DNA from: an uncultured virus (IMG/VR IMGVR_UViG_3300032212_000001)
Lineage: Duplodnaviria > Heunggongvirae > Uroviricota > Caudoviricetes
Virus record (IMG/VR): IMGVR_UViG_3300032212_000001
DNA length: 62,372 bases
Reading direction: 5' to 3' (one strand)
Each line of letters begins with the position of its first letter. Position 1 is the first letter of the stretch. Positions 1 to 62,372 of this stretch are shown piece after piece. Both the position numbers and the translations under genes were made by a program. The notes beneath the pieces were generated by a model that did no database searches, was not told the origin of the DNA, and worked only from the letters and a program-made list of their open reading frames with translations.

Positions 1-3000
1 GACAAGCTTCCAAGGATGCGTGTTCTTTCATGCTTGGGAATCAGAGCCCTGGAGGGTCATGAGAGGGCTCGCAAGAATCCCTTTGAAACGATTGAAGACA
101 TCGGTATTCGCCAGACAGAACGCTGGTTTCCTATTTTCCGATGGACTGAAGCTGATGTTTGGAATCGCATTGACAATATGGAAACGCGCTATGCGACTCC
201 CTACGACCTTGGAATGAGTCGATTGTCTTGTGCCTTCTGTGTCTTCGCAACACTCGATGATTTATTGATTTCTGCGGAACACAATCCAGAGCTACTCGAT
301 AAGTATGTGGGCTTGGAGGAGCGGCTCGCGGAGAAGCATAAAAAGATGACCTTGAAGAAGCAGGTCTCGGCTGGTGAGAAAGCTTACAAAAAAGCCAAGG
401 CGAAGGGTCTTTCTGAGAAAGAGGCAGAAGAGTCAAGAGTTTCGGCGATGAAGAACGTTCCGATGCCTCAGTTTAAGACGGATCTTTCAATCAAGGAAGT
501 GAAGGAGAAGTTCAAAGAGGGCGAGCGCGGTCGTAAGTGGTCGCGTGGGAAGAGAAGGCTTCAAGTCGTTGCTTCAGAGCCACCACCGATCCCCGAGAGC
601 CTTCAGAAGTTCCCCGAAAAGGTTGTCCACGAGGAACAGGCGGAAGTGGATTTATCATGTGCCCCTGACAAAAATGGTGAAAACCTGCGTGTTGGTGATA
701 AGGTCACAACTTTGATAGCCGGGGTCAAAGACACAAAAAAAAAGCCTCTAGAGTTTTACGAGTTCGAGATAAAGAGGATCTTCCCTGGGAAGACGGGGCC
801 ACAGGTCAAACTTTTTTGTTTGGATGCCCCTTCAAAGAACATGACGCTGGCAAGTAATTCGGTGTCAAAGATCAAAGTCCTTGAAGAGACGATAAGCAGC
901 GGTGAGGTTGATAGCGTGGGCAAAAGCGATTGGTCTATAAAGAAAGACGGCAAGAGTTACACGTTGAGCCGTCCCGAGGGTGTTGTTGCCCCTGATATCC
1001 GATTCAAGAAAGCAGCGCTTTTTCTGTCTGAACAGCTTCAATCATTAGAGATGGACTGGTCTGACTTTCCTTCTAATCCGAGAAGGAAGAAAGAAAAGGC
1101 CCTGGCTCTCATACATCGCGTTCGCCGGGTTCGCGATATCTCTGATATCGACACTATTTTAAGTGATATTGAAAGCGAGAAACCTTCAAGCGAAGCTGAG
1201 ACTCTTAAATTCAAAGTGTCTCCGTCGCTTGTTGAATACATCGACCACTTGGTTCTGGATAGGTATATCGACAAGGATGGCGAGCGATATGACATTGATT
1301 CCGAACAGGAATACCAAGCAGCGGTTTTCCTTCGTGATCGCCTGTATGACGGCGTTCTCGAATTGCCCGCCTATGGCGATGTTCTGGAGTCTGTCTATCA
1401 AATCATTCTCGATTCTCTGAACAGTGATGACGAAGACGGCACGGCACATATCGGTCGAGCTTCACGTTCATTTGACAGCTTGTCTAAAAAGCTCCTGGCT
1501 GCTCAGAGAAAATATAAGGACAAGAAGTATTTCTCAAAGAAGAAAGAGAAAACGTTTTCCATGAGAAGTGATAATGATGCCTTCGTCGGCGGTTCTGTTT
1601 GGAAGCCCAGCGAAGTTCTGGATAGTGTTGGTTTTATACTTGCCGACAAGCAAGGCGTCTTGACGATGATTGCGAAGTCTTCTGGAGGCTTCCTTGTTGG
1701 ACCTAAAGACTTCAATGATTCTCAGGAAGTGGCTCGTTGGCTTTCGAGCAAAGGTTTTGATCTTTCAACGAAGCATCGCGATTTGGGTTCTGCGGAGCAT
1801 GAAGATCCAGAATACGTCCTTCGCTATCTTGGTAATCATGACTACGACGAAGCCGTTGCTCTTGTTGATAGGCAATACAAGATTCACTTGGACAATGTGA
1901 AGGCCGATAACAGATCGGACAATCATCTTCTCTGGGAAGGAATGAACGTTTGCGAGGACCAAACCAATAGAGACGCTGTTGTTGTCAGCTTCGATGAAGA
2001 CACTGTTGAGATGAAGATCGACGAAGGGAATGGTCGATCTCGTAAGTTTGTCAGGCCGAGGTCAAAGACTTATATTGAGTGTATGCCAGTTCTCAAAGAG
2101 ATTGCCCGACAGCGAGTGAGAGAGTGGCTGATCGCCCCGATTTTAGTCAACGCCGGTAAGCCCGGTTTGACAGGTCTTTACATGGAGCGTTTCAAGGACG
2201 ATTACGAGCTTGGGTTAGGTATTCTGAACCATTTATTTGATGACATGGGGGCTTTCTCAGACGACGAACGGAAGGACTTTTTGTTTGCGCTCTTCGGTCT
2301 TGAATCACCTTCAGATGAGGATCTTGAAGAAAGGTTCGGTTCGAGTGACGTTGGCGGGATGTATGACAAGTTGAAGGTCGGGCGAGCACCTTGGAGCAGT
2401 GAAGGAAGTATCCAGTTAGAAATGACAATTGGAAAGAGCTTCTTCGACGACTACTTCAAGAAGATCGCTGACGTGATTCCTGACAGCATAGTTTATGAGA
2501 GCGAAAAAGGATCAAATGTATGGGCTCGATATCATGTGATGTTTGTGTTCGACAGGGAACTCTGGGAAGATGCTAAAGATTCATTCAAAGAGAATCGTGA
2601 CCTTGTTGAGTTCGCTAAAATCGTTACTCCTGTAAATCCTCAACAAAAAGTTGAGGACAAGGAAACCGGAACTGACTTCTCGAAGTTAGTGATTAAGCCA
2701 GTATTTGAGCAGGGTAAGAAGGCTCCAGTAATAGAGCCCGCGAAGGAAGCTGTTGTGAAAGAAGAAAACGCTTTCCATGTCGGCGCTGTTGTCTTTTCAA
2801 GAGACGACGACGAGAAAACGCCTTACGTTATTCTCGACGGCAAGCCTGTCAGTGACGGCAGTGATTGGGACGGAGCCGTTCTCATATTCCCACTTCGTAA
2901 AGGCCCTCATGGATTCATTGAATTGGCCGAGTTCCCAAAGCACTTCGTAAAGCTTGACAGTGGGCTCGTTGGACCGAAAAGTAAGTTCATTTTTCATGGG

Positions 3001-6000
3001 AAGTCAGCAAAGTCAGGCTTCAACGCTTTTAAGAAATACATCAGTGCCTTCGTGAAAGACACTGATTATGGTTCTGAAGCTAGATCTTTCTGGAAGGAAA
3101 ACAAGGGCCGAATTGATTTCAGCCCAAAGTGTCAAGATCACTACTTTGTTGACGCTGTGGATCGTCCAGATAAAGGCCCCCTTCATACAGGTGATATTGT
3201 CTACTCGACAGATGACAAAGAACCACAGGCTTATGTCCTTCTCGATGGCGTTCCTGATGAAGATGGCCTCTATAGTCTGTTCCCTCTATCTAAGCCATAT
3301 GACGGCTGGGATGGTGAAATCCTTCAGGAGAAAGGTAAGTTCCTTAAGGTTTTGAAACAAGGGCATGAAGTTGCTAATCCCCTCTTCCACGGTCGCGGTG
3401 CCAAGGCTGTGCGGATTTCATTCGAGATTCTTGTGAACAATGTCATTGTGACTGGTGAAGACCTGTTCGTTGATGATGATTATTCTTACCGTTTTACACG
3501 CCCAGCTCGTTGTTATTGGAGATCGAAGAGTTTTGATCCCCAAGCCGCTGGTCCTCTCTCGGCTGGTCGCGTTTCTAGTGAATCTGACCCCTATGGATTG
3601 AAAGAGCCAGCACCAAAGCCATCGATAGAAGATTCATACGAAGATAAAGCTCGCGCTTATTTCAGCCGTTTTAAGCCGACAGAGCAGGTTGATGAGAGCG
3701 GCTTTCAAAGAGCTATCAAGAGCCCCTCTCTTGGTCACGCTGAGTCAATTCTCAAGAACTTTTTGAGAGACGGTGTTCTCTACAAGACCAAAGACGGCTG
3801 GTATGGTCCGAAGGAATACGAATCGCAGACGAAGAAAGACTCCTACATTGGTCAAGAATGGGAGCACGTTGACAAAACTTCAGGGAAGATGGGGGAGCCT
3901 GATTCTGTTATTTACAAGGTAAAGAGGAAGGCTGGGACCAAATACTACATTGGTCACGACAAATCTGGCTTCGACAAGATTGTTGACAAATCTGATATCG
4001 AAGAATGGATTGAGAGTGACAAAGTTTGGAGCAAGAAATACAAGTCAGAGCTTGAAGAGTCTCGCAAGCCAAAGGAGTCAGTCGTCGATCCCCTTGAAAA
4101 GCGATTTGGAAATCTTCTAAATGGCAAGTCTGCCATGCAAAAGGCTCGTATTATCAAGGCTCTGGAGAAGTGGGTCAGTTGGAAAGATGAAATAAGGCAG
4201 CGTTACAAGCACGTTGAATATTACGTCAAAGAAAAGGGCTGGTTTGTTGACACTGAGACTATCGGCGGCAAAAAAACTCGTGTATTAAGAGGGCCGGATG
4301 GATCTTTCTTTGAGCAGAAGGATATCACCAAGACAGCCATCGACTATGCCGAGTCGATTCAGGCCAAAAAGAAGCCCGTCACGCCGCAAGTCATGGAAGG
4401 TCTTGACCTTTCCCCTAAAGGGGTCGAAACGGCAAACCTTGAAGGTTTTACGCTGCTTGGATCGTCTTCCGACAAGGCTCTTGACATTTATATCCATGAT
4501 TCTCCATCGCATTGGTTCGTTCGATTTGTTGATCCCGATGTTAAAGCCTTTGTGGGATCGGGATTCAAACTCGATAGAGATTGGAGCAAAGAGGACGTTC
4601 TCAATTGGTTGAGGTCGAGCAAGAACATCGAGGTCATTACTTTTGATAAACCGAAGGAGAAGCGAGCTAAGAAGCATCGCAAAATAAGCGATGCTCAATG
4701 GCGCGGCCTTGGTTATTTCGGCCTTGCCGGTTCCGATGGTGTTCGCGCCGACATCGGTAACTCGAACGACCAGCTTGTCAAAGGCGGCTGGGTGCGAATG
4801 AACACCATCAACAAACTGGTGGAGTTCAAGCTTATCAAGGACAAGAAATTCTCCGAGAGAAGTGCTACGGCTCAATCTTGGGGCTGGGTCATTACAGCGA
4901 AGGGTAAGAGAGCTTTGGCTCTCGAAGGCGAGTTCCAGGGGCATAAGCAGCCGGTCGATATGCCGACGCCTAAGAGCGGAAAGGTTTTCGGAATTGGAGT
5001 TTCCCGCTCTGGCAAGAAAGCGAGGGCGCTCCTGGCATCGCTTGATCTTGAGAAGAAGGTTCTCGAAGACCGTGATTTCTATGTAAAACTCAAGCTTGAT
5101 CCCTTCCAAGACCTGTCAATCGAGAGACAAGGGAACAAGGTTCTTTTCACTCATTGGACAATGGTTGGAAGGGCTCCCATGCAAGACCTTGCTATTGACA
5201 CTGAGGTCGAGTTTGATCTGAAGAAGAAGGAAGACGGCTATTACTTTGACTTCTATCTCTACAGATACCTGGGCGTTCATGGCGAGGGAACTTCAAAAGG
5301 TCGCGAAGGTCAGAAGTTGGCTACTTATATGCTCAAGAACGCGATTGGATACGGCTTCGGCGATCTTTCGTCTGTTCAAGTCTTGGATTCAAAAGGGAAT
5401 CACATTGCGGGCAAAGAGCCGGAAAGAATCGTTGCAGCCCCCGAATACCCAGAAGAGATAATTCGGGATCATCTGATTAAAAGAGGGGCTGCTCATAGAG
5501 GTCTTTACAGCGTTCGTATCCTTAATGAAGCTGACCGTTTCCCAGAGGCTCCATATACTGTTGAGTTCAACGCCAAGGGAGAGCCACGAAGATATTTGAA
5601 GTGGCGTTATGACGATATTGACGACGTGAGATTGGAAGCTGAGTTGCTTCTTACAGAGTCAGATTATTCGGACGGTCGGGTTTCGGAGAGTGAACCAACG
5701 GAAGCGGATGAGACCGTCAAAGACATCAAGAGAGATTTCACCTGGGAAGGTAGCGATCCCTTCCGACTTGGCAGCGTTGTGACCATAGGAAATGGTCGAA
5801 AGAGATACGGAATCACTCGATTTACCCCAGATGGCAAAGACGCTTACGTCCAAATCCTTACGGTGAGCAAGGCTGGCCGGACTAAAACTATGGCTTCTCT
5901 CAAGGAATTGAATCTAAAGAGAGAAGCTTTGGAGCCTCAGAATGAGGAACTTGCTCGTGACTTTGTTAATCGAATAGTTCGCGACGAGCAATACATCAAC

Positions 6001-9000
6001 GCTATCAGTCTTGAAAAGGAAAACGCTTTCCTAGATAAGTGGTTGGAGAAGGTTGACGGACGTTACAACGTCAATATCAACATGACCAACTATGTCGGTT
6101 TGAATCTCAAAAACGCTATCGAATGGAAGAAGAAGCAAAACTCCGAGACTTTGGCTCTGGTGGGTTCCCCTGAAAAGCCAGGGTTATCCTTCCCGCTCCC
6201 CGGTCAGAAGAAGACACCTGTTGAAGATTCTCAGCCGGAATGGTTGCAGATTGTTGATTTAGTCAAAGAAGTAAGCGGGGGAAGCCTTCATACAGTCAAG
6301 GACTTGAAGGATATTTCGGAGGGCGATTCTTTTTCAATGTCTAGTGATGACGGTCGCTTTCGTCTTGATTTGACTCCGGGTGTTTTCCAAGGACCAGCGC
6401 TCCCCCCTGGCTTTGACGACTTTGAAGAATCAGCGGATGTTAAAAGTCGTGACGTGGGAGTAAATTTCGAGTCGCTTGGATTGGAAAACGGATCTATCGT
6501 TGAAGTTGGCGGTAAGGGCTGGAGAGTCCGTCGCGTCTTGAGCGAAGTGTCTATGGACGTTTACAAAGCTGGGACTAAGGGTAAAAAGCTTTATAGAGTG
6601 AGACCTATTCGTTCGGGCTCATCCGAAGTTGAAGTTCATGAGATAGGGGCCTATGGTCAAAAGCTTCATGAAGAAGCGGAGGCTGTTGGGCCACTAGAGA
6701 TACCATCTGATTCTGGAGTCAGTGGATACGATGCCCTTGGTATGCTGTTGAACGCTTCCAGGGAGGCTGTGGGCAATTCAGAAGAGCTTCGCCGCTACTG
6801 GGCTCCCGACTTATCAACTTCGGCTCACAGGGACTCTGAGACAGGTCATACCTTCAAGTTGAAAAGTCGTCTTCCAGACGTTTCCTCCATCATGGTTCGC
6901 AAAGTCAAAGGCGTCTCGGGTTCTTATATGTGGAATCTGACAGTCCTCGTTGAAGACGGAGGCATCAAGGAAGACTGGTTTGATACCTATGAAGAGGTGG
7001 AGAGCAAGGTTAAATCTATTGTGAGTCGTGACTTCAAGGACATTTTGAAGCGGCGTCATGCAATGGATCAGTTGAGTCGTGACCCGAATAAAAGTGCTAT
7101 CGGGCCTATGAAGAAGAAAGACGATGCGGATCTTTGGGCAAGCGTTTTGGCTCTTGACGTAGGCGAAGTGAGCGCCCAGTTGTGGGGCGCTCACGACAAT
7201 CCATATATTGACGAAGACGGTTGGTATTTGGTCACGGGCGACGGCGGCTTGAAAAGACTTGTTATTACGACTAAGCAAAAGCTTGAGCATTACAAGATGC
7301 TTCTTGTTGAGCATATCATTGTGAGTTCTACGCCGATGAAGGATGAATCGACCGGGAAAGACCACTCCCTTAGATTTCATAGGACTTCCGGCGCGACTGG
7401 TTATGTGGAATACACGACGACGGATTATGATTACAGAATCGAGGTCAACGAAGATCCGAGGCAGCACCCTGGCCGAAGAAATCCCTCGATGGATTATGAC
7501 AAGAGACAAGCGGATCGTTTGAGACATATTGATCCAGAAGATCCTTCGCTTGGCATGAGATCGTTGTCTCTTGAAGCCAGGGGAGGAGGCGTTGAGGCTC
7601 CGATGGTTCGTGTCGGTGGAATCAAAGCTTATGATTACAGTGAGGGCTATATTGTAAAGCCAGTTCTTCAGATGGCAAAAGAGGCTGAGTGGTTTGTTGA
7701 CCCCGATGATTTTGCCTCTGGTGATTATGGAATAAAGGCTCCTCCTGTAGCCTTGGTGTCGTTCCATAACGGTCCTGACTACTTGGTATCAACCAGTCGA
7801 GAGGCGGTGGTTAAATTCAGGGACTTCTTCCTGGCTCGTCTTGAGGAGAGAGAGTCTCAGTATTCTGTTGTTGAGATAGGCACTGATTATTTAACGACTC
7901 TCTATAACTCTGAACTTGATTATGAGATCACGATTGCCAATGCTAAAGACAACCCTGATGCAAAGAGGAAGGCAGCATTTAGAGAGCTTGGAAGCGAGCT
8001 TTTGGGTGTTTCCTGGGATTTGGAAAGCATGGAAGATATCTTTCATGGCCTGAACCGGATAGCGAATCCCACGACGAGTTCTCCGCTAGGTCATTTCTTC
8101 CTTCCTGACTCAAAGCACATCGCGATTGATATGAAACGCGGCAAGGACTTCAATAAGGATTTTGTTGACTTCCTTGACAATGAGCTTCTTTCGGGTGGAG
8201 AGGTTTTTGATCGAGATGATTTAGTCGCGGCTCCAGCGAGTGAGCTGATTTGGGACAGGAAGAGCAAGGCGGCTTATCCAAAAAAAGAGAACCCCAAAAA
8301 AAAAAGAGGTGATTTCGACAAGGGCAAGGTGAAGAATCCGATCTCCCCTTGGCGTGGCGGCACAGTCTTTCGATCTGTTTCTCCCTGGGAGCTTTACGAT
8401 ATATTTGACAAGGGGGAGATGACAGGTCGTGCGTCCCGTTACTGGGCAGACCCGAGACCAGAGTGTTTGCTTTTTTATGGAGATGAAATAGAAGGTGTTC
8501 TGAGCCACGGATCTGATTACACAAGAGCTGTTGGGGGAAGGGACGTATTCACCAAATCCTACATACTTGCTGCTAGAGTGGATAAGGAAGCGAAGAAGCT
8601 TTCCGAGAAGGCAGCGGTTGCAGAGCTTCTTGTGAACGTTCTTTATGACCACGGGAAAGAGGAAGCGTCGGAGGAGCTTGAAGAAGGCTTGGAAGAGTCA
8701 TTTAGGGAGCCCCTGGAGCGCTTGAGAAAGATTCCCGGCGAGATTCGTAGGGAAATTTCAAGAGTCGTTGGAAGCGGCGCTAAAAGGCTTGAGAGCCTTT
8801 CACGGGAATTTGACTCCTATGTTGTAGAGTTAGGTCTCATTGAAGGAACTTATTACACGGGCAAACATTCAATGGCTGGCGGGACGGGGGACAACAACAA
8901 TGAGATATGCACTCGTCCAGGCTTTGCAGTCCCTATTGAAGAGATCGAGAAGATACACTTTGTAAAAGCGGGCAGGGTCGTAAAAACGTTAGAAGGCCCC

Positions 9001-9231
9001 TTTACCCATCAGCATTTTGGTGATTTATTTGAATACCCACCAGAAATTGAAGAAGCCGATTCTTTCGAGTCATTGTATAAAGGTTATTTGAGTGAGTCTC
9101 GTGAGAAGATAAACGAATTGCACTCAGCAGAAGCCTACTGGCTTTCTGATGTTGATAATAGGCTTGTCGAAGAAGCCAAGGATCAGCGCGAAGTATTGAA
9201 GAAGCTTCATCAGAGGCGACGGTTAAATTAG
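1..9231 (+). CDS. Giant (>3,070 aa) modular/polyvalent protein, 5'-truncated; N-terminal PAPS-reductase-like domain
   Basis: Frame is open from base 1. GIRALEGHERAR, PIFRWTEADVW and YDLGMSRLSCAFC match the C-terminal half of the PAPS-reductase/DndC-like family. The rest is a string of small domains, including an internal duplication (2764-3530). Confidence 0.8.
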   Translation, partial: DKLPRMRVLSCLGIRALEGHERARKNPFETIEDIGIRQTERWFPIFRWTEADVWNRIDNMETRYATPYDLGMSRLSCAFCVFATLDDLLISAEHNPELLDKYVGLEERLAEKHKKMTLKKQVSAGEKAYKKAKAKGLSEKEAEESRVSAMKNVPMPQFKTDLSIKEVKEKFKEGERGRKWSRGKRRLQVVASEPPPIPESLQKFPEKVVHEEQAEVDLSCAPDKNGENLRVGDKVTTLIAGVKDTKKKPLEFYEFEIKRIFPGKTGPQVKLFCLDAPSKNMTLASNSVSKIKVLEETISSGEVDSVGKSDWSIKKDGKSYTLSRPEGVVAPDIRFKKAALFLSEQLQSLEMDWSDFPSNPRRKKEKALALIHRVRRVRDISDIDTILSDIESEKPSSEAETLKFKVSPSLVEYIDHLVLDRYIDKDGERYDIDSEQEYQAAVFLRDRLYDGVLELPAYGDVLESVYQIILDSLNSDDEDGTAHIGRASRSFDSLSKKLLAAQRKYKDKKYFSKKKEKTFSMRSDNDAFVGGSVWKPSEVLDSVGFILADKQGVLTMIAKSSGGFLVGPKDFNDSQEVARWLSSKGFDLSTKHRDLGSAEHEDPEYVLRYLGNHDYDEAVALVDRQYKIHLDNVKADNRSDNHLLWEGMNVCEDQTNRDAVVVSFDEDTVEMKIDEGNGRSRKFVRPRSKTYIECMPVLKEIARQRVREWLIAPILVNAGKPGLTGLYMERFKDDYELGLGILNHLFDDMGAFSDDERKDFLFALFGLESPSDEDLEERFGSSDVGGMYDKLKVGRAPWSSEGSIQLEMTIGKSFFDDYFKKIADVIPDSIVYESEKGSNVWARYHVMFVFDRELWEDAKDSFKENRDLVEFAKIVTPVNPQQKVEDKETGTDFSKLVIKPVFEQGKKAPVIEPAKEAVVKEENAFHVGAVVFSRDDDEKTPYVILDGKPVSDGSDWDGAVLIFPLRKGPHGFIELAEFPKHFVKLDSGLVGPKSKFIFHGKSAKSGFNAFKKYISAFVKDTDYGSEARSFWKENKGRIDFSPKCQDHYFVDAVDRPDKGPLHTGDIVYSTDDKEPQAYVLLDGVPDEDGLYSLFPLSKPYDGWDGEILQEKGKFLKVLKQGHEVANPLFHGRGAKAVRISFEILVNNVIVTGEDLFVDDDYSYRFTRPARCYWRSKSFDPQAAGPLSAGRVSSESDPYGLKEPAPKPSIEDSYEDKARAYFSRFKPTEQVDESGFQRAIKSPSLGHAESILKNFLRDGVLYKTKDGWYGPKEYESQTKKDSYIGQEWEHVDKTSGKMGEPDSVIYKVKRKAGTKYYIGHDKSGFDKIVDKSDIEEWIESDKVWSKKYKSELEESRKPKESVVDPLEKRFGNLLNGKSAMQKARIIKALEKWVSWKDEIRQRYKHVEYYVKEKGWFVDTETIGGKKTRVLRGPDGSFFEQKDITKTAIDYAESIQAKKKPVTPQVMEGLDLSPKGVETANLEGFTLLGSSSDKALDIYIHDSPSHWFVRFVDPDVKAFVGSGFKLDRDWSKEDVLNWLRSSKNIEVITFDKPKEKRAKKHRKISDAQWRGLGYFGLAGSDGVRADIGNSNDQLVKGGWVRMNTINKLVEFKLIKDKKFSERSATAQSWGWVITAKGKRALALEGEFQGHKQPVDMPTPKSGKVFGIGVSRSGKKARALLASLDLEKKVLEDRDFYVKLKLDPFQDLSIERQGNKVLFTHWTMVGRAPMQDLAIDTEVEFDLKKKEDGYYFDFYLYRYLGVHGEGTSKGREGQKLATYMLKNAIGYGFGDLSSVQVLDSKGNHIAGKEPERIVAAPEYPEEIIRDHLIKRGAAHRGLYSVRILNEADRFPEAPYTVEFNAKGEPRRYLKWRYDDIDDVRLEAELLLTESDYSDGRVSESEPTEADETVKDIKRDFTWEGSDPFRLGSVVTIGNGRKRYGITRFTPDGKDAYVQILTVSKAGRTKTMASLKELNLKREALEPQNEELARDFVNRIVRDEQYINAISLEKENAFLDKWLEKVDGRYNVNINMTNYVGLNLKNAIEWKKKQNSETLALVGSPEKPGLSFPLPGQKKTPVEDSQPEWLQIVDLVKEVSGGSLHTVKDLKDISEGDSFSMSSDDGRFRLDLTPGVFQGPALPPGFDDFEESADVKSRDVGVNFESLGLENGSIVEVGGKGWRVRRVLSEVSMDVYKAGTKGKKLYRVRPIRSGSSEVEVHEIGAYGQKLHEEAEAVGPLEIPSDSGVSGYDALGMLLNASREAVGNSEELRRYWAPDLSTSAHRDSETGHTFKLKSRLPDVSSIMVRKVKGVSGSYMWNLTVLVEDGGIKEDWFDTYEEVESKVKSIVSRDFKDILKRRHAMDQLSRDPNKSAIGPMKKKDDADLWASVLALDVGEVSAQLWGAHDNPYIDEDGWYLVTGDGGLKRLVITTKQKLEHYKMLLVEHIIVSSTPMKDESTGKDHSLRFHRTSGATGYVEYTTTDYDYRIEVNEDPRQHPGRRNPSMDYDKRQADRLRHIDPEDPSLGMRSLSLEARGGGVEAPMVRVGGIKAYDYSEGYIVKPVLQMAKEAEWFVDPDDFASGDYGIKAPPVALVSFHNGPDYLVSTSREAVVKFRDFFLARLEERESQYSVVEIGTDYLTTLYNSELDYEITIANAKDNPDAKRKAAFRELGSELLGVSWDLESMEDIFHGLNRIANPTTSSPLGHFFLPDSKHIAIDMKRGKDFNKDFVDFLDNELLSGGEVFDRDDLVAAPASELIWDRKSKAAYPKKENPKKKRGDFDKGKVKNPISPWRGGTVFRSVSPWELYDIFDKGEMTGRASRYWADPRPECLLFYGDEIEGVLSHGSDYTRAVGGRDVFTKSYILAARVDKEAKKLSEKAAVAELLVNVLYDHGKEEASEELEEGLEESFREPLERLRKIPGEIRREISRVVGSGAKRLESLSREFDSYVVELGLIEGTYYTGKHSMAGGTGDNNNEICTRPGFAVPIEEIEKIHFVKAGRVVKTLEGPFTHQHFGDLFEYPPEIEEADSFESLYKGYLSESREKINELHSAEAYWLSDVDNRLVEEAKDQREVLKKLHQRRRLN

Positions 9232-9265
9232 AGAAAACGTTTTCTGACTTTTTAAGGATGTCGTA

Positions 9266-9562
9266 ATGAGAACAGTTCGTAGAAATCCAGCCCAAGGCGG
9301 CAATTGGTCTTTCAAGCTCTTTGATAATTCGGTGAGCAAGGACGATCCTGTAGAGGTGTTTAGCGGCTCTTTTTCTGATTTGCCTGACGCATTGAGGGCT
9401 GCTATAACGAGCCGGGTTTTTAACGCCCAGGGTGCCGTAAAGACTTTGCCGGTTGAAGTTGAGACGAAGCCCAAGGCCAGCGCAGACGATGCAATCCTCC
9501 AGGCTCTCTCAAGCGTGGTCAAGTCCGGTTTGGAAAAGAAGCTAGAGGAAGCCAATCGGTAA
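9266..9562 (+). CDS. Small hypothetical protein with N-terminal RRNP motif
   Basis: 98-aa ORF with an upstream AAGGA; starts MRTVRRNP; amphipathic C-terminal helix. Confidence 0.75.
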   Translation: MRTVRRNPAQGGNWSFKLFDNSVSKDDPVEVFSGSFSDLPDALRAAITSRVFNAQGAVKTLPVEVETKPKASADDAILQALSSVVKSGLEKKLEEANR

Positions 9563-9726
9563 AAACATAGCCATCCAAGAAAAAATATGCTTTGGTGTCA
9601 GATTTAAGTCTGCCATCCGTTATTATCTTCAGCAAAGCATGTCTTCCTAGAACGCTTATACGAAAAGTATAGATCATCTAGGAAACTCTAGCTTGTGGAA
9701 AACGTTTTCTCTTGGAGCTGTGTTCT

Positions 9727-12700
9727 ATGTCTGGCGAAGTAATTGATCTCTACGAAGATGGTGATGTTGTCTGTGTTAAGCCCCGAGACCGAATCGGCGG
9801 TGACAGATGGAAAGATTACGTAAAAGCCAATCGTCGAGGTGGCGTCGTCTGGGACAGGAAGCGTGGCGGTTGCCAGAACATAGTTTCTGTGAGCGGCGTT
9901 CCTGTTATCGTCGCTTCTTATGTTGAATCAGGATTCGTCCCTGTCGCGACGGACTCATTGGCAAAGAAGCTTCGTGACGTAACGGTTGACATGGCCGGTG
10001 ACGACATCAAAGCCGAGATGGAGAATGGCTTTTGTCAAACGGACGCGCAGAGAGAGACGCCTGAAGAGATCAGAAGCCGTGTCGAGTCTGACTTCAGAAA
10101 GATCAGCAAGCGCTTGAATAAGCGCGGTCTACAGCTCGACATTCACCAAGACACGGGCGTCAAGTTTTTGAAGGCACGTAACAAGGCTTTCCTCTGGGAT
10201 GACATGGGCCTTGGGAAAACGGTTCAGGCCCTTTGTGCGATTCCTGAAGAGAATCCCCCCGTTATTGTTGTCTGCCCTCCAAACGTAAAGGGCGTATGGG
10301 TTCGCGAGTCGGCTTTTTGGAGACCTGAATACACAGTAAAGACTCCCGCTTTCGCGTCCCGTGACAAAGATAAGAAAGAAATCGGATCGACTAAGAAACA
10401 GCAGTTTGCTTGGCCCCAAGAGGGTGAGATGGTCGTCATCTCCTATCAGCAACTTCCTCTCATTGAGTCTTTGTGGGGCGACGACTATGGAACTCACAGA
10501 TCCTCAGAGAAACCTAAGTATTGGGATAAAGCCGTTTCTCCTGTGATGAAAGCTCCCAGGGGGACGGTTCTTATTGGCGATGAAATTCATCGCGTAGCTG
10601 GCAAGGGTAGCGGCAAACAAATGTCAGCTCAAGCCGTCAATTTCACTTCCTTGGCCTGGGCTGTTCGTAAGTGTGGCGGTTATACCTGGGGGTTGACCGG
10701 GACGCCCTTGCCAGCGAATCCCCTCCAATTATGGCGACAGCTCACTCGCTTTGGCCTCGCAAGGGACAGTATTGGTAATTTCAATACGTTCATGCTTTAT
10801 TTCGGAGGCGAGAAGGGTCAATACGGTATTGAGTGGAGTTCTTATGGACCTCCAGACGAATACGTTCAAGACCTTGTTGACTCTCTTCGGAAAGTTGCTT
10901 TGAGGCGTGTCAAAGAAGACGTTCTTAAGAACCTTCCGCCTCTCAAGAAAACGGATACGTTCGTTAAGCTTGACAAGAGTGACAAAGAGGTCAAGGAATA
11001 CCTTGATCGAATGAACGAGTTCATTGAGAAACACCTTGGAAACAAAAAGCCGATCAACGAGATGACTCCCCAAGAGTTATTTGGTCGTATGCCAGGGTTT
11101 GAAGATTTCTCTCGTATGCGTTCGCTCATCGCGGGAACAAAGGTCAAAGCGACTATCGAGTATGTCAAGGACCACCTTGATATCGAAGGGATCTATCGGG
11201 AGGTTGCGAAGCTTTATTCAACGCCTGACAAGATTGCCTACGAAGTCAATGAGCGTCTTGAAGAACGCCGGATATTGTTGTTCACGGCAAACGTCATGCC
11301 CGCGACAACGACAATGGAAGAGCTTAACAGCCACATAAAGAGGATGAACACTGTTTACAAGCTTAAGATCCCATTTTGGTCAAAAATTAATACGGAAGTA
11401 ACGAGCGACGAAAAAACCGCTCGCGTTCGCCGCTTTCAAAACAAGTTGAATGACCCCAAAGGGTCGCTTCTTGGCCTTAGCATCGGCATTAGGGCTGGTG
11501 GTGAGGGCTTGACTTTGACCCGTGCGACCCATGGGGCAATTATTGATGTCGAGTGGAATCCTGGTCAGATGGATCAAGCTTTGGCTCGTTTCCATGGTCG
11601 CAACGACAAAATAACGAAAGACAATATCGCGGCTGGTCGAGAATACACTGTGCGATATTTCCTCATCGACCATCCTCTTGAGGAGAGGATGCACCAGATA
11701 CTCTCTGAAAAAGCGGAGACGATAAGAAATTCAGTGGACGCTATGGTATCTCAACCGGACGCTGATATTGATTATGTTCCGCCATGGGCTTATGAAGCAG
11801 AAGGGGAGTCTGGAGAAGAGCCTCTCGTGGCCTCTCTCGAAGGTCTCATGACGACGACTGAGTATGTCGAGGAGAAAGACGCCTTGGAGTCGGAGAGGTC
11901 AAAGGAAGTCGCTGACAAGGTTCTGCGAGGCGAAACTGAAGATCTTGAAGAGAGTGACTTCGAGAGCGTACAGAAACAGTGGGTCAAGGATAACCTTCGC
12001 TGGGTAACACTGTGGCACAATAACACGGGATTCTGGGTCGATGAAGATCGTTACAGTTCTTACGCTGGTCGCTATATAAGAACGAAGGGCTACTTCTACG
12101 ATCTCTTTAAGAGCGGTGATATTGACGGTCGCGGATATCCAAATACAAAACGTTGGTCTTGGTTTTTGACTGAGTTGAACAAGACGAAAAGTAGCAAGAA
12201 GCATCTGTCAGTGCCTTGGGAGATTATCGGTAAGAGAGAAGTCCCCCGGTCGGCTCGGACTGATTTGGAAAAAGAAGCCTATCGAATTGCGCCCGATTTC
12301 ATTGAGAATCGTTTTATCAGGCCCGACTGGCAGCATTTCTATGACTCCATGAGGACAGGCTTGAACAGTCTGGAAAAATACACTCGGGATATGCCCGACA
12401 GTAGCAGTGCATTGAACGGCTTGCGAGCTTTTGAGCTTCGTGATGCTGTCATGTCTGGCAAGGGTCTTACGAATCACCAGTTTGCTTATCTTGAAGAGGT
12501 TATTTACGGCAAGAAAATCACCAAGGCTATTCGACAGGAAGAGAGCGAGCTTGATGATTTTCACATGCCAGCCAATGCTCTCGAAGATTGGCTCATGCAG
12601 TGGGCCATAACTATGCAAGGTCGGGATCTTGATAAAGCGACAGTTCAGAATAAGTGGGGTTGGAGAAAGAGTCATTCACCGGATGGTCATGCCTTCGCGA

Positions 12701-15700
12701 ACGCCTTTCATGCAGAGTTGGGCTTGACTGACAAGTTCTACAAGAAACTTGAAAGCATGTTGAAGGTTTATGGAGGTAAGAAAACGGATCATGGTGAAGG
12801 TGCCCAGGTTCCTGATTTCCACTCCAGGCCCAAGGCGAGCGATCCCTTTGAAAGTGACTTCAAGATCGACGAGGGTTCATCAGCTCCCAAAGAGGTGAAG
12901 CCAAGGAAGAAGAAAACTGTGACAAAGACAGAGATAACGAAGCCGTTCGATAAGAAGCAGGTTCTTTCAGCCTTCAGTTTCCCATCCAGAGATTTAGCAG
13001 ATGGTTTTCGTGATGTTGCGGTGTCGGATCATTCCGATGTTATTTCAGTGACAAAACCTGACGAAGACAACGATATGGATTTGCTTGTTCGTGGAGAAGA
13101 GGCAATGGCTAAATACCGAAATATCGCAAAGGAATACGGTGGTGAGGAGATAAAAGATGAGTGGCCGGAGGAGCGTCCCCATGACCCAGAAGCTTCGGTG
13201 AAAGAATCAGAGAGGTTGATCTTCATGAGCAAGCTTATGAAGAAGTCTTTCAACCAGCTTGACGCTTGGCGCTGGACCAAGCTCTTGAAGGTCGGCGATG
13301 AGGTTTCGGTGAATTGGACCGGGAGCGGAAACCAATACAGCGTGAAACGTGGCAAGATCGTTAAGATCCTGAAGAATGTCATGAGAGTCGAGCTTCTCGA
13401 CTTCTACGGGGTTCCTTACTCGAACTACAAGGTCGGATCGACTGTTGATGTCCCCTACGGACGCCTCGATTCAAGTCGAAATATGACTTGGCAGAACGGA
13501 GTCTTCCCTGTCGGTTGGAGGAGCGAAGAAGAGGAAGCAAAGATTGAAGCGACTCACGCTTCTTTGGATAAAGCGCTTGCTGAATCAAAGGCTAAGAAGT
13601 CAAGCGTTGTGGACGAAGAATGGGCTCGGGCCGCTGAAAAGAACAAGAAGGACGCTGAAAAGAATCACAAGATGATTGAAGGTCTTGTTGGCAACGTGTT
13701 TCTTCATTCCAGTGGCGCTGGCATGAATGATTACTACTCGATATTGGTTGGCGTTGATCCTCTGGAAAAGAAGTCATACGGCTGGCATGTCTCCGGCAAG
13801 CTGAGAATTATTGGCGATCCTACGGAATCTATCTATTCGGATGGTGACTTCGATGCTCTTACACTTCCTGTCTACAAATATGGAGAGCGCAAGGGTATAG
13901 GCGTCTACATAATGACGCCTGAGCAGTTAAAGGAAAAACTTCGCTTCCATATCGAGCGAGGCACGATCCCAGACAAGATTAAGCAACTCATGGGTATCTG
14001 GGAAGAACCCCAGCGCGACGATGGGAAAACGTTTTCCGTTGGCGATGTCGTTCGGTCAGTGGATGACTCGGAGCCTATGTCTTATTTGGTTCTTGACGAG
14101 GTTGACGCGGATGGCTATCAACCCATCTATCCTCTAAAAGACCCTGGCATGGAAGATTGGGACCGGAATCATGTAGAGCTTGCTGATGAAGAGAAGAATC
14201 TTCGTCTTGTGAAAAAGTCCCCAGGGGATTACACATTCTACGGCGCGGGCGCTGGTGACTTGTGGGACTCATTCGTATCCTTCATTGGAAAGAGCTTCCT
14301 CGTCGATCCTGAAAGGTCTGACAAGGCTTTGTCTTTTTGGCGTAAGCACGATAAAGACGGCTATTCAAGAATAGGTATTGACGAAGATTCCAATGACTTC
14401 TACGGAAGAAAGAGACCTGTTAAAAAGGTTCAGGAGCCCCAGGAGGAACTGGTTTATTACTACACGACAGCGGAGGAAGACTATGACGGCTTTGGAACGA
14501 AGACCGTTGAGAGCGACGTGGGCCTTGATAGTCGAGGTCGTCCATTCCGCAAGGTTGGTATTAAGCCAAAGAGCGAGAAGTGGCAGGTTCAGCGTTATTG
14601 GTCTGGAAATCATAGGCCGCTGAGTGAGGAAGAGTTTTCTGAACAGGTTTCTATGGGTCTTATAAAGCCCATTGTCGATCCAGAAGAAGACGAAACAGAG
14701 AAGCGATTCAAGGCCATTGTTTCCATGTCTGGAATGGGGAAGCGAGTCAATACGGCGGATATTGAGAGAGCCTTGGAGGAGGCCCAGGAGATTGGGCTAT
14801 TAGACCAGTTCGCTGAGTGGGCGCGGTCCCAAAGCTTTGTCTCAGGTTTCTTTGAGCGCTTCGAGTCGGTTTTTAATGAGTTCTTGGAGGAGGAAGGGGA
14901 TTCAGAAGAAGTCCGTGTTTCCTCTGAGTCTGTTGAGAGTTTAGATCCTATAAATCATCCAATTTGGCTTTACGATGAAATTCTCGATTACTACTTGCGT
15001 CACCTTGCTGACAGCAAAGACTCTGTTCGCTCGGCGGCGTTTGCTGGTATTGACATTCCAAGGGAGCCTGGGAGCTTTTATGGATTGATGGACGAGCATA
15101 AAGAAAAGGCCCGGAGTTTCTTGGCAAGTGGCTTGAAGTCTGTGAGAATTGAGAAGCACATTGATAGCCAGCCTCTCTTGGCTCCTCGTTACGATGAGAA
15201 ATTCTTGGACGATGTTGTCAAGGTTGCATGGTATTGGCCTGATAAGCCAGAGGACATGATTGGCGAAGAGTTGCCAGCCGAAATCATTGATGAGTTGCCG
15301 GTGGAAGAAGCTGAGTTCTTCAAGGCAGAGAAGGAGATCCCTGTGTTCCGGCCATTGATAGCTGACGATTTCTTAGACGAGATGTTCCAGAAAGCTTGGG
15401 ATGACATTCTCGAAGACACAGGCGCAGTCGAGCGTGATTATTACGAAGAGACGACGCAAAGGCTCAAGCCCAAGATTGTCCAGATTTTCTCTCAAATGTT
15501 CATGAAGGTGAACGTTTCTACTGCGCTAAGGTGGTTGGAAGACGTTCAGCCGAACGTGATGTCCGTTTTTAGCCTTCGGAAGCATTGGGTAGAAGAGTTG
15601 TCTCCGTTGGATTTAGGAGAAAGTGAGGCCATAGAGTCTTCTCTAAAGATGATAGAGAAGGTTCATCGCGTTGACAATGATTTGTGCGCCGACTTTGATA

Positions 15701-16491
15701 GCCAGAAGTGCCAGAACTGGAGAGTTGTTCGGTCCTATCTCGGCGAGTTGTATGAAGACTTGAGCTATGGCGACATTGGAGAGATAAAGTCTGTCCCAGA
15801 CGAGATTAAATCAGAAGCCGAGAAAGAATATCAGCGTATTCATACAGGTCAAAAACGCGCATGGTCGAATGGCTTCGATCTTGATGTTGGTCAAGTTTAT
15901 TATTTGAATGACTATCATTCAGAGGGAGCTGGATACTTCTTCAAGATCGTTGAAGACTTTGTTCGCGGTGGACAAGACTATGCAAGAGTCTTGGAGCTTC
16001 GCCCGAAGAGAAGCACTGAAATTGTCGAAAAAGAATATGGTCCTGCAAGATTTATAAATATGGACGGCAATTTCAATGAAGTCGATGGATTTCCAGATCC
16101 CAAGGTTCCTGTCGTATTTACTCTTAAGGCTCGGTGGGATGGCTATGAATACAAAGCCGACTACAACTGGTTCAAGGATTACGCTTCTGGTATGCGTTCT
16201 CCCAATAGCTATAAAACGGCTTCAGGCGCTTTGCGTCGAGCTTTGAAAGAGTCTTCAGATTTGAGGTCCAGCTTGGAAGAGGCCGGATGGGAACTCGTGA
16301 TTAAGAAAGAAGTCCTGGGTGGTCCCAATGATTACAAAGAGAAGAAGGAATCGAAGAAAACGGTTTCCACGTCAAAAGCTCCTGTGAAGGAGAGTCCTAA
16401 GCCTGTAGAATCTTCCAGAGCAGAAGAATTTGAGAAAGGTCTTATGGGTGCCGTTGGTGGAGCTTTGGACGATCTTCTTGGAAGTCTTTGA
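9727..16491 (+). CDS. Giant SNF2-family (HARP/SMARCAL1-like) helicase with a long accessory C-terminal region
   Basis: DDMGLGKT, DEIH, GLTGTP, GGEGLTLTRA and WNPGQMDQALAR motifs in the first ~680 aa; ATG 9727 follows GGAG. Confidence 0.9.
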   Translation: MSGEVIDLYEDGDVVCVKPRDRIGGDRWKDYVKANRRGGVVWDRKRGGCQNIVSVSGVPVIVASYVESGFVPVATDSLAKKLRDVTVDMAGDDIKAEMENGFCQTDAQRETPEEIRSRVESDFRKISKRLNKRGLQLDIHQDTGVKFLKARNKAFLWDDMGLGKTVQALCAIPEENPPVIVVCPPNVKGVWVRESAFWRPEYTVKTPAFASRDKDKKEIGSTKKQQFAWPQEGEMVVISYQQLPLIESLWGDDYGTHRSSEKPKYWDKAVSPVMKAPRGTVLIGDEIHRVAGKGSGKQMSAQAVNFTSLAWAVRKCGGYTWGLTGTPLPANPLQLWRQLTRFGLARDSIGNFNTFMLYFGGEKGQYGIEWSSYGPPDEYVQDLVDSLRKVALRRVKEDVLKNLPPLKKTDTFVKLDKSDKEVKEYLDRMNEFIEKHLGNKKPINEMTPQELFGRMPGFEDFSRMRSLIAGTKVKATIEYVKDHLDIEGIYREVAKLYSTPDKIAYEVNERLEERRILLFTANVMPATTTMEELNSHIKRMNTVYKLKIPFWSKINTEVTSDEKTARVRRFQNKLNDPKGSLLGLSIGIRAGGEGLTLTRATHGAIIDVEWNPGQMDQALARFHGRNDKITKDNIAAGREYTVRYFLIDHPLEERMHQILSEKAETIRNSVDAMVSQPDADIDYVPPWAYEAEGESGEEPLVASLEGLMTTTEYVEEKDALESERSKEVADKVLRGETEDLEESDFESVQKQWVKDNLRWVTLWHNNTGFWVDEDRYSSYAGRYIRTKGYFYDLFKSGDIDGRGYPNTKRWSWFLTELNKTKSSKKHLSVPWEIIGKREVPRSARTDLEKEAYRIAPDFIENRFIRPDWQHFYDSMRTGLNSLEKYTRDMPDSSSALNGLRAFELRDAVMSGKGLTNHQFAYLEEVIYGKKITKAIRQEESELDDFHMPANALEDWLMQWAITMQGRDLDKATVQNKWGWRKSHSPDGHAFANAFHAELGLTDKFYKKLESMLKVYGGKKTDHGEGAQVPDFHSRPKASDPFESDFKIDEGSSAPKEVKPRKKKTVTKTEITKPFDKKQVLSAFSFPSRDLADGFRDVAVSDHSDVISVTKPDEDNDMDLLVRGEEAMAKYRNIAKEYGGEEIKDEWPEERPHDPEASVKESERLIFMSKLMKKSFNQLDAWRWTKLLKVGDEVSVNWTGSGNQYSVKRGKIVKILKNVMRVELLDFYGVPYSNYKVGSTVDVPYGRLDSSRNMTWQNGVFPVGWRSEEEEAKIEATHASLDKALAESKAKKSSVVDEEWARAAEKNKKDAEKNHKMIEGLVGNVFLHSSGAGMNDYYSILVGVDPLEKKSYGWHVSGKLRIIGDPTESIYSDGDFDALTLPVYKYGERKGIGVYIMTPEQLKEKLRFHIERGTIPDKIKQLMGIWEEPQRDDGKTFSVGDVVRSVDDSEPMSYLVLDEVDADGYQPIYPLKDPGMEDWDRNHVELADEEKNLRLVKKSPGDYTFYGAGAGDLWDSFVSFIGKSFLVDPERSDKALSFWRKHDKDGYSRIGIDEDSNDFYGRKRPVKKVQEPQEELVYYYTTAEEDYDGFGTKTVESDVGLDSRGRPFRKVGIKPKSEKWQVQRYWSGNHRPLSEEEFSEQVSMGLIKPIVDPEEDETEKRFKAIVSMSGMGKRVNTADIERALEEAQEIGLLDQFAEWARSQSFVSGFFERFESVFNEFLEEEGDSEEVRVSSESVESLDPINHPIWLYDEILDYYLRHLADSKDSVRSAAFAGIDIPREPGSFYGLMDEHKEKARSFLASGLKSVRIEKHIDSQPLLAPRYDEKFLDDVVKVAWYWPDKPEDMIGEELPAEIIDELPVEEAEFFKAEKEIPVFRPLIADDFLDEMFQKAWDDILEDTGAVERDYYEETTQRLKPKIVQIFSQMFMKVNVSTALRWLEDVQPNVMSVFSLRKHWVEELSPLDLGESEAIESSLKMIEKVHRVDNDLCADFDSQKCQNWRVVRSYLGELYEDLSYGDIGEIKSVPDEIKSEAEKEYQRIHTGQKRAWSNGFDLDVGQVYYLNDYHSEGAGYFFKIVEDFVRGGQDYARVLELRPKRSTEIVEKEYGPARFINMDGNFNEVDGFPDPKVPVVFTLKARWDGYEYKADYNWFKDYASGMRSPNSYKTASGALRRALKESSDLRSSLEEAGWELVIKKEVLGGPNDYKEKKESKKTVSTSKAPVKESPKPVESSRAEEFEKGLMGAVGGALDDLLGSL

Positions 16492-16509
16492 TCTCAGATA
16501 AGGTGTGAT

Positions 16510-19500
16510 ATGAGTGCTGTAGAGAAAGCCCGCAAGCTAGCTAATGCTCCTGCGGGAAAAGTCGTTGATTTGTTGCGTGTCTATGTTGCCAAGAGGATGA
16601 CAGGCTTCTCCAGTGCAGAGTTTGCTCACTACTTCGAGATGTTTCGAGATAGACTTGTAAGCCTTGTTGAGCGGAAACAGGCTGCTATCAGACTAAAGCT
16701 TGGTATGTCTGACCCTGCTTCTCTGACAGAGAAGGTTGAGAGCTTTCAAGACCTTTCGATGGTTCCGACTCGCGATCTCCGAAAGGACGTTCCTTCTTAC
16801 GCAATCCCCGCCGAGATAACGGGTGAGAAGAAGCGTGAGAGGCATAATCTTGAAGCGATGCGCCTTGTCACGAGCAAGTCACCTTCAGGAATGACGGACG
16901 AAGACAAAACAGTTCTCGCTGCTTATTCCGGGTGGGGTGGCCTTTCAATCGCGAAAAACGACGATGAGATGGAGAAGATACTCCCCGCTGGCTTTCGTCC
17001 CGAGAAGCGCGGTCTCATTCATGAATACTACACACCGCCCCATTTGGCTGAAGACCTTGCCCGTTTTATGTCAACGATCATCAATGACCTTTATGAAAAG
17101 CATGGCGAGCCTCTTGTTTGTTTGGAGCCCGCCGCTGGTGTTGGTCGCTTTATAAGGGCTTTTAGGGACGAAGATTCGGGGCTTCCAGACCAGTCATGGA
17201 CGGCAGTGGAGTATTCCAAGGTTTCCGCCTCGATTCTCCAGGGTCTAGGTATTGCTGACCACGCTGTCCATTCTTCATTCGAGCGTTGGGCAGACACAAA
17301 CGAAGACCTATACCGTAAAAACGTACACTTGGTTGTGTCGAATCCTCCTTACGGTAAGCGCGGAGTCTCTATCAAAGAAGACACAGACGCGATATCGACT
17401 GAGGAAAGACGACGCGCCTACGCTTACTTTCTGCGTCGTGGTCTCGACTTCCTGGCCCCAGGTGGAATAGGAGTGATGTTGATTCCTGCGGGGTTCATGA
17501 CGGGAGACGTGAATGGAGTTGCTGGAACTCTGCGTAGGCGTGTTCTCAGCGAGTATCACGTTCTAGGCGCTTTCCGACTCCCTAGCAAGCTTTTCCCCGG
17601 AGCGAACCTTGTCACTGATCTCATTATCTTTCGATCCCGTGGTGGTCAGGTCACGGGCTCCCTGAAGGGCATCGACGATACGGTTGTGTCAGGGAAGTAT
17701 TTTGAGCATTATCCAGAGAGAATCCTTGGCATCGAGGAAAACAGTTCCAAGGCTGGTGAGACTGAGGAGCATAAAGCAAAAGGCCGTTGGGCTTACAAGA
17801 TTCACTTTGCGAACGCTGATTTTTATGACGTAGGCGATAAGATTTATAAAGAGGATGGGTCTTTCAGGGTTGCTAAGAAGCAGACTTACCTTGGGGGCTC
17901 TTTCGATGGCTTTCCTCCGTCCTTCAATACTCATACGATGGAATCTTACGATCTCATCGATCCAAAGAAACGGAAGAAGACATCTTCGAGCACTGGCCTT
18001 GGTAAAAGGAAACTTACGGATAAACAGAGAGCACAACAAAAGGGTTCTTTTGACGATCACATTTACCAAGCAGCGGAGCTTGGTGTTCGTTACAACCGAT
18101 ACTTCGCGCAAGTTGCTGTTGACGATCCTGAAGCAGAAGACTCATGGCTTGAGCTGAAGGAAGCTTTTGAGTCTTGGATTGATATCCAAGGGGAAGAAGG
18201 GCGTCCACGGAATCCTTGGGGAGACCCATCTTTGACTGTGGCCTTGAAGAAAAACAAGCGCAAGGACGACCTACAAACGTTTCTTTCGGCCTTCGAGTCA
18301 AACGGGATGTTTGTAAAGTCCTTCTCCGACAAACCAGTCATCCAGAAAGCGTTTTCCTTAAACCCCAATGATGTTGTTTCTCAGGCAGATGAGCTTTTCC
18401 GAAGAAGGCAAGAGCTTACTGTTGTTGAGCTTTTTAATTACCACGTCGATATTGGTGGCCCTTACGACACCATGGCTCTTTTCAGAAGAGGAGCTTTGCC
18501 TATTCTTTACAAGGCTGGCTGGGCTCATGATGGAAACTCTTGGGATGAGCTTGTTCCCAGCGACAGCTATTACGTCGGTGACTTGAACCCTAAACTTTTC
18601 AGGGCTCGGGACGCTGCCAAAAAGGGTCTTGTCAACGCTGTTGAGCAGAGAGACAAGCTTGTCGAGATTATTGGCTGGGAGGATATCGGAGACATCGACA
18701 TGAATCCCTCTCATGGTTGGCTTCCTATCGATGTCATCGAACAATTTGTCAATGAGAAGATCATCGACGTTATCGACGAGAAATACCCAGGAGACAACCA
18801 ACCGAAGAAGCTTTACAAAGACGAGGACGGTCTGATTAAGATCGAAGGCGTTGACTACTTGGAAATGAAGAGCCTCGCAAAAGTCAAAGACAAGATCAAT
18901 CGAGAGACCCGAGACTTTGTTGGCTACTTGAATCATGACAAGCAGCGTTTCTCGCCTTACCAGCCAGAGGTAAGGATTCTCGTCGGAGACGAGTGGAAGT
19001 GGGTTCCTGAAAACATTGAGATCGTGAAGAAGAGGAAGATGGCCGAGTGGGAGCCCATGTTTGAGTCTTTCGTGAAGCAAGACGTGGCGATTTCAGAGAA
19101 AGTTGAGAAGGTTTACAACAGTCTCTTCAAAGGATTCATTCACCCCACATTCAGCGGAGAGCCTCTTAGTGTTGCTCGTTGGAAGTCAAAAGACAAGGGC
19201 GGTCGGGATCTTTACCCTTACCAAGCTCAGGCTGCACGTCGCGTTATCAAGAATCGCGGTGGTTTGATTGCTTTCGACGTTGGCTTGGGTAAGACCTACA
19301 CTGGCCTAGCTGTTCTCGCAAGGGCTCGCCAGGAGGGCTGGGCCAAGCGTCCTGTCATACTGGTTCCTAAGCACATCACCTGGAAATGGTACAAAGACAT
19401 AAGGACAGTGCTTCCTGATTATCGAATTGGCGTTATCGGTTCTGAAAAATACACGAATCGGAAAGGGGAGGTAATATCTCGCCTGGAAAGTAAAGAAGAA

Positions 19501-22500
19501 CGCTCGGCCAAGTGGCGTAAGTTCCAGCGCGGTGAGTTCGATGTTGTGATCTTGACCTATGAGAGCTTGGCTTTGACTCGTGTTGACGAAGAGCATTTGA
19601 ATGACTATGTAGAGCGCACTTCGGCGATCAAGAAGAACATCGCAATCGCCCAGGCCGAAGCTCGCAAGAAGAAAGAATCAGATCCAAACAAGGCTCTTTC
19701 AGAGCGTGAAGAAGCTATTCTCGAAGAGGGCGTTGGTGCCTTTGTTGCAGAGAAACTTGAGCTTGGCGGCAAGCGAAAATACGACCCTGGTATTCAGTGG
19801 GACGAGCTTGGTATTGATTTCCTAATGGTTGATGAAGCCCAGAACTTCAAGAACCTCTATATGCCTCAAGCGGGAACAGGTAACAAGGTTCCCATGTATA
19901 TGGGTTCTGAGGGGAAAGGTTCCAAGAGAGCTTGGCAACTTGATTTCCGTTGCGAGCTTACAAGAAGACAGGCTGAGAGACGCCCTGGCGGAAGCCGAGG
20001 AAATGGCATCGTTCTATTGAGCGCGACACCGGCCAAGAACTCGCCTCTCGAATTTTACAATCTGATTCAATACATCGATCATGAAGTTTGGGCTCGGAGG
20101 GGAATCGTCGATCCACAGCAATTCGTTTCTCGGTATTGTGATTTCCGAACGGATCTCACTGTGAGCACGACTGAGCAGAAGGTTGTTTCACGGGAAATGC
20201 TTGTTGGTTTCAAGAACCTTCACGAGTTGCGCGATGTGATTTTCCGTTATGGCGAGTTCAAGAACGCCGATAGCCCTGAAGTCAAGAGTATCATTGTTGT
20301 TCCGAAGGCTAAGGTTTATCGTCATGAAGTTGAGATGGACGATGTTCAAGCGGAAGAATACGTGAGACTTCGGGCGGATATGGAAGAGGCTATCGAAGAG
20401 TCTAAAAAGAAGATGGCTATGAGTGGAGGCCAGGGCGACAATAGCATGAAGGGTCGTATCTTGCAGATCATGAGCATGATGAGCCTTGTCTCTCTCCATC
20501 CTTTGCTTGTGGATTCTCGGTTGAAGTCTGACGACGACCTTTCGACCAACGAAGACGGTAAGAAAAAGAAGAGGAGTCTTTCAAGCAAGGAAGTTGTGAA
20601 GAAAGCTTCAGCCATTCCAATGGTCGAGCAGCGGTCGGAGAAGCTTGACCAATGCGCCCGTGTTATTTCTCAATGCAGAGAGAACAGACCTGATTGCGGT
20701 CATATCATCTTTGTGGAGAACGTTGCGGTTCACGTATGGATGAAGAACATTCTGGCGGCTGGTATTACTGTTGAATACGCCCCTGACCCTTCCAAGCCTA
20801 ATATTACAAGGCCATACAAGTGTATTAAGGTTCCTCCAGAGCGAATTGCAATACTTAACTCGGTTGAAGCCAAGGGAGACTTGCAGAGGCAAGAGATTGC
20901 GGAGCACTTCAATGGAGATTCAGCGGAGGGTGTGAAGCCAAAGTATGACATTGTTATCGCTAACAAGATCGCATACGAAGGGGTGGACCTTCAAAAGCGC
21001 ACCTGTGCGATCCATCACCTGGACTTGCCCTGGGAGCCAGCAACGCTCCAGCAACGCAATGGCCGAGGCGTGAGGCAGGGCAATGACATTGTTAAAGACG
21101 GTGAAGGGGAAATCAACTTTGTTGGTTTGCATTACTACATCACCGGAGGGACTATGGACGGTTCCAGGTTCCAGGCTATTCGCTTGAAGGCTGGGTGGAT
21201 GAGTGGACTCATAGAAGGTGAGAAACGCAACACTAACAACCCAGCGGCGGATTCGGATGCAGACGAGACGAATTGGCTTGTCTTGACCGCTGCTAATCCA
21301 GAGGAAGCTAGAGAAGCTATTGAGAAACGCAAGAAGATATTCCTTGAGCAACAAAGGGCTGTCGAGCTTGCTGCGTTGTTGAAAGACTTCCGTGAAGCAG
21401 AAAACGCTTTCCGTGCAATGGAAAGGATCGTCAATCCCAAAGCTCTTGAAAGAAAGCGCAAAGCAGCCGAGTCTTATGTTGAGCGTATGAATCGTCGTGT
21501 CTCTACGAATCCGGGGCTGTGGTCCTTCTATGACATCGCTGTTTCAAAGGTAAGAGATCAGCCTGTTGTGATCGTTGGAGGGGAAGAGCCTAATACCCAG
21601 ATTTATCCTGTGTGGGAAGGTTTGCGTATTGCTTCCGATGAAGGAACTCTTTATGAGATCGGCGTGATCCATTCTTATGGAACGATGAAGGATTCTGTTG
21701 GTCTTCGGTATTATGAAGGCTCGGTCGGTGTTGATAAGATTCGACACCAATCCTTCGAGTCCGTTGACTACAACAAGTTTGAAGACTTTGTTAAGAGCGA
21801 GATCGAATCTCGTCATTACGATCCAGAGCAGTGGCCTGAGTATGATTGGGCCTTGTATGAGAAAGAGAATCTGTCCGATTCTGCTCGATATCGGACCCTT
21901 GCTCTCGCTTGCATTGGTCAATATACGCCCCGCTGGCTTGTGAAGAAGGTTTGGGCGAGATACAGCGATCAATTGACGAAGGTTTTGGGTGACGACGATT
22001 GGAGAGGGCCATTCACTTGGCAGTCAAAGAGATACGTCCCAATTTGGTGGCGGAACAAGCATAAGAAAAAGGACTTCTTTCTTACAACTCTCGACAACGC
22101 CAGTAAGGGGGACTCTTACGAAATCATCCCGCCGACAAAAGAGGGTTTTGAGCTATTCAAGAAATACTTCGGCATTGACGGCAAGAGGGACGGTCGCTTG
22201 AGTAGGGCACAGGCTCAAGACATAGTTTCTATGTGGTGGGGCTACGGCTTTATTCTTCCTTACGGACTTCGCAACAAGGACAAGAAGAAGAACCCCTTGG
22301 TCCTTGCAGGGAATCCTGTCGGTTCATATGGTGCTGAAGACATTGTTACAGGAAGGGCCGATGATAGAGCTTTTGATCTGGAGGATCTGTCTCCAGGCAA
22401 TGATTCTTCATACAAAGCGGCCAAGAACGCAGTAAAGAGACGTTATGGCGATCCAGACATTGCAGTCGAGGTTGATTTGCCCAATGAGATCTCAGAATAT

Positions 22501-22719
22501 CTAGCAGCAGTCGGTGAATTGGTTCGAGTAGAATACTTAGCGGCTGATGGACGTGGTAAAAAAGTTTTTCAGTGGTATCACGATATGGGCGATCAGGGTG
22601 AAGATAAAGAGCCTACTTCGCCTCCTATTCTTGCATGGGACGCTAAGGGGAAGTTCTTTGTTATTGCGCCTCAGAAGGGTTCTAAGCCTAGATTCACATA
22701 CCGAGGTATTATGGGTTGA
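16510..22719 (+). CDS. DarB-like N6-adenine methyltransferase / SNF2 helicase fusion
   Basis: YSGWGG, EYYTP, LEPAAGVG and SNPPY (MTase), then FDVGLGKT, DEAQ, LSATP and QRNGRGVRQGN (helicase), the architecture of phage P1 DarB. Confidence 0.9.
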   Translation: MSAVEKARKLANAPAGKVVDLLRVYVAKRMTGFSSAEFAHYFEMFRDRLVSLVERKQAAIRLKLGMSDPASLTEKVESFQDLSMVPTRDLRKDVPSYAIPAEITGEKKRERHNLEAMRLVTSKSPSGMTDEDKTVLAAYSGWGGLSIAKNDDEMEKILPAGFRPEKRGLIHEYYTPPHLAEDLARFMSTIINDLYEKHGEPLVCLEPAAGVGRFIRAFRDEDSGLPDQSWTAVEYSKVSASILQGLGIADHAVHSSFERWADTNEDLYRKNVHLVVSNPPYGKRGVSIKEDTDAISTEERRRAYAYFLRRGLDFLAPGGIGVMLIPAGFMTGDVNGVAGTLRRRVLSEYHVLGAFRLPSKLFPGANLVTDLIIFRSRGGQVTGSLKGIDDTVVSGKYFEHYPERILGIEENSSKAGETEEHKAKGRWAYKIHFANADFYDVGDKIYKEDGSFRVAKKQTYLGGSFDGFPPSFNTHTMESYDLIDPKKRKKTSSSTGLGKRKLTDKQRAQQKGSFDDHIYQAAELGVRYNRYFAQVAVDDPEAEDSWLELKEAFESWIDIQGEEGRPRNPWGDPSLTVALKKNKRKDDLQTFLSAFESNGMFVKSFSDKPVIQKAFSLNPNDVVSQADELFRRRQELTVVELFNYHVDIGGPYDTMALFRRGALPILYKAGWAHDGNSWDELVPSDSYYVGDLNPKLFRARDAAKKGLVNAVEQRDKLVEIIGWEDIGDIDMNPSHGWLPIDVIEQFVNEKIIDVIDEKYPGDNQPKKLYKDEDGLIKIEGVDYLEMKSLAKVKDKINRETRDFVGYLNHDKQRFSPYQPEVRILVGDEWKWVPENIEIVKKRKMAEWEPMFESFVKQDVAISEKVEKVYNSLFKGFIHPTFSGEPLSVARWKSKDKGGRDLYPYQAQAARRVIKNRGGLIAFDVGLGKTYTGLAVLARARQEGWAKRPVILVPKHITWKWYKDIRTVLPDYRIGVIGSEKYTNRKGEVISRLESKEERSAKWRKFQRGEFDVVILTYESLALTRVDEEHLNDYVERTSAIKKNIAIAQAEARKKKESDPNKALSEREEAILEEGVGAFVAEKLELGGKRKYDPGIQWDELGIDFLMVDEAQNFKNLYMPQAGTGNKVPMYMGSEGKGSKRAWQLDFRCELTRRQAERRPGGSRGNGIVLLSATPAKNSPLEFYNLIQYIDHEVWARRGIVDPQQFVSRYCDFRTDLTVSTTEQKVVSREMLVGFKNLHELRDVIFRYGEFKNADSPEVKSIIVVPKAKVYRHEVEMDDVQAEEYVRLRADMEEAIEESKKKMAMSGGQGDNSMKGRILQIMSMMSLVSLHPLLVDSRLKSDDDLSTNEDGKKKKRSLSSKEVVKKASAIPMVEQRSEKLDQCARVISQCRENRPDCGHIIFVENVAVHVWMKNILAAGITVEYAPDPSKPNITRPYKCIKVPPERIAILNSVEAKGDLQRQEIAEHFNGDSAEGVKPKYDIVIANKIAYEGVDLQKRTCAIHHLDLPWEPATLQQRNGRGVRQGNDIVKDGEGEINFVGLHYYITGGTMDGSRFQAIRLKAGWMSGLIEGEKRNTNNPAADSDADETNWLVLTAANPEEAREAIEKRKKIFLEQQRAVELAALLKDFREAENAFRAMERIVNPKALERKRKAAESYVERMNRRVSTNPGLWSFYDIAVSKVRDQPVVIVGGEEPNTQIYPVWEGLRIASDEGTLYEIGVIHSYGTMKDSVGLRYYEGSVGVDKIRHQSFESVDYNKFEDFVKSEIESRHYDPEQWPEYDWALYEKENLSDSARYRTLALACIGQYTPRWLVKKVWARYSDQLTKVLGDDDWRGPFTWQSKRYVPIWWRNKHKKKDFFLTTLDNASKGDSYEIIPPTKEGFELFKKYFGIDGKRDGRLSRAQAQDIVSMWWGYGFILPYGLRNKDKKKNPLVLAGNPVGSYGAEDIVTGRADDRAFDLEDLSPGNDSSYKAAKNAVKRRYGDPDIAVEVDLPNEISEYLAAVGELVRVEYLAADGRGKKVFQWYHDMGDQGEDKEPTSPPILAWDAKGKFFVIAPQKGSKPRFTYRGIMG

Positions 22720-22868
22720 GTAAAGGAAAACGCTTTCCTTTACTCTTTACTTTTTTTGATAGAAAACAAAAAGTTTTGGTTGACTTGGAAGTTTCCTGTT
22801 AAAAGAATACCTATTGAACAAGCAAGTTTAGGGAATACTTTCCCTTTAGTCCGACTGGAGATTTTTTG

Positions 22869-24140
22869 ATGGCTTTTGTTCTCGGTGTCAGAGACGTTGC
22901 GCCAAATCCCAAGCCTAAAAAGCAGGGGAAGAAGCGTAGTAAGAAGCCGCGAAGTTCGGCACAAAAAGAAAACGACAAGAGGCTCGGAGAAATGGCGAAA
23001 GCAAGAGCGAAAAAGAAAAACGCCGCTGCTCCCAGGAAGCCAAAGGGTAAGTCCACTTCAAAAGCGGCTCCCAAAAAGGCTACCAAGAAAGCAGCGCCTA
23101 AAAAGGCTATGCCGACGAAGGCTGAGAAGGACGCTGCTAAAAAAGCAGGTGTTCGTCTTACCAACAAAGACGGCAGTTATAAGTCAAAAGGCCAGTTGGC
23201 TAACTCGATGCGTCTTTCAAAGCAGCGTAAGGGTAAGAAGCCCCCTGCTGCTAAAAAGAAAGCCGCCCCGAAGAAGAAAGCTTCCACCCGGAAGAAGCCC
23301 GCGAAGAAAAAGGCTGTCAGCACGACAAAGCGCGTTTGCAAGACGACTAAGGGTCGTGGCGACAAAGGCACAACGACAACCACTGTTCGCGTGACAAAGA
23401 AGAATCCTAAGAAGGGCGCGGCGAAGAAGAAATCTTCGGCTCGTGGTTCTGCAAAGAAGAAGAACCCCACAAAGAAGAAGAATCCGGTCCTTGACCAAAA
23501 GATTCCCTTCATGCCTTTGACCGTTCGCGAAAGCGCCACCATGGTCGGAGCCTTCACTGGCCTTGAGATCATCAATCGCACCGTTTTCGATGAGCGTTAT
23601 CGCTACTCGAAGTATGGCGGATTGCTCAAAGCAGGTTCCGGTGCTGCGGCTGCACTTCTCTTGCAGAAGTTCGGTGGCAAGACAGGTCGCCAGTTTGTGA
23701 AGCCCGTTGCTTTGGCGACAGTCTTCCACGCAGGAGCACACATCGGCTACTTCCTCGCGAACGCTTTCTCGATGAAGATTGCCCCACTCCTCCGTAGTCC
23801 TTGGATTAAATCCAAGCCTCCGGTTCCTCAGTCTGACGACATGGGAAATTGGGGATACGACGAGCGTTACAATTACTCCGGCCCTCTTGGAGAGGAAACT
23901 TACCCAACAATGGGTGAGGACACCTATCCTTCTCTGGGCGAGGAGACCTATAACACTGTGGGAGAAAGCTCCTACGGAACTATGGGTGAAGATCAGTACA
24001 GTAGCATTGGATGTGATTCCTATGCTCCTTACGGAGCCCCAGCGTTGAACGGGGTTGACTTTGGGGCAGACGCCCCGTCGCACCTTTCCGGCGCGATGTT
24101 CGACACTGCTGACGTTCCAGGTCACCTCTCGGGGATTTGA
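22869..24140 (+). CDS. Lys-rich (histone H1-like) membrane-anchored putative virion core protein
   Basis: K/A/P-rich N-half with repeated KKNP, 2-3 hydrophobic helices and an acidic repeat tail. GGAG precedes ATG 22869; an alternative ATG at 22992 also has GGAG. Confidence 0.7.
   Translation: MAFVLGVRDVAPNPKPKKQGKKRSKKPRSSAQKENDKRLGEMAKARAKKKNAAAPRKPKGKSTSKAAPKKATKKAAPKKAMPTKAEKDAAKKAGVRLTNKDGSYKSKGQLANSMRLSKQRKGKKPPAAKKKAAPKKKASTRKKPAKKKAVSTTKRVCKTTKGRGDKGTTTTTVRVTKKNPKKGAAKKKSSARGSAKKKNPTKKKNPVLDQKIPFMPLTVRESATMVGAFTGLEIINRTVFDERYRYSKYGGLLKAGSGAAAALLLQKFGGKTGRQFVKPVALATVFHAGAHIGYFLANAFSMKIAPLLRSPWIKSKPPVPQSDDMGNWGYDERYNYSGPLGEETYPTMGEDTYPSLGEETYNTVGESSYGTMGEDQYSSIGCDSYAPYGAPALNGVDFGADAPSHLSGAMFDTADVPGHLSGI
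23886..24023 (+). repeat. About six degenerate 24-nt (8-aa) tandem coding repeats
   Basis: LGEETYPT-MGEDTYPS-LGEETYNT-VGESSYGT-MGEDQYSS-IGCDSY. Confidence 0.85.
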
Positions 24141-24146
24141 GTGAAA

Positions 24147-24170
24147 GGGGGTGATCTTTTGATTGCCCCC
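24147..24170 (+). other. Intergenic RNA hairpin
   Basis: GGGGGTGATC-TTTT-GATTGCCCCC (with G-U pairs); no U-tail. Confidence 0.55.
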
Positions 24171-24250
24171 AATGATTCAGATCTCTTTGAGATTTCCTAG
24201 ATCGTCTTTAATGAAATTAACTTTGTTTTTGGAGAAAAAAGGAGAAGCAC

Positions 24251-24799
24251 ATGGCTTCCGCAACTACACTTGGTAAAGGTCGCGCCGGTTTTAAGCCTCG
24301 TCATGCTGAAAAACGGCGTATTCAGTATCGTCCCAAATGGGATCGTCAGCGCATCGCTGCCCAGGCTTCGAGCGAGATCCAATTCTTTCGCAACACTTCG
24401 GCCAATCGCCTGAAGAACAACCTCGATCAAGCTGGCGTTGTCAGCGTGTATGAGGCAATGGTCATCAAGCGCTTGCTGTTCATTCCTCTCTACGGAACTT
24501 CTGAAGCTGAAGTCATCGAGTTGTTCAACAACAGCCTCGTCGAGCTTCACATCCAGAACGACCGCGCCTATGAGTTGGCCCTCATCACTCAGCAGTCCGG
24601 TATCGGCCTTGTCGGCGGTTCTGTTGTGAGTGCCGGTGAGCCCGCTGTCGGCAAAGCCTCCAGCATCGGTCAAGTCGTCATTGGTGGGGGAATCAGCTTC
24701 TTCATCATGCTGAAGTTCCCAGGCGGCGCAATCAAAACTCAGAATGACATCATTCTGAAGTGTCAGCTTGAGACCATGAACGACGTGACTATGGGTTGA
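24251..24799 (+). CDS. Putative major capsid protein, single jelly-roll type
   Basis: 182-aa beta-rich protein with a double GGAG RBS, a U-rich leader and hairpins on both sides; heads the structural cluster. The fold and role are inferred, not matched to a database. Confidence 0.5.
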   Translation: MASATTLGKGRAGFKPRHAEKRRIQYRPKWDRQRIAAQASSEIQFFRNTSANRLKNNLDQAGVVSVYEAMVIKRLLFIPLYGTSEAEVIELFNNSLVELHIQNDRAYELALITQQSGIGLVGGSVVSAGEPAVGKASSIGQVVIGGGISFFIMLKFPGGAIKTQNDIILKCQLETMNDVTMG

Positions 24800-24968
24800 T
24801 CGTTCTCTCGAACGATTCCCCCGTTATCATTTCGGAAAACGCTTTCTTTTCTATCTCACTTGAGACTTATCAAGGAAAGCGTTTTCCAGTCCTTCACAAT
24901 GAAATTCTCAGCTTTTCGCAACGAAGGGCGGGAGGCGCAAAGAGCCAACCGTTCCTTCGTTGTTTTTG
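24799..24968 (+). terminator. Hairpin cluster / attenuator after the putative capsid gene
   Basis: ATCGTTC-TCTC-GAACGAT; long stem GGAAAACGCTTTC...GAAAGCGTTTTCC (24834-24887); AACGAAGGGCGG...CCGTTCCTTCGTT followed by a T-rich run. Confidence 0.55.
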
Positions 24969-24986
24969 TTTAGAGGAAGGTGACTA

Positions 24987-26144
24987 ATGACAAGCATCCT
25001 TAGCGATGATAAAAACGCACCACCACCTCTCTTCCCCCTTTCTCTTTGCGACGAAAGAAAGCCTTTCCATGTCACGTTCTCCGGTGGAAGACCGGATGGC
25101 GGCGGCGGTGGGTCTGGTGTCGTTTCGCGGCAGAATTTCCGTCAACGCATTGCCCTCGATACAGCCTTTTATGGCATGTTCGCCGAGGTCATTGTTGAAG
25201 ACGCTTCTGGTGTTCGCGACTCCCTTTCTTTTGGTATTAACTTTCGCTCCCAAAGAGATCAGCAGTGGTGGTTTCATACACCAAGGCAAGGGGAAGGATC
25301 TTTGGTCCCTGGGGCTCTAGTCGCTGGTAGTGTCGGCGAGCCTATGATTTGGGATGCTCCTAAGATTCTGAGGCGTGGTGAAACACTCGAATTAGAAATC
25401 GCTGGTGACGACGGGCTAGCTGGCTTTGTTGACATTTGCCGATTCAACATAACACTCTTAGGGGCTCGTCTTGACGTTGACAATGCAGGTCAAGCAGTAA
25501 GAGACCCTCTCATGGCTTGGGATCGTCGCGATGTTGGTTACACTTCAATCGTCTTTGACTATCTCAACTGCGAGCGCTCCGGCCAGCGTTGTTTCCCTGG
25601 ACCTGAAGTATCGACTTCCATAGCCATTGGTCAGCTTCCCTACGACTTACTCGTGAGTGAAGGATCTTTGATTGTTGTTGAGCCAGGGACTAAATACACG
25701 CCTGTCAGTGACGTGCGTGGTGAGTTGCGATTGCGTGACACGTCCTTTACTCATGACCTTGTTGGAAACAATGGATTTATTCCATTCTCCTACTTTGGTG
25801 GTCAGACTAAATCAGCGACAGCATTGGCGCAACTGGTAAGACCGATGGCGAGTCCTTTGGGATCTCGTTGGAGGCTTCGCCAGGACTCGACCATTGAGCT
25901 TTTCGCTCGATCCATTGATAGTCCGACCCTTGAGTCTTTCAACGTCATGATGGCCTTGCACGGTCAACGAACGAGAGTTTATGGTCGTCCTCAAACGGCT
26001 AAAGAACTTGCGAATCGTCCTTGCCCGCCTGATGGCTATGACTACCCTAAAGGCCCCTGGGCTCAGAACCGTCAGATTATTGAGGATCACCCTCGTAATA
26101 ACGGTCATGATCCAAGGAGTTTTAACCGGCTTCCGCCACAGTAA
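24987..26144 (+). CDS. Putative capsid-associated protein with two tandem beta-sandwich (jelly-roll-like) halves
   Basis: Internal duplication: ILRRGETLELEI..FNITLLGAR versus RLRQDSTIELFA..FNVMMALHGQR. Confidence 0.55.
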   Translation: MTSILSDDKNAPPPLFPLSLCDERKPFHVTFSGGRPDGGGGGSGVVSRQNFRQRIALDTAFYGMFAEVIVEDASGVRDSLSFGINFRSQRDQQWWFHTPRQGEGSLVPGALVAGSVGEPMIWDAPKILRRGETLELEIAGDDGLAGFVDICRFNITLLGARLDVDNAGQAVRDPLMAWDRRDVGYTSIVFDYLNCERSGQRCFPGPEVSTSIAIGQLPYDLLVSEGSLIVVEPGTKYTPVSDVRGELRLRDTSFTHDLVGNNGFIPFSYFGGQTKSATALAQLVRPMASPLGSRWRLRQDSTIELFARSIDSPTLESFNVMMALHGQRTRVYGRPQTAKELANRPCPPDGYDYPKGPWAQNRQIIEDHPRNNGHDPRSFNRLPPQ

Positions 26145-26160
26145 GGGTAAGGAGTGAAAC

Positions 26161-26850
26161 GTGCGTTCCGCATTAAGACATAAGCTCATTTCTAAACCGG
26201 CGGAACCTTGTGAAGCCGTCGAGGAAGAGCTTGAGCAAATCTCTGTCGCTTGGGGTATGCCGAACACAAGGAAAGGGAAGTGGGCTCGCGCCTACGTCCC
26301 TTGTCCTCACCCGGAAGATCCAAGCCGGGACGAGTTCACTAAACCTTGGGCACCTGGAGATCCACAATCCGACCGCAATATGGCGCGGCCTAATCACGGT
26401 TACGGCGTTTGGGATGGTTATTCACTCTCTGCTCCAGAAGCGCGGTTGCGTGGCACCAGGAGCTTCTTTAAGCACTCAGGAATGGTTGAGCTTCCTGATG
26501 GTGGTTCGGCAATACTTCTGTCCTTTACGGTCCCTGAAAATCGCGAAGGACGGGTTCTAGAATTGGCCGGTCAAGAAATCCTTGGAACAGACCTTGGATC
26601 AGACTTGACTTGGGAAATACTTTTCAATAGCTCAACAAGACCAGAGATATGTAAATGGGATGGCATATGGTCTTCTTTAGAACATCCAAGAAAAATTGTT
26701 CTCAATTTACCCTCTTCGGGTATAGTGAGTATTCGTTGCACGGCACCTGTCGGTCCTGGCCCAAGAAAAGTTCAAGCTTTTATAAATGGTTTGACTTTCC
26801 CAATCATGTTTGGTAGTGGTCGTGTAAGTGCTGGTTGGGAAGAAGTTTAA
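26161..26850 (+). CDS. Putative minor capsid protein (C-terminal beta-sandwich)
   Basis: AAGGAG RBS with GTG start; beta-strand pattern LSFTVP..LTWEILFN..VQAFINGLTFP; sits in the structural cluster. Confidence 0.5.
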   Translation: MRSALRHKLISKPAEPCEAVEEELEQISVAWGMPNTRKGKWARAYVPCPHPEDPSRDEFTKPWAPGDPQSDRNMARPNHGYGVWDGYSLSAPEARLRGTRSFFKHSGMVELPDGGSAILLSFTVPENREGRVLELAGQEILGTDLGSDLTWEILFNSSTRPEICKWDGIWSSLEHPRKIVLNLPSSGIVSIRCTAPVGPGPRKVQAFINGLTFPIMFGSGRVSAGWEEV

Positions 26851-26902
26851 TCTTCCTATCCTGCTTATCTTTTTTTATAGCTTTTGTTTTTGGAGAAAAA
26901 CG

Positions 26903-27307
26903 ATGCATTTGAAAGCTGATTATCTACAAGTTGGCGACGACGCCATTAACGCCGTCGCTGGTGGTGGTGGCGACTTGAGCGCCCCTGCTGTGACCCTTAA
27001 AAAAGGGACTGTCTGGGAAGTCGTCGGCAAACACGCTGGCCTTATCGGTGCCGCTGGCACTGAGCGCGGAAGCGTTTTCCTCAAGAAGAGCACTGGCGAA
27101 GTCTTGGCTCGTCTTTCTGCCGATGGCGCTGGTCCTACCTCGCTTCAGCAAAACTTGAACGACCCCCTCGATATCATCGGTCCCTTCGACAACGACACCG
27201 ACGTTCTGCTCGGCGTTGACAATGCCGTGCCCGATCCTCTCGCCGCTCACGCCAAGTTTGTCTTGAAGCGCATGATCGCCAACCCGGACACTGCCAGCTA
27301 CGTCTGA
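26903..27307 (+). CDS. Putative virion structural protein (134 aa, beta-rich)
   Basis: Same TTTGTTTTTGGAGAAAAA leader as the 24251 gene; followed by a terminator. Confidence 0.6.
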   Translation: MHLKADYLQVGDDAINAVAGGGGDLSAPAVTLKKGTVWEVVGKHAGLIGAAGTERGSVFLKKSTGEVLARLSADGAGPTSLQQNLNDPLDIIGPFDNDTDVLLGVDNAVPDPLAAHAKFVLKRMIANPDTASYV

Positions 27308-27381
27308 TTAAAAGTCGGGAGTAAAACCCTGACTTTTAAAGTGATAATCAAGCCCTAGCCCTAATGGGCTGGGGCTTTTTT
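27308..27381 (+). terminator. Hairpin plus Rho-independent terminator
   Basis: TTAAAAGTCGGG..CCCTGACTTTTAA, then AGCCCTAGCCC-TAAT-GGGCTGGGGCT-TTTTT. Confidence 0.85.
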
Positions 27382-27425
27382 GTTAATCTGATTTTTTCAA
27401 TATCCAAATAATGAAGGAGAGAACT

Positions 27426-27551
27426 ATGAGTCTCACAAGAGCGAAGGATCGCAAAAACCGTAAAGATCGCTTGGCAAAAGCCGCTAAGGAAGCCAAGAAG
27501 ATCAAAAAACCAACCCCTCCTGCAAAGCCTCCGGCCAACCCACAAGGTTGA
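27426..27551 (+). CDS. Small basic peptide (41 aa), absent from the ORF track
   Basis: AAGGAGA RBS; MSLTRAKDRKNRKDRLAKAAKEAKKIKKPTPPAKPPANPQG. Confidence 0.7.
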   Translation: MSLTRAKDRKNRKDRLAKAAKEAKKIKKPTPPAKPPANPQG

Positions 27552-27594
27552 AAGTCTGAGTCAGTAGAAAACGCTTTCCACGAAAAGGTGAATT

Positions 27595-28035
27595 ATGACG
27601 CTTACAAAACCACCCCCGAAGGGATCGGCTGGGGCACCAGGGACGCCTGGGGGCACGATCATTATTGATTCTTTCGTCCCAGGTCTTGCAATCGGAGATG
27701 TGGCTTATATCACTCCTGCGGGCGCTGCCGACAAAGCTTGCGCTTTGGACCCTGAAAAGATCCCCGCGATTGGTGTTGTAGCCGCTGTTAATTCGCCCTC
27801 GGCTGGCAAGTGTGAGATTACAACAGATGGCGTCGTCTCTTCTGTTGGCCCTCAACCTTACGTCGCTTCAGACGAATACATAGTCTCGCGAGATCCCGGT
27901 AAAGTTGTAAACCAGGAAGACATCGGAAACCCAAACTACCCTCAATCTGGAGATTACCTCCAGAAAGTCGGCCTTGGTTTGGCAGCGACAACTTTCTGGG
28001 TAAGACCGGATCAGACGGCTATTCAGTTGAACTAA
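27595..28035 (+). CDS. Capsid decoration/fibre-base-like protein (DUF2190-like pattern)
   Basis: GDVAYI..ADKA..PAIGVV..ITTDGVV; resembles the C-terminal domain of the 28185-30740 fibre. Confidence 0.55.
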   Translation: MTLTKPPPKGSAGAPGTPGGTIIIDSFVPGLAIGDVAYITPAGAADKACALDPEKIPAIGVVAAVNSPSAGKCEITTDGVVSSVGPQPYVASDEYIVSRDPGKVVNQEDIGNPNYPQSGDYLQKVGLGLAATTFWVRPDQTAIQLN

Positions 28036-28077
28036 GCGTGGGATAGTGTTTTAATTCACTACCCTGCGCCCTTGTTC

Positions 28078-28150
28078 GCTCTCAAGCGTGAGTGACGCAC
28101 ACTGTTACTTTTTTTTGACAGTGGAGCCGGTTCGATCCCGGTTGGGAGTA
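28078..28150 (+). ncRNA. Atypical tRNA-like cloverleaf (73 nt)
   Basis: Acceptor GCTCTCA/TGGGAGT+A; D-like GCGT-GAGTG-ACGC; 8-bp CACTGTTA/TGACAGTG stem with CTTTTTTT loop; T-arm GCCGG-TTCGATC-CCGGT; no CCA. Confidence 0.65.
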
Positions 28151-28184
28151 TGTAAACAAAGCTTTGTTTTTTTTTGGAGGAAAA

Positions 28185-30740
28185 ATGTCAGTACGCGCTT
28201 TACGCAGAGTTGCAAATAAGGCGCACCAAATCGAAATTTCTGATTCAGAAACAATGTTTGCCGGGGGAGTTGACGTATCTGCGGCTGCTGCGGCTGTGGT
28301 CTTCCCGACCGCTACAACATTGACGATTGGTGGGGCCTCGACCGAGAACAATTTTTCCGGTGACTTGAACGCTGATGGAGGTATCGACAGATCTTCCGCC
28401 GCTGCTCTTGATATCGCCGGGTCTGGTGCCAACGCGACGAGCGTTAATCTTGGAACGGGTGATGCCGTGACAGGAGTAACTGTTGGTGGTGGCGCTGGTT
28501 ATACAGGATCGACGATTGGTAAGTCCGGTGAAACGGACACCATTCTTGGCGACCTTGTTATCAATGGAAACTTGACCATCGCCGGAGACGCTTTTCAGGG
28601 CGCTGTGGAGAACAGCGCCTACGCTGATAATCATCTCTACCTCAACGCTGGTTATGAGACCACTTCAGCCCAGACCGCTGGTCTTGTCGCGAATTACTTG
28701 CCTTTGGCAACGAATGATACTGTTGCTGCCACTGGCTTTGTTGCTGGTATCGCCGCGACATCGAATCCGACTGTTGCAACCACAGGAGCGGCGACGTTCT
28801 CCGTGGGTCAGCTTATCCAGATTTCTGGTGCTGACAATGCCAATAACAACGGTGTCTTTGAGGTCTTGAGCCATGCTGCAAACCTCTTGACCATTCGCGG
28901 TGTTGGAACAACAGCGACAGTCGAAGACTTCACGAACAATCAGTTCACCACAGACACGACTGTTGCCGGAACTATTCGTCAAGTCAGCGTGAGCGTTATG
29001 CGCTCAGGTGTTGACGGTCTTTGGGAGACGGCTCAGGGCTCTGTGACAGGTCTTACATTCGCTGACCTTGCGACTGCCGCTGGATCGACTCTTCAGAGCG
29101 CCTACAGTGCTTCTGGAGCCCCTGCGACAATCACGACGGACGCGACTAACGACGAATTTACCGTGGCCGGGACTGCTGGCCTTTACGTCACTGGAACTGG
29201 AGCCGACAACGCAACAGCCCCCGTGGGCTTTGGCTTTGTTGTCGATACTACAGGCGCTTATCGTCTCGATTCGGACGCTGCTTCGAACATGAACGTCACG
29301 GGTGCAAATCTTGACGTGACAACAACTACTTCGGGCGCGATCAATGTGAGTTCCGCTGGAGCTTTGAATCTTGACTCGGCCAGTGACGCTTCTATCAATT
29401 CGAGCGCTGGCAATGTCAACGTTGCGAATGACGCTGTTGCTCAAACGGTAAACGTAGCAACGGGAGCCGCCGCCAAGACCGTTAATATCGGATCTCAAAC
29501 GGGCGCTTCAAGCGTGACGATTGATTCAGGGACCGGCGCGATCAATGTTGGAACGGGAGGGCAAGCTCGCTCGATCAACATTGGAACGGGTGCCGCTGCT
29601 CAAACGCTTGTTTTCGGATCAACTGACACGACTTCCAGTGTCACGATCAACGCGGGAACGGGTAACATCGACATTGGAACGACCGCTCAGGCTCGCACCG
29701 CGAATTTTGCGACTGGTGGCGCTGCCCAAACGGTGACTGTTGGCTCGACCAATGGCGCGTCTTCAATGACGATTGACGCTGGCACAGGAACGATCTCTAT
29801 TGGAGGCAGTGCTTCGGCTCGCGCAATCAATATTGGAACGGGTGCCGCTGCTCAAACGGTTGCTGTTGGATCTCAGAATGGTGCTTCGAGCCTCACTCTC
29901 GATTCTGGAACCGGAAATATCAACATCGGAACGGGAGCCCAGGCTCGCTCGATTAACGTCGGAACGGGTGCCGCTGCTCAAACGGTTGTTGTTGGATCTC
30001 AGACCGCTGGTTCTGCCACAACAATTGATTCTGGAACCGGAAATATCAACATCGGAACCACTATTGCCAAGACCATCGCTATCGGTAACACGACCGGCGC
30101 AACGGCTCTTGACTTTGATGCTGGAACAGGTGGCGTTTCCATTAATGCAACAGCCGGTGGCGATATCGCCTTGACCGTTGCATCCGACGCGGCAAGCGAT
30201 GTGACTTTTGCGGCTCATGGTTCGGGAGCGATCCCATTCAACAGCGCAACGGCTGGTCAAACGACTCTCAACGGTTCTTTACCGCAGAACGTTATTGGTG
30301 CGATCAATACGATCTTCACAGGTTCTTCCTCGGCTGGTGTTGTCAGTAACGCTGTGACCGCTGGCGCGGCGTTGGCTATCGGTCAGTGTGTTTACACGAC
30401 GACGACTGACGACCGTGTTGATGTGACCGACGTATCGACTGACACGGCTGCATCTGAGTTCATTGGAATCTGCACGACGGCAGCGGCTTCGGCTGGTGAT
30501 CCCGTGACGGTTGCAACACAAGGACTCATTGACGTTCAAGTGGAAGCCGCTACATACGTTTCTGGTGACGCCATCTATCTCTCGGCTGCTACAAACGGTC
30601 GGGCCACTAGAACGGCTCCCTCGGCGTCTGGGAACGTTGTCTTCCGAATCGGTTTCGCGCAAACGGATATTGGTGTGAAAACGGCTGGTCAAACAGTCAA
30701 GATTCACATTGCCCGCGCTGTTCGGTTCACGCTGGTTTGA
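28185..30740 (+). CDS. Long G/A/T/S-rich beta-helix fibre/spike protein
   Basis: GGAGG RBS; 38-aa repeats; C-terminal decoration-like domain. Confidence 0.75.
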   Translation: MSVRALRRVANKAHQIEISDSETMFAGGVDVSAAAAAVVFPTATTLTIGGASTENNFSGDLNADGGIDRSSAAALDIAGSGANATSVNLGTGDAVTGVTVGGGAGYTGSTIGKSGETDTILGDLVINGNLTIAGDAFQGAVENSAYADNHLYLNAGYETTSAQTAGLVANYLPLATNDTVAATGFVAGIAATSNPTVATTGAATFSVGQLIQISGADNANNNGVFEVLSHAANLLTIRGVGTTATVEDFTNNQFTTDTTVAGTIRQVSVSVMRSGVDGLWETAQGSVTGLTFADLATAAGSTLQSAYSASGAPATITTDATNDEFTVAGTAGLYVTGTGADNATAPVGFGFVVDTTGAYRLDSDAASNMNVTGANLDVTTTTSGAINVSSAGALNLDSASDASINSSAGNVNVANDAVAQTVNVATGAAAKTVNIGSQTGASSVTIDSGTGAINVGTGGQARSINIGTGAAAQTLVFGSTDTTSSVTINAGTGNIDIGTTAQARTANFATGGAAQTVTVGSTNGASSMTIDAGTGTISIGGSASARAINIGTGAAAQTVAVGSQNGASSLTLDSGTGNINIGTGAQARSINVGTGAAAQTVVVGSQTAGSATTIDSGTGNINIGTTIAKTIAIGNTTGATALDFDAGTGGVSINATAGGDIALTVASDAASDVTFAAHGSGAIPFNSATAGQTTLNGSLPQNVIGAINTIFTGSSSAGVVSNAVTAGAALAIGQCVYTTTTDDRVDVTDVSTDTAASEFIGICTTAAASAGDPVTVATQGLIDVQVEAATYVSGDAIYLSAATNGRATRTAPSASGNVVFRIGFAQTDIGVKTAGQTVKIHIARAVRFTLV
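29390..30140 (+). repeat. About 6-7 degenerate 114-nt (38-aa) tandem coding repeats
   Basis: SxTIDSGTGxINIGTGxQARSINIGTGAAAQTVxVGS repeated; GGAACGGGTGCCGCTGCTCAAACG recurs exactly. Confidence 0.85.
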
Positions 30741-30815
30741 TAAGGATCATGCGAGGCAGTTTTTTGGTAACATGACTGCCCATGGCTTCTTTCTTTAGGA
30801 GCTGTTATCCAAGAG

Positions 30816-30849
30816 AAGCAGGAAGGGTTGTCCTTCCTGCTTTTTTTTT
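30816..30849 (+). terminator. Rho-independent terminator
   Basis: AAGCAGGAAGG-GTTGT-CCTTCCTGCTT-TTTTTTT. Confidence 0.9.
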
Positions 30850-30904
30850 GGCATAATGCTTACCTCGTAATCGGATAACAGCCAAAAAGAAAAGAGTTTT
30901 CGTC

Positions 30905-31471
30905 ATGAGTAACAATAGAAGGCGCAAGAAACCCAGCAATAAAAGGGTTCAAAAAGCGGCAATGAGAAAAAGCCAAAAAGCGGCTAGTGCCGGTCCTGTT
31001 TCTGCGACGGAGAAGAAGTCACTAGAACAGATGGAAGCTGAAGAAAAAAAGATACCGGGTGTTTGGTATCCGGCTTCCAAACAACAAGGTTTGGCTGGCG
31101 ATCTTGTGAACGCTCTCAATACGATTTCTTCACTCCGCAACGTAGTTGCTGGCCTTCATGACCAGCTTGCTGCGTCGAACAAGACAAACGCTGAGTTCCA
31201 AAGACAGCTTACCCTTTTGCAGACGGATGGTTTTCTTGAAAGAGTCGGCCTGAAGAATTGCGAAATGCGTATCGACCAACAAGGTCAATGGGTGTTTACG
31301 CCCAAGAAAGCGGAGGAAAACGTCGTCGATCTTGAAAAAGATTCAGTCGAGTATGACGAAGAATACGACGGCGACGAATACGATGACGAAGAAGAGCCGA
31401 TCCCCGAAGATCCTCCTGAAGTCGTCGTAGAGGCCAGCAAAGAAAAGGCAAAAGCGCCTCAAAAGGTTTAG
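30905..31471 (+). CDS. Hypothetical protein (basic N-terminus, coiled coil, acidic tail)
   Basis: 188-aa ORF between two terminators. Confidence 0.75.
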   Translation: MSNNRRRKKPSNKRVQKAAMRKSQKAASAGPVSATEKKSLEQMEAEEKKIPGVWYPASKQQGLAGDLVNALNTISSLRNVVAGLHDQLAASNKTNAEFQRQLTLLQTDGFLERVGLKNCEMRIDQQGQWVFTPKKAEENVVDLEKDSVEYDEEYDGDEYDDEEEPIPEDPPEVVVEASKEKAKAPQKV

Positions 31472-31492
31472 GAAAGCGTTTTCCTTACTGTG

Positions 31493-31530
31493 AAATGAAA
31501 GAGTGGCTTGGCGGCTGCTCTTTCATTTTT
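31493..31530 (+). terminator. Rho-independent terminator
   Basis: AAATGAAAGAGTGGCT-TGGC-GGCTGCTCTTTCATTT-TT. Confidence 0.8.
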
Positions 31531-31598
31531 CGTTGTAAGCGTAGTTCCTTGCTCCTACAATGATCGGGAAACTACGAAAAGAACATTGGAGGTCTATT

Positions 31599-32111
31599 AT
31601 GGCTCGTCCTTACATCGAGCGTGGACACTTTGATCGTGCTGGCCGTTGGCACCCTGACAGTGGACCTCATATGGGTGAAGCTTCCGGTCCAGAGGGCTAC
31701 CCCGATTTCAGTCAAGCATTTCAGGACATTGGAAGCAACTTCGTTGACAACGTGAATCAAGCGGCGACGAAGGGCGTCATGAGTGCTGCTCATGTAAGAG
31801 TCCGGTCTCAGATAACGCCTGACTTGAATGTCAACCTTCAAGACGTTGTTGGTCAGATGGATAAAAAGGACGACCAGGGTTCGTCCGAGGCTGGCCCCGG
31901 TTTGTTCGGACAGGCAACCCACTGGTTTCTGAAAAACATCGCTCGTCCAGAGGTCGAGTTGAATGTTTTAGGAACAAAACGGATTATTGCACCTTGGGGA
32001 AGGCCAGAAAGAGATTATACTGCCGCTTTCTGGATTACTATGGCAGCGGGATTTGGCAGTGTCGCCTACCTTGGTTACAAAGCTATCGGACGTGTGCAGA
32101 GAGGTCAGTAA
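31599..32111 (+). CDS. Putative virion membrane protein, C-terminal TM helix
   Basis: GGAGG RBS; AAFWITMAAGFGSVAYLGY followed by a basic tail. Confidence 0.7.
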   Translation: MARPYIERGHFDRAGRWHPDSGPHMGEASGPEGYPDFSQAFQDIGSNFVDNVNQAATKGVMSAAHVRVRSQITPDLNVNLQDVVGQMDKKDDQGSSEAGPGLFGQATHWFLKNIARPEVELNVLGTKRIIAPWGRPERDYTAAFWITMAAGFGSVAYLGYKAIGRVQRGQ

Positions 32112-32518
32112 TGCCTTCCTTTAAGATTCTCGGACAAACAAATGCTTCTCCTCTTGTTCCACAGAGGCTTGCTGTCCCCCCCGCTGGAGACGATAAGGTT
32201 GAATCCGTATTCAAGGGGGCCGTTGACAAGGTTTCCATTGAAAACGCGGATCGCAATATTCACGTCTGGGGAAAAGCTCAGGCTGTTGGTGCTGAAGCTG
32301 TTGTGAGGGTGCATTTCTACGACGAGAACGACGCTTTCATGTTCCCGTCAGAAGAGGTGACAATCACAACCATCGACCATACGGTCAGTGTAGCGACGGC
32401 TGGTCACAACAAGACGACTGCCCATGTCACATTCATGAACCCTGGCGCGAGATATTACAGGATTTTTGTAGTATCAGCCACGGCTACATTTGATGTCTTT
32501 GGAGGTCGCCAGCCATGA
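32111..32518 (+). CDS. Putative structural protein (beta-rich, 135 aa)
   Basis: TAATG overlap with the previous gene; alternating beta pattern. Confidence 0.65.
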   Translation: MPSFKILGQTNASPLVPQRLAVPPAGDDKVESVFKGAVDKVSIENADRNIHVWGKAQAVGAEAVVRVHFYDENDAFMFPSEEVTITTIDHTVSVATAGHNKTTAHVTFMNPGARYYRIFVVSATATFDVFGGRQP

Positions 32519-33009
32519 GTCACTTCGCTACTGTCCAACTTCGCGGTCTTAGCAAGGGGGCCATCGACCACTTTCTCCGTCAAGCGGGAGTCGGAAGTGG
32601 CGGTTCTCCGGCTTCCTCCGGTTCTGTCCTCATGCGTTATGCGGCAAGGGCGGCTGTCCCTGCCGGTGGAACTCGATACCTTGATATTCTGCGGGGTATT
32701 CCAACAAGTGTCCTTGGTGACAGTATTACGGCAGCGGGAACCTTGAAGGGAATTGTTATTGGGGTGAATAACGCCGAGAACAATATCACTGGTAATGATT
32801 ATATCCTTGAGGTTTGTAGCAATCCGGCTGCGCCGGTTGTTTTGCAGAGCTTGTCTTTCCCTAAAGGTCTTAAGCGAAGGACGCAGCGTGGATTTACTGA
32901 CGCGATCCCTGCCGGTACTGAGCTTTGCGTAAGAATGAGACGGACAAGTGGGTCTGGCGGCAGTGCTTTTAATCGAATCGTTTGCGTCTTGGAGTATGTC
33001 TTGCCATGA
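32515..33009 (+). CDS. Putative spike/vertex protein
   Basis: ATGA overlap; C-terminal beta-sandwich resembles that of 34760-35350. Confidence 0.6.
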   Translation: MSHFATVQLRGLSKGAIDHFLRQAGVGSGGSPASSGSVLMRYAARAAVPAGGTRYLDILRGIPTSVLGDSITAAGTLKGIVIGVNNAENNITGNDYILEVCSNPAAPVVLQSLSFPKGLKRRTQRGFTDAIPAGTELCVRMRRTSGSGGSAFNRIVCVLEYVLP

Positions 33010-33791
33010 GCCGAAAGCTTATTATCAAGAGCAATCCAGCGACTTTGGCGAATGTTCTTATTCGCGATCTGGGTTTCGATGTTACATTTGGCGGGGCTTC
33101 CCCATTCGTTGAACTTTTGGATACAGAAGAGATCGCAGAAGCTTCAGCGAGCGAAGATCTTAGGACTTTGACGACCGATGACGCTTTTGGAGTGAACTCT
33201 TCGACGTTGATTTTGAATAACGGCGTAGACGACATTCCCCAGGGCGATATCGATGCCTTCCTCGCTGGTATTGAAACAGAGCCTTTGCATAACTTCGACG
33301 CAAGCGGCCCTCCCCAACTAACCGACGACCAGGACAAGGGTTATTCTTCGGGTTCTCAATGGATTGACAAGTCCCAGGTTCCACCAGATATCTACATGTG
33401 CGTTGGTGCTGCGAGTGGTGCCGCTGAATGGCAAGCAATTGGTGGGGGCATGGCCGCATCGGGTAACGAAGAAGCCCTGACCATTGATTTCGCTTTTGGC
33501 GATGTTTCTCCAAAGATCGTTGGGATACTGAATCCAGGCGATATTGTCATTAACAGCGAGCTTGACATTATCACGCCATTTAATGATCCAGCGGCCTCTT
33601 TAGCCCTGGGGACAATCGCGGTCCCCGGAAGGTTTCTAGGGACAAATGAAAGTCAGCCTGATGTCGGTGGAAACTACGTCAATCAGTCAAACTTCCCAAT
33701 GACTGTAGCTGAACAGTGTCGCCTGACCATAAGTCCTGGTACTTCTACGCAGGGGATCGGAAGAGTTGTCGTAACAGTAAGAAGGGCTTGA
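33006..33791 (+). CDS. Putative spike/fibre adaptor protein
   Basis: ATGA overlap; PPQLTDDQDKGYSSGSQWID fibre-type module; shares domains with neighbouring genes. Confidence 0.6.
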   Translation: MSRKLIIKSNPATLANVLIRDLGFDVTFGGASPFVELLDTEEIAEASASEDLRTLTTDDAFGVNSSTLILNNGVDDIPQGDIDAFLAGIETEPLHNFDASGPPQLTDDQDKGYSSGSQWIDKSQVPPDIYMCVGAASGAAEWQAIGGGMAASGNEEALTIDFAFGDVSPKIVGILNPGDIVINSELDIITPFNDPAASLALGTIAVPGRFLGTNESQPDVGGNYVNQSNFPMTVAEQCRLTISPGTSTQGIGRVVVTVRRA

Positions 33792-33834
33792 CGTTTAAGC
33801 CCTATTAATCAATTGAAAATAGGAGTTTTTGGAG

Positions 33835-34686
33835 ATGAGTGTTTACGAGAAACTACGAGGTTTCGTAGGAAACATTTTCCAGTTTGGATTTGATGGCGTC
33901 CAAGCCAAGCCGCAAGGCGCTTCGGCTATGGATTTGGTGAACAGCACCGATTCGGGCTTTGCCAACCTGCGTGTTGCGACACCTTTGGTAGACAACGACG
34001 CGGTGACAAAGCTTTACGCTGACACCTTGACGAAGCCTCTGATCGTTAAGAGACAGGCTGACACGAGCGCATCATTGCCGAATAACACGGCTGTTCGCGG
34101 TTTTGTTGTTGTGACCACAGCCGGTAGCGGCGCAGTTATTGGCGACTTGCTTTTTGACAACGGCCAAAACGACGCCGCGCCTATGACGATTCTTGGCGGT
34201 GGACCCCAGGAAGGCAGAACGATTGCGGTCACTGATCCGCTAACAGGTGGAACGATCACCTTTGACGCGGAAAGTCTCTACATTTGGGACAGCGACGGTT
34301 CATCATGGGTGAAGATTGGCGACATCGGTTCTGTGACCGGAGCGGAACGGGTCATCGAGGTTCCTTTTGTCTTCGGTGACGAGAACGGTAACGTCGAAAG
34401 CACCGCCGACATTCCGGCGAACGCAAAGATAACTCGCACGGTCGTTGATATCACGACTGTTTTCGATGACGGCGACACCACGATTGAACTTGGACGTGCT
34501 AGTAGCGCTGCTTTGCTCCAAACGAGTGACGCGAATCGCCCAACTCTTGTTTCGCAGTTCAACTGCAAAGAGGTCATCGCTTGGGGCGGCACCGCTGGCA
34601 AGGCCCGCGTGACTCTTGGCGGTGGAACGACCAACAGCACAGGGGCGGGAACGGCTTACTTCTTCTACACGACTCCAAATAGCTAA
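33835..34686 (+). CDS. Putative spike/fibre protein
   Basis: GGAG RBS; VATPLVDNDAVTKLYAD fibre neck-like motif; C-terminal domain shared with 33006-33791. Confidence 0.6.
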   Translation: MSVYEKLRGFVGNIFQFGFDGVQAKPQGASAMDLVNSTDSGFANLRVATPLVDNDAVTKLYADTLTKPLIVKRQADTSASLPNNTAVRGFVVVTTAGSGAVIGDLLFDNGQNDAAPMTILGGGPQEGRTIAVTDPLTGGTITFDAESLYIWDSDGSSWVKIGDIGSVTGAERVIEVPFVFGDENGNVESTADIPANAKITRTVVDITTVFDDGDTTIELGRASSAALLQTSDANRPTLVSQFNCKEVIAWGGTAGKARVTLGGGTTNSTGAGTAYFFYTTPNS

Positions 34687-34759
34687 GAAAACGTTTTCTT
34701 GGTTTTTAATCTGGCAGGGGTTTAATAAGCTTCTGCCTTTTTTGCGCGGAGTAGTAAGA

Positions 34760-35350
34760 ATGGGCCAAGTTTATGACAGGCTTGACGGGACAACAAGAAG
34801 TCAGTTCTTGATTACTCCCGCAAGCTTTGTCGGTCCTCCCACGACAGACTTCCACCAAAAGGGTGAAGCCCACGTTGACTCTAGCGGGGATTGGTGGTTC
34901 TGTATAACTTCAGGGACGCCTGGGACGTGGGTTAAGGGCCTTGACTTGTCAACGGGTGTGAGTGGGAACCCTGCTTTTACTACGATGGCTTGTCGAAACA
35001 ATAATAACGCCACGGATTTGTGGCTTCGCGGCGCAGACCGTTTGCCAATGAATCAAAGTCCTTTGCGCTTGCCCTTTGACGCAAGGCTTACTCACATATC
35101 AGGGACGACGAACGGGAACGAAACTTTTGACTTTGAAGTCTACAAGAACGCTGATGTGAGAGCCGGTGGTATTCCAAGTGACGCCAATAAGATAGCAGAG
35201 CTTCAATTCGTAGCCCAACAGGCTGGTGATATCGACTTGACAGGATCTCCGGTTGATTTAGTTCAAGGTGACGAGATCGGCGTCTATATGCGTGGAACGA
35301 ACGTGAATAGACCTCGGGTTGATCTATTCTTCACGAGGAGATTTCCTTAA
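34760..35350 (+). CDS. Putative spike protein
   Basis: GPPTT..KGE..WWFCITSGTPGTW fibre module plus a beta-sandwich. Confidence 0.6.
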   Translation: MGQVYDRLDGTTRSQFLITPASFVGPPTTDFHQKGEAHVDSSGDWWFCITSGTPGTWVKGLDLSTGVSGNPAFTTMACRNNNNATDLWLRGADRLPMNQSPLRLPFDARLTHISGTTNGNETFDFEVYKNADVRAGGIPSDANKIAELQFVAQQAGDIDLTGSPVDLVQGDEIGVYMRGTNVNRPRVDLFFTRRFP

Positions 35351-36660
35351 TGTCATTCATATTCACGACAACTGGCGTTGAAGACACTGTTGTTTTCAAC
35401 GACCTTGGCGGAAGGTCATTCTCCCACCCAACCACAAGCTTTGACTTGTCGAATGAGTTTGATTCAGAGGAAATTGCGGCGAGTCTTGATATACAGACAG
35501 CCCTAGACAACAACTGGATAACGGTTGTTGATAGCAACGGCGAGCCCATATCAAACGTCTTATCTGCAACGTCTGCGATCCCTCTGGCGACGTTGCTTGA
35601 GGCTCAGTCTGGAGCTAGTTCAGAAAGACGAGCTTGGTCTCCTGAGCGCATTAGGCAAGCTGTGGAGGCTATCAGTTCGGCGATATCACTTGGCAATAGG
35701 ATCAGTGTTCTCGACGTTGCCGGTGGTCAATCCGTAAATGGATCGTTCAACGATATAGTTTTTGACGCAGAAGACGAGAAGGAAGGCTTTGTTTTCTCTG
35801 CCCCTTCTGTGGCGGTTTCCCCTGTCAATGACGGTCTCTACATCGTAGCGTCTCACATTACGCTCGACCATGTAGCTAATAGCTCCAGAACAAATTGCGA
35901 TGCGAGACTTTTGCTTGACGGCCAAGAAGTGAGAGGAACTCGCATAGCGATGTATCATCGTTCTTCTTCTCAAGGGCAGCAAACAGGAGGATTTCTTCGC
36001 CTTCTTCGCCTGACCGCTGGGCAAATATTGAAATTGCAAGCTCGACGCCGAAGCGGAACGGGAACAATTCAGACAAGCCCTGATGGGACAGGTCTGACTT
36101 TATTCGAAGTCGGCAAGGGAGCGAAGGGTGATAAGGGTGACACTGGGGCAGGATCGAACATTATTGTTCTCGACAACGGTGTTGTCATTGGGAACTCGCC
36201 TGTTTCCGAAGTCAACTTCAAAGGTGACGTGACGCTTACTCCGGTCGGCCAGGACCGGGTTGATGTGACTGTTGGAGCGACTGTCACGAAGTATTGGAAG
36301 AGATCCGAATCTGAGAGTAACAAAACAAGCACAGGTTATGGAACAGCAAAGGTCATTTTTTCTAACAACATGGCCGCTGGAAATTATCAAGTGTCCTGGT
36401 GGTATGAAGGAAAAGCCGACGACGACGATGACCGCATTAAAGTCAAAGCTGAAATCGGTGGAACGACGGTCCATGAGGTTGAATACGCGCCCGGAGGCGA
36501 TGACGGAGCAGGTTGGGGACCGGGAGCCGGTTCTATTCCGTACACTCATGCCGGTGGCGATCTCGAAGTCGAGTTGTTCTATGCCTCGTCCGATGGCAAT
36601 AGAGTGAGGATTCGCAGGGCTCGAATTATGGTCCAAAAGTCTAACAACGTGGAGTTGTAA
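35350..36660 (+). CDS. Putative receptor-binding/spike protein (C1q/TNF-like domain, short collagen-like stretch)
   Basis: DGLYIVASHITL..LRLTAGQILKLQAR C1q-like pattern; GAKGDKGDTG. Confidence 0.6.
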   Translation: MSFIFTTTGVEDTVVFNDLGGRSFSHPTTSFDLSNEFDSEEIAASLDIQTALDNNWITVVDSNGEPISNVLSATSAIPLATLLEAQSGASSERRAWSPERIRQAVEAISSAISLGNRISVLDVAGGQSVNGSFNDIVFDAEDEKEGFVFSAPSVAVSPVNDGLYIVASHITLDHVANSSRTNCDARLLLDGQEVRGTRIAMYHRSSSQGQQTGGFLRLLRLTAGQILKLQARRRSGTGTIQTSPDGTGLTLFEVGKGAKGDKGDTGAGSNIIVLDNGVVIGNSPVSEVNFKGDVTLTPVGQDRVDVTVGATVTKYWKRSESESNKTSTGYGTAKVIFSNNMAAGNYQVSWWYEGKADDDDDRIKVKAEIGGTTVHEVEYAPGGDDGAGWGPGAGSIPYTHAGGDLEVELFYASSDGNRVRIRRARIMVQKSNNVEL

Positions 36661-36664
36661 ACAA

Positions 36665-38146
36665 ATGTCTGCTGAAACAATAATTTACGTTGCAAGCCGC
36701 GAGTTCGACCAAGGTGTTGCTCTTGACGCTTTGGATAAAACAATTCGTGATTTGAAGCTGGGGGCGAATTATGACGGCTCTCGCTATGAAGAGGGCTCTG
36801 ACCTAGTTTACCTAGACTTTTTAGCCGAAGTAGGGGAGATAGATCGCGGCAAAATTGACGCTTCGACCGTTCTTCCCGTTCATGACTTCCAGACCGACGC
36901 CACCTTAGACCCAGGCGCGACACCGACACACGGCGACCGATACATCTTGTCTGATACGACAAGCCTTCATGCAAACTTTGGGGCCATTCCAGGGGTTGAC
37001 GACTGGGACATCGTTCAATACAACGCGGTGGCCGGTGAGTTTGAGATCGTCTTTAATGCCTCCGCTGAAGACTCGGGCCTTGTTCAAAATCATGACGACC
37101 ACTGGTTCTACACGTTCAACAGTGTTCAATGGATTCCCGGCAACGCTTCCGGTGTTATCGCTGCTCATGATGGTCAAGCACTTCCACAGGGCGCAAAGCT
37201 CGTCACGATTGACCATACCGAGGGGGCATTGCCCGTCATTGGCGGGAAGACTAAAGACAAAAGTATCCTTCTCTTTAGTTGTGACTTAACGAAGCGCTGG
37301 ACGTGGTATCTGGACGCTGTGGCCGCGACTAGTGAAGTCCCCTCTGGAGTTATTGACGGCTCTAATAAGGACTTTTCTTTGGCGCTGGACTCGGACGCTG
37401 ATTCGGTCCTTCTAGATATTTACGGTCAAATAACGGACGTTTTTGCTTTGAAGCCTCACCCATGTCAAATGGACGACGGCGAATGGGGACCACAGGGAGG
37501 TTATCTCCCTGTGGTCGTCTCTGATGGCGTTCCTTTGAAGCAAGCCCGTCCTCATAGAGATCCTGCCGACGAGCTTGCAAACAAAGGCCGAGGCTGGTAT
37601 TGGAATCGTGCTGCCAAAACGATTCATCTTAAAGACGCTCCAACAACGTCTTTGACCATAGACTACTGGTATGTTCCCAAAAATGCCCAGGGCTACATAA
37701 TGCGCCTTGTCAAGCCACCCGAAGGCAAGAAGTGGACCATAGACTACGTTGAAACACAATTCGGCGAAGACTTCGACTATAACGACACAATCATCTTTGG
37801 CGCTCACCCAATGGACAAACCTTGGTTTCCTCTCAAACCAGAGCTTCACTACACGTCCATGGACGAGATTGACGACTACTCGATTCGATCAGTCCCAGAC
37901 ATTCAACCTGCGGGGGCGAATAGTGACCCTAATAATACGCGGGGCACGACGGTCGCTAAACAGCTTCGTTTTTGGGAATACATCGAAGAATTGAGTGTGG
38001 ACAACACAACAGTTGACTTGACTCCATACGCTCATTTGGGGCTTGGTCACGAACTTATCGAGCTGTCTGCACGTCTCGAAGAAGGTATCGACTTCGGAGG
38101 ATCTCGGGCGACCGTTACGATCCGAATTTTGGAGTCTGACGCCTAA
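36665..38146 (+). CDS. Putative virion structural protein
   Basis: TPTHGDRYI.. and EVPSGVIDGSNKDFSL modules typical of phage fibres. Confidence 0.6.
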   Translation: MSAETIIYVASREFDQGVALDALDKTIRDLKLGANYDGSRYEEGSDLVYLDFLAEVGEIDRGKIDASTVLPVHDFQTDATLDPGATPTHGDRYILSDTTSLHANFGAIPGVDDWDIVQYNAVAGEFEIVFNASAEDSGLVQNHDDHWFYTFNSVQWIPGNASGVIAAHDGQALPQGAKLVTIDHTEGALPVIGGKTKDKSILLFSCDLTKRWTWYLDAVAATSEVPSGVIDGSNKDFSLALDSDADSVLLDIYGQITDVFALKPHPCQMDDGEWGPQGGYLPVVVSDGVPLKQARPHRDPADELANKGRGWYWNRAAKTIHLKDAPTTSLTIDYWYVPKNAQGYIMRLVKPPEGKKWTIDYVETQFGEDFDYNDTIIFGAHPMDKPWFPLKPELHYTSMDEIDDYSIRSVPDIQPAGANSDPNNTRGTTVAKQLRFWEYIEELSVDNTTVDLTPYAHLGLGHELIELSARLEEGIDFGGSRATVTIRILESDA

Positions 38147-38159
38147 GAATTGAGTAACT

Positions 38160-38672
38160 ATGAGGCCAAAGCGCGGTCAGATTTTTCTATGGAGCGGGAA
38201 CAATCCCTTGTCATGGGGCATACAGCGCTTCACAAAATCGCCATGGTCTCATTGCGGCTGGTTTCTAAGCGAAGACAAGATACTCGATAGCGACTGGGGT
38301 TTGTCAAAGAAGACATGGGGCGTTCAGATTAGGGACGCCAAGCCTTACTTGAAACACCTGGGGAATAACGACCGATTAAGGATCGCGGATCTCCCTATGA
38401 GCCCGGAAGATATCGAGGAAGCTCTTCAGAAGGCAATTAGTTATGTCGGTAAGGCCGGTTATGATTACAAGCTTATCTTTTCGCTTGCGATGCATATCAT
38501 TCGAGGTCGCCGTTGCCATGACGATGTGAGAGATTGGAAAGACGCTTTCGTTTGCTCTGAAATCATTGCAAAGCCGTGTTTTGAAGCGTCTGGTTTTCGA
38601 TTCATAGATAGTTGCTACGACATTGACTCGACGACTCCTCATGACGTTTTTGAGAAGTCTGTATTGCTTTAG
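38160..38672 (+). CDS. Permuted papain-like NlpC/P60 (YiiX/YebB-like) peptidase/amidase
   Basis: SPWSHCG (His) precedes GYDY and FVCSEII (Cys), the permuted order. Confidence 0.85.
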   Translation: MRPKRGQIFLWSGNNPLSWGIQRFTKSPWSHCGWFLSEDKILDSDWGLSKKTWGVQIRDAKPYLKHLGNNDRLRIADLPMSPEDIEEALQKAISYVGKAGYDYKLIFSLAMHIIRGRRCHDDVRDWKDAFVCSEIIAKPCFEASGFRFIDSCYDIDSTTPHDVFEKSVLL

Positions 38673-38697
38673 AAAACGCTTTCCAACGGAGTGACTG

Positions 38698-38889
38698 GTG
38701 CAACACATTCTTCATAACAGACGCTTCCTTGCCCCTCCTGCGCTCTACGAGCCCAAGCCTCAACATGCTGTGGATCTAAAGCCTGTGCCTAAGCTTGTCC
38801 TTCCAAAGCTTTCGGTGAACGATCCCATCCCAGCGTTGATAAGCGTTGCTCTCATTGGAGGTCTTCTCTGGTGGTGGTCGAAACAATGA
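38698..38889 (+). CDS. Small C-terminally anchored membrane protein
   Basis: GGAG RBS with GTG start; IPALISVALIGGLLWWWSKQ. Confidence 0.6.
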   Translation: MQHILHNRRFLAPPALYEPKPQHAVDLKPVPKLVLPKLSVNDPIPALISVALIGGLLWWWSKQ

Positions 38890-39167
38890 CTCCAAGTGAT
38901 GTCAAAGAAACTCGGGAGAGTCTTGATATGACCCAGCGCGAGATGGCGTCCATTATGGGCGTATCGTGCGCCCTGGTCGCCCGATGGGAGACAGGGAGCC
39001 TAGTTGTCTCTAAATCCCACGAGCGCCTTGTTGAGTGCCTCAGAGAGTCCCCTGGCGAAAGAAAAGAGTCGGACGCTTGGAGAAAACTCATTTCTGATGG
39101 AAGATCTAAAGACGCTTTTCTCTTCTTGTGCCTCGGACGTTCTCCGAAAACTCTAGAGAAAATATGA
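38886..39167 (+). CDS. XRE-family HTH protein
   Basis: RESLDMTQREMASIMGVSCALVARWETG. Confidence 0.85.
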   Translation: MTPSDVKETRESLDMTQREMASIMGVSCALVARWETGSLVVSKSHERLVECLRESPGERKESDAWRKLISDGRSKDAFLFLCLGRSPKTLEKI

Positions 39168-39173
39168 GAAACA

Positions 39174-39539
39174 ATGGATTACCACTACTACGCCAACGAA
39201 GATTCAAAGCAAGCTCCCATTCCCATTCCTGTCGCTCTTCCCGTAGCCGACGTTGACGAGCTAAAGATAGAGCTTGCCAACAAATATCACATGAATCGTG
39301 CGATGATATTCTTCGCAGCATTGCTTGTCGCCTTCTGGCCCTACGAATACTCAAAGATTTGGCTCGTTGCGTTTCTCATGATTAACAATCTTGCTTGTTA
39401 CTGCATCGAAAGATATGTAAGCGATTGGGAGCAGAAAAAGTTAAAACTGTGGCGAGCTGATATGATTGCTCGCGCTATAATGGAGCACAAAAACCACGGA
39501 GACTGTCATGAGCCCCAAGACTCTCAGCCCAAGTCTTGA
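39174..39539 (+). CDS. Membrane protein (2 TM)
   Basis: AMIFFAALLVAFW and IWLVAFLMINNLACYCI. Confidence 0.7.
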   Translation: MDYHYYANEDSKQAPIPIPVALPVADVDELKIELANKYHMNRAMIFFAALLVAFWPYEYSKIWLVAFLMINNLACYCIERYVSDWEQKKLKLWRADMIARAIMEHKNHGDCHEPQDSQPKS

Positions 39540-39927
39540 GCGTTCGCTTAGAGCGGGCGTTTATTCACTCGGAACTGCCTTCCTTCTGCAAACAGCCTAC
39601 AAGCGCTTTAATTTCAACCCGCCCAAAGCCCTCTTCTGGTTTGCTACCGGATTGGTCGCAAACCAATTCCTTGAATGGCGACATGAGATGCAAGGGACCA
39701 TGATCCAGGGAGGGCTTGCCGACAAAGCTGGTAAAAGACCTGGAGATTTTGATCCCGTCGCGCTCGATATGGGAATCAGGTTCGAGATGGAACACACCGA
39801 CGACCCCCGCATCGCTCGGGAGATCGCCATGGACCATCTGACCGAACACCCTACTTACTATGACGCTCTCTGTGAGATGGAGCGTCGTCTAAAGAGCATG
39901 TGCACGGAACGCCATCATTACAATTGA
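39508..39927 (+). CDS. DUF5661-family protein with a hydrophobic N-terminal hairpin
   Basis: MGIRFEMEHTDDPRIAREIAMDHLTEHPTYY. Confidence 0.75.
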   Translation: MSPKTLSPSLERSLRAGVYSLGTAFLLQTAYKRFNFNPPKALFWFATGLVANQFLEWRHEMQGTMIQGGLADKAGKRPGDFDPVALDMGIRFEMEHTDDPRIAREIAMDHLTEHPTYYDALCEMERRLKSMCTERHHYN

Positions 39928-39992
39928 TGCTTTTCTCGTCTTGACTCCATCGTGACCACTTTGCTAACGTGGTAAGCGACAAGGAGAACAAA

Positions 39993-40610
39993 ATGAATGA
40001 AAAATGCGTCTGCAAAATATGCGACCCACTGAATAATCCAGCCATCGACGCTTGCGACATCGGTATTGTTGAGAGTGTTAAATCGAATGGTTGGATGATG
40101 ATGAACATCCTCCCCAGAGCTGAAGAACCTGAAGACGATGACATGATACCGTGGTCTTTCACTGTCGGTATCTGGCACACATGGAAACAGCCCGACATCA
40201 TTGTATTTGGCGGTGTTGAAACGGCAAAGAATCTAGCTCAAGCTTACGTTCAAGAGATTTTACTTGGGCGCAAGTGGGAAGCCGGATACCAGAGGGAGGG
40301 ATTGATACAGCCGCCATACGGTGCCCATCTAATCCATTTGGGCGGTCTCAACATGCATATGGACGAAGCGTTTATTCAGTTCAAGATCGGAATGATCGAT
40401 GAGGAGATCGTAAAGGGCAAATTCAAGTATTATGAAGACTACATGGGGACCGCGAACGGCTTCTATCGAGATCCATATCCAGTCTTTCAGCTTGTTTGGC
40501 CTGACGACGAAAAGCGTTTTCCCTGGGACGATGGCTTTGACTGCCCATGGGAACAGCCTGTCTTGTGTAACGAGCCCGTTATCTCAGATAAATCACGAAC
40601 CAAAGAATGA
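39993..40610 (+). CDS. DUF4262-family protein
   Basis: WSFTVGIW..QPDIIVFG..VFQLVWPDDEKRFPWD..EQPVL. Confidence 0.85.
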   Translation: MNEKCVCKICDPLNNPAIDACDIGIVESVKSNGWMMMNILPRAEEPEDDDMIPWSFTVGIWHTWKQPDIIVFGGVETAKNLAQAYVQEILLGRKWEAGYQREGLIQPPYGAHLIHLGGLNMHMDEAFIQFKIGMIDEEIVKGKFKYYEDYMGTANGFYRDPYPVFQLVWPDDEKRFPWDDGFDCPWEQPVLCNEPVISDKSRTKE

Positions 40611-41194
40611 AGAGCCTGAGAATGGTCTTGCCAAAAAACAAGAGGGGCTCTCTTCTTGGCGGATACAAGGTGTTCAACCTGCGCTTTAATTGCACCAGGG
40701 AGTATCTTGGATTCGCCGCGTTTTACCGAGAACAACACGGATTTGGTGATATGACTATCGCTGAAATAGAAGCGGCTGAGAGCGCTTTTAGCAAATCCCT
40801 CGTCAACATACTAACCAACACCTATGACGGTGAAGTCTCCGAAGGCATGTATTCCATGACTCTCACAAGAGAGTCTCTCTTCCGCTTCGGAAAGATACAC
40901 GAAATCGTCAATCACCACCCCAAAAAGCTCGCCGTTATGAGATCAGAAGGCATTATTCGCGCTTCTTTCAGCGCTCGCGGCCTTCAAAAAGACTCCATAT
41001 TTTCTCTCTGTAAAGCCATGAGGCCCAGGGGGGAGCGGCTCATATACAAAGAGCCTGTCGTTAAGGAAGTCAATAAGAGCGTGACCGATCTAATAAGGTC
41101 TTTGATGCCTTTTGACGTTCACATGAACAGGAGTTTTTTGTTCCATATGATTCGACTTAAACTCTATGAGATGGAGAAATCAAATGAGCTTTGA
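40607..41194 (+). CDS. Hypothetical protein
   Basis: 195-aa ORF with ATGA overlap. Confidence 0.7.
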   Translation: MKSLRMVLPKNKRGSLLGGYKVFNLRFNCTREYLGFAAFYREQHGFGDMTIAEIEAAESAFSKSLVNILTNTYDGEVSEGMYSMTLTRESLFRFGKIHEIVNHHPKKLAVMRSEGIIRASFSARGLQKDSIFSLCKAMRPRGERLIYKEPVVKEVNKSVTDLIRSLMPFDVHMNRSFLFHMIRLKLYEMEKSNEL

Positions 41195-41564
41195 AACGCT
41201 CTCTGAATTGTTTAAGAAGCTGAAAGAGGAGTCTCTCAATTACCTCCCCGAAGGCTTCATTGAAGTTCACGAGAACCTGGAGAGCGCCGAAATCACACTT
41301 TCGATAGGCGATTCAAGCTACACATTCAACAAAGACCTTGAGTGCTCCGACACAGGGACTATGCTTGGAATGTTCAAGAAGTGGTCGGTCATAAGACTGG
41401 AAGATCAAGAACCCCTCGACTTAAGCGAGGAAGAGCAGGAAGAATTTATCACAAGGGCCGACACGAATGTCGATCCTTTCCAAGAAAAGCAATGGTGGCA
41501 AAAGGGTGAGCCAAGCCCAGATTGGAAAAGAGAAGATGAGCATGATGATGAAGAATTTGTCTAA
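41184..41564 (+). CDS. Hypothetical acidic protein
   Basis: GGAG RBS; ORF in operon. Confidence 0.7.
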   Translation: MSFETLSELFKKLKEESLNYLPEGFIEVHENLESAEITLSIGDSSYTFNKDLECSDTGTMLGMFKKWSVIRLEDQEPLDLSEEEQEEFITRADTNVDPFQEKQWWQKGEPSPDWKREDEHDDEEFV

Positions 41565-41982
41565 CACGAACCAAATGAATCCGAATCAACTCCAAAGGAG
41601 GAATGAGCGCACCGACCTTCCTCGTCAAAAAACGATTGAAAGGCGAAATGACTCAAGAGAGAGGAATCCTGCGGTCACGGTAGTCAATGTTGGCGACGGC
41701 GACAAAGAGTTTGTTGTTCACTCAACACACTACAACAAGGGCTCGATTGAGGTCATAGACTTTATCAACGACCAATGTGACCAAGGGCTTTGTTGGAATC
41801 TTGGAACAGCTATCAAGCACTTGTCCAGAAGTCCTCACAAGGGCCAGGAGGCTATGGATCTAGAAAAGGCCCTCTTCTATATCCAGCACAAGCACTCAAG
41901 GGTCACTAGCCCCAAAGAGACTATCGCGATACTCGAAAAGTTGGTCTCTGGTCTCAAAAATAAACATTCTTTGAACCATTAA
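41536..41982 (+). CDS. DUF3310 / T7 gp1.7-like nucleotide-kinase family protein
   Basis: HSTHYNKGSIEVIDFI..GTAIKHLSR..KG..DLEKALFYI. Confidence 0.8.
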   Translation: MSMMMKNLSNTNQMNPNQLQRRNERTDLPRQKTIERRNDSRERNPAVTVVNVGDGDKEFVVHSTHYNKGSIEVIDFINDQCDQGLCWNLGTAIKHLSRSPHKGQEAMDLEKALFYIQHKHSRVTSPKETIAILEKLVSGLKNKHSLNH

Positions 41983-42009
41983 CACACATAAATAAAAAGA
42001 CTTAAGATT

Positions 42010-42039
42010 AAAGCGGGAATTATTCCCGCTTTCTTTTTT
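42010..42039 (+). terminator. Rho-independent terminator
   Basis: AAAGCGGGAA-TTA-TTCCCGCTTT-CTTTTTT. Confidence 0.85.
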
Positions 42040-42092
42040 GGCACAGCGACTATACTTTTGGTATAAAAATCTCACGGAGATTAGGATTATCA

Positions 42093-42761
42093 ATGGCAAG
42101 CAAAAACAGATATCAAGATCCGCACTGGATTTACCACCCTCGAAGTGGGTCAAGGATCATTGCTCAAAGATTTCACGAGGCAATATGCGTCGTTCGATAT
42201 GGGAATGGAAGCCAGCACGTTGTCGGAGGCGTAAAGCTCTCTTATCGGTCAGCGGAGGCGAAGCGCCTATGGAGAGATAACGCCCGAAGACTGTCAGAGC
42301 AACTTGTCAACGCTTACGGCGGTATTTCCTGGGATAATCAAGGGGAGATTTCCATTGTCGTCCCGTTCGAGTCTGCGATCTATGTTTCCAGGCTCTTTGA
42401 AGCCGTAAGCGGCGGTCTTATATCAAATAACGACCGTGTTCCAGTCATGAAGCCTATTGTTGATGGCGGCATGATTGGTAGGAACGCTTTGTCCCTTTTC
42501 TCCCTCGATATGATCGGTCTCGCTCAAAGAGAAGATCATTTGCTCATGTTCTATGAAAAGAATCGCTGTGAATCCCTCCCGCTTGTTGTCAAGAGAAAGC
42601 TAGGGCATGGCAAAGACCTAATCAGCTTCATTGAGTGGTCTAACAAGCCCGTTGCTATCAGCTCCCAGATTATCCCGGCGAATTGGTCCATGATAGTCGC
42701 AAGCGGTCTAGCGAGGATCTCTGAGACTGAGCGTGGAGAGGAAAACGTTTTCCATGGCTAA
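42093..42761 (+). CDS. Hypothetical protein
   Basis: 222-aa ORF after an AT-rich intergenic region. Confidence 0.7.
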   Translation: MASKNRYQDPHWIYHPRSGSRIIAQRFHEAICVVRYGNGSQHVVGGVKLSYRSAEAKRLWRDNARRLSEQLVNAYGGISWDNQGEISIVVPFESAIYVSRLFEAVSGGLISNNDRVPVMKPIVDGGMIGRNALSLFSLDMIGLAQREDHLLMFYEKNRCESLPLVVKRKLGHGKDLISFIEWSNKPVAISSQIIPANWSMIVASGLARISETERGEENVFHG

Positions 42762-43290
42762 GTCTAAAAAGAAGAAGTTCACTGATAACGCGGATAAGTC
42801 GTGTAAAGAGACAGTTTACATAACGCCGGTTAAGTATTTGAAGCCCGTGCGTATTTACTTCGGCGGATCTATTCCGTTCGATGTGGCAACAGAACCAAGT
42901 AATCCCTCAAAGGCCCTCGGTTTTTGGACCAAGAAGCACAACTCTCTAAAACGCTCATGGCCGGACGAAGGCTTTGTCAACCCTCCTTATGGAAGAGTCA
43001 TGAGGAAGTGGACTCGGAAGATAAGAGAGTCTAGCGAGCAGGGCAAGACATACATCGCTCTCCTGCCGTGCGGGGCTCGCTTCAGTACCAAGTATTGGCA
43101 AGCCGATATTCTTCAGCCTTGCCTCAATTCAATATGCTTAGTCAATAAAAGGATTCCATTCGAGAGACCTGACGGAACAGTGGCCGATTCAAATCCATAT
43201 GATTCTGCCTTCTACGGGTTCAATGTGGACCCCGATTTCTTCGCCGAGTGCTTTGAGCGCTATGGCAAAACAACAACAGTTAGCTTTTAA
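42754..43290 (+). CDS. Phage DNA N6-adenine methyltransferase (Dam-like)
   Basis: FDVATEPSN, FVNPPYGR, IALLP. Confidence 0.85.
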   Translation: MAKSKKKKFTDNADKSCKETVYITPVKYLKPVRIYFGGSIPFDVATEPSNPSKALGFWTKKHNSLKRSWPDEGFVNPPYGRVMRKWTRKIRESSEQGKTYIALLPCGARFSTKYWQADILQPCLNSICLVNKRIPFERPDGTVADSNPYDSAFYGFNVDPDFFAECFERYGKTTTVSF

Positions 43291-43301
43291 GGAGCCGACA
43301 A

Positions 43302-43994
43302 ATGCCTTACTCCCTCCATAAAGTTCTAGATTCAACAAAGAATGAGATGGCTCTATGTCTCATGAAAGTCTTGTCACAGAGCGGTTACGCTTTGGATTCA
43401 GAAACAAGAACTGAGTGCGAATGTGCCCTCATTCAATATCTTGTCGAGCGAAATAAAGCCTTCGCCGCTGGCATGATGTCCGGCTTTTCAGCAAGAAGCG
43501 CTCAAGCCGAAGGTCGTATGCATCGAATGAACCAGCGGCACCAGGAAGAATCTAATCCTTCCGAAAGTCTACTTGACGAAGCTCGTGATATCTACGAGAC
43601 CCTCAACAAGAAAAGGGACGATGTTGTCAAAGGTCTTACTCCCAAAGAGAAAGACCTCGCCGAGAAGATCGCGCCAGGGTCCACCGTCGTAATCGGTATC
43701 AATGACCTGACACAAGCTCAATACATAGCTATTGATACTCTAATCGAATCAAAGGGGGGCTCTGACAAAGAATGGAGTCGAGACAAGCTTCAGCCGGAAC
43801 GTTTCTTCGTGCATTACATTGAAGACAAGGCTTGCGCCGACCCTCAATGGGGCTGTGGCGAAGAAGATCACAAGCCGAAATGCGCGTTCATGATTGACTT
43901 GGGCCAAAGGAATGTCGCATGGGTCGGCGAAGAGTGCGCCAAGACGACTGTGCCCTGGCAAGACATCGAGAAGATCGTTTTCCCTGCCCAGTAG
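43302..43994 (+). CDS. Hypothetical protein
   Basis: AAGGAG RBS; 230 aa; Cys/His cluster near the C-terminus. Confidence 0.75.
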   Translation: MPYSLHKVLDSTKNEMALCLMKVLSQSGYALDSETRTECECALIQYLVERNKAFAAGMMSGFSARSAQAEGRMHRMNQRHQEESNPSESLLDEARDIYETLNKKRDDVVKGLTPKEKDLAEKIAPGSTVVIGINDLTQAQYIAIDTLIESKGGSDKEWSRDKLQPERFFVHYIEDKACADPQWGCGEEDHKPKCAFMIDLGQRNVAWVGEECAKTTVPWQDIEKIVFPAQ

Positions 43995-44026
43995 AACTTC
44001 ACTCTCATGACAAGGAGAGAGATCTG

Positions 44027-44476
44027 ATGCCGATTTACAATTTAATCAACCCCAGTGACGCATACACATTCATAGCTCCAAGCGATGAAGCCGCCGCTGT
44101 ATCAGTCCTATTCCTGAGTCATGGGGCCTATGGGGCGGAAAGCACTGAAAGCGACTTTGCCAGCCCCATCTTTTCATTCTCTGGAGAAGAATACGCGGAA
44201 CAGTGGTTCAAAGAAAACTTTGGACACGGATTGTCCGAGTCTCTTGATAAGCACCTTGAAATTATGCCAGAGGTGCTTGAATCCTTTCTCATAGCAAGCA
44301 AGGCCGAACGGGAAACCATTGACCTTGCTTGCTCAATGGTTAGCAACGAGCAAGCAAGGGAGCTAAGGCTCAAATTCCATGACAATAAAAGAAGCTCAAC
44401 AAACAACATCGGCAAAGTAGCTTGGAATAAAGCAGAAAGACTGAGGTGGAGCAATGCCAACAAAAAGGGCGGGTAA
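44027..44476 (+). CDS. Hypothetical phage protein
   Basis: AAGGAG RBS; MPIYNLINPSDAYTF..RSSTNNIG. Confidence 0.75.
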   Translation: MPIYNLINPSDAYTFIAPSDEAAAVSVLFLSHGAYGAESTESDFASPIFSFSGEEYAEQWFKENFGHGLSESLDKHLEIMPEVLESFLIASKAERETIDLACSMVSNEQARELRLKFHDNKRSSTNNIGKVAWNKAERLRWSNANKKGG

Positions 44477-44999
44477 AAAAGCTTACATAGGACTGTGCGA
44501 CGGCTGCTCAAAAGTCTGCGCTGTTACTTCAATACTCCCTGATCTAAAAAAGGACAACGCAAACTTTGTGAGATCAATGGTCAGGCAGGGTCTTGAGGTG
44601 AATATCGTAACCCTGGAAGAGACTCGCGACATTGAATGGTGTGATTGTCGAAAAAAGGCGAAAGCCCAGGGCACTCTCTTTGAAGGTGTTGAGGTGAAGA
44701 AACCCGAAGAAATGCATATCTTCGTTTTCGTTCAGACGTGGGAGGTCGGCGTCCTGGCCCGTAATCACGAGGAGGCTGAGAAAGCTTTGTCTGAAGGTTT
44801 TCTTTTTACAGAGGACCGCGATTGCATGGGGCGTCACGAGAAGAACTTTAGTGACGACTACTGTGTTTTCAAACTGAATGAGAAGCCAGAGGTTGAAGGT
44901 CTCTACACGACCGATGGGGAATATCACGAGGGAGATAAAGAAATCAATGCCCTCTTGGAAGGAGCCATCAATGGCGACGGTTTATCACAAATTAAGTAG
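44454..44999 (+). CDS. Hypothetical protein
   Basis: ORF in operon; CxxC and CxC motifs. Confidence 0.7.
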   Translation: MPTKRAGKKAYIGLCDGCSKVCAVTSILPDLKKDNANFVRSMVRQGLEVNIVTLEETRDIEWCDCRKKAKAQGTLFEGVEVKKPEEMHIFVFVQTWEVGVLARNHEEAEKALSEGFLFTEDRDCMGRHEKNFSDDYCVFKLNEKPEVEGLYTTDGEYHEGDKEINALLEGAINGDGLSQIK

Positions 45000-45231
45000 T
45001 AGTGGATTGATAGCCAGTGGTAATAGTCAAGTTTCCCTTGAGAACATAAGAGAGATGCTTGATATCAAGGTCACCGCACGGAGCGATCTTATTAGTTGCC
45101 ACGAGTTCTTTGAGATTATTGAAAAGCTAACCAAAATCGCTGTCAGCGAGAACCTTCACCTTAAAAGACGACTCGCCCAGGAGGCGCAACTAAGAAGAGA
45201 TCTTGAGGAAAAGCTCCGATCTCGTCATTAA
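44971..45231 (+). CDS. Hypothetical coiled-coil protein
   Basis: AAGGAG RBS. Confidence 0.65.
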   Translation: MATVYHKLSSSGLIASGNSQVSLENIREMLDIKVTARSDLISCHEFFEIIEKLTKIAVSENLHLKRRLAQEAQLRRDLEEKLRSRH

Positions 45232-45268
45232 TAAATCCTTGAACACTCAACAACCTGGAGACAAAAGA

Positions 45269-45661
45269 ATGGTTGATTTCAAAATAGACCTGGAAGACCT
45301 TGGGATAAAGGAAGTCCTGGCTGAAAAAATACTCGCTCAGTTAAGCGATGAGAGCAGAGAAGATATCGTCGCTAAAGCGGTCGAGTTCATTATCAAACCG
45401 GACAAGAAAAGCTATCGGTATGGCAATGGATCACCCATTGAGGACTCATTCTTTCGCGCCGTCGAGGAAGTCTTGAAGGAAATCGTTCAAGACAAAGTAT
45501 CCAAGGACGAAACCATCAGGGAGAAGCTGGAGGAGCTTGTCACAGAAGGATTTGCCAAAGCTTTAGACGGCGATCCAGACACAGAAAACTCTCGGGAAAA
45601 TCTCGTTGAGAAAATCGGAAAGTGTCTCTTTCAGAATCTCTTCAAGACTAATAATTACTAA
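45269..45661 (+). CDS. Hypothetical helical protein
   Basis: GGAG RBS. Confidence 0.7.
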   Translation: MVDFKIDLEDLGIKEVLAEKILAQLSDESREDIVAKAVEFIIKPDKKSYRYGNGSPIEDSFFRAVEEVLKEIVQDKVSKDETIREKLEELVTEGFAKALDGDPDTENSRENLVEKIGKCLFQNLFKTNNY

Positions 45662-45697
45662 AACACCTGGATAGGCAAAGCCTGGAGGCTTTACATC

Positions 45698-45913
45698 GTG
45701 ACTGAAGAAACAATAAAGAGGGAATTTAGCGAGGAAGAAATATTAGAGGCTATTGTCCCCTTCCTCCCGCTCCACATTCTCGAAGGGTCTGAACACCTAC
45801 ACATCTTCAAGGGCGAATACGGCTGGGCTGCTTGTAAAGGACTCGAAAAGCTACTTGGTCCCTTATGGGCTAAAAAGGCTCAACTAACAATCAAGAGAAT
45901 GAAAAGTAGATAA
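45698..45913 (+). CDS. Hypothetical protein
   Basis: GGAGG RBS with GTG start. Confidence 0.65.
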   Translation: MTEETIKREFSEEEILEAIVPFLPLHILEGSEHLHIFKGEYGWAACKGLEKLLGPLWAKKAQLTIKRMKSR

Positions 45914-45916
45914 ACA

Positions 45917-46201
45917 ATGGTTAAGAAAGTGAATCTCAGAGAGGTCGCTATCCAAATGGCTGGCCGAGACAATGGTGTCAACTACAAACAGCTTGCCAAT
46001 GAGTGCGGGATAACAATGAGGAGAGCGCTAAACGTCATCTCCTCTCTCGTCCATGACGACCTATTACTTGTCTCGTCAAGGGTTAAGGGTTCATTCCGAC
46101 GACCAATGACTGTTTACAGGCTAAACAAAGACAAGCTTTTTAGAAACCACCTCGCCGACTCTCTTGAGTCGCTAGCCAAAGCGCTGAGATTACTCAGCTA
46201 G
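45917..46201 (+). CDS. Winged-helix DNA-binding protein
   Basis: VNYKQLANECGITMRRALNVISSLVHDDLL..RRPMTVYRL. Confidence 0.75.
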   Translation: MVKKVNLREVAIQMAGRDNGVNYKQLANECGITMRRALNVISSLVHDDLLLVSSRVKGSFRRPMTVYRLNKDKLFRNHLADSLESLAKALRLLS

Positions 46202-46217
46202 GAGGGGCGATTCCTTC

Positions 46218-47243
46218 ATGGGAAATAACTCAACAATCGAATGGACAACACACACATTCAATGCCTGGAGAGGATGCGAGAAAGTCTCCCCTGGCTGCGA
46301 ACATTGTTACGCCGAACAACTCTCCAAGAGGAATCCAAAGGCGCTCGGCGAGTGGGGCAAGGGAGCGAATCGAGTCATTGGAGTAGAATCCTATTGGAAG
46401 CAGCCTCTCCTATGGGACAGGAAAGCCCGCCAAGCTGGCGTCAAAGAAAACGTTTTCTGCGCTTCGTTGTCAGATGTATTCGAGGATAGACCTGACTTGG
46501 TTGAAAGCAGGGTCCGTCTTTTCAATCTTATTCAAAAGACGGAAAACCTGAACTGGCTCTTGTTGACCAAGCGGCCACAGAACATACCCTCAATGATAAA
46601 CGAGATTGCAGAGCGCGATCTCGTTTCAAAGACTGACAATGACTTCAATCGTGAGAACGGAGATGGGATAATGCTTGCTAGGCGTTGGAAGGACGGGTTC
46701 TTTCCTAAGAACGTCTGGCTTGGGACTTCCGTGGAAGACCAGAAGCGAGCCGAAGAGAGGATACCTCTACTTCTCAAGGTCAAAGCTAAAGTCCATTTCG
46801 TCTCATGCGAGCCCTTGCTTGGTCCCGTTGATATGAGGGCGTGGCTTAGATCAAAGATCATCCGCCCTGGTTGGGCTGATGGCAAGTCAATGATGAAGTC
46901 ACACATGACTCGGAAAATATCGTGGGTCATTATCGGCGGCGAATCCGGTGGCAAGGCTCGTCCTATGCACCCCGACTGGTTGACTTCTCTCATAGATCAA
47001 GCGAAAGACGCTGGTGCAGCCGTCTTCTTTAAGCAATGGGGCCAGTGGGTGCCCCGTGGCGGATATGGATCGGGCGTCGATTCTACACGCAATGACATTC
47101 CAATGAAGCGTATCACCAACACTGGTGATAACGGTCAGGTTCTCGGTTCAACTGGAGACAACCAAGTTTGGATGCAGCGAGTGAACAAGAAGACGGCTGG
47201 TCGAATGATCGAGAATAAGACTTACAGTAAATTCCCTGTTTAG
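46218..47243 (+). CDS. Gp37Gp68 / DUF5131 family radical-SAM-like protein
   Basis: IEWTTHTFN..GCEKVSPGCEHCYAE, LLTKRP, WLGTSVEDQ, SCEPLLG, WVIIGGESG, FFKQWG. Confidence 0.92.
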   Translation: MGNNSTIEWTTHTFNAWRGCEKVSPGCEHCYAEQLSKRNPKALGEWGKGANRVIGVESYWKQPLLWDRKARQAGVKENVFCASLSDVFEDRPDLVESRVRLFNLIQKTENLNWLLLTKRPQNIPSMINEIAERDLVSKTDNDFNRENGDGIMLARRWKDGFFPKNVWLGTSVEDQKRAEERIPLLLKVKAKVHFVSCEPLLGPVDMRAWLRSKIIRPGWADGKSMMKSHMTRKISWVIIGGESGGKARPMHPDWLTSLIDQAKDAGAAVFFKQWGQWVPRGGYGSGVDSTRNDIPMKRITNTGDNGQVLGSTGDNQVWMQRVNKKTAGRMIENKTYSKFPV

Positions 47244-47255
47244 AAAGGCGAAATC

Positions 47256-47621
47256 ATGGCTAAGGAAAAAGACGACGAACCCAAAATATTGACCCCTGGA
47301 CAAATAATCAAACGGTCTGCCTGTGACGTTCAAAAGGTATGTGGATTCTTGCATGATCAATTCTTGGATTGGCAAAAGAATCTCTACGCCGAAAAAATGG
47401 AAGATCTGAAGGGTAACTGGACGGTCAATATCAAAGAAGCCGACCCAGTAGTCATGAATCTTCTACGCCAAAAGAAATCGCTCAACAAGGGATTCAACAT
47501 GTTCATCGGCAATTTCACTGGTTGGAAAGACTGGAATCTGAGTATCAAATCAAGCAACGAAATCGAATTGATTATCAACGTTGCCCCCATATTGGCTAAA
47601 GAAAGGGGAGCTGATTCCTAA
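47256..47621 (+). CDS. Hypothetical protein
   Basis: 121-aa ORF in operon. Confidence 0.7.
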   Translation: MAKEKDDEPKILTPGQIIKRSACDVQKVCGFLHDQFLDWQKNLYAEKMEDLKGNWTVNIKEADPVVMNLLRQKKSLNKGFNMFIGNFTGWKDWNLSIKSSNEIELIINVAPILAKERGADS

Positions 47622-47700
47622 GACCGCTAACATTTAGCCAATATCCTCGGCACAACCGCCCTTTGAAAATCACAAACGAAGAACTAAAGGAAAATCAATC

Positions 47701-48039
47701 ATGACCGGACTATGGAGCAATAACCCTGAAACACCGGAAGGGAAGTATCCAATACTACTAAGGCGAGATGGATCGCCTGTGTTGGTCCCTTACTTCCCTA
47801 TCCTCCTTCACGACCCTTGCGCTTCGGCTGCTCTTCGAGCTTACGCCGACAAAGCAGCCGAATTAGGAATGGACCCTGTATTCGTCTCAGACATTCGCAT
47901 TAAGGCTGGGGAGTCTCTTATTCTTGCCAAAAAGGCGAAAAGCAATCCAAAACCGCCAGACCCCGACGCGCCACGTCACCGAGTTGATGACCCCGCAATT
48001 CTGGCCTGGGCAAGATCGCTGAAAACAACCGCCCTTTGA
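47701..48039 (+). CDS. Hypothetical phage protein
   Basis: GKYPILLRRDG..DPCASAALRAYA. Confidence 0.75.
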   Translation: MTGLWSNNPETPEGKYPILLRRDGSPVLVPYFPILLHDPCASAALRAYADKAAELGMDPVFVSDIRIKAGESLILAKKAKSNPKPPDPDAPRHRVDDPAILAWARSLKTTAL

Positions 48040-48075
48040 AACAACGAACAAATGAAATGACAAGGAGAAAAGACA

Positions 48076-48924
48076 ATGAAGCTTTACGTCGCGTCGAGTT
48101 GGCGCAATCCCAAACAGCCTAAGATCGTTGAGAAACTCAGAAAGTGCGGTCATGAAGTCTATGACTTCCGAAACCCAGAAGAGGGCAACAGCGGCTTCTC
48201 ATGGAAGTCTATTGACGAAGGATGGCAAAACTGGACCCCAGCGAAATACATCGACATCGTTCTCAATAATGATCTGGCTATTAAGGGTTTTTCTCTAGAC
48301 TTCGACGCGATGCAATGGGCCGACGCTTGCGTCATGGTCCTTCCTTGCGGTCGCTCGGCAAGCATTGAAGCGGGTTGGTTCGTTGGCGCAGGAAAGCCTC
48401 TCTTTATCCTTCTCGACGAAGAGAGCGAGCCAGAACTCATGTTCGCCATGTCCCACCTGAATGATAAAGGTGTTGGAGGGCTCTACGCCGACTTCTATGA
48501 TCTTTTGCAAGTCATAAACATGGACGATCCTAAACTTGGATACGACCGCTTCTGTTTTGCAGAGGATTACGGAGATCCTTTCAGGGGGAATGAAAGAACG
48601 AGAGAAGACGCCATGGAAGAGGCAAGGGATTGGATCGACCCTCAACCTGGGGAGGGATTTACCACGGGCAAAGTTATCCCGAAGCTTCTAAGCGACTACG
48701 TTTGCCCAGATAGAATCCTTGAGAACGCCTGTGAAGACGCCTTCGACGACGTTGGAGAAGTTGTCGAAGAATGGAATAATCACGAACTTCCCGAAGCGGC
48801 CAAGGAGGATTTCAAGAAACTCCTCAACGTATGGGCTCATAAACACAGACTTCACCCCCAATTCTGGGGCGTCGGAGATACTGAAGAGCACGTAGAAGGC
48901 GAAGACGACGAGGGCAACGACTGA
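48076..48924 (+). CDS. Nucleoside 2-deoxyribosyltransferase-like domain fused to an acidic C-terminal domain
   Basis: KLYVASSWRN..ADACVMVLPCGRSASIEAGW. Confidence 0.7.
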   Translation: MKLYVASSWRNPKQPKIVEKLRKCGHEVYDFRNPEEGNSGFSWKSIDEGWQNWTPAKYIDIVLNNDLAIKGFSLDFDAMQWADACVMVLPCGRSASIEAGWFVGAGKPLFILLDEESEPELMFAMSHLNDKGVGGLYADFYDLLQVINMDDPKLGYDRFCFAEDYGDPFRGNERTREDAMEEARDWIDPQPGEGFTTGKVIPKLLSDYVCPDRILENACEDAFDDVGEVVEEWNNHELPEAAKEDFKKLLNVWAHKHRLHPQFWGVGDTEEHVEGEDDEGND

Positions 48925-49805
48925 TGCCATTCGACCGCACATGCCCTGGATGCGATAAAGAATTTGTTACCCCTTTTAGGCCCCAGCGCTTTTGCTCGAA
49001 AGAGTGCGCTGGAGCCCATCGAGGCTCAATCAAACCATGCCAGGGGTGCGGTCATGATTTTCGATGCACTCGAAAAGATAGTTTCTTTTGCTCAGTGTCT
49101 TGTCGCCGGAAAAACACAAAACCAAAGAGACGGACATGCGCGGCCAATGATTGCAAAAACCGCTTTGGCTATGCCAGGAATCCGCAAAAACGTTACTGCT
49201 CTGACAATTGCAGTGCCAGGGCTCGATATGAAAAGAAGCCCCTCAATGCTTGTCGCTATTGCAAGACTATCGTAGCGAGGCGATCCAGTCATGGAGTCGC
49301 CCCTTCTGTCTGCGACGGATGCGCTGAATTGCACCACAGGGTCATAAGCCGTCAATGGCGCGACAAAAACCCTGTTAAATGGAAGCAAATCAAAGCGCGA
49401 TTCGCCGCGAAAATGGACTCATTCAAATACCATGAAAGGCTCGGGATACAGGCGAACAAGGATCTCATTGATAGATACGCACTTTTCAAAGAGGCTTCCA
49501 AGAATGTCAAGTGGAAAAAGAAGTTCTGGCTAGACATGTTCGATTATGTCCACCACGCCTACTTGAACATAAGGGTCCAGAAGCATAAGGCCGTATACTG
49601 CTTTGAAGAATGGTCTCGCGTCAAATACACTCTCAAAAAGACCAAGAAGAGTAACCAGGAGCGCCAGTGGGAACGCTGGAAATCGAAAGTGTTCAATCTA
49701 AGAATAGCCGAACGTCAAGAGGACGAACATGGCAGGGTCTTTGTCAGTCTCGACTTAGAACTTGCGAAGTTTGTTTCAAACATGATTTTAGAGGATATAT
49801 TGTGA
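48924..49805 (+). CDS. Multi-zinc-ribbon protein
   Basis: Repeated CxxC..FCSxxC units. Confidence 0.8.
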   Translation: MPFDRTCPGCDKEFVTPFRPQRFCSKECAGAHRGSIKPCQGCGHDFRCTRKDSFFCSVSCRRKNTKPKRRTCAANDCKNRFGYARNPQKRYCSDNCSARARYEKKPLNACRYCKTIVARRSSHGVAPSVCDGCAELHHRVISRQWRDKNPVKWKQIKARFAAKMDSFKYHERLGIQANKDLIDRYALFKEASKNVKWKKKFWLDMFDYVHHAYLNIRVQKHKAVYCFEEWSRVKYTLKKTKKSNQERQWERWKSKVFNLRIAERQEDEHGRVFVSLDLELAKFVSNMILEDIL

Positions 49806-50362
49806 TTTCATTTACTGTTTTGCGAGACCCGACGAACGGTGTTATTGCAGTAAAAGGCGTTATCGAGTCGGTCATAAAAAAAGAAGGTCGATTGGAAGTC
49901 ATCGGATACTTTGAAGCCAGTCTATACCCGACAGGGTCAATGGATTACAAGACCGCCAAAGAGTCAATAGAAAGGCTGTCTGAAGTTACAAAGGATTTCT
50001 TCAACGAGACGTTTCATCAAACCGCAGGGGAAGGAATTTACCGATCATTGAAGACGAATCTTTTCATTCAAGGAATGTGGAAAGAGGTCTATCAACCAAA
50101 CTTCGTTGCGCTCATTACCGAAGTGGAAGTATCAGAGCCCAAATACTACGGGCTTGGTATCGAAGCGAAAGCCGTCGAAGAGTTCTCGGAAATCTTTCTT
50201 GAAGATCGAGAGAGCACTCTCCTAGCGATCTATTGCAGCGGCAAAGACAAGGAATCCTTGTGGGATTCCAAGGGTTATAAAAAACATCCGAATGGTGGAT
50301 TCTTCTACCATTGCTGCGACTATGCCCTGGGATACTCCTGCACTCGAAAGGCTACGACATAA
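49802..50362 (+). CDS. Hypothetical protein (possible GNAT-like C-terminus)
   Basis: GTGA overlap; ITEVEVSEPKYYGLGI..WDSKGY. Confidence 0.55.
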   Translation: MISFTVLRDPTNGVIAVKGVIESVIKKEGRLEVIGYFEASLYPTGSMDYKTAKESIERLSEVTKDFFNETFHQTAGEGIYRSLKTNLFIQGMWKEVYQPNFVALITEVEVSEPKYYGLGIEAKAVEEFSEIFLEDRESTLLAIYCSGKDKESLWDSKGYKKHPNGGFFYHCCDYALGYSCTRKATT

Positions 50363-51138
50363 TGGATAGCTTGATAAGAGACCGAGAGAGAAAACGTTTT
50401 CTAGATCCTGAAGATTGCATTTTGTGTGACTCGCTCCAAGAGTCACTGCCGGATCATGGGCGCGGCTCTCTCGCTTATAAATTTCGCCACAGGCTCAAAG
50501 AAGCCTTTGAGAAGTCTGATTATCCAGACGAGGAATGGACTGAGGAGAATCTACTAGAGAGAGCCGAGAGAGTCGCTTATTCCGTTTTATCCGGCCTTGT
50601 CGGACGCGAGGCGGCTGAAGGTAAGATTCTTGTCGGCAAGAAATACTCCGAGTGGTTAAAGGGGGAGCGATATTTAGTAATCAGCGCAAGCGCTAAGATA
50701 GAACTAGACAGCCTTTCAGAAGATAAGTATTGCTTCCCTGTCACCGAAGTTTTCAAAGTTTTTATCAAACATATTCAATTTGATTTAGGTCCGACTGATT
50801 CTACTGGATCAACACAAACCTTCAATCTATCTGTCGGATCGACGTGTTCAAACGTCCTAGTCACCAATAACTTCGCCGATTCCACTGACCCCTCCATGAC
50901 TTTTGTTACCGAAGGAGACACAGACCGGCCATTACTCTCCGATCTTGAAGAGCACATGGCTGTCATGACGATCAAGGCCAATGAGATCGCTGACGAGTTC
51001 AAGAGACTTTCTGCATACCGTGAAACCCTCGATGATCTCATGCGCCAAAAACAGAAAACGCTCCCTTGCGACGGAAAAATAAAAGGGCCGCAACTTCGCG
51101 TCACCAGAAGGCCCATGAGATACAGGAAGTTAAGGTGA
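50362..51138 (+). CDS. Hypothetical protein
   Basis: TAATG overlap; 258 aa. Confidence 0.7.
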   Translation: MDSLIRDRERKRFLDPEDCILCDSLQESLPDHGRGSLAYKFRHRLKEAFEKSDYPDEEWTEENLLERAERVAYSVLSGLVGREAAEGKILVGKKYSEWLKGERYLVISASAKIELDSLSEDKYCFPVTEVFKVFIKHIQFDLGPTDSTGSTQTFNLSVGSTCSNVLVTNNFADSTDPSMTFVTEGDTDRPLLSDLEEHMAVMTIKANEIADEFKRLSAYRETLDDLMRQKQKTLPCDGKIKGPQLRVTRRPMRYRKLR

Positions 51139-51142
51139 ACAA

Positions 51143-51451
51143 ATGTTAATCGAGAATATTCACAAATCAGATATTGAGAAAGCCCGCAAATTACTGGGAA
51201 TGAATCACGAACAATTCGGGCTGCTATTCGGGGCAAATAAGGATCTAGTCATGATGTGGGAGCGTGGATACAGATTGCCTAACAAGGTATCTTGCGCCGT
51301 CATTGTAGCCTTCCTAATTGCCCTGAAGAACAAGCCTTTGCAGGTTTTTGAAACACAGAAGATAACAGACTGTCTCAAGTCAAAAGGTCGCTTGCCAGCC
51401 GTTCGCAAAACATTCTCTACAGTCAAAGGAATATCACGGCAATCTTTTTAA
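51143..51451 (+). CDS. XRE-family HTH protein
   Basis: RKLLGMNHEQFGLLFGANKDLVMMWERG. Confidence 0.75.
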   Translation: MLIENIHKSDIEKARKLLGMNHEQFGLLFGANKDLVMMWERGYRLPNKVSCAVIVAFLIALKNKPLQVFETQKITDCLKSKGRLPAVRKTFSTVKGISRQSF

Positions 51452-51532
51452 TTTTGACAAGATTAAACCATTGTACTGTGACTATCGTTTCAAGTAAGAT
51501 AAGACAATGCTCAATGACAAGGAGGAGCAACA

Positions 51533-53674
51533 ATGTCCAATTGGAAGAAATACGGCTACGCCGTAGTAAAAGGTGCGCTGAGAGCTATACCAGTAGCCGG
51601 TCACGTCATAGAGGAAGTTTTGAACGTCGCGGAGAAAGACGACGCGATCACAATAGGGATCGAAAACGCCCTAGTTCAAAGCCTCCCTCCCCCAACTATC
51701 GAGATAGGAATCGAGGCGAGCTGGAATCCTGAAACTTCGTCAGAAGCTCTCGAAGTCGTCGGAAGTTCAATGTTCGAAGTCTTGGATAACAGCAAGAAGG
51801 AACAATACGAAGTTCTGCTCAAGACGATCTACACAGAAGACGACATCGAAACCAAGATCCTGAAAAGCCGGGAAATGATTCTCCAGCTCGTCACCGACCT
51901 AACAGGGTCCATAGGCTTCGAGAAAGCCGTCTCTATGGCCCTCAAGATAGAATCCGCTGACAAACCCGCATCTAGCATGAAAGATCTCGTAGGCAAGCTC
52001 ATAGACGGTCGATTTCAAGTGATCGAGGAAATCGGTCGCGGCGGATTCGGCGTCGTCTACGAAGCTATTGACCGGACCTTCGACTCAAAGTGCGCTATCA
52101 AGATCCTTAAGATCGCCAATGTAGAACATATCCAACGGTTTCGTCGCGAAGCAAGAATGTCCTTCATGTTGGGTAAGGAGACAGGGATCGTCCGGGCCTA
52201 TCACAAGGGTCGAATCGGCGAAGGGGCCTACCTCGCCATGGATCTTATCGAAAACGCTGAACCCCTCGACCTGCGAAGCGGGACACTTCGGCAACGCCTC
52301 CAGCGCTATGTTGAAGCTTGCAAGATCATCGCCAGGGTCCACCAGCGGAATATCATTCACCGCGATCTCAAACCCGGCAACTTCCTCCAAGACAAGAACG
52401 GGAAGGTTCACCTATCAGACTTCGGACTCGCAAAGACTATTGGCGGTAACAGTGACCTATCGGACGAGGAATACGCGCTGTCCATGAGCGGCATGGGGGG
52501 CATGAGAGGAACGCCCGCCTACATGTCTCCAGAACAATTCCAAAACTTCAACCGAGTCTGCAAGAAAACCGACGTTTACGCCATGGGTATCATGCTCTAC
52601 GAAGTCCTGGTTGGTAAAAGACCGTTCAAGGGAAATGATCCAACCGCTATCATTCGTCAACAAATGGCCGTTGAGCTTGGTCAAAAGAAGCTACCAAACC
52701 CTTCGATCCAAGAGCTTGACTGTCCAGAGATACTCTCAAACCTGTGCCTCTCTTCGTTCGCAATCAAGAAAGAAGATCGCCTCAAAACAGCAGATATGAT
52801 TGTCGAAGCAATTTCAACATTCCTTGGACTCAAAACAATCAACTTCATGACTCCGCAACTGAAAATACAGGAAAACAAACTAATCGACGCCCCGTCAATG
52901 TCTGGTAACAATCCTTTCATGCCGGAAGTTTCTTTAAGCTCTCCACACGTCGAGCTTAAAGAAAGTGACTTAATGGAGAGCAACGGGAAAACGTTTTCCG
53001 TAGAAGGCGTCATGCCAACTAGGGAAATGGCTTTTCACAATCAAGAAACGCTTCAATCACGCTCGATGCCGTCTCGTCAAGGCAGTGGACTGCCAAGCCC
53101 CATACTTGGCCCGCCACGCACTACTGGTATGCCAAAACTAGGACGGAGTTACGTTCCCCAGAGAACAAGAGGTGGGCCTATACTGAGACCTTATCCCGTT
53201 TGGCACAGAAGGGCCGTTTATCTGCTAGGGACAAACGAAAATCAATGGTTCAGAGAGAGATCAAACGAGACGCAAATATGCAATTTAGATCATGCCGGTG
53301 TCTTGTCTATTTTTGACGTAAGCATAATCAGAGGGATTAAAATAAAAGTTGAAGACACAGGTGAAGATGTCGATCTTGTCAGAAAATGGTTCGATTCATG
53401 CGTCTTTGAATTGAATATACAAAATGATCGAGCTTGTATGTTCAACTCACTATCAGCCAAGAGGTCGAGCGACTTCGAGCTTGAATACGACTGCGGTGAA
53501 TTAAAAGTGGGAGCTGGCATGTCATTCTCATTTACTGCGCGGGCCGACGACACAGCCCGGACATACTGGTCAAAAAAACACAACAATGGTGAGCGAGATG
53601 TCTTAACCGAACATCAAAACCCTCGCAAAGTCACCGTAAACCTTGATGTCTTAAGAGCCGAGGATATTTCGTGA
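51533..53674 (+). CDS. Hanks-type Ser/Thr protein kinase fused to a C-terminal capsid-protein-like domain
   Basis: IGRGGFGVVY, AIK, HRDLKPGN, DFGLAK, GTPAYMSPEQ, DVYAMG; the C-terminal ~175 aa align with 24251-24799. Confidence 0.92.
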   Translation: MSNWKKYGYAVVKGALRAIPVAGHVIEEVLNVAEKDDAITIGIENALVQSLPPPTIEIGIEASWNPETSSEALEVVGSSMFEVLDNSKKEQYEVLLKTIYTEDDIETKILKSREMILQLVTDLTGSIGFEKAVSMALKIESADKPASSMKDLVGKLIDGRFQVIEEIGRGGFGVVYEAIDRTFDSKCAIKILKIANVEHIQRFRREARMSFMLGKETGIVRAYHKGRIGEGAYLAMDLIENAEPLDLRSGTLRQRLQRYVEACKIIARVHQRNIIHRDLKPGNFLQDKNGKVHLSDFGLAKTIGGNSDLSDEEYALSMSGMGGMRGTPAYMSPEQFQNFNRVCKKTDVYAMGIMLYEVLVGKRPFKGNDPTAIIRQQMAVELGQKKLPNPSIQELDCPEILSNLCLSSFAIKKEDRLKTADMIVEAISTFLGLKTINFMTPQLKIQENKLIDAPSMSGNNPFMPEVSLSSPHVELKESDLMESNGKTFSVEGVMPTREMAFHNQETLQSRSMPSRQGSGLPSPILGPPRTTGMPKLGRSYVPQRTRGGPILRPYPVWHRRAVYLLGTNENQWFRERSNETQICNLDHAGVLSIFDVSIIRGIKIKVEDTGEDVDLVRKWFDSCVFELNIQNDRACMFNSLSAKRSSDFELEYDCGELKVGAGMSFSFTARADDTARTYWSKKHNNGERDVLTEHQNPRKVTVNLDVLRAEDIS

Positions 53675-53676
53675 AC

Positions 53677-53830
53677 ACGTTGAGCGGCGTTGCGCCGCTC
53701 GTAACGCTTCGACAGCACTCGCTGCGCTCGCTCGTCGGTCCAGAGAGTCGTCGAACCCACCGCACCGCTCGCTAGCTCGCGTCACTGCGCGTTAGCCGAT
53801 CACTGCACCAGCCCTTTAGGGGATAACTCC
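53677..53830. other. GC-rich structured intergenic element (possible ssi/sso priming signal)
   Basis: CGTTGAGCGGCG-TTG-CGCCGCTCGTAACG; TTCGAC..GTCGAA; CTCGCT repeats. Confidence 0.4.
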
Positions 53831-53876
53831 CCCTCCTGTCCAGAGCTGGTCTAAGCAAGAAGGAAGGAAACAAGTC

Positions 53877-54290
53877 ATGAAACGATTGCAAGCAGGACAA
53901 ATGGACGTTGGATCGCTGTCCGACCGCGAGTTCAAAATGGGGCAACAACACCCACGAGAGACAAAAAAAATAAGAGGAGGATCATTCTGGGAAGCGACTT
54001 CATGCACAACCAAGTGTTCTTGGTCCCTACGCGACGACGAAGAACTTTTCGAGCTTGTCTTTAAGTCAGATGTAAGAGAAGTCATTATAGCCGCCGTCGT
54101 AGCTTCAAAGAGACTTGTAAGAGTTTCCGACAGAGAGCGAATAGGACGCGAGATTTTCTTCCCAGAAGATGGTGATATTTTTATTCGTTATCACTCTGGC
54201 ATCAATAACTCTCGCTCAACTTGTAGCGCCAGAGTTCATTTCATTCTAAGACAGGGCTACCCAGACCCAGCCAATTGTGGGATTGGATAA
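53877..54290 (+). CDS. Hypothetical protein
   Basis: AAGGAAGG RBS; 137 aa. Confidence 0.6.
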   Translation: MKRLQAGQMDVGSLSDREFKMGQQHPRETKKIRGGSFWEATSCTTKCSWSLRDDEELFELVFKSDVREVIIAAVVASKRLVRVSDRERIGREIFFPEDGDIFIRYHSGINNSRSTCSARVHFILRQGYPDPANCGIG

Positions 54291-54294
54291 AATC

Positions 54295-54582
54295 ATGAAC
54301 AAAGAAGAATTAGAAGCCAGAAGCAGAGCCTTCAGAGAAGAGATGGCTGACATTGAGAAGGCAAAAGGGCCTGATTACGCCGATTGGTTCCAAAACTGCT
54401 TTCTCTATGAAAGGCTTACTGGCAAAGGGAAAATGGAAATAACGGATCTGTCCATGGATGGCGCTCTCAAAGTGGATTCGCCTTATACCAATGAGGAGAT
54501 TATTGGGGACATGAGGCTATGGCTAAGAATGGCCGCGAAATGGCTCGACCTCGAAAACAATAAGTTATTGGGATTCGATTGA
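54295..54582 (+). CDS. Hypothetical protein
   Basis: ORF in operon. Confidence 0.65.
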   Translation: MNKEELEARSRAFREEMADIEKAKGPDYADWFQNCFLYERLTGKGKMEITDLSMDGALKVDSPYTNEEIIGDMRLWLRMAAKWLDLENNKLLGFD

Positions 54583-54705
54583 ATGATTAAAGATCACAAC
54601 TACTGCCCCTTCTGTGGCCTTCACTTTATCAAAGGTGTATACGACCTTGAGATGAAGAAATGCCATGAGCGGTGCTGTTTAGAACTTATGAAAGACGGTA
54701 TGTAA
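54583..54705 (+). CDS. Small Cys-rich peptide (40 aa), absent from the ORF track
   Basis: MIKDHNYCPFCG..CHERCC; fills the gap between its neighbours exactly. Confidence 0.55.
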   Translation: MIKDHNYCPFCGLHFIKGVYDLEMKKCHERCCLELMKDGM

Positions 54706-54706
54706 A

Positions 54707-55249
54707 ATGACAAACGAAATTGTTGAATATACTGGAGATTCAAAAAGCTTGAAACTCTGGAATGAGATCCAACAGAGCCACCAAAAGCTCCAAACGAAGT
54801 CTCGACTGCCCACTATGTTTGGCCCAGGACCGTGGCTGAAAACAACCATCGAAGAGTTTGTTGAGCGACTAATGAGCGTCCGAGAACACGGCGTAAACAG
54901 GTTTGTCGTCGGCACTCAACTCTTGACTGTCAACCAGGAACAAGGCTGGAAATCGGTCTACATGAATAAGTTCTTCAAGGTGAAGGTCTCCAAAAAGTTC
55001 AAAAGCGAATGGGGCGTTTTCCACAGAGCGCAGGTGACATGCGCGACTCTCAAACAAATTGAGGGGCACTGGGAAACTCTGTTTGCCATAAAGAATGAAA
55101 TCTTCGGAGAGGAAGCCCAAGCCTTCGAGATACACCCGCCACTCTCTCAACTGAGCACTGGTGGCGAAACATTTTACCTCTGGGTTTCTGAAAACAAGAT
55201 ACCTATGGGGCTTTATAAGAACCTTGAAGAGATCGAATATATCGAGTGA
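54707..55249 (+). CDS. Conserved phage hypothetical protein
   Basis: WETLFAIKNEIFGEEAQAFEIHP..YLW pattern. Confidence 0.7.
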   Translation: MTNEIVEYTGDSKSLKLWNEIQQSHQKLQTKSRLPTMFGPGPWLKTTIEEFVERLMSVREHGVNRFVVGTQLLTVNQEQGWKSVYMNKFFKVKVSKKFKSEWGVFHRAQVTCATLKQIEGHWETLFAIKNEIFGEEAQAFEIHPPLSQLSTGGETFYLWVSENKIPMGLYKNLEEIEYIE

Positions 55250-55265
55250 TGTAAGGGGTTTAGAA

Positions 55266-55403
55266 GTGAAGATTAAACCAATATTCCGCTGGTATGACAT
55301 GTGGGTGGGCTTCTACTGGCACAGGCCCGAGAAGCAACTCTATTTCTTCCCCATTCCAATGTTCGGCTTCAAGATTGATTTCTTCGGAAGCTGCCATGAC
55401 TAA
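55266..55403 (+). CDS. Small aromatic-rich phage protein
   Basis: KPIFRWYDMWVGFYW..LYFFPIPMFG. Confidence 0.65.
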   Translation: MKIKPIFRWYDMWVGFYWHRPEKQLYFFPIPMFGFKIDFFGSCHD

Positions 55404-55420
55404 AGAAAGGCTCTCTAATA

Positions 55421-55681
55421 ATGACTGAACTCATAGACTGTATGACTTTCGGATCAATCGAAAAAGGAACAGAAATATTCATGAAGCCTTTGCTTTGTTG
55501 CTCAATGAGGGATAAGTCGTGGGGACTTAAAAGCTCGGGAGTCCAAGGCACACTGATCGGCTCAGACACATACAATAAAACGATTGACATACTCGTCTCA
55601 AAAACAATCGAGCGTTACAGAGTGTCTGCGATAGACCTTATCTCAATCCCCTTGGCTGGAAAGGATCTCCAAAAGCGATGA
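55421..55681 (+). CDS. Hypothetical protein
   Basis: ORF in operon. Confidence 0.6.
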   Translation: MTELIDCMTFGSIEKGTEIFMKPLLCCSMRDKSWGLKSSGVQGTLIGSDTYNKTIDILVSKTIERYRVSAIDLISIPLAGKDLQKR

Positions 55682-55866
55682 AGAAAGAGAACCCTTGTTT
55701 CTACTGCGGTAAAAACGTTGACAAGAGCGAAGCCATGTTTGACTTATCCAATCCGAAATACAAGAAGTCTCATGTCCGGTGTCACTCGAAGAACAACAAG
55801 CCTCTTATAAAAGACCCTGAAGTATTCAGGAGGCTGCTCAACAAGTTCCCAGGACTCGTCCAATGA
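55678..55866 (+). CDS. Small zinc-finger protein
   Basis: CFYC..HVRC; ATGA overlap. Confidence 0.65.
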   Translation: MKKENPCFYCGKNVDKSEAMFDLSNPKYKKSHVRCHSKNNKPLIKDPEVFRRLLNKFPGLVQ

Positions 55867-56093
55867 TTAAATGCAAATGTGGTAGCAAGCGATTCTATCG
55901 CCCCCTCTTCGTTGAAAAAACACGGATGGTCCATGTCGATGAAAACGGGAAGCCAACAGGCCAAGAAGACGGTCATAGCCAAATAGACCGGGAGTGGTGG
56001 CCTAACGACGACATGGACCCACCAATATGCGTTTCTTGCGGTCAAGAAGCGCACGATTATGACTTCAAGAAAATGTCCCAAGAAACACCTTGA
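55863..56093 (+). CDS. Small zinc-ribbon protein
   Basis: CKCGS..CVSCG; ATGA overlap. Confidence 0.7.
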   Translation: MIKCKCGSKRFYRPLFVEKTRMVHVDENGKPTGQEDGHSQIDREWWPNDDMDPPICVSCGQEAHDYDFKKMSQETP

Positions 56094-56105
56094 AAGGTTT
56101 TTTAC

Positions 56106-56327
56106 ATGAGCAATTTAACAGCCGACCAATGGAACAAGAAACACCCCGTTGGAACATGCGTTATTTACTACCCCATTATGGGACGGCAAGAGAACCGTAG
56201 GAATACCAAAACCAGGAGTGTGGCCTGGAATCTCGGTCATGGCGAGCCCGTCGTGAGTGTGGAAGGTCAAGCGGGGGGCGTCTGCCTTTCCAATATCCTG
56301 GTTCATGACTGGGAGAACGAGGCATGA
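56106..56327 (+). CDS. Small phage hypothetical protein
   Basis: WNKKHPVGT..TRSVAW..GHGEPVV. Confidence 0.7.
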   Translation: MSNLTADQWNKKHPVGTCVIYYPIMGRQENRRNTKTRSVAWNLGHGEPVVSVEGQAGGVCLSNILVHDWENEA

Positions 56328-56884
56328 GCCAGGGGAGTCTTTTCGGCGACACTCGCACAGACAAGCAAAAGGAGAAAGACCGCTCCAAAGCTCATACGTG
56401 CCACGCAATCGGATGCGGGAAACACTGCAAGCCAATTAATCTCATGTGCTACTACCACTGGTCGATGGTTCCTATTCAATTGAAAAAGGGCGTCTGGAGC
56501 ACTTATCGGGAGGGGCAGTGCAACCTTGACCCAATGCCAAGCAGAGAATGGTTCAAGGCCGCTGACAAGGCCATCAAGAGCGTTGCGAAGCAAGAGGGCA
56601 TAACATTCATAGTCAATCTAAGAAAGAAGCCCTACGACGTTTATATAGGACGTAGAGGAAAGGGGAAAGACGGATACTTTGGGAATCCGTTCCCAGTCAG
56701 CAAGCATGGTGAAGAAGCCATGGCGCTTTTTGAAGATTACTTTCACAAGAGAGTCGCGAATGACCCCGAGTTCAAAAGTCGCGTCCTTTCTCTCAAAGGC
56801 AAGGTTCTGGGGTGTTTCTGTAAACCCCGTAAATGCCATGGGGACATAATTACAAGGTGGCTTAATAATAATGAGAATAAATGA
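56324..56884 (+). CDS. Zinc finger + DUF4326 protein
   Basis: CHAIGC..MCYYHW; YDVYIGR..FGNPF..LGCFCKPRKCHGD. Confidence 0.85.
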   Translation: MSQGSLFGDTRTDKQKEKDRSKAHTCHAIGCGKHCKPINLMCYYHWSMVPIQLKKGVWSTYREGQCNLDPMPSREWFKAADKAIKSVAKQEGITFIVNLRKKPYDVYIGRRGKGKDGYFGNPFPVSKHGEEAMALFEDYFHKRVANDPEFKSRVLSLKGKVLGCFCKPRKCHGDIITRWLNNNENK

Positions 56885-57632
56885 CTTCAAGCAAAGATAC
56901 AACTGGGACTTGACCTCAGAGACGGGGGTTCACAACCCTGGAGATGGTAAATACACTGAGTTATTTGATGACTTTGAACAATTCAACAGAACTTACCATT
57001 ACAAGAACTTCTTCGACATTTGCTCCGAACACTTTGAATCTATGACAATCCCATACATAAGATTCAAGCACCAGATACCACACCACTCCTGCGATTACAT
57101 ATCAATATTCCAAAACTTGAACCAGCCTGATATTGATGTTTGCATGGCAATACCCCTTCCATATTTTGACGATGAACTTGCAGTCAAAGTCATGAGAAAC
57201 AACAGCAGACTAATTATCACCAAGCACGACTGGATTAGCACCAATGGTGATTGGTCAAGTGAATTTGACTTCGCTCTTTCCAGTGCGCTTGCAGAAAAAC
57301 TACCTACAGCAGAAGCTATAGCACTGGAAGAACATGAGTGGGAGTTACAAAAGAAAGAGCGAAAAGCTGGCTTGGACTCAGCAGTGAAAGACATTGGAAA
57401 TAGGAAAGAACTCGTCCTAGTCTGGCTCGATTTATTCTTCAATGAACACGTATTGATATCACCTGAAGGGGAATCCGACAACACATTCAAGAGTAACATG
57501 TTCAATTCAAGAAGAGCCTTTGAATACCTATTCAAGAAGCTTGAAGCAAAGGACAGGGATATATTAAAGGAGCAAGCAAAAACATCAGAAGAGAGGAGGA
57601 TTAGGCGGATCGTTGAAAGCAGATATCGTTAA
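56871..57632 (+). CDS. Hypothetical protein
   Basis: 253-aa ORF. Confidence 0.7.
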   Translation: MRINDFKQRYNWDLTSETGVHNPGDGKYTELFDDFEQFNRTYHYKNFFDICSEHFESMTIPYIRFKHQIPHHSCDYISIFQNLNQPDIDVCMAIPLPYFDDELAVKVMRNNSRLIITKHDWISTNGDWSSEFDFALSSALAEKLPTAEAIALEEHEWELQKKERKAGLDSAVKDIGNRKELVLVWLDLFFNEHVLISPEGESDNTFKSNMFNSRRAFEYLFKKLEAKDRDILKEQAKTSEERRIRRIVESRYR

Positions 57633-57668
57633 GGGAAAACGTTTTCCAGAAACAACAAGGACTTCAGT

Positions 57669-58247
57669 ATGAGCCTAGATAACAAACAAAAAAAGCGCTC
57701 TCAAAGGCTGTGCTCTACTTGCAACAAAAAGACAGAGCATAGCTTCAGAAAAGACTCAGGGGGGCGGTTGAGGTGGAGATGCATGGAGTGTCACAGGCGT
57801 TGCGTTATCATGAGGAACAAAAAGCCTGGAATGACAAATTGGAAAAATATGAAGAAGAGGTGCTACAACAAAAATCATGAAAACTATTCCAGATATGGCG
57901 GGGCTGGAATCAAAGTTTGCCAACGATGGATAAACTCTTATGACAATTTCATCGAGGATATGGGAGTGCCACCTGGGCCTACTTACACAATTGATAGGTA
58001 TCCAAACAAAAACGGTGATTACTCTCCAAATAATTGTCGATGGGCAAGCAAAAAAGAACAATCAAGGAATAAATCGAATAATCGAGTAATAGAAGCTTTT
58101 GGAAAAAAGAAATTACTTTGTGAATGGTCTGAAGACCCATTGTGCGTAGTTGTCCTAAGCACACTAGACACCAGGATCAGGAGAGGGTGGGAGCCTGAAA
58201 GGGCAATCACACAACTCCCAAGAGGGAAAATGCCAAAGCGGCAATGA
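57669..58247 (+). CDS. HNH-type homing endonuclease-like protein
   Basis: WKNMKKRC..YGGAGIKVCQRW..FIEDMG..TIDR..NGDYSPNNCRWA. Confidence 0.85.
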   Translation: MSLDNKQKKRSQRLCSTCNKKTEHSFRKDSGGRLRWRCMECHRRCVIMRNKKPGMTNWKNMKKRCYNKNHENYSRYGGAGIKVCQRWINSYDNFIEDMGVPPGPTYTIDRYPNKNGDYSPNNCRWASKKEQSRNKSNNRVIEAFGKKKLLCEWSEDPLCVVVLSTLDTRIRRGWEPERAITQLPRGKMPKRQ

Positions 58248-58280
58248 CTCATAGACAATTCAAATACAAGGAGAGAATCA

Positions 58281-59111
58281 ATGGATCAATTCAAAATGGA
58301 ACAACAGAGGAAGATACTGTTGGACCCAGAGAACTACGACAATAGGGCGCGAGCGGCTTCCATCATTGCGCGAGTCGGTGAAGTCGTGAAGTCAGACACA
58401 AGACTTCTCGCGGAATCGCTAGGAGGCAGTAACGGCAAAGACTCCATAGGCATGAAAATGGTTTATGAGCTTTTTACTGAAATCTTTTCGGACGAAGAAT
58501 CGCCTGGAATAGATGCGCCCGACACCGAATTTACAGGACCGGGAAACCCTGGCTCTGGTGTTGGCTCATACCCATACATTGCTCCTAATCCGAGTGTTGA
58601 TGCAGAGCCATCTGCGTCGGCGCTTCCAGCGTTGGGGCCTCCAGCGCCTAGCAGAATGAGAAGGAGAACGGTTTTTCAACCCCGTCATTCAGATCAGAGA
58701 AAAATCGTCTACAGTCAGGTCTTTGAGAGGCACAAGGTCAAGCCTGGATCTAAAAGCGTCACATTCTTCGATGACCGATATTTCCAACACCAAACAATCG
58801 TAGCTAAATTTCACATAGCTGTTTATCCAACAACTTCAAGAGAAGCTGCCATGAGGTTTCTCGACAGCATGTGCATGGACATATTCGTTCATCGAAAGCT
58901 CGAATACACTCTTCTAACTCCTGCATTGAGAGTCACTCAAAGGCACCATAAATTCGATGTAGGAACAATGACAGTCGGGGGCGGGATAGGAGTGAAGCTA
59001 GTTCTCAGGCCATTTGGAGACGAGGGCGAAGAGAACCCCCAATTTGACATCGAAGAGCCGATGAAAATCACAGCTTGCATTGAGTTCATGGAAGACAAAC
59101 CCGTCCGATAG
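58281..59111 (+). CDS. Protein with an N-terminal helical domain, a Pro-rich linker and a capsid-protein-like C-terminal domain
   Basis: AAGGAG RBS; the C-terminal ~150 aa align with 24251-24799. Confidence 0.8.
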   Translation: MDQFKMEQQRKILLDPENYDNRARAASIIARVGEVVKSDTRLLAESLGGSNGKDSIGMKMVYELFTEIFSDEESPGIDAPDTEFTGPGNPGSGVGSYPYIAPNPSVDAEPSASALPALGPPAPSRMRRRTVFQPRHSDQRKIVYSQVFERHKVKPGSKSVTFFDDRYFQHQTIVAKFHIAVYPTTSREAAMRFLDSMCMDIFVHRKLEYTLLTPALRVTQRHHKFDVGTMTVGGGIGVKLVLRPFGDEGEENPQFDIEEPMKITACIEFMEDKPVR

Positions 59112-59115
59112 TTTT

Positions 59116-59143
59116 TTGACTTTTGGCAAGTCTTCCGTATCAT
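59116..59143 (+). promoter_or_regulatory. Candidate sigma70-like promoter
   Basis: TTGACT-16 nt-TATCAT upstream of the GGAGG RBS of 59177. Confidence 0.45.
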
Positions 59144-59176
59144 CAAAGTCAGTTCTTTGAAAATTTGGAGGTTCTC

Positions 59177-59650
59177 ATGAACGCTGATATTGCACCAGCA
59201 GTCGGTAAGGCTGTTGTTTACTTTACTTCACGTCGCTTACCTGTTCCCGCACTCATGACCGCTCGTTGGTCTGACTCGTGCATGAACGTTGTCACTCTTT
59301 CCCAAGACGATAAAGCTGTTGACCCCCACGGTCGCCAGTTGGATCGAGAAACTTCCGTCGTCCATATTTCTTGGAACGATGCGAAAGCATGTTGCTGGGG
59401 AAACCTTGATGACGAGTTCGACTTTGACGATCTTGTCGTCTTTGACGACGAAGGCACGGAACGATACGCGCTAGTCACGAAGCGCCTCGAAGACGGAAGA
59501 ATCAACCTTGTAACGGTCGCCGAATCAACGGAACGTTACGACGAAGGAGGATACCCAGTCGGAGAGGAAAAGAATTGGGACGATTACGGCTTCAAAGTCG
59601 TTCGTCATATTTCTATTGACGAGAAGAAAGTAAAACCTTACAAAGCGTAA
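59177..59650 (+). CDS. Hypothetical protein with a tandem duplicated small beta domain
   Basis: PALMTARWSDSCMNVVTL..DPHG versus YALVTKRLEDGRINLVTV..DDYG. Confidence 0.75.
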   Translation: MNADIAPAVGKAVVYFTSRRLPVPALMTARWSDSCMNVVTLSQDDKAVDPHGRQLDRETSVVHISWNDAKACCWGNLDDEFDFDDLVVFDDEGTERYALVTKRLEDGRINLVTVAESTERYDEGGYPVGEEKNWDDYGFKVVRHISIDEKKVKPYKA

Positions 59651-59697
59651 GTGAAAGCTCTAAGCTGACTACAGGCCGATGAGGTCTGGAAAGGTGA

Positions 59698-59970
59698 ATG
59701 AGCCCTGAGCCTCCGAACAAAATATGGGAAAACGTTTTCATGGACGAGAGAGATATTGGAACGATAGTAAAGGTCGCGACAGCCTTCACAACGATCTACA
59801 GCATTGCTAAGTTAGTGGATAAGACCGGGCTCCATCCAACGACCCGGTTCGCCATTGGTTTCGGAGCTGGATACACTATCGGCAATGCCATTCTTACCAC
59901 AGACTCTCAGAAGGTCGTCGATGACGGTCTATGGCCCTCCATATATAAGAGATACTTCAAAAAAGGGTAA
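59698..59970 (+). CDS. Small membrane protein
   Basis: Two mildly hydrophobic G/A-rich helices. Confidence 0.65.
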   Translation: MSPEPPNKIWENVFMDERDIGTIVKVATAFTTIYSIAKLVDKTGLHPTTRFAIGFGAGYTIGNAILTTDSQKVVDDGLWPSIYKRYFKKG

Positions 59971-59973
59971 GCT

Positions 59974-60237
59974 ATGCACTCAAGACAAACGATAGCGATC
60001 ACATCACTGGCTGTCATGGGCGGTTCGGCCTTCTTCGTCAACAAGAAAATAGGCCAGTCCAAGATGAGCGACAACTCAAAAGCCATTGCCAGTGGCGTCT
60101 CAAGCTTGCTCATAGCAGGGACGATCCTCTCAACAAGGGTGAGCAAAGTAGACAAGCACGGTCTATTGCCCGCCTTCGCCTACAGGGCCGCTGAAATCGG
60201 AAGCGCATTAGTTGGCGGGCAATACTGCACACCATGA
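59974..60237 (+). CDS. Small membrane protein
   Basis: IAITSLAVMGGSAFFV; IASGVSSLLIAGTIL. Confidence 0.65.
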   Translation: MHSRQTIAITSLAVMGGSAFFVNKKIGQSKMSDNSKAIASGVSSLLIAGTILSTRVSKVDKHGLLPAFAYRAAEIGSALVGGQYCTP

Positions 60238-60434
60238 GGGATAAGATGAACAAAGGGATACTCGGCCACAACAACAAGGAACTTGCTTTCATGTTCGGCA
60301 TGGCTGGGTTCGCAACTTACAACGCCGACTACATAATCGGCAAGAAAACATCGACTTCTACAAAACTAGGTGTAGGCGTTGCAGCCCTGGCCCTGGCTCA
60401 TGTTTTCCATTCACAAACTGGATTATTTCGCTAA
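60234..60434 (+). CDS. Small membrane protein
   Basis: LAFMFGMAGFA; LGVGVAALALAHVF. Confidence 0.65.
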   Translation: MRDKMNKGILGHNNKELAFMFGMAGFATYNADYIIGKKTSTSTKLGVGVAALALAHVFHSQTGLFR

Positions 60435-60563
60435 CATTTTCTAAAGTCAAAAGACCGGCCACACTGGTTTTCTCTCCTGTTGACCAGTGACAGCTTCGCA
60501 ACGACAAAAACGCCCTCCGTGCAGGTCCGGGGGGCGTAACCTTGTACGGAAGAAACGCCAAAT

Positions 60564-61334
60564 ATGAACAGCATGAAAACCATCGTGTTCTTGACTTTCC
60601 ATTTACTTTGGATACTGGCATTTTGGTCAGGGGCAAGCACTGGAGCCCTTTGTTTCGCGACGGCTTCCTACTTCGTCATACTCTTTGGCGTGTTCGCAGG
60701 ATTCCATAGATACTTCTCGCACAGGACGTTCAAGACAAGCAGAGTCTTTCAATTCCTCCTGGCCTTGCTCGGAACTCTCTCACTCCAAAAGGGAGTGCTT
60801 CACTGGGCCGCAAACCACAGGGTTCACCACAAATACAGCGACAAGCCTGGAGACATACACTCTCCAATAATCAACACTCTTTACTGGGCTCATATGGGCT
60901 GGATCATGTCCGACGATCACAACGAAACGAAATGGGACAAGATCAAAGACTTCTCAAAATTCCCAGAGCTTGTTTGGCTCAATAAGAATTTCGTTGGGAT
61001 CTATGTAACGTGGTGCGCCTCTGTTTTGTTCGGCCTGGGCTTCGATTACTTAGTCTGGGGTTGCTTCATAAACACGCTCGTCTCATGGCATGTCGTCTTC
61101 TTTGTCAATTCAATCATGCATGTCTGGGGATCGAGGGACCATGATACTGGAGATCAAAGCCGAAATAACATCTGGCTCACAATTCCGCTCATGGGCGAGA
61201 ACTGGCATAATAACCATCACCACAAACCTAATTCAGCGTCAGTCTGGTTCAAGTGGTATCAAGTCGATCTCACGTTCATTGCCCTGGCGGCACTTGAAAA
61301 GATCGGTCTCATATGGGATGTAAAGAAACACTGA
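60564..61334 (+). CDS. Delta-9-type membrane fatty-acid desaturase
   Basis: His boxes HRYFSH, HRVHH and GENWHNNHH, plus TM segments. Confidence 0.93.
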   Translation: MNSMKTIVFLTFHLLWILAFWSGASTGALCFATASYFVILFGVFAGFHRYFSHRTFKTSRVFQFLLALLGTLSLQKGVLHWAANHRVHHKYSDKPGDIHSPIINTLYWAHMGWIMSDDHNETKWDKIKDFSKFPELVWLNKNFVGIYVTWCASVLFGLGFDYLVWGCFINTLVSWHVVFFVNSIMHVWGSRDHDTGDQSRNNIWLTIPLMGENWHNNHHHKPNSASVWFKWYQVDLTFIALAALEKIGLIWDVKKH

Positions 61335-61358
61335 TTAAAAAAAAGGAGAGTTTTATCT

Positions 61359-61532
61359 ATGTCCGGTAAAATGAAGAAGTGGATTAAAGAGAACAGAAGA
61401 AGTAAAGAAGTCATAGAATGGCTTTCCAACAATCCCCCGCCCGAAGAATGGACAGGGACTCGCATGGAGTGGGCCTACACTGAAATGCCCCAGGGCTTCA
61501 TAGGAAAGATCCTCACAAAGATATTCGGATAG
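61359..61532 (+). CDS. Small hypothetical protein (57 aa), absent from the ORF track
   Basis: AAGGAG RBS; MSGKMKKWIKEN..FIGKILTKIFG. Confidence 0.65.
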   Translation: MSGKMKKWIKENRRSKEVIEWLSNNPPPEEWTGTRMEWAYTEMPQGFIGKILTKIFG

Positions 61533-61543
61533 AGAGACAGTCA

Positions 61544-61819
61544 ATGAGAATCAAACCGATACACGCTTCCATTGCAGGAATGGCCGCTGGCTGTGCTTAC
61601 TTCTATATTGGCGAAAGGGCAGTTCCAAAAGATAGCAACTGCGCTTACCTCGCGCCCTGGACAACAGATCTATTCGCGTGGATTGGTGGCGCGGCGCTCA
61701 TGTATCGAGGACACAAGACTGGAGACCCTCTCATTTCTTTCGTGGGATCGACGGTCGCCTCCATACACGTCTGTCAGTATGCTGCTCACAAGGTTATCGA
61801 GAATCGAATACTCCCATGA
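61544..61819 (+). CDS. Small membrane protein
   Basis: Three G/A-rich hydrophobic segments. Confidence 0.65.
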   Translation: MRIKPIHASIAGMAAGCAYFYIGERAVPKDSNCAYLAPWTTDLFAWIGGAALMYRGHKTGDPLISFVGSTVASIHVCQYAAHKVIENRILP

Positions 61820-62040
61820 TTAGAAACCTCTACCCTGGATCTGTGGCTCTTACAAACACTGACGTAAGGCAAGCTCACCACGACAAGATCGTCGAGAAGG
61901 GAACAAAGCTCACCGTCATAGGTAGAGAGAGAGTCCAGGGAGGACAATCCATTTATAAGTGTTGGCTATTCGACGACATGGAGATAGTCCCGTCAAAACT
62001 TGTGATAGTGCCTGACAACAAGATCGACAGATTAATTTGA
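61816..62040 (+). CDS. Small hypothetical (SH3-like) protein
   Basis: ATGA overlap; IVEKGTKLTVIG. Confidence 0.55.
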   Translation: MIRNLYPGSVALTNTDVRQAHHDKIVEKGTKLTVIGRERVQGGQSIYKCWLFDDMEIVPSKLVIVPDNKIDRLI

Positions 62041-62330
62041 AGAGTGGCCCAGTGGATATTCCAGATGAAATAAGAAAGCTAAGAAGCGATCTCAAGCTAT
62101 CCCAGGCTCGGCTCGGCAAGATACTCAACGTGGCAACACAGTCGATATGGAACTGGGAGCATTGTCACAGAACCCCAGGTCACATTCACATGAGCATTGT
62201 AAGAGCAATGCAGAAACTACACGACGATCAAGAACTCGACCATAAAGACATGCCGCTCATAATCAACACAATAAATAGGGAGGGACACCACGTCGCCCTT
62301 ATCGAAATGTTCAGGAGGTCAACACCATGA
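62037..62330 (+). CDS. XRE-family HTH protein
   Basis: IRKLRSDLKLSQARLGKILNVATQSIWNWE. Confidence 0.85.
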   Translation: MKSGPVDIPDEIRKLRSDLKLSQARLGKILNVATQSIWNWEHCHRTPGHIHMSIVRAMQKLHDDQELDHKDMPLIINTINREGHHVALIEMFRRSTP

Positions 62331-62372
62331 GCAGGACACGACGCCATATCAAGTCACCTGGAAAAGAACACT

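Follow-up and report, generated by a model that had tools for sequence, protein, structure and literature searches.

Results

The window and its sites

The window, the whole stretch of DNA analysed here (62,372 nt, half of a 124-kb contig), carries all its genes on the + strand, and Shine-Dalgarno use was recognized for 34 of 67 genes. The giant ORF at the window start opens with a PAPS-reductase (IbrA-like) domain. Dispersed over the window are 21 matches of GAAARCGYTTTC, both within and between genes, listed here without strand together with the SNF2 giant ORF that one of them precedes.

Site 1, 1548..1559: within the giant ORF 1..9231, reads KTFS
Site 2, 2764..2775: within the giant ORF 1..9231, reads ENAF
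Site 3, 6019..6030: within the giant ORF 1..9231, reads ENAF
Site 4, 9233..9244: 1 nt past the giant-ORF stop, 22 nt upstream of ATG 9266
Site 5, 9698..9709: between genes, immediately 5' of the SNF2 giant ORF
SNF2 giant ORF, 9712..16491: starts at TTG 9712; in-frame ATG 9727 preceded by GGAG
Site 6, 14025..14036: within the SNF2 giant ORF 9712..16491, reads KTFS
Site 7, 18345..18356: within the DarB-like methylase-helicase ORF 16510..22719, reads KAFS, where conservation is poor
Site 8, 21400..21411: within the DarB-like ORF, reads ENAF; the block is NARFRKAE in most of 20 aligned homologues
Site 9, 22726..22737: 6 nt past a stop; forms the middle of a 12-pair hairpin with a T run behind it
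Site 10, 24835..24846: opens a pair with a 40-bp spacing, within the 187-bp spacer that precedes a 385-aa gene (24987)
Site 11, 24875..24886: second of the pair, in the same 187-bp spacer before the 385-aa gene (24987)
Site 12, 27567..27578: intergenic, 17 nt before ATG 27595, downstream of a strong terminator-like hairpin at 27350-27377
Site 13, 31472..31483: adjoins stop 31471; next come a hairpin with T run and, at 31533, a promoter-like site
Site 14, 34687..34698: adjoins stop 34686; 15 nt upstream of a terminator-like hairpin at 34713-34737
Site 15, 38672..38683: overlaps the last base of a stop codon; 15 nt before GTG 38698, which heads a gene pair with the XRE gene 38871
Site 16, 42741..42752: last codons of ORF 42093..42761; 1 nt before ATG 42754 of a Dam-like methyltransferase
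Site 17, 46446..46457: within the DUF5131 gene 46218..47243, reads ENVF
Site 18, 50390..50401: 73 nt past tRNA-Thr (50223-50317); probably intergenic
Site 19, 52987..52998: within the Ser/Thr kinase gene 51533..53674, reads KTFS
Site 20, 57635..57646: 3 nt past stop 57632, 23 nt before ATG 57669 (HNH endonuclease)
Site 21, 59728..59739: abuts in-frame ATG 59740; the sole copy followed by A

Enrichment and selection on the DNA

The preliminary description had reported 21 copies in three variants, 20 of them extending to 14 bp, and these figures were reproduced. An exact search of the window found 11 copies of GAAAACGTTTTC, seven of GAAAACGCTTTC and three of GAAAGCGTTTTC, a density of 0.34 per kb, with a purine (R) at the 5' flank in 21/21 copies and a pyrimidine (Y) at the 3' flank in 20/21, the exception being the copy at 59728. 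By comparison, 100 dinucleotide shuffles contained a mean of 0.01 matches of GAAARCGYTTTC and a maximum of 1. When one mismatch to the degenerate 12-mer was allowed, a single extra copy appeared in the window. All 21 copies belong to the class of palindromes of ~14-18 bp with a central CpG and a AANCGNTT-type core. Comparison of the flanks of all 21 copies found no conservation beyond the 14 bp, and the asymmetric variants favour neither strand (7 vs 3), which together fits a symmetric dimer, not a promoter.

The enrichment also survives the codon-preserving null called for in the preliminary description: synonymous shuffling within called ORFs (n=300) gave a mean of 0.51 in-CDS copies and a maximum of 4, whereas 12 were observed. 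Moreover, the motif encodes 13 of the 14 occurrences of the peptides EN[AV]F, K[TA]FS or RKRF in called ORFs. The codon shuffles, and further tests including the alignment of DarB-like homologues at in-gene sites, bear out the view that selection acts on the DNA, not on the peptide. The statement that eleven copies lie in coding sequences in all three frames held in part. Only eight copies, at 1548, 2764, 6019, 14025, 18345, 21400, 46446 and 52987, sit well within genes, and they read in two frames, ENAF/ENVF and KTFS/KAFS. RKRF at 50390, which would be the third frame, depends on a doubtful TTG ORF just after the tRNA. Non-coding DNA makes up 4.9% of the window yet holds nine of the site centres (P = 2.7e-7).

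Because all genes are on the + strand, every copy is transcribed, and the motif might thus act as an RNA hairpin, either as a terminator or as a processing or stability signal. The copy at 22726 would suit such a role, since it lies at the centre of a hairpin of 12 pairs (-15.5 kcal/mol) with a T run after it. However, the other 20 copies fold weakly (-0.3 to -10.5 kcal/mol in 30-nt windows), separate hairpin-plus-T-run structures resembling terminators lie downstream of 31472 and 34687, and eight copies are deep in genes. The folding energies led us to reject a terminator role, and we regard the RNA explanation as a whole as scarcely credible.

Spacing of the sites

The sites are more regularly spaced than chance predicts. 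With the window ends included, no gap exceeds 4,648 bp; of the 20 gaps, 12 measure 3.0-4.7 kb. When 21 points were placed uniformly 200,000 times, the largest gap was as small as this at a frequency of 5e-6; the null median was 9,958 bp. The spacing test proposed earlier thus came out as over-regular, and the largest-gap statistics support, at the level of sequence, the proposal that the copies may form a system of binding sites that covers the whole genome under a constraint on spacing. Exact stoperators of L5, for comparison, were not evenly spaced (P = 0.40; 13 exact matches, in the first 50 kb of L5, to a stoperator consensus). To our knowledge, no known operator system shows a strict upper spacing limit. 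LacI-family proteins do not spread along DNA, so that such a limit has no established explanation under a LacI model; it calls for a mechanism of ~2 kb range.

One such mechanism would be the loading or docking of a ParB, KorB or Noc-like organizer, which from every site would spread or slide over a few kb and have a role in compaction, segregation or repression at long range. Its limited sliding range would directly account for the spacing limit of ~4.6 kb, and the size and symmetry of the motif presumably match sites of the ParB/KorB/Noc type. PAPS-reductase (IbrA-like) domains often adjoin ParB-like domains, and as one opens the giant ORF, a ParB-like partner would lie just outside the window. 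Against this, Pfam and PHROGs scans of the called ORFs of the window (the majority of its ORFs, though not all the small ones) detected no ParB, MatP, SlmA or LacI-type protein; no CTPase or partition genes were seen, and the sequence is an exact match to LacI-type operators, as described below. We consider an organizer of this kind distinctly improbable. The earlier suggestions of matS, Noc or SlmA-type sites, of packaging and of self-marking gained no support.

Even spacing would also be expected if the sites marked chemical or mechanical events on the DNA at a maximum distance from each other, such as site-specific nicks, base modification by methyltransferases of the phage, or priming or recombination signals. 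The start of the Dam-like methyltransferase gene abuts 42741, the HNH endonuclease gene follows just after 57635, and a DarB-like methylase-helicase is encoded as well; with a site about every 3 kb, however, adjacency to two enzyme genes means little. Short or asymmetric recognition sites are the rule for the known enzymes of these types, and the identity with LacI operators would have to be a coincidence. The chance of this explanation seems to us slight.

Identity of the motif with LacI-family operators

Positions 2-13 of the motif are identical to the Bacillus subtilis cre consensus TGAAARCGYTTTCW (PMC3463425), including the core positions G2, C7, G8 and C13 and the A/T-rich arms. The cre motif given for a site enriched in CcpA ChIP-seq in group A Streptococcus, AAAGAAAACGTTTTCT, contains the exact 14-mer (PMC8359418), and LipR, a LacI-family protein, binds an 18-mer containing the identical 12-mer, which lies within the minimal LipR site (PMC10989752).

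A scan of metagenomes and genomes for two R..Y-flanked copies 8-38 bp apart found paired 14-mers at at least 118 metagenome loci and at least 120 genome loci. In cells, these pairs flank TTGAC/TATAAT-like promoters. For 21 loci, chosen by length among the metagenome loci, we looked for PF00356: in 20 of them a LacI-family gene with this domain lies within ~2 kb of the pair, mostly directly adjacent. As judged from gene content, the cellular operator appears to govern the LacI-family gene together with sugar ABC transporters or glycogen/maltodextrin phosphorylase. The spacing of the phage pair (sites 10 and 11, 40 bp) is that of 24 cellular pairs among the matches listed. The resemblance to LacI operators noted in the preliminary description is thereby strengthened by the cre-consensus identity, by the PF00356 neighbours (20/21) and by the CcpA and LipR reports, and by sequence criteria RGAAARCGYTTTCY, the 14-bp palindrome, belongs among the LacI/GalR-class operators.

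Classical CcpA is nevertheless a poor fit, as the outer bases are R..Y and not T..A: CcpA prefers and contacts T outside and A at the mate position (PMC3074128), whereas an outer T was found in 0/21 phage copies and an outer A in 1/21. The phage motif shares with cre and LacI operators the 14-bp palindrome, the central CpG and sites in genes that could act as roadblocks. The two differ in deployment: cellular LacI/cre operators are few and lie at promoters, whereas the phage has 21 in 62 kb, evenly spaced and with eight deep in genes. Five cellular genomes of 3.9-8.2 Mb held 2-36 copies of the motif.

The phage copies might be decoys, where many high-affinity operators titrate a low-copy host repressor of the LacI type and thereby switch on sugar uptake or glycogen/maltodextrin breakdown for the benefit of the phage. 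The genes that the cellular operator seems to control would be the right ones, and 0.34 copies per kb in the phage compare with 2-36 copies per cellular genome. However, titration depends on the number of sites, not on their position, so that even spacing and placement at gene boundaries would be left unexplained, and altering a conserved protein block is costly when a non-coding cluster would do. We consider decoys improbable.

A second phage family with the same motif

Dispersed copies of the motif recur in an uncultured family of ~60 kb, represented by G003, G012, G013 and half of G011, all records rated 100% complete by IMG/VR. Members carry 9-16 exact copies of the 12-mer, located in genes and just before ribosome-binding sites. 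Across the four genomes, which are 66-77% identical in DNA, some copies have kept their position, one of them inside the DNA polymerase gene. In this family the flanks are T..A, which makes a perfect cre (an 18-bp palindrome in G003), whereas they are R..Y in the window; its genes lie on both strands, unlike those of the window, and its spacing is only weakly regular (P = 0.03-0.32). Comparison of the window with the family by blastp and phmmer returned two weak matches only, to ORFs of G011 and G012 (E = 2.7e-4 for G012). The nearest cultured relatives of G003, with at most 30% identity in the polymerase and 43% in the capsid protein, are too distant to name its host, and no dispersed palindrome occurs in the Rhizobium phage whose capsid is nearest.

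Candidate readers of the sites

No LacI-family gene was found at E <= 10 among the six-frame ORFs of the window, with profiles built from 20 LacI proteins (full-length and HTH-only) that recovered 20/20 positive controls, and the same profiles found none at this threshold in the G003, G011, G012 and G013 records. As such a gene was found neither in the window nor in an unrelated ~60-kb family, a host regulator is the likeliest reader. DarB-like proteins were considered as readers and dropped: those of the window phage and of G003 match different parts of one PHROG and are dissimilar by blastp.

The preliminary description had named four HTH genes as candidates. Pfam and PHROGs scans kept three of them, at 38871, 51143 and 62037, which look XRE-type, and found no detectable HTH in the fourth, at 45917. 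The three candidate phage-encoded binders are:

38871..39167, + strand: XRE-type HTH protein of 98 aa
51143..51451, + strand: small protein of PHROG 2104 (as are 38871 and 62037)
62037..62330, + strand: XRE/CI-like HTH protein of 97 aa

These proteins raise the possibility that the sites serve a dimeric, non-LacI regulator encoded by the phage itself, either one of the XRE-type paralogues or a protein from the other half of the contig, which would act as an immunity or temporal repressor and make the array a symmetric counterpart of stoperators. In support of this idea, the site at 38672 lies 15 nt before the gene pair containing 38871. Furthermore, the sites are very uniform, with 21 exact copies and one one-mismatch copy, while host cre sites are described as highly degenerate (PMC3463425); such uniformity suits a dedicated reader. 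The outer bases vary by lineage, R..Y here and T..A in the G003 family, as is expected when reader and site co-evolve. On the other hand, the motif is identical to operators that in many phyla adjoin LacI-family genes, a plausible regulator common to the window and the G003 family was not found by blastp or phmmer, and no repressor, integrase or partition gene was recognized among the called ORFs of the window. We regard a phage-encoded reader as unlikely, though worth serious consideration.

Discussion

Given the observed enrichment, DNA-level selection, even spacing and identity of the motif with LacI-family operators, the explanation that we favour, at somewhat less than even confidence, is a genome-wide operator array in which one repressor blocks promoters and stalls transcription inside long genes. 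As in this operator class generally, two HTH domains would read the half-sites while hinge helices open the central CpG. The phage would have spread at least 21 copies, such that the farthest point from a copy is ~2.3 kb away, and one dimeric repressor could dock on all of them, the likeliest being an abundant host regulator of the LacI family responsive to sugar or to carbon state. Where copies stand at gene boundaries, bound repressor would occlude or modulate promoters; within the genes of 6-9 kb, copies would act as roadblocks at which elongating RNA polymerase stalls, and the expression of the whole one-strand genome would thereby be coupled to the metabolic state of the host. Evenly placed LacI-type sites suggest that one repressor may be able to switch the whole phage genome. 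Binding of a protein at the sites, the host origin of that protein and its effect on transcription are what we infer, and among the functions first proposed for the sites, roadblock silencing appears to be the most plausible. A difficulty is that 2-36 copies per cellular genome are typical of low-copy local repressors, which would be too few for many replicating phage genomes.

Parts of this scheme have precedents. Roadblocking by cre sites downstream of a transcription start is an established mechanism (PMC3463425 and PMC3074128). In Cluster A mycobacteriophages (L5, D29), dozens of dispersed repressor sites, the stoperators, stop transcription elongation (PMC9283540 and PMC4351075). As described there, stoperators are like the phage motif in being numerous and lying within and between genes, but they are asymmetric, oriented with transcription and bound by a monomeric phage repressor, whereas the phage motif is palindromic, with its asymmetric variants split 7 vs 3. 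The mycobacteriophage Corndog (Cluster O) carries more than 30 copies of an invariant 17-bp palindrome throughout a genome of ~70 kb, about one third of them in coding regions (PMC4351075). These repeats have a different sequence, TGTTCGGNNNCCGAACA, with a 3-bp spacer and a higher density toward one genome end, and are not linked to a known operator class, unlike the phage motif. Among phages of Alphaproteobacteria, unrelated lineages have independently gained many CtrA boxes, sites of a global host regulator, which serve to time the lytic programme ('lytic deferment'; PMC9437464). These boxes cluster strongly in one promoter-rich region and their reader is a response regulator, not a LacI-family protein, whereas the phage motif is dispersed evenly. 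Our search of the literature found no phage arrays of cre or LacI sites.

We also put forward, as a possible but doubtful extension of the operator array, that a host carbon sensor of the LacI/CcpA type freezes and later releases the whole phage genome, in at least two unrelated lineages, which would amount to a hibernation switch without a phage repressor. Should a single host regulator of sugar or carbon use read all the sites, a phage with a lytic or pseudolysogenic life would have a simple means to sense host nutrition and pause its whole genome. Phages are said to borrow master regulators of their hosts, LexA in GIL01 reportedly being one. If true, the hibernation switch would extend the idea of a borrowed regulator (LexA in GIL01, CtrA in phages of Alphaproteobacteria) to the largest sugar-sensor family in bacteria.

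Searches for relatives of the window phage were mostly negative. Megablast with 20 kb of the window found no relatives among cultured phages, and protein scans of IMG/VR found none for the 493-aa structural protein and the 2,259-aa SNF2 protein. A search with an alignment of the 436-aa protein and its three homologues yielded only distant phages (GC 31-37%) with an N-terminal domain in common, all of them devoid of the motif. The closest relatives stand at 65% and 43% identity. As to the host, HIP1 does not occur in the window, and an Atlas look-up of the window's fatty-acid desaturase gave no host clue. One DNA run, a microbial mat metagenome, contains the stretch and is possibly its source; no RNA run is listed as containing it.

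When IMG/VR was scanned for the exact G..C 14-mer, the 80 matches listed were mostly single copies. The motif nevertheless offers a practical handle for finding further arrays, by searching for two close operators and then counting copies per contig, an approach that has already recovered the second phage family.

Motif copies and selection on the DNA

The 62,372-bp window carries 21 copies of the palindrome GAAARCGYTTTC (0.34 per kb), compared with a mean of 0.01 in dinucleotide-preserving shuffles, and a pattern count over the window recovered exactly all 21 copies of the preliminary description. The palindrome is preceded by a purine in 21 and followed by a pyrimidine in 20 of the copies, and their alignment confines the information to these 14 bp, with no conserved position beyond. 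It is the sole strongly repeated 12-mer of the window; when up to two mismatches to the perfect palindrome were allowed, a single near copy was found (GAAAACGGTTTC at 16356), the rest being at chance level. The proposal that selection acts on the DNA rather than on the peptide is borne out by three observations. First, 300 synonymous shuffles within genes gave a mean of 0.51 and a maximum of four in-gene copies, whereas 12 are observed, so that the enrichment stands against a codon-preserving null. Second, the motif encodes 13 of the 14 occurrences of EN[AV]F, K[TA]FS and RKRF in called ORFs, while these tetrapeptides occur once among 125 other proteins (~219,000 residues), almost all of which are homologues of the DarB-like protein at no more than 42% identity. 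Third, at site 21400 the window protein reads NAFRAME where most of 20 aligned homologues read NARFRKAE, so the protein was altered to accommodate the DNA site.

Placement and spacing of the sites

The window belongs to a 124,372-bp contig and carries all of its real genes on the + strand. Three consecutive giant ORFs occupy positions 1-22719, immediately upstream of the structural genes:

Window start, + strand: giant ORF 1, >3,076 aa, truncated by the window edge, with a PAPS-reductase (IbrA-like) start
Second, + strand: giant ORF 2, 2,259 aa, SNF2 helicase
16510..22719, + strand: giant ORF 3, 2,069 aa, N6-methylase and helicase, matching DarB-like antirestriction proteins
Further genes, + strand: Dam-like methyltransferase, HNH endonuclease, Ser/Thr kinase, DUF5131, fatty-acid desaturase, one tRNA-Thr, three XRE-type HTH proteins

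Homologues of giant ORF 3 are frequent in Myxococcota and other bacteria (34-42% identity). Few window proteins match known phage families; a structural protein shows a weak resemblance to jumbo-phage virion proteins. Only one public run contains the window sequence; this run is a microbial mat metagenome and possibly the source.

Non-coding DNA makes up 4.9% of the window, yet it holds nine site centres (P = 2.7e-7). Sites 9233, 22726, 31472, 34687, 38672 and 57635 lie immediately 3' of a stop codon, and 9233, 27567, 38672 and 57635 lie 15-23 nt upstream of the following start. Eight sites are deeply intragenic, six of them within the three giant ORFs (6-9 kb). With the window ends counted, no gap exceeds 4,648 bp, and 12 of the 20 gaps measure 3.0-4.7 kb; among 200,000 random placements (median largest gap 9,958 bp), a maximum this small arose at a frequency of 5e-6. 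The sites thus favour gene boundaries, yet occupy gene interiors wherever a long gap would otherwise arise. This spacing fits a coverage rule, under which new sites would be retained only in overlong gaps and gap lengths would be expected to range from half the limit up to the full limit. Regularity of this degree is absent from the L5 stoperators (P = 0.40; 13 exact consensus matches, first 50 kb), and coverage-type spacing is the aspect of the finding for which we found no precedent.

A role of the palindrome in RNA, for example as a hairpin or terminator, would find its best case in site 22726, a convincing hairpin of -15.5 kcal/mol. However, this is the only such site; the others fold weakly (-0.3 to -10.5 kcal/mol), and separate terminator-like structures (a hairpin plus T-run) lie downstream of 31472 and 34687, so that we regard this role as weak at best. 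We also rejected a promoter reading, as the flanks have no promoter-like asymmetry.

The motif is a LacI/GalR-type operator sequence

Motif positions 2-13 are identical to the Bacillus subtilis cre consensus TGAAARCGYTTTCW (PMC3463425). The cre motif AAAGAAAACGTTTTCT, listed for a CcpA ChIP-seq-enriched site of group A Streptococcus, includes the exact 14-mer (PMC8359418), and the 12-mer is present within the minimal site of LipR, a LacI-family regulator (PMC10989752). A scan of public DNA for two nearby R..Y-flanked copies returned at least 118 metagenome loci and at least 120 reference-genome loci, the listed genomes including Lachnospiraceae, Anaerolineales and other Chloroflexi, Actinomycetota, Bacillaceae and Spirochaetes, among others. 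Of the 118 listed metagenome loci, 108 have two copies and no more. Among the matches listed, the paired copies bracket TTGAC/TATAAT-like promoters at favoured spacings of 31-32, 36 and 40 bp, and the window's own pair (24835, 24875) shares the 40-bp spacing with 24 cellular pairs. In 20 of 21 metagenome loci examined for gene neighbours, which were selected for length, a PF00356 LacI-family gene lies within ~2 kb of the pair, mostly as its immediate neighbour, and next to this gene is a sugar-binding ABC component or a phosphorylase of glycogen/maltodextrin. Judged from this adjacency, the shared pair spacing and the cre identity, the motif is a standard LacI/GalR-type operator. It is not a generic repeat in the five cellular genomes counted, which use it in 2, 4, 5, 6 and 36 copies over 3.9-8.2 Mb, as against 0.34 copies per kb in the window.

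Two cellular arrangements recur at the loci cited here (L276, L279, L280 and L348 from Chloroflexi MAGs; L154, L176, L180, L204, L210, L217 and L229 from soil metagenomes). In one, which is widespread, two AGAAAACGTTTTCT operators 31-32 bp apart surround a TTGAC/TATAAT promoter; a LacI-family gene of 358-375 aa and a sugar-binding ABC component follow. The other, frequent in Lachnospiraceae such as Butyrivibrio, has its operators at a distance of 36 or 40 bp, together with a LacI-family gene of 329-347 aa and a glycogen/maltodextrin phosphorylase.

A second phage lineage with dispersed operators

A two-copy scan of IMG/VR with the unflanked motif returned 10 contigs, and a scan with the T..A form returned further ones. 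Three ~60-kb records (100% complete according to IMG/VR) group with the G003-like half of a 137-kb record into a single family of uncultured phages:

G003 (loci L143-L146), IMG/VR, 60,244 bp
G012
G013
G011, 81-137 kb

The perfect cre TGAAAACGTTTTCA is dispersed in 16, 9 and 13 copies over the three ~60-kb records and in 14 over the half-record. In G003 the site grows to an 18-bp palindrome, AKTGAAAACGTTTTCAMT, and several copies lie ~10 nt upstream of a strong ribosome-binding site. Some sites keep their position throughout the four genomes, whose DNA identity is 66-77%, one of them inside the DNA polymerase gene; others are lineage-specific. The family has its own polymerase, primase and helicase genes, and blastp and phmmer found no proteins in common with the window except for a weak G012 match (E = 2.7e-4). 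Its sites have no comparable regularity (P = 0.11, 0.03 and 0.32). In G011 (137,043 bp), all 14 motif copies and most matches to G003 proteins fall within 81-137 kb, while matches in the first 80 kb are sparse and weak and concern replication and terminase proteins; two phages may be joined in this record.

Candidate readers and proposed function

The preliminary description had suggested a LacI-type binder and a likeness to chromosome-organising sites. Neither protein was found: profiles from 20 LacI proteins (full-length and HTH-only), which recovered 20 of 20 controls, gave no LacI-family match (E <= 10) in any of the six reading frames of the window, half of the contig, and Pfam and PHROGs scans of its called ORFs gave no ParB-family or other organiser protein. 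A phage-encoded reader might possibly be encoded in the other half of the contig. As a LacI profile search found no LacI-family gene in the ~60-kb family either, the simplest reader there is a host regulator, and by analogy we favour one for the window phage as well, although such local LacI-type repressors are scarce proteins. LacI-family proteins are not known to spread along DNA, so that a LacI reading does not account for the upper limit on site spacing. A simple CcpA reading is disfavoured by the outer positions: CcpA makes contacts there and has a preference for T and A (PMC3074128), whereas T is present in none of the 21 window copies and A in one. Decoy sites titrating a host repressor could do so without being evenly spaced, and we consider this explanation weak, as we do roles of the sites in nicking, DNA modification or priming.

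Literature searches turned up no phage with LacI or cre operators arrayed over its whole genome. Cluster A mycobacteriophages have dispersed repressor sites that halt transcription (PMC9283540; PMC4351075), but these stoperators are asymmetric, have an orientation and are bound by a monomeric phage protein, whereas the window sites are palindromic; in Cluster O phages, another palindrome, without an assigned function, is present in more than 30 copies (PMC4351075); and alphaproteobacterial phages have independently acquired CtrA boxes that track a host regulator, but these are clustered rather than evenly spaced (PMC9437464).

Of the genome-wide binding-site system first proposed, the enrichment, the even spacing and the LacI-type identity stood, while the organiser proteins were not found in the called ORFs. 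On sequence grounds, the array is a LacI/GalR-type operator in unusual use, evenly spaced across the genome. The most likely mechanism, in which we place somewhat less than even confidence, is that one dimeric repressor, probably the host's, would act on all sites, occluding promoters and roadblocking transcription, and so would repress the whole genome in a metabolite-dependent manner.

Three proteins of 97-102 aa (38871-39167, 51143-51451 and 62037-62330) share PHROG 2104, two of them with XRE/CI-type HTH signals, and look like a paralogous regulator set within one phage. ARAGORN predicts a 95-nt tRNA-Thr (anticodon TGT) at 50223-50317, within the 3' part of ORF 49667..50362; either this ORF does not truly end there or, given its length, the tRNA is an unusual one. 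Avoidance of short palindromes is extreme in the window: of the 64 palindromic hexamers, 31 are missing (~269 occurrences expected in total), making up 31 of all 70 missing hexamers, and GTAC has 11 occurrences where 94 would be expected, which points to a host with many restriction systems. AACGTT, the motif centre, is not avoided (28 against 28.3 expected).

Follow-up and report, generated by a model that had tools for sequence, protein, structure and literature searches.

An aberrant tRNA-like cloverleaf between two linked genes of an uncultured phage and its possible role in mRNA processing

The window, that is, the whole stretch of 62,372 nt analysed here, derives from an uncultured virus of the Caudoviricetes (IMG/VR record IMGVR_UViG_3300032212_000001) and represents half of a 124,372-bp contig from a microbial-mat metagenome. 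One DNA run contains the stretch, and its contig is identical and shows no variants. All ORFs of note are on the plus strand. Three giant ORFs (16–22719) carry signatures of a SNF2 helicase, an N6-methylase and DarB-like anti-restriction proteins, while the later part of the window encodes functions typical of phages, namely DUF3310, DUF5131, Dam, a Ser/Thr kinase and a nucleoside deoxyribosyltransferase, and contains a match to a PHROG 'virion structural protein' at 36665–38146. The ten ORFs scanned between 22.8 and 33 kb matched no Pfam or PHROG family; a sub-threshold Pfam row was obtained for 30905–31471. Within this region a 73-nt element with the shape of a tRNA is located in the spacer between the gene for a 146-aa protein (p146) and the gene for an 851-aa protein. 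The features of the locus are listed in Table 1.

Table 1. Genes, hairpins and parts of the tRNA-like element, with their positions in the window.
Feature	Position	Strand	Description
Terminator-like hairpin	27350..27377	+	strong, of the intrinsic type; 12 bp followed by a T run; fold z = -6.6 for the gap 27308-27594
Upstream ORF p146	27595..28035	+	146 aa
Hairpin 1	28036..28069	+	12 pairs, 1x1 internal loop, 8-nt loop; in MFE and centroid structures
8-nt leader	28070..28077	+	CCUUGUUC; between hairpin 1 and the cloverleaf
tRNA-like cloverleaf	28078..28150	+	73 nt; from sequence reading, folding, Rfam alignment and shuffles
Acceptor stem	28078-28084 / 28143-28149		7 bp; G-U at 28078/28149, U-G at 28082/28145
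D arm	28086-28098		4 bp; 5-nt loop GAGUG
Long anticodon-like arm	28100-28123		8 bp; 8-nt U-rich loop CUUUUUUU
T arm	28126-28142		5 bp; loop UUCGAUC; GCCGG-UUCGAUC-CCGGU
Discriminator A	28150		unpaired; followed by UGU
Hairpin 3	28154..28175	+	AAACAAAGCUUUGUUU; A-U-rich 6-pair stem (28154-28169) running into nine U (28167-28175)
Downstream ORF	28185..30740	+	851 aa; Shine-Dalgarno sequence (SD) GGAGG at 28176-28180
Terminator-like hairpin	30811..30852	+	GC-rich stem and nine T; inverted repeat I11; z = -6.6 for the gap 30741-30904

Neither p146 nor the 851-aa protein could be assigned to a Pfam or PHROG family. The 851-aa protein contains internal repeats of 126 nt (42 aa) and has 431 homologues, none of which exceeds 57% local identity; it belongs to a widespread viral family of unknown function. 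It falls into viral clusters in the Atlas, with weak cement-like and collagen-like leads. When the 851-aa protein and a 385-aa protein were compared to the sequences of solved structures, only chance-level matches were returned. A structural model of p146 built from seven sequences reached a pLDDT of 65 and a pTM of 0.51, and Foldseek found no match to it at E ≤0.001 (best E = 0.14, a capsid chain of YSD1). In a wide structural search nearly all top matches, at Z values of 5–7, were phage capsid decoration, cement or head-fibre-base proteins (BB1, phi29 gp8.5, FCWL1, YSD1, XM1, Pam3, P23-45, lambda); values of Z below 8 may reflect a common arrangement and are not decisive. The modelled structure thus gives a weak but coherent lead to capsid-decoration and head-fibre-base proteins, and one may reasonably guess that the gene pair encodes a capsid-decoration protein and then a large surface fibre. 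The labels 'fibre gene' and 'structural operon', which the first-pass annotation had used for this region, go beyond these weak leads.

The terminator-like hairpin in front of p146 probably closes the preceding transcription unit, and therefore the unit of the element would start after it. The second terminator-like hairpin, downstream of the 851-aa gene, probably marks the end of a transcription unit. Between the two genes (28036–28184) we found neither a sigma-70-like promoter nor a flagged terminator. A perfect TTGACA at 28115–28120 was considered as part of a promoter within the element and rejected, since no -10 hexamer follows at 16–18 nt. As terminator-like hairpins bracket the unit and the spacer holds no promoter and no flagged terminator, the element is predicted to be transcribed as part of a message covering p146 and the 851-aa gene.

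The cloverleaf is well defined. When positions 28078–28150 were folded on their own, the minimum free energy (MFE) structure and the centroid structure were the same cloverleaf, with -29.0 kcal/mol, a z value of -3.64, and only 1 of 200 shuffled sequences as stable. It comprises 24 pairs (13 G-C, 7 A-U and 4 G-U) and not a single mismatch. One linker base each separates the acceptor from the D stem and the D stem from the long arm, and GA stands between the long arm and the T arm. In its context of 161 nt (28030–28190) the cloverleaf is kept and is flanked by two further hairpins. Both halves of the tRNA top domain are of canonical form: the T arm has a 5-bp stem, a 7-nt loop of the T54 T55 C56 R57 A58 type and the G53-C61 closure, and the acceptor has 7 bp (two of them G-U) and an unpaired discriminator A. 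Together, acceptor and T stem form 12 coaxial base pairs with an intact T loop. No CCA is encoded, as UGU directly follows the discriminator A. The anatomy given in the first-pass annotation, including the missing CCA, the hairpin upstream of the cloverleaf (seen in both MFE and centroid) and the distance of 35 nt from position 28150 to the ATG at 28185, was borne out by our reading and folding of the sequence in every statement.

A fold of this kind might be produced by chance in a spacer balanced in AT and GC, and we assessed this by searching dinucleotide-shuffled windows with two descriptors. The lax descriptor (any 7-bp acceptor, a 5-bp T stem, a loose T loop, spacing of 30 to 79) gave 107 matches in 300 shuffled windows, of which 10 had an inner fold of -13 kcal/mol or better. 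Being this common in shuffles, an acceptor and a T arm alone are unconvincing, and the frequency of such matches, the single unconserved copy of the element and the very large number of windows surveyed, in which rare chance events will turn up, all speak for a chance fold. The strict descriptor (7-bp acceptor, 5-bp T stem, TTCRANY loop, G53-C61) matched 46 times in 3000 dinucleotide-shuffled windows (0.015 per window), but not one of the 46 matches gave a cloverleaf with three hairpins and a closing acceptor stem, and none reached -29 kcal/mol. Furthermore, the element is intergenic, on the coding strand and within an inserted spacer (see below), and the Rfam tRNA model aligns to it from end to end: model positions 1–71 cover exactly 28078–28150 with 17.9 bits. 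The E value of this alignment was 0.097 as computed for 89 nt and 4227 families, and about 0.016 after rescaling to one family over the whole window. Taken together, we consider a chance fold extremely unlikely and are highly confident that the cloverleaf is real and tRNA-derived.

It is not a standard tRNA. ARAGORN in default mode called no tRNA at the element; in relaxed mode it returned a 'tRNA-Asn(gtt)' of 83 nt at 28068–28150, which we rejected, since it has another fold with mismatches. The whole window gave no Rfam match at gathering thresholds and no tRNA match at E up to 10, and the score for RF00005 (17.9 bits) is below the gathering score of 29. Scores of this kind were among the checks that the first-pass annotation had proposed, and they do not classify the element as a tRNA. 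In the columns of the model, acceptor and T arm align with high confidence and the D and anticodon regions align poorly. In canonical tRNAs the elbow is formed by U8, A14 and G18G19 of the D arm with the T loop. The element has A at position 8, no A14, and a D loop of 5 nt without GG. The anticodon-like arm deviates as well: its stem is 3 bp too long, its loop is 1 nt too long and has no purine after the U run, and the variable region has 2 nt. If the inner five pairs are taken as the anticodon stem, a variable region of normal length (5 nt, GUGGA) results, but four bases then occupy position 26. On both readings of the anticodon stem, decoding on the ribosome is implausible.

A tRNA of non-canonical shape that still works, such as a reader of A-rich codons or quadruplets through an anticodon loop expanded to 8 nt, would nevertheless agree with the intact acceptor, T arm and discriminator, and phages do carry odd-shaped functional tRNAs that were overlooked by tRNA finders, as excerpts of one study describe (PMC5389517). 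The available parts of that paper contain neither 'anticodon stem' nor 'long anticodon'. The arm with its 8-bp anticodon stem is three pairs longer than in tRNAs, U8, A14 and G18G19 are all missing next to a variable region of 2 nt, the score stays at 17.9 bits against a threshold of 29, and no relatives are known; we therefore give very little credence to a working tRNA. Several other identities were tried and rejected. A search for tmRNA with ARAGORN in 28000–28250 was negative, with no Rfam match and no tag reading frame. An attP core would be a 3' fragment of a host tRNA gene beside an integrase gene, but here the 5' half is present too and the cloverleaf is complete; there is no match to an integrase family among the window ORFs scanned, and matches of a 22-mer from the element at 8 genome loci (see below) stop at the limits of the pattern. 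The geometry of 7/5 is not that of (8/4) or (9/3) allo-tRNAs, in which an acceptor stem of 8 or 9 bp is combined with a T stem of 4 or 3 bp (PMC5389517). On the coding strand over the element no Rfam family other than tRNA aligns. As a side observation, elements of this kind are missed by tRNA finders.

Related loci show how the two genes are arranged elsewhere. Homologues of p146 (30–39% identity) were found in 7 loci, and in all 7 the p146 homologue is directly upstream of a homologue of the 851-aa gene, with gaps of 3, 9, 12, 22, 36, 38 and 57 nt that contain an SD only. The corresponding gap in the window has 149 nt. A broader census of the gap in front of the 851-aa homologues started from 81 loci. 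We dropped 5 of these because their 5' end is open, 1 that lacks a start codon, 32 in which the start is ambiguous and 3 that have no upstream ORF. The median gap in the 40 usable loci was 12 nt, and 37 of them had at most 75 nt; the others had 84, 241 and 242 nt. The two loci with long gaps (L056 and L078) showed neither a tRNA-like fold nor unusual stability there (z = -0.56 and -1.98), and ARAGORN found no tRNA. Since the flanking genes are adjacent (3–57 nt) in all seven loci and 149 nt apart here, the structured spacer represents an insertion specific to this lineage. As judged from this conserved order, the two genes formed a tightly linked pair ancestrally, presumably one that is transcribed together.

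Relatives of the element itself were not found in any of the sets searched. An exact 27-mer had no match in IMG/VR. A covariance model built from the single sequence (R1) was run on the window and 82 related loci (3 from IMG/VR, L001–L003, and 79 from metagenomes; 661,164 bases) and matched only the element, with 107 bits; the next best hits had at most 16.3 bits and were within coding sequence. A pattern conserving the loop matched 27 loci in IMG/VR, none of which matched R1, and blastn against 50,697 phage records listed 10 records, all with E = 6 and at most 19% coverage. ARAGORN made two calls across the 79 metagenome loci, both of them away from this gene junction, and none in L001–L003. 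No second copy of the inverted repeat CACTGT...ACAGTG was found in the window, and none of the repeat families of the window includes the element. Single queries with p146 and the 385-aa protein in IMG/VR gave no closer phage relatives, and the p146 alignment is too diverged for use as a search query. With no homologue in these sets, the element shows neither covariation nor a sign of selection. Absence of conservation in relatives had been named in the first-pass annotation as a result that would speak against the element, and no homologue was found in the 82 related loci; these relatives are distant, with at most 57% protein identity, so that non-conservation points to a lineage-specific insertion and not to absence of function. 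The element is an aberrant phage tRNA-like gene in a single unconserved copy.

Information on its origin comes from the 22-nt segment from T arm to acceptor. With one Y allowed, this segment was found at 8 loci in a species-genome collection. Six of these are real tRNA genes by ARAGORN (tRNA-Thr(GGU) three times, tRNA-Leu(UAA) twice, tRNA-Glu(UUC) once) and two gave no call; the single match in IMG/VR is a tRNA-Phe(GAA). No tRNA-Lys is among these exact matches at 8 genome loci and one IMG/VR locus. The identity of the segment to real tRNAs indicates that the T-arm/acceptor half is of working-tRNA quality, and as a generic sequence of good tRNAs it is uninformative on the type of amino acid. 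In the tRNAs sharing the T arm the acceptor reads GCUCCCA/UGGGAGC, and the element is two transitions away from it, each leaving a wobble pair. The first-pass annotation had named a decayed tRNA-Lys as one option. tRNA-Lys(UUU) has a 7-nt loop of the CUUUUAA type with A37 and A38, together with A73. The element has A73, but its loop has 8 nt and consists of U only after the C, so that the assignment to Lys would depend on the U run and A73 alone. The 22-nt segment, matching Thr, Leu, Glu and Phe tRNAs and none for Lys, does not favour it, and the intact 24 of 24 pairs are contrary to simple decay.

The latter point also bears on a more general possibility, namely that the element is a disabled or decaying phage tRNA gene, acquired as a 'moron' between two genes and deprived of its anticodon arm and D loop afterwards. 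Such a gene would have no selected role of its own, and any cleavage of the mRNA would be a tolerated side effect. The absence of the element from all 82 related loci, its position in a lineage-specific insertion, the failure of tRNA detection and the two wobble-preserving transitions that separate its acceptor from GCUCCCA/UGGGAGC are all in agreement with such a history. However, each of the 24 pairs is kept (4 are G-U, none is a mismatch), whereas decay under neutrality would be expected to disrupt pairing more often than to yield wobbles. The long arm has 8 perfect pairs, 3 more than the anticodon stem of a tRNA, and loss of function yields no such stem; the MFE structure is cleanly the cloverleaf. 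On balance we regard a relic without function as rather unlikely.

The U-rich loop suggests another role, that of a decoy resembling tRNA-Lys(UUU). The excised RNA would show CUUUU on a stable scaffold that does not decode, and would sequester either a host defence RNase directed at U-rich anticodon loops or a tRNA-Lys-binding protein. The loop starts with CUUUU and the discriminator is A, and both fit the identity of tRNA-Lys. In addition, the giant DarB-like anti-restriction-type genes in the window point to an investment in counter-defence. On the other hand, the exact T-arm/acceptor matches are to Thr, Leu, Glu and Phe tRNAs and none is to a tRNA-Lys, and the 8-nt loop has U where tRNA-Lys has A37 and A38. 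AAA makes up just 38–40% of Lys codons, which does not favour this role; the demand for AAA codons was otherwise set aside as uninformative. Host defences that target tRNA-Lys, and phages that answer with an altered tRNA-Lys, are described in the available portions of two reports (PMC11464382, PMC10264068), one dealing with PrrC and phage mutations of the anticodon loop (PMC10264068), the other with the T5 tRNA-Lys that counters PARIS (PMC11464382). However, the phage answers described in these portions are working, cleavage-resistant tRNAs and not decoys (PMC11464382, PMC10264068), and no decoy against anticodon nucleases was found among the literature matches listed. We consider a tRNA-Lys-like decoy decidedly improbable.

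The spacer might also act in cis. The folded spacer would then tune the amount of the 851-aa protein relative to p146, with the cloverleaf serving as a scaffold only, either by partial termination at hairpin 3 and its nine U, or by closure of CCUU and GAGG over the ribosome-binding site. Hairpin 3 with its U run looks like a weak intrinsic terminator, or else like a U-rich leader in front of a ribosome-binding site, and the nine U immediately precede the SD. Terminator-like hairpins are frequent among the late genes here, with 24 in 22000–34000 against 14.0 expected. The stem of hairpin 3 is A-U rich, however, and was not flagged in the terminator scan, which requires at least three G-C pairs. 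In the MFE structure of 28030–28190 CCUU (28070–28073) does pair with GAGG of the SD (28177–28180), but this interaction has just 4 pairs and is missing from the centroid. Regulation in cis also leaves the canonical T loop and the 7-bp acceptor unexplained, and we regard it as very unlikely that either route is the function of the spacer.

The element may instead be a site of mRNA processing. The acceptor stem stacked on the T arm is the unit measured by RNase P and RNase Z. Excision would be expected because this unit is intact and is located on the coding strand within a tightly linked gene pair. In the mechanism that we propose, the non-decoding, tRNA-derived cloverleaf RNA of 73 nt would have arrived within the structured insertion of 149 nt, which consists of a hairpin, the cloverleaf and a hairpin with a U run. 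Having no promoter of its own, the element would be transcribed inside the p146–851-aa message, and host RNase P and RNase Z would cut between 28077 and 28078 and after 28150, respectively. These cuts would release an RNA of about 73 nt, the size of a tRNA, and split the message in two. The predicted cut sites are both flanked by hairpins. The upstream mRNA would end 8 nt past the stable hairpin 1, which begins at the base following the p146 stop codon, is followed by no U tract and was not flagged as a terminator; the downstream mRNA would start 3 nt ahead of hairpin 3, which leads into the U run and the ribosome-binding site. As a net effect, two genes whose coupling is tight in related phages would have their fates uncoupled. 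That a tRNA-derived RNA is co-transcribed with both genes and excised by RNase P and RNase Z, splitting the message, is put forward here tentatively, as a serious possibility that falls somewhat short of probable. An mRNA-processing signal was among the functions considered in the first-pass annotation; its structural side holds: the element is a genuine tRNA mimic, or derived from a tRNA, its acceptor/T-arm unit is intact, and it stands on the coding strand between two genes that are tightly linked in relatives. Cleavage itself is predicted from these features.

Some features speak against efficient cutting. Bacterial RNase P is favoured by U at position -1, a non-wobble pair 1-72, a 3' CCA and the elbow made by GG of the D loop. 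Here, position -1 is C, the 1-72 pair is a G-U wobble, a 3' CCA is missing and the D loop has no GG. The hairpin with the U run beside the 3' end could also hinder RNase P, by analogy to the terminators of secG-leuU (PMC2241853). In general the element is dispensable for the gene pair, since relatives express the pair without it. The reading as a processing site overlaps with that as a relic, since a relic would also be cut; for the same reason cleavage alone would be no proof of a selected role.

Excision and decoy could also be parts of one purpose-built mimic. The cloverleaf would then be a domesticated, portable cutting module, made up of a stabilising hairpin, a handle for RNase P and RNase Z and a leader hairpin, that gives the two mRNAs separate fates, and the released RNA would be bait for a nuclease or protein, its rigid 8-bp arm presenting the loop CUUUUUUU to a factor that binds U-rich loops of the tRNA-Lys type. 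We think it improbable that all this applies jointly. Should the predicted excision take place, the element would offer a clear natural case, in a phage, of a tRNA-shaped module that punctuates a protein-coding message; mitochondria, MALAT1/mascRNA and a few bacterial operons already show such punctuation, and no phage example was among the literature matches listed. If the released RNA also acts on defences that target tRNAs, an RNA decoy would join repair enzymes and cleavage-resistant tRNAs among the known answers of phages. At present its value is that of a well-defined and cheaply testable candidate, an interesting singleton and not a demonstrated new system.

In mitochondrial tRNA punctuation, and for mascRNA at the 3' end of MALAT1, a tRNA or tRNA-like fold within a longer transcript shows RNase P and RNase Z where to cut. 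The MALAT1 transcript has a stabilising structure just upstream of the cut, and hairpin 1 takes this place in the phage spacer. These systems are eukaryotic or organellar and their elements are conserved, in contrast to the one unconserved phage copy. A bacterial precedent of similar arrangement is secG-leuU of E. coli (Mohanty and Kushner, PMC2241853), where a message, a tRNA-shaped unit and a hairpin with a U run are likewise on one transcript. According to the available parts of that paper, RNase P separates the mRNA from the co-transcribed tRNA, which alters mRNA stability; cleavage at the 5' end of the tRNA decides the fate of the mRNA, and the neighbouring terminator hairpin can hinder RNase P (PMC2241853). 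A working tRNA-Leu ends that operon (PMC2241853), whereas here the unit is non-working, a second ORF follows 35 nt on, and excision is a prediction from the sequence.

The allo-tRNAs of the (8/4) type (Mukai et al. 2017, PMC5389517) resemble the element in being phage-borne, tRNA-sized, equipped with a good acceptor and T arm and missed by finders. Compared to the allo-tRNAs in the excerpts of that study, the element is 7/5 and not 8/4 or 9/3, has no family of relatives, and differs by its 8-bp anticodon-like stem, the 8-nt U loop, the 5-nt D loop and the 2-nt variable region (PMC5389517). Phage tRNA-Lys escape variants, as far as the accessible text describes them (PMC11464382, PMC10264068), share with it an anticodon-type loop containing UUU and an altered anticodon stem-loop. 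They are working tRNAs that stand in for the cleaved host tRNA, while the element is an implausible decoder with no tRNA-Lys among its exact T-arm/acceptor matches. With regard to the long arm, comparison can be made to the tRNA-like domain of tmRNA and to the Y RNA YrlA. The long arm of the element is closed by a loop and has neither a tag reading frame nor a Ro-binding helix, but the principle is alike: in all of them an acceptor/T-arm mimic is combined with a long helix that replaces the anticodon arm.

In the minimum free energy (MFE) structure of the spacer between p146 (a 146-aa ORF) and the 851-aa ORF, CCUU at 28070-28073, just 5′ of the tRNA-like cloverleaf, is paired with GAGG (28177-28180) of the Shine-Dalgarno sequence of the 851-aa ORF, which makes the whole spacer one multiloop. 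This pairing comprises four pairs only and is missing from the centroid structure. If the cloverleaf were excised, the CCUU and GAGG strands would be parted.

The 95-nt ARAGORN call (Table) is enclosed by an ORF (49667-50362). A canonical T loop was not seen in the called segment on inspection by eye, and Rfam gave no tRNA match for it, even at E values up to 10. The call is probably a false positive; if so, the window is without any standard tRNA gene.

Table. Features along the window (ORFs, the tRNA call and terminator-like sites).
Feature	Position	Strand	Basis
Giant ORFs, n = 3 (3071, 2259 and 2069 aa)	16-22719	+	domain matches
Terminator-like hairpin + T run	22718-22745	+	scan/fold
Terminator-like hairpin + T run	27350-27377	+	scan/fold
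Small ORF, ~41 aa, Lys/Ala/Pro-rich	27426-27551	+	ribosome-binding site
Terminator-like hairpin + T run	30811-30852	+	scan/fold
Terminator-like hairpin + T run	31493-31530	+	scan/fold
Terminator-like hairpin + T run	42010-42040	+	scan/fold
Nucleoside deoxyribosyltransferase fusion	48076-48924	+	domain matches
ARAGORN "tRNA-Thr(tgt)", 95 nt	50223-50317	+	ARAGORN
713-aa protein with eukaryotic-type Ser/Thr kinase domain	51533-53674	+	domain matches
Fatty-acid-desaturase-family protein	60564-61334	+	domain matches

Terminator-like sites recur through the late-gene region; in 22000-34000 the terminator scan found 24, versus 14.0 expected. Three such sites are followed by a similar word, TTTTTTGnTAAyn TG-like (at 27376, 30760 and 30844; repeat family D12), which may be a component of a phage promoter. 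Directly after the strong terminator before p146, the 287-nt gap upstream of this gene holds the small ORF, which is preceded by a good ribosome-binding site (GAAGGAG) and was left unannotated by the ORF filter.

Domain matches in the three giant ORFs comprise a PAPS-reductase-like domain at the start of the first (3071 aa), a SNF2 helicase in the second (2259 aa), and N6-adenine methylase, SNF2/ResIII helicase and DarB-like anti-restriction matches in the third (2069 aa). Jointly, the three resemble an anti-restriction or DNA-modification block of very large size. As auxiliary genes, those for the kinase-domain protein, the desaturase-family protein and the deoxyribosyltransferase fusion are unusual in a phage.

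The adjacent genes for p146 (27595-28035, + strand) and the 851-aa protein are a conserved pair in distant uncultured phages (related loci L004, L005, L006, L008, L021, L063 and L070). Homologues of the 851-aa protein share a conserved N-terminal region (residues ~120-310), and its ORF carries at least 4-5 tandem 126-nt (42-aa) repeats of 61-77% identity (29416-29998, + strand). In a structure search the p146 model resembled capsid decoration or head-fibre-base proteins only weakly (Z 5-7). The two genes may make up a module for head decoration rather than a tail fibre.
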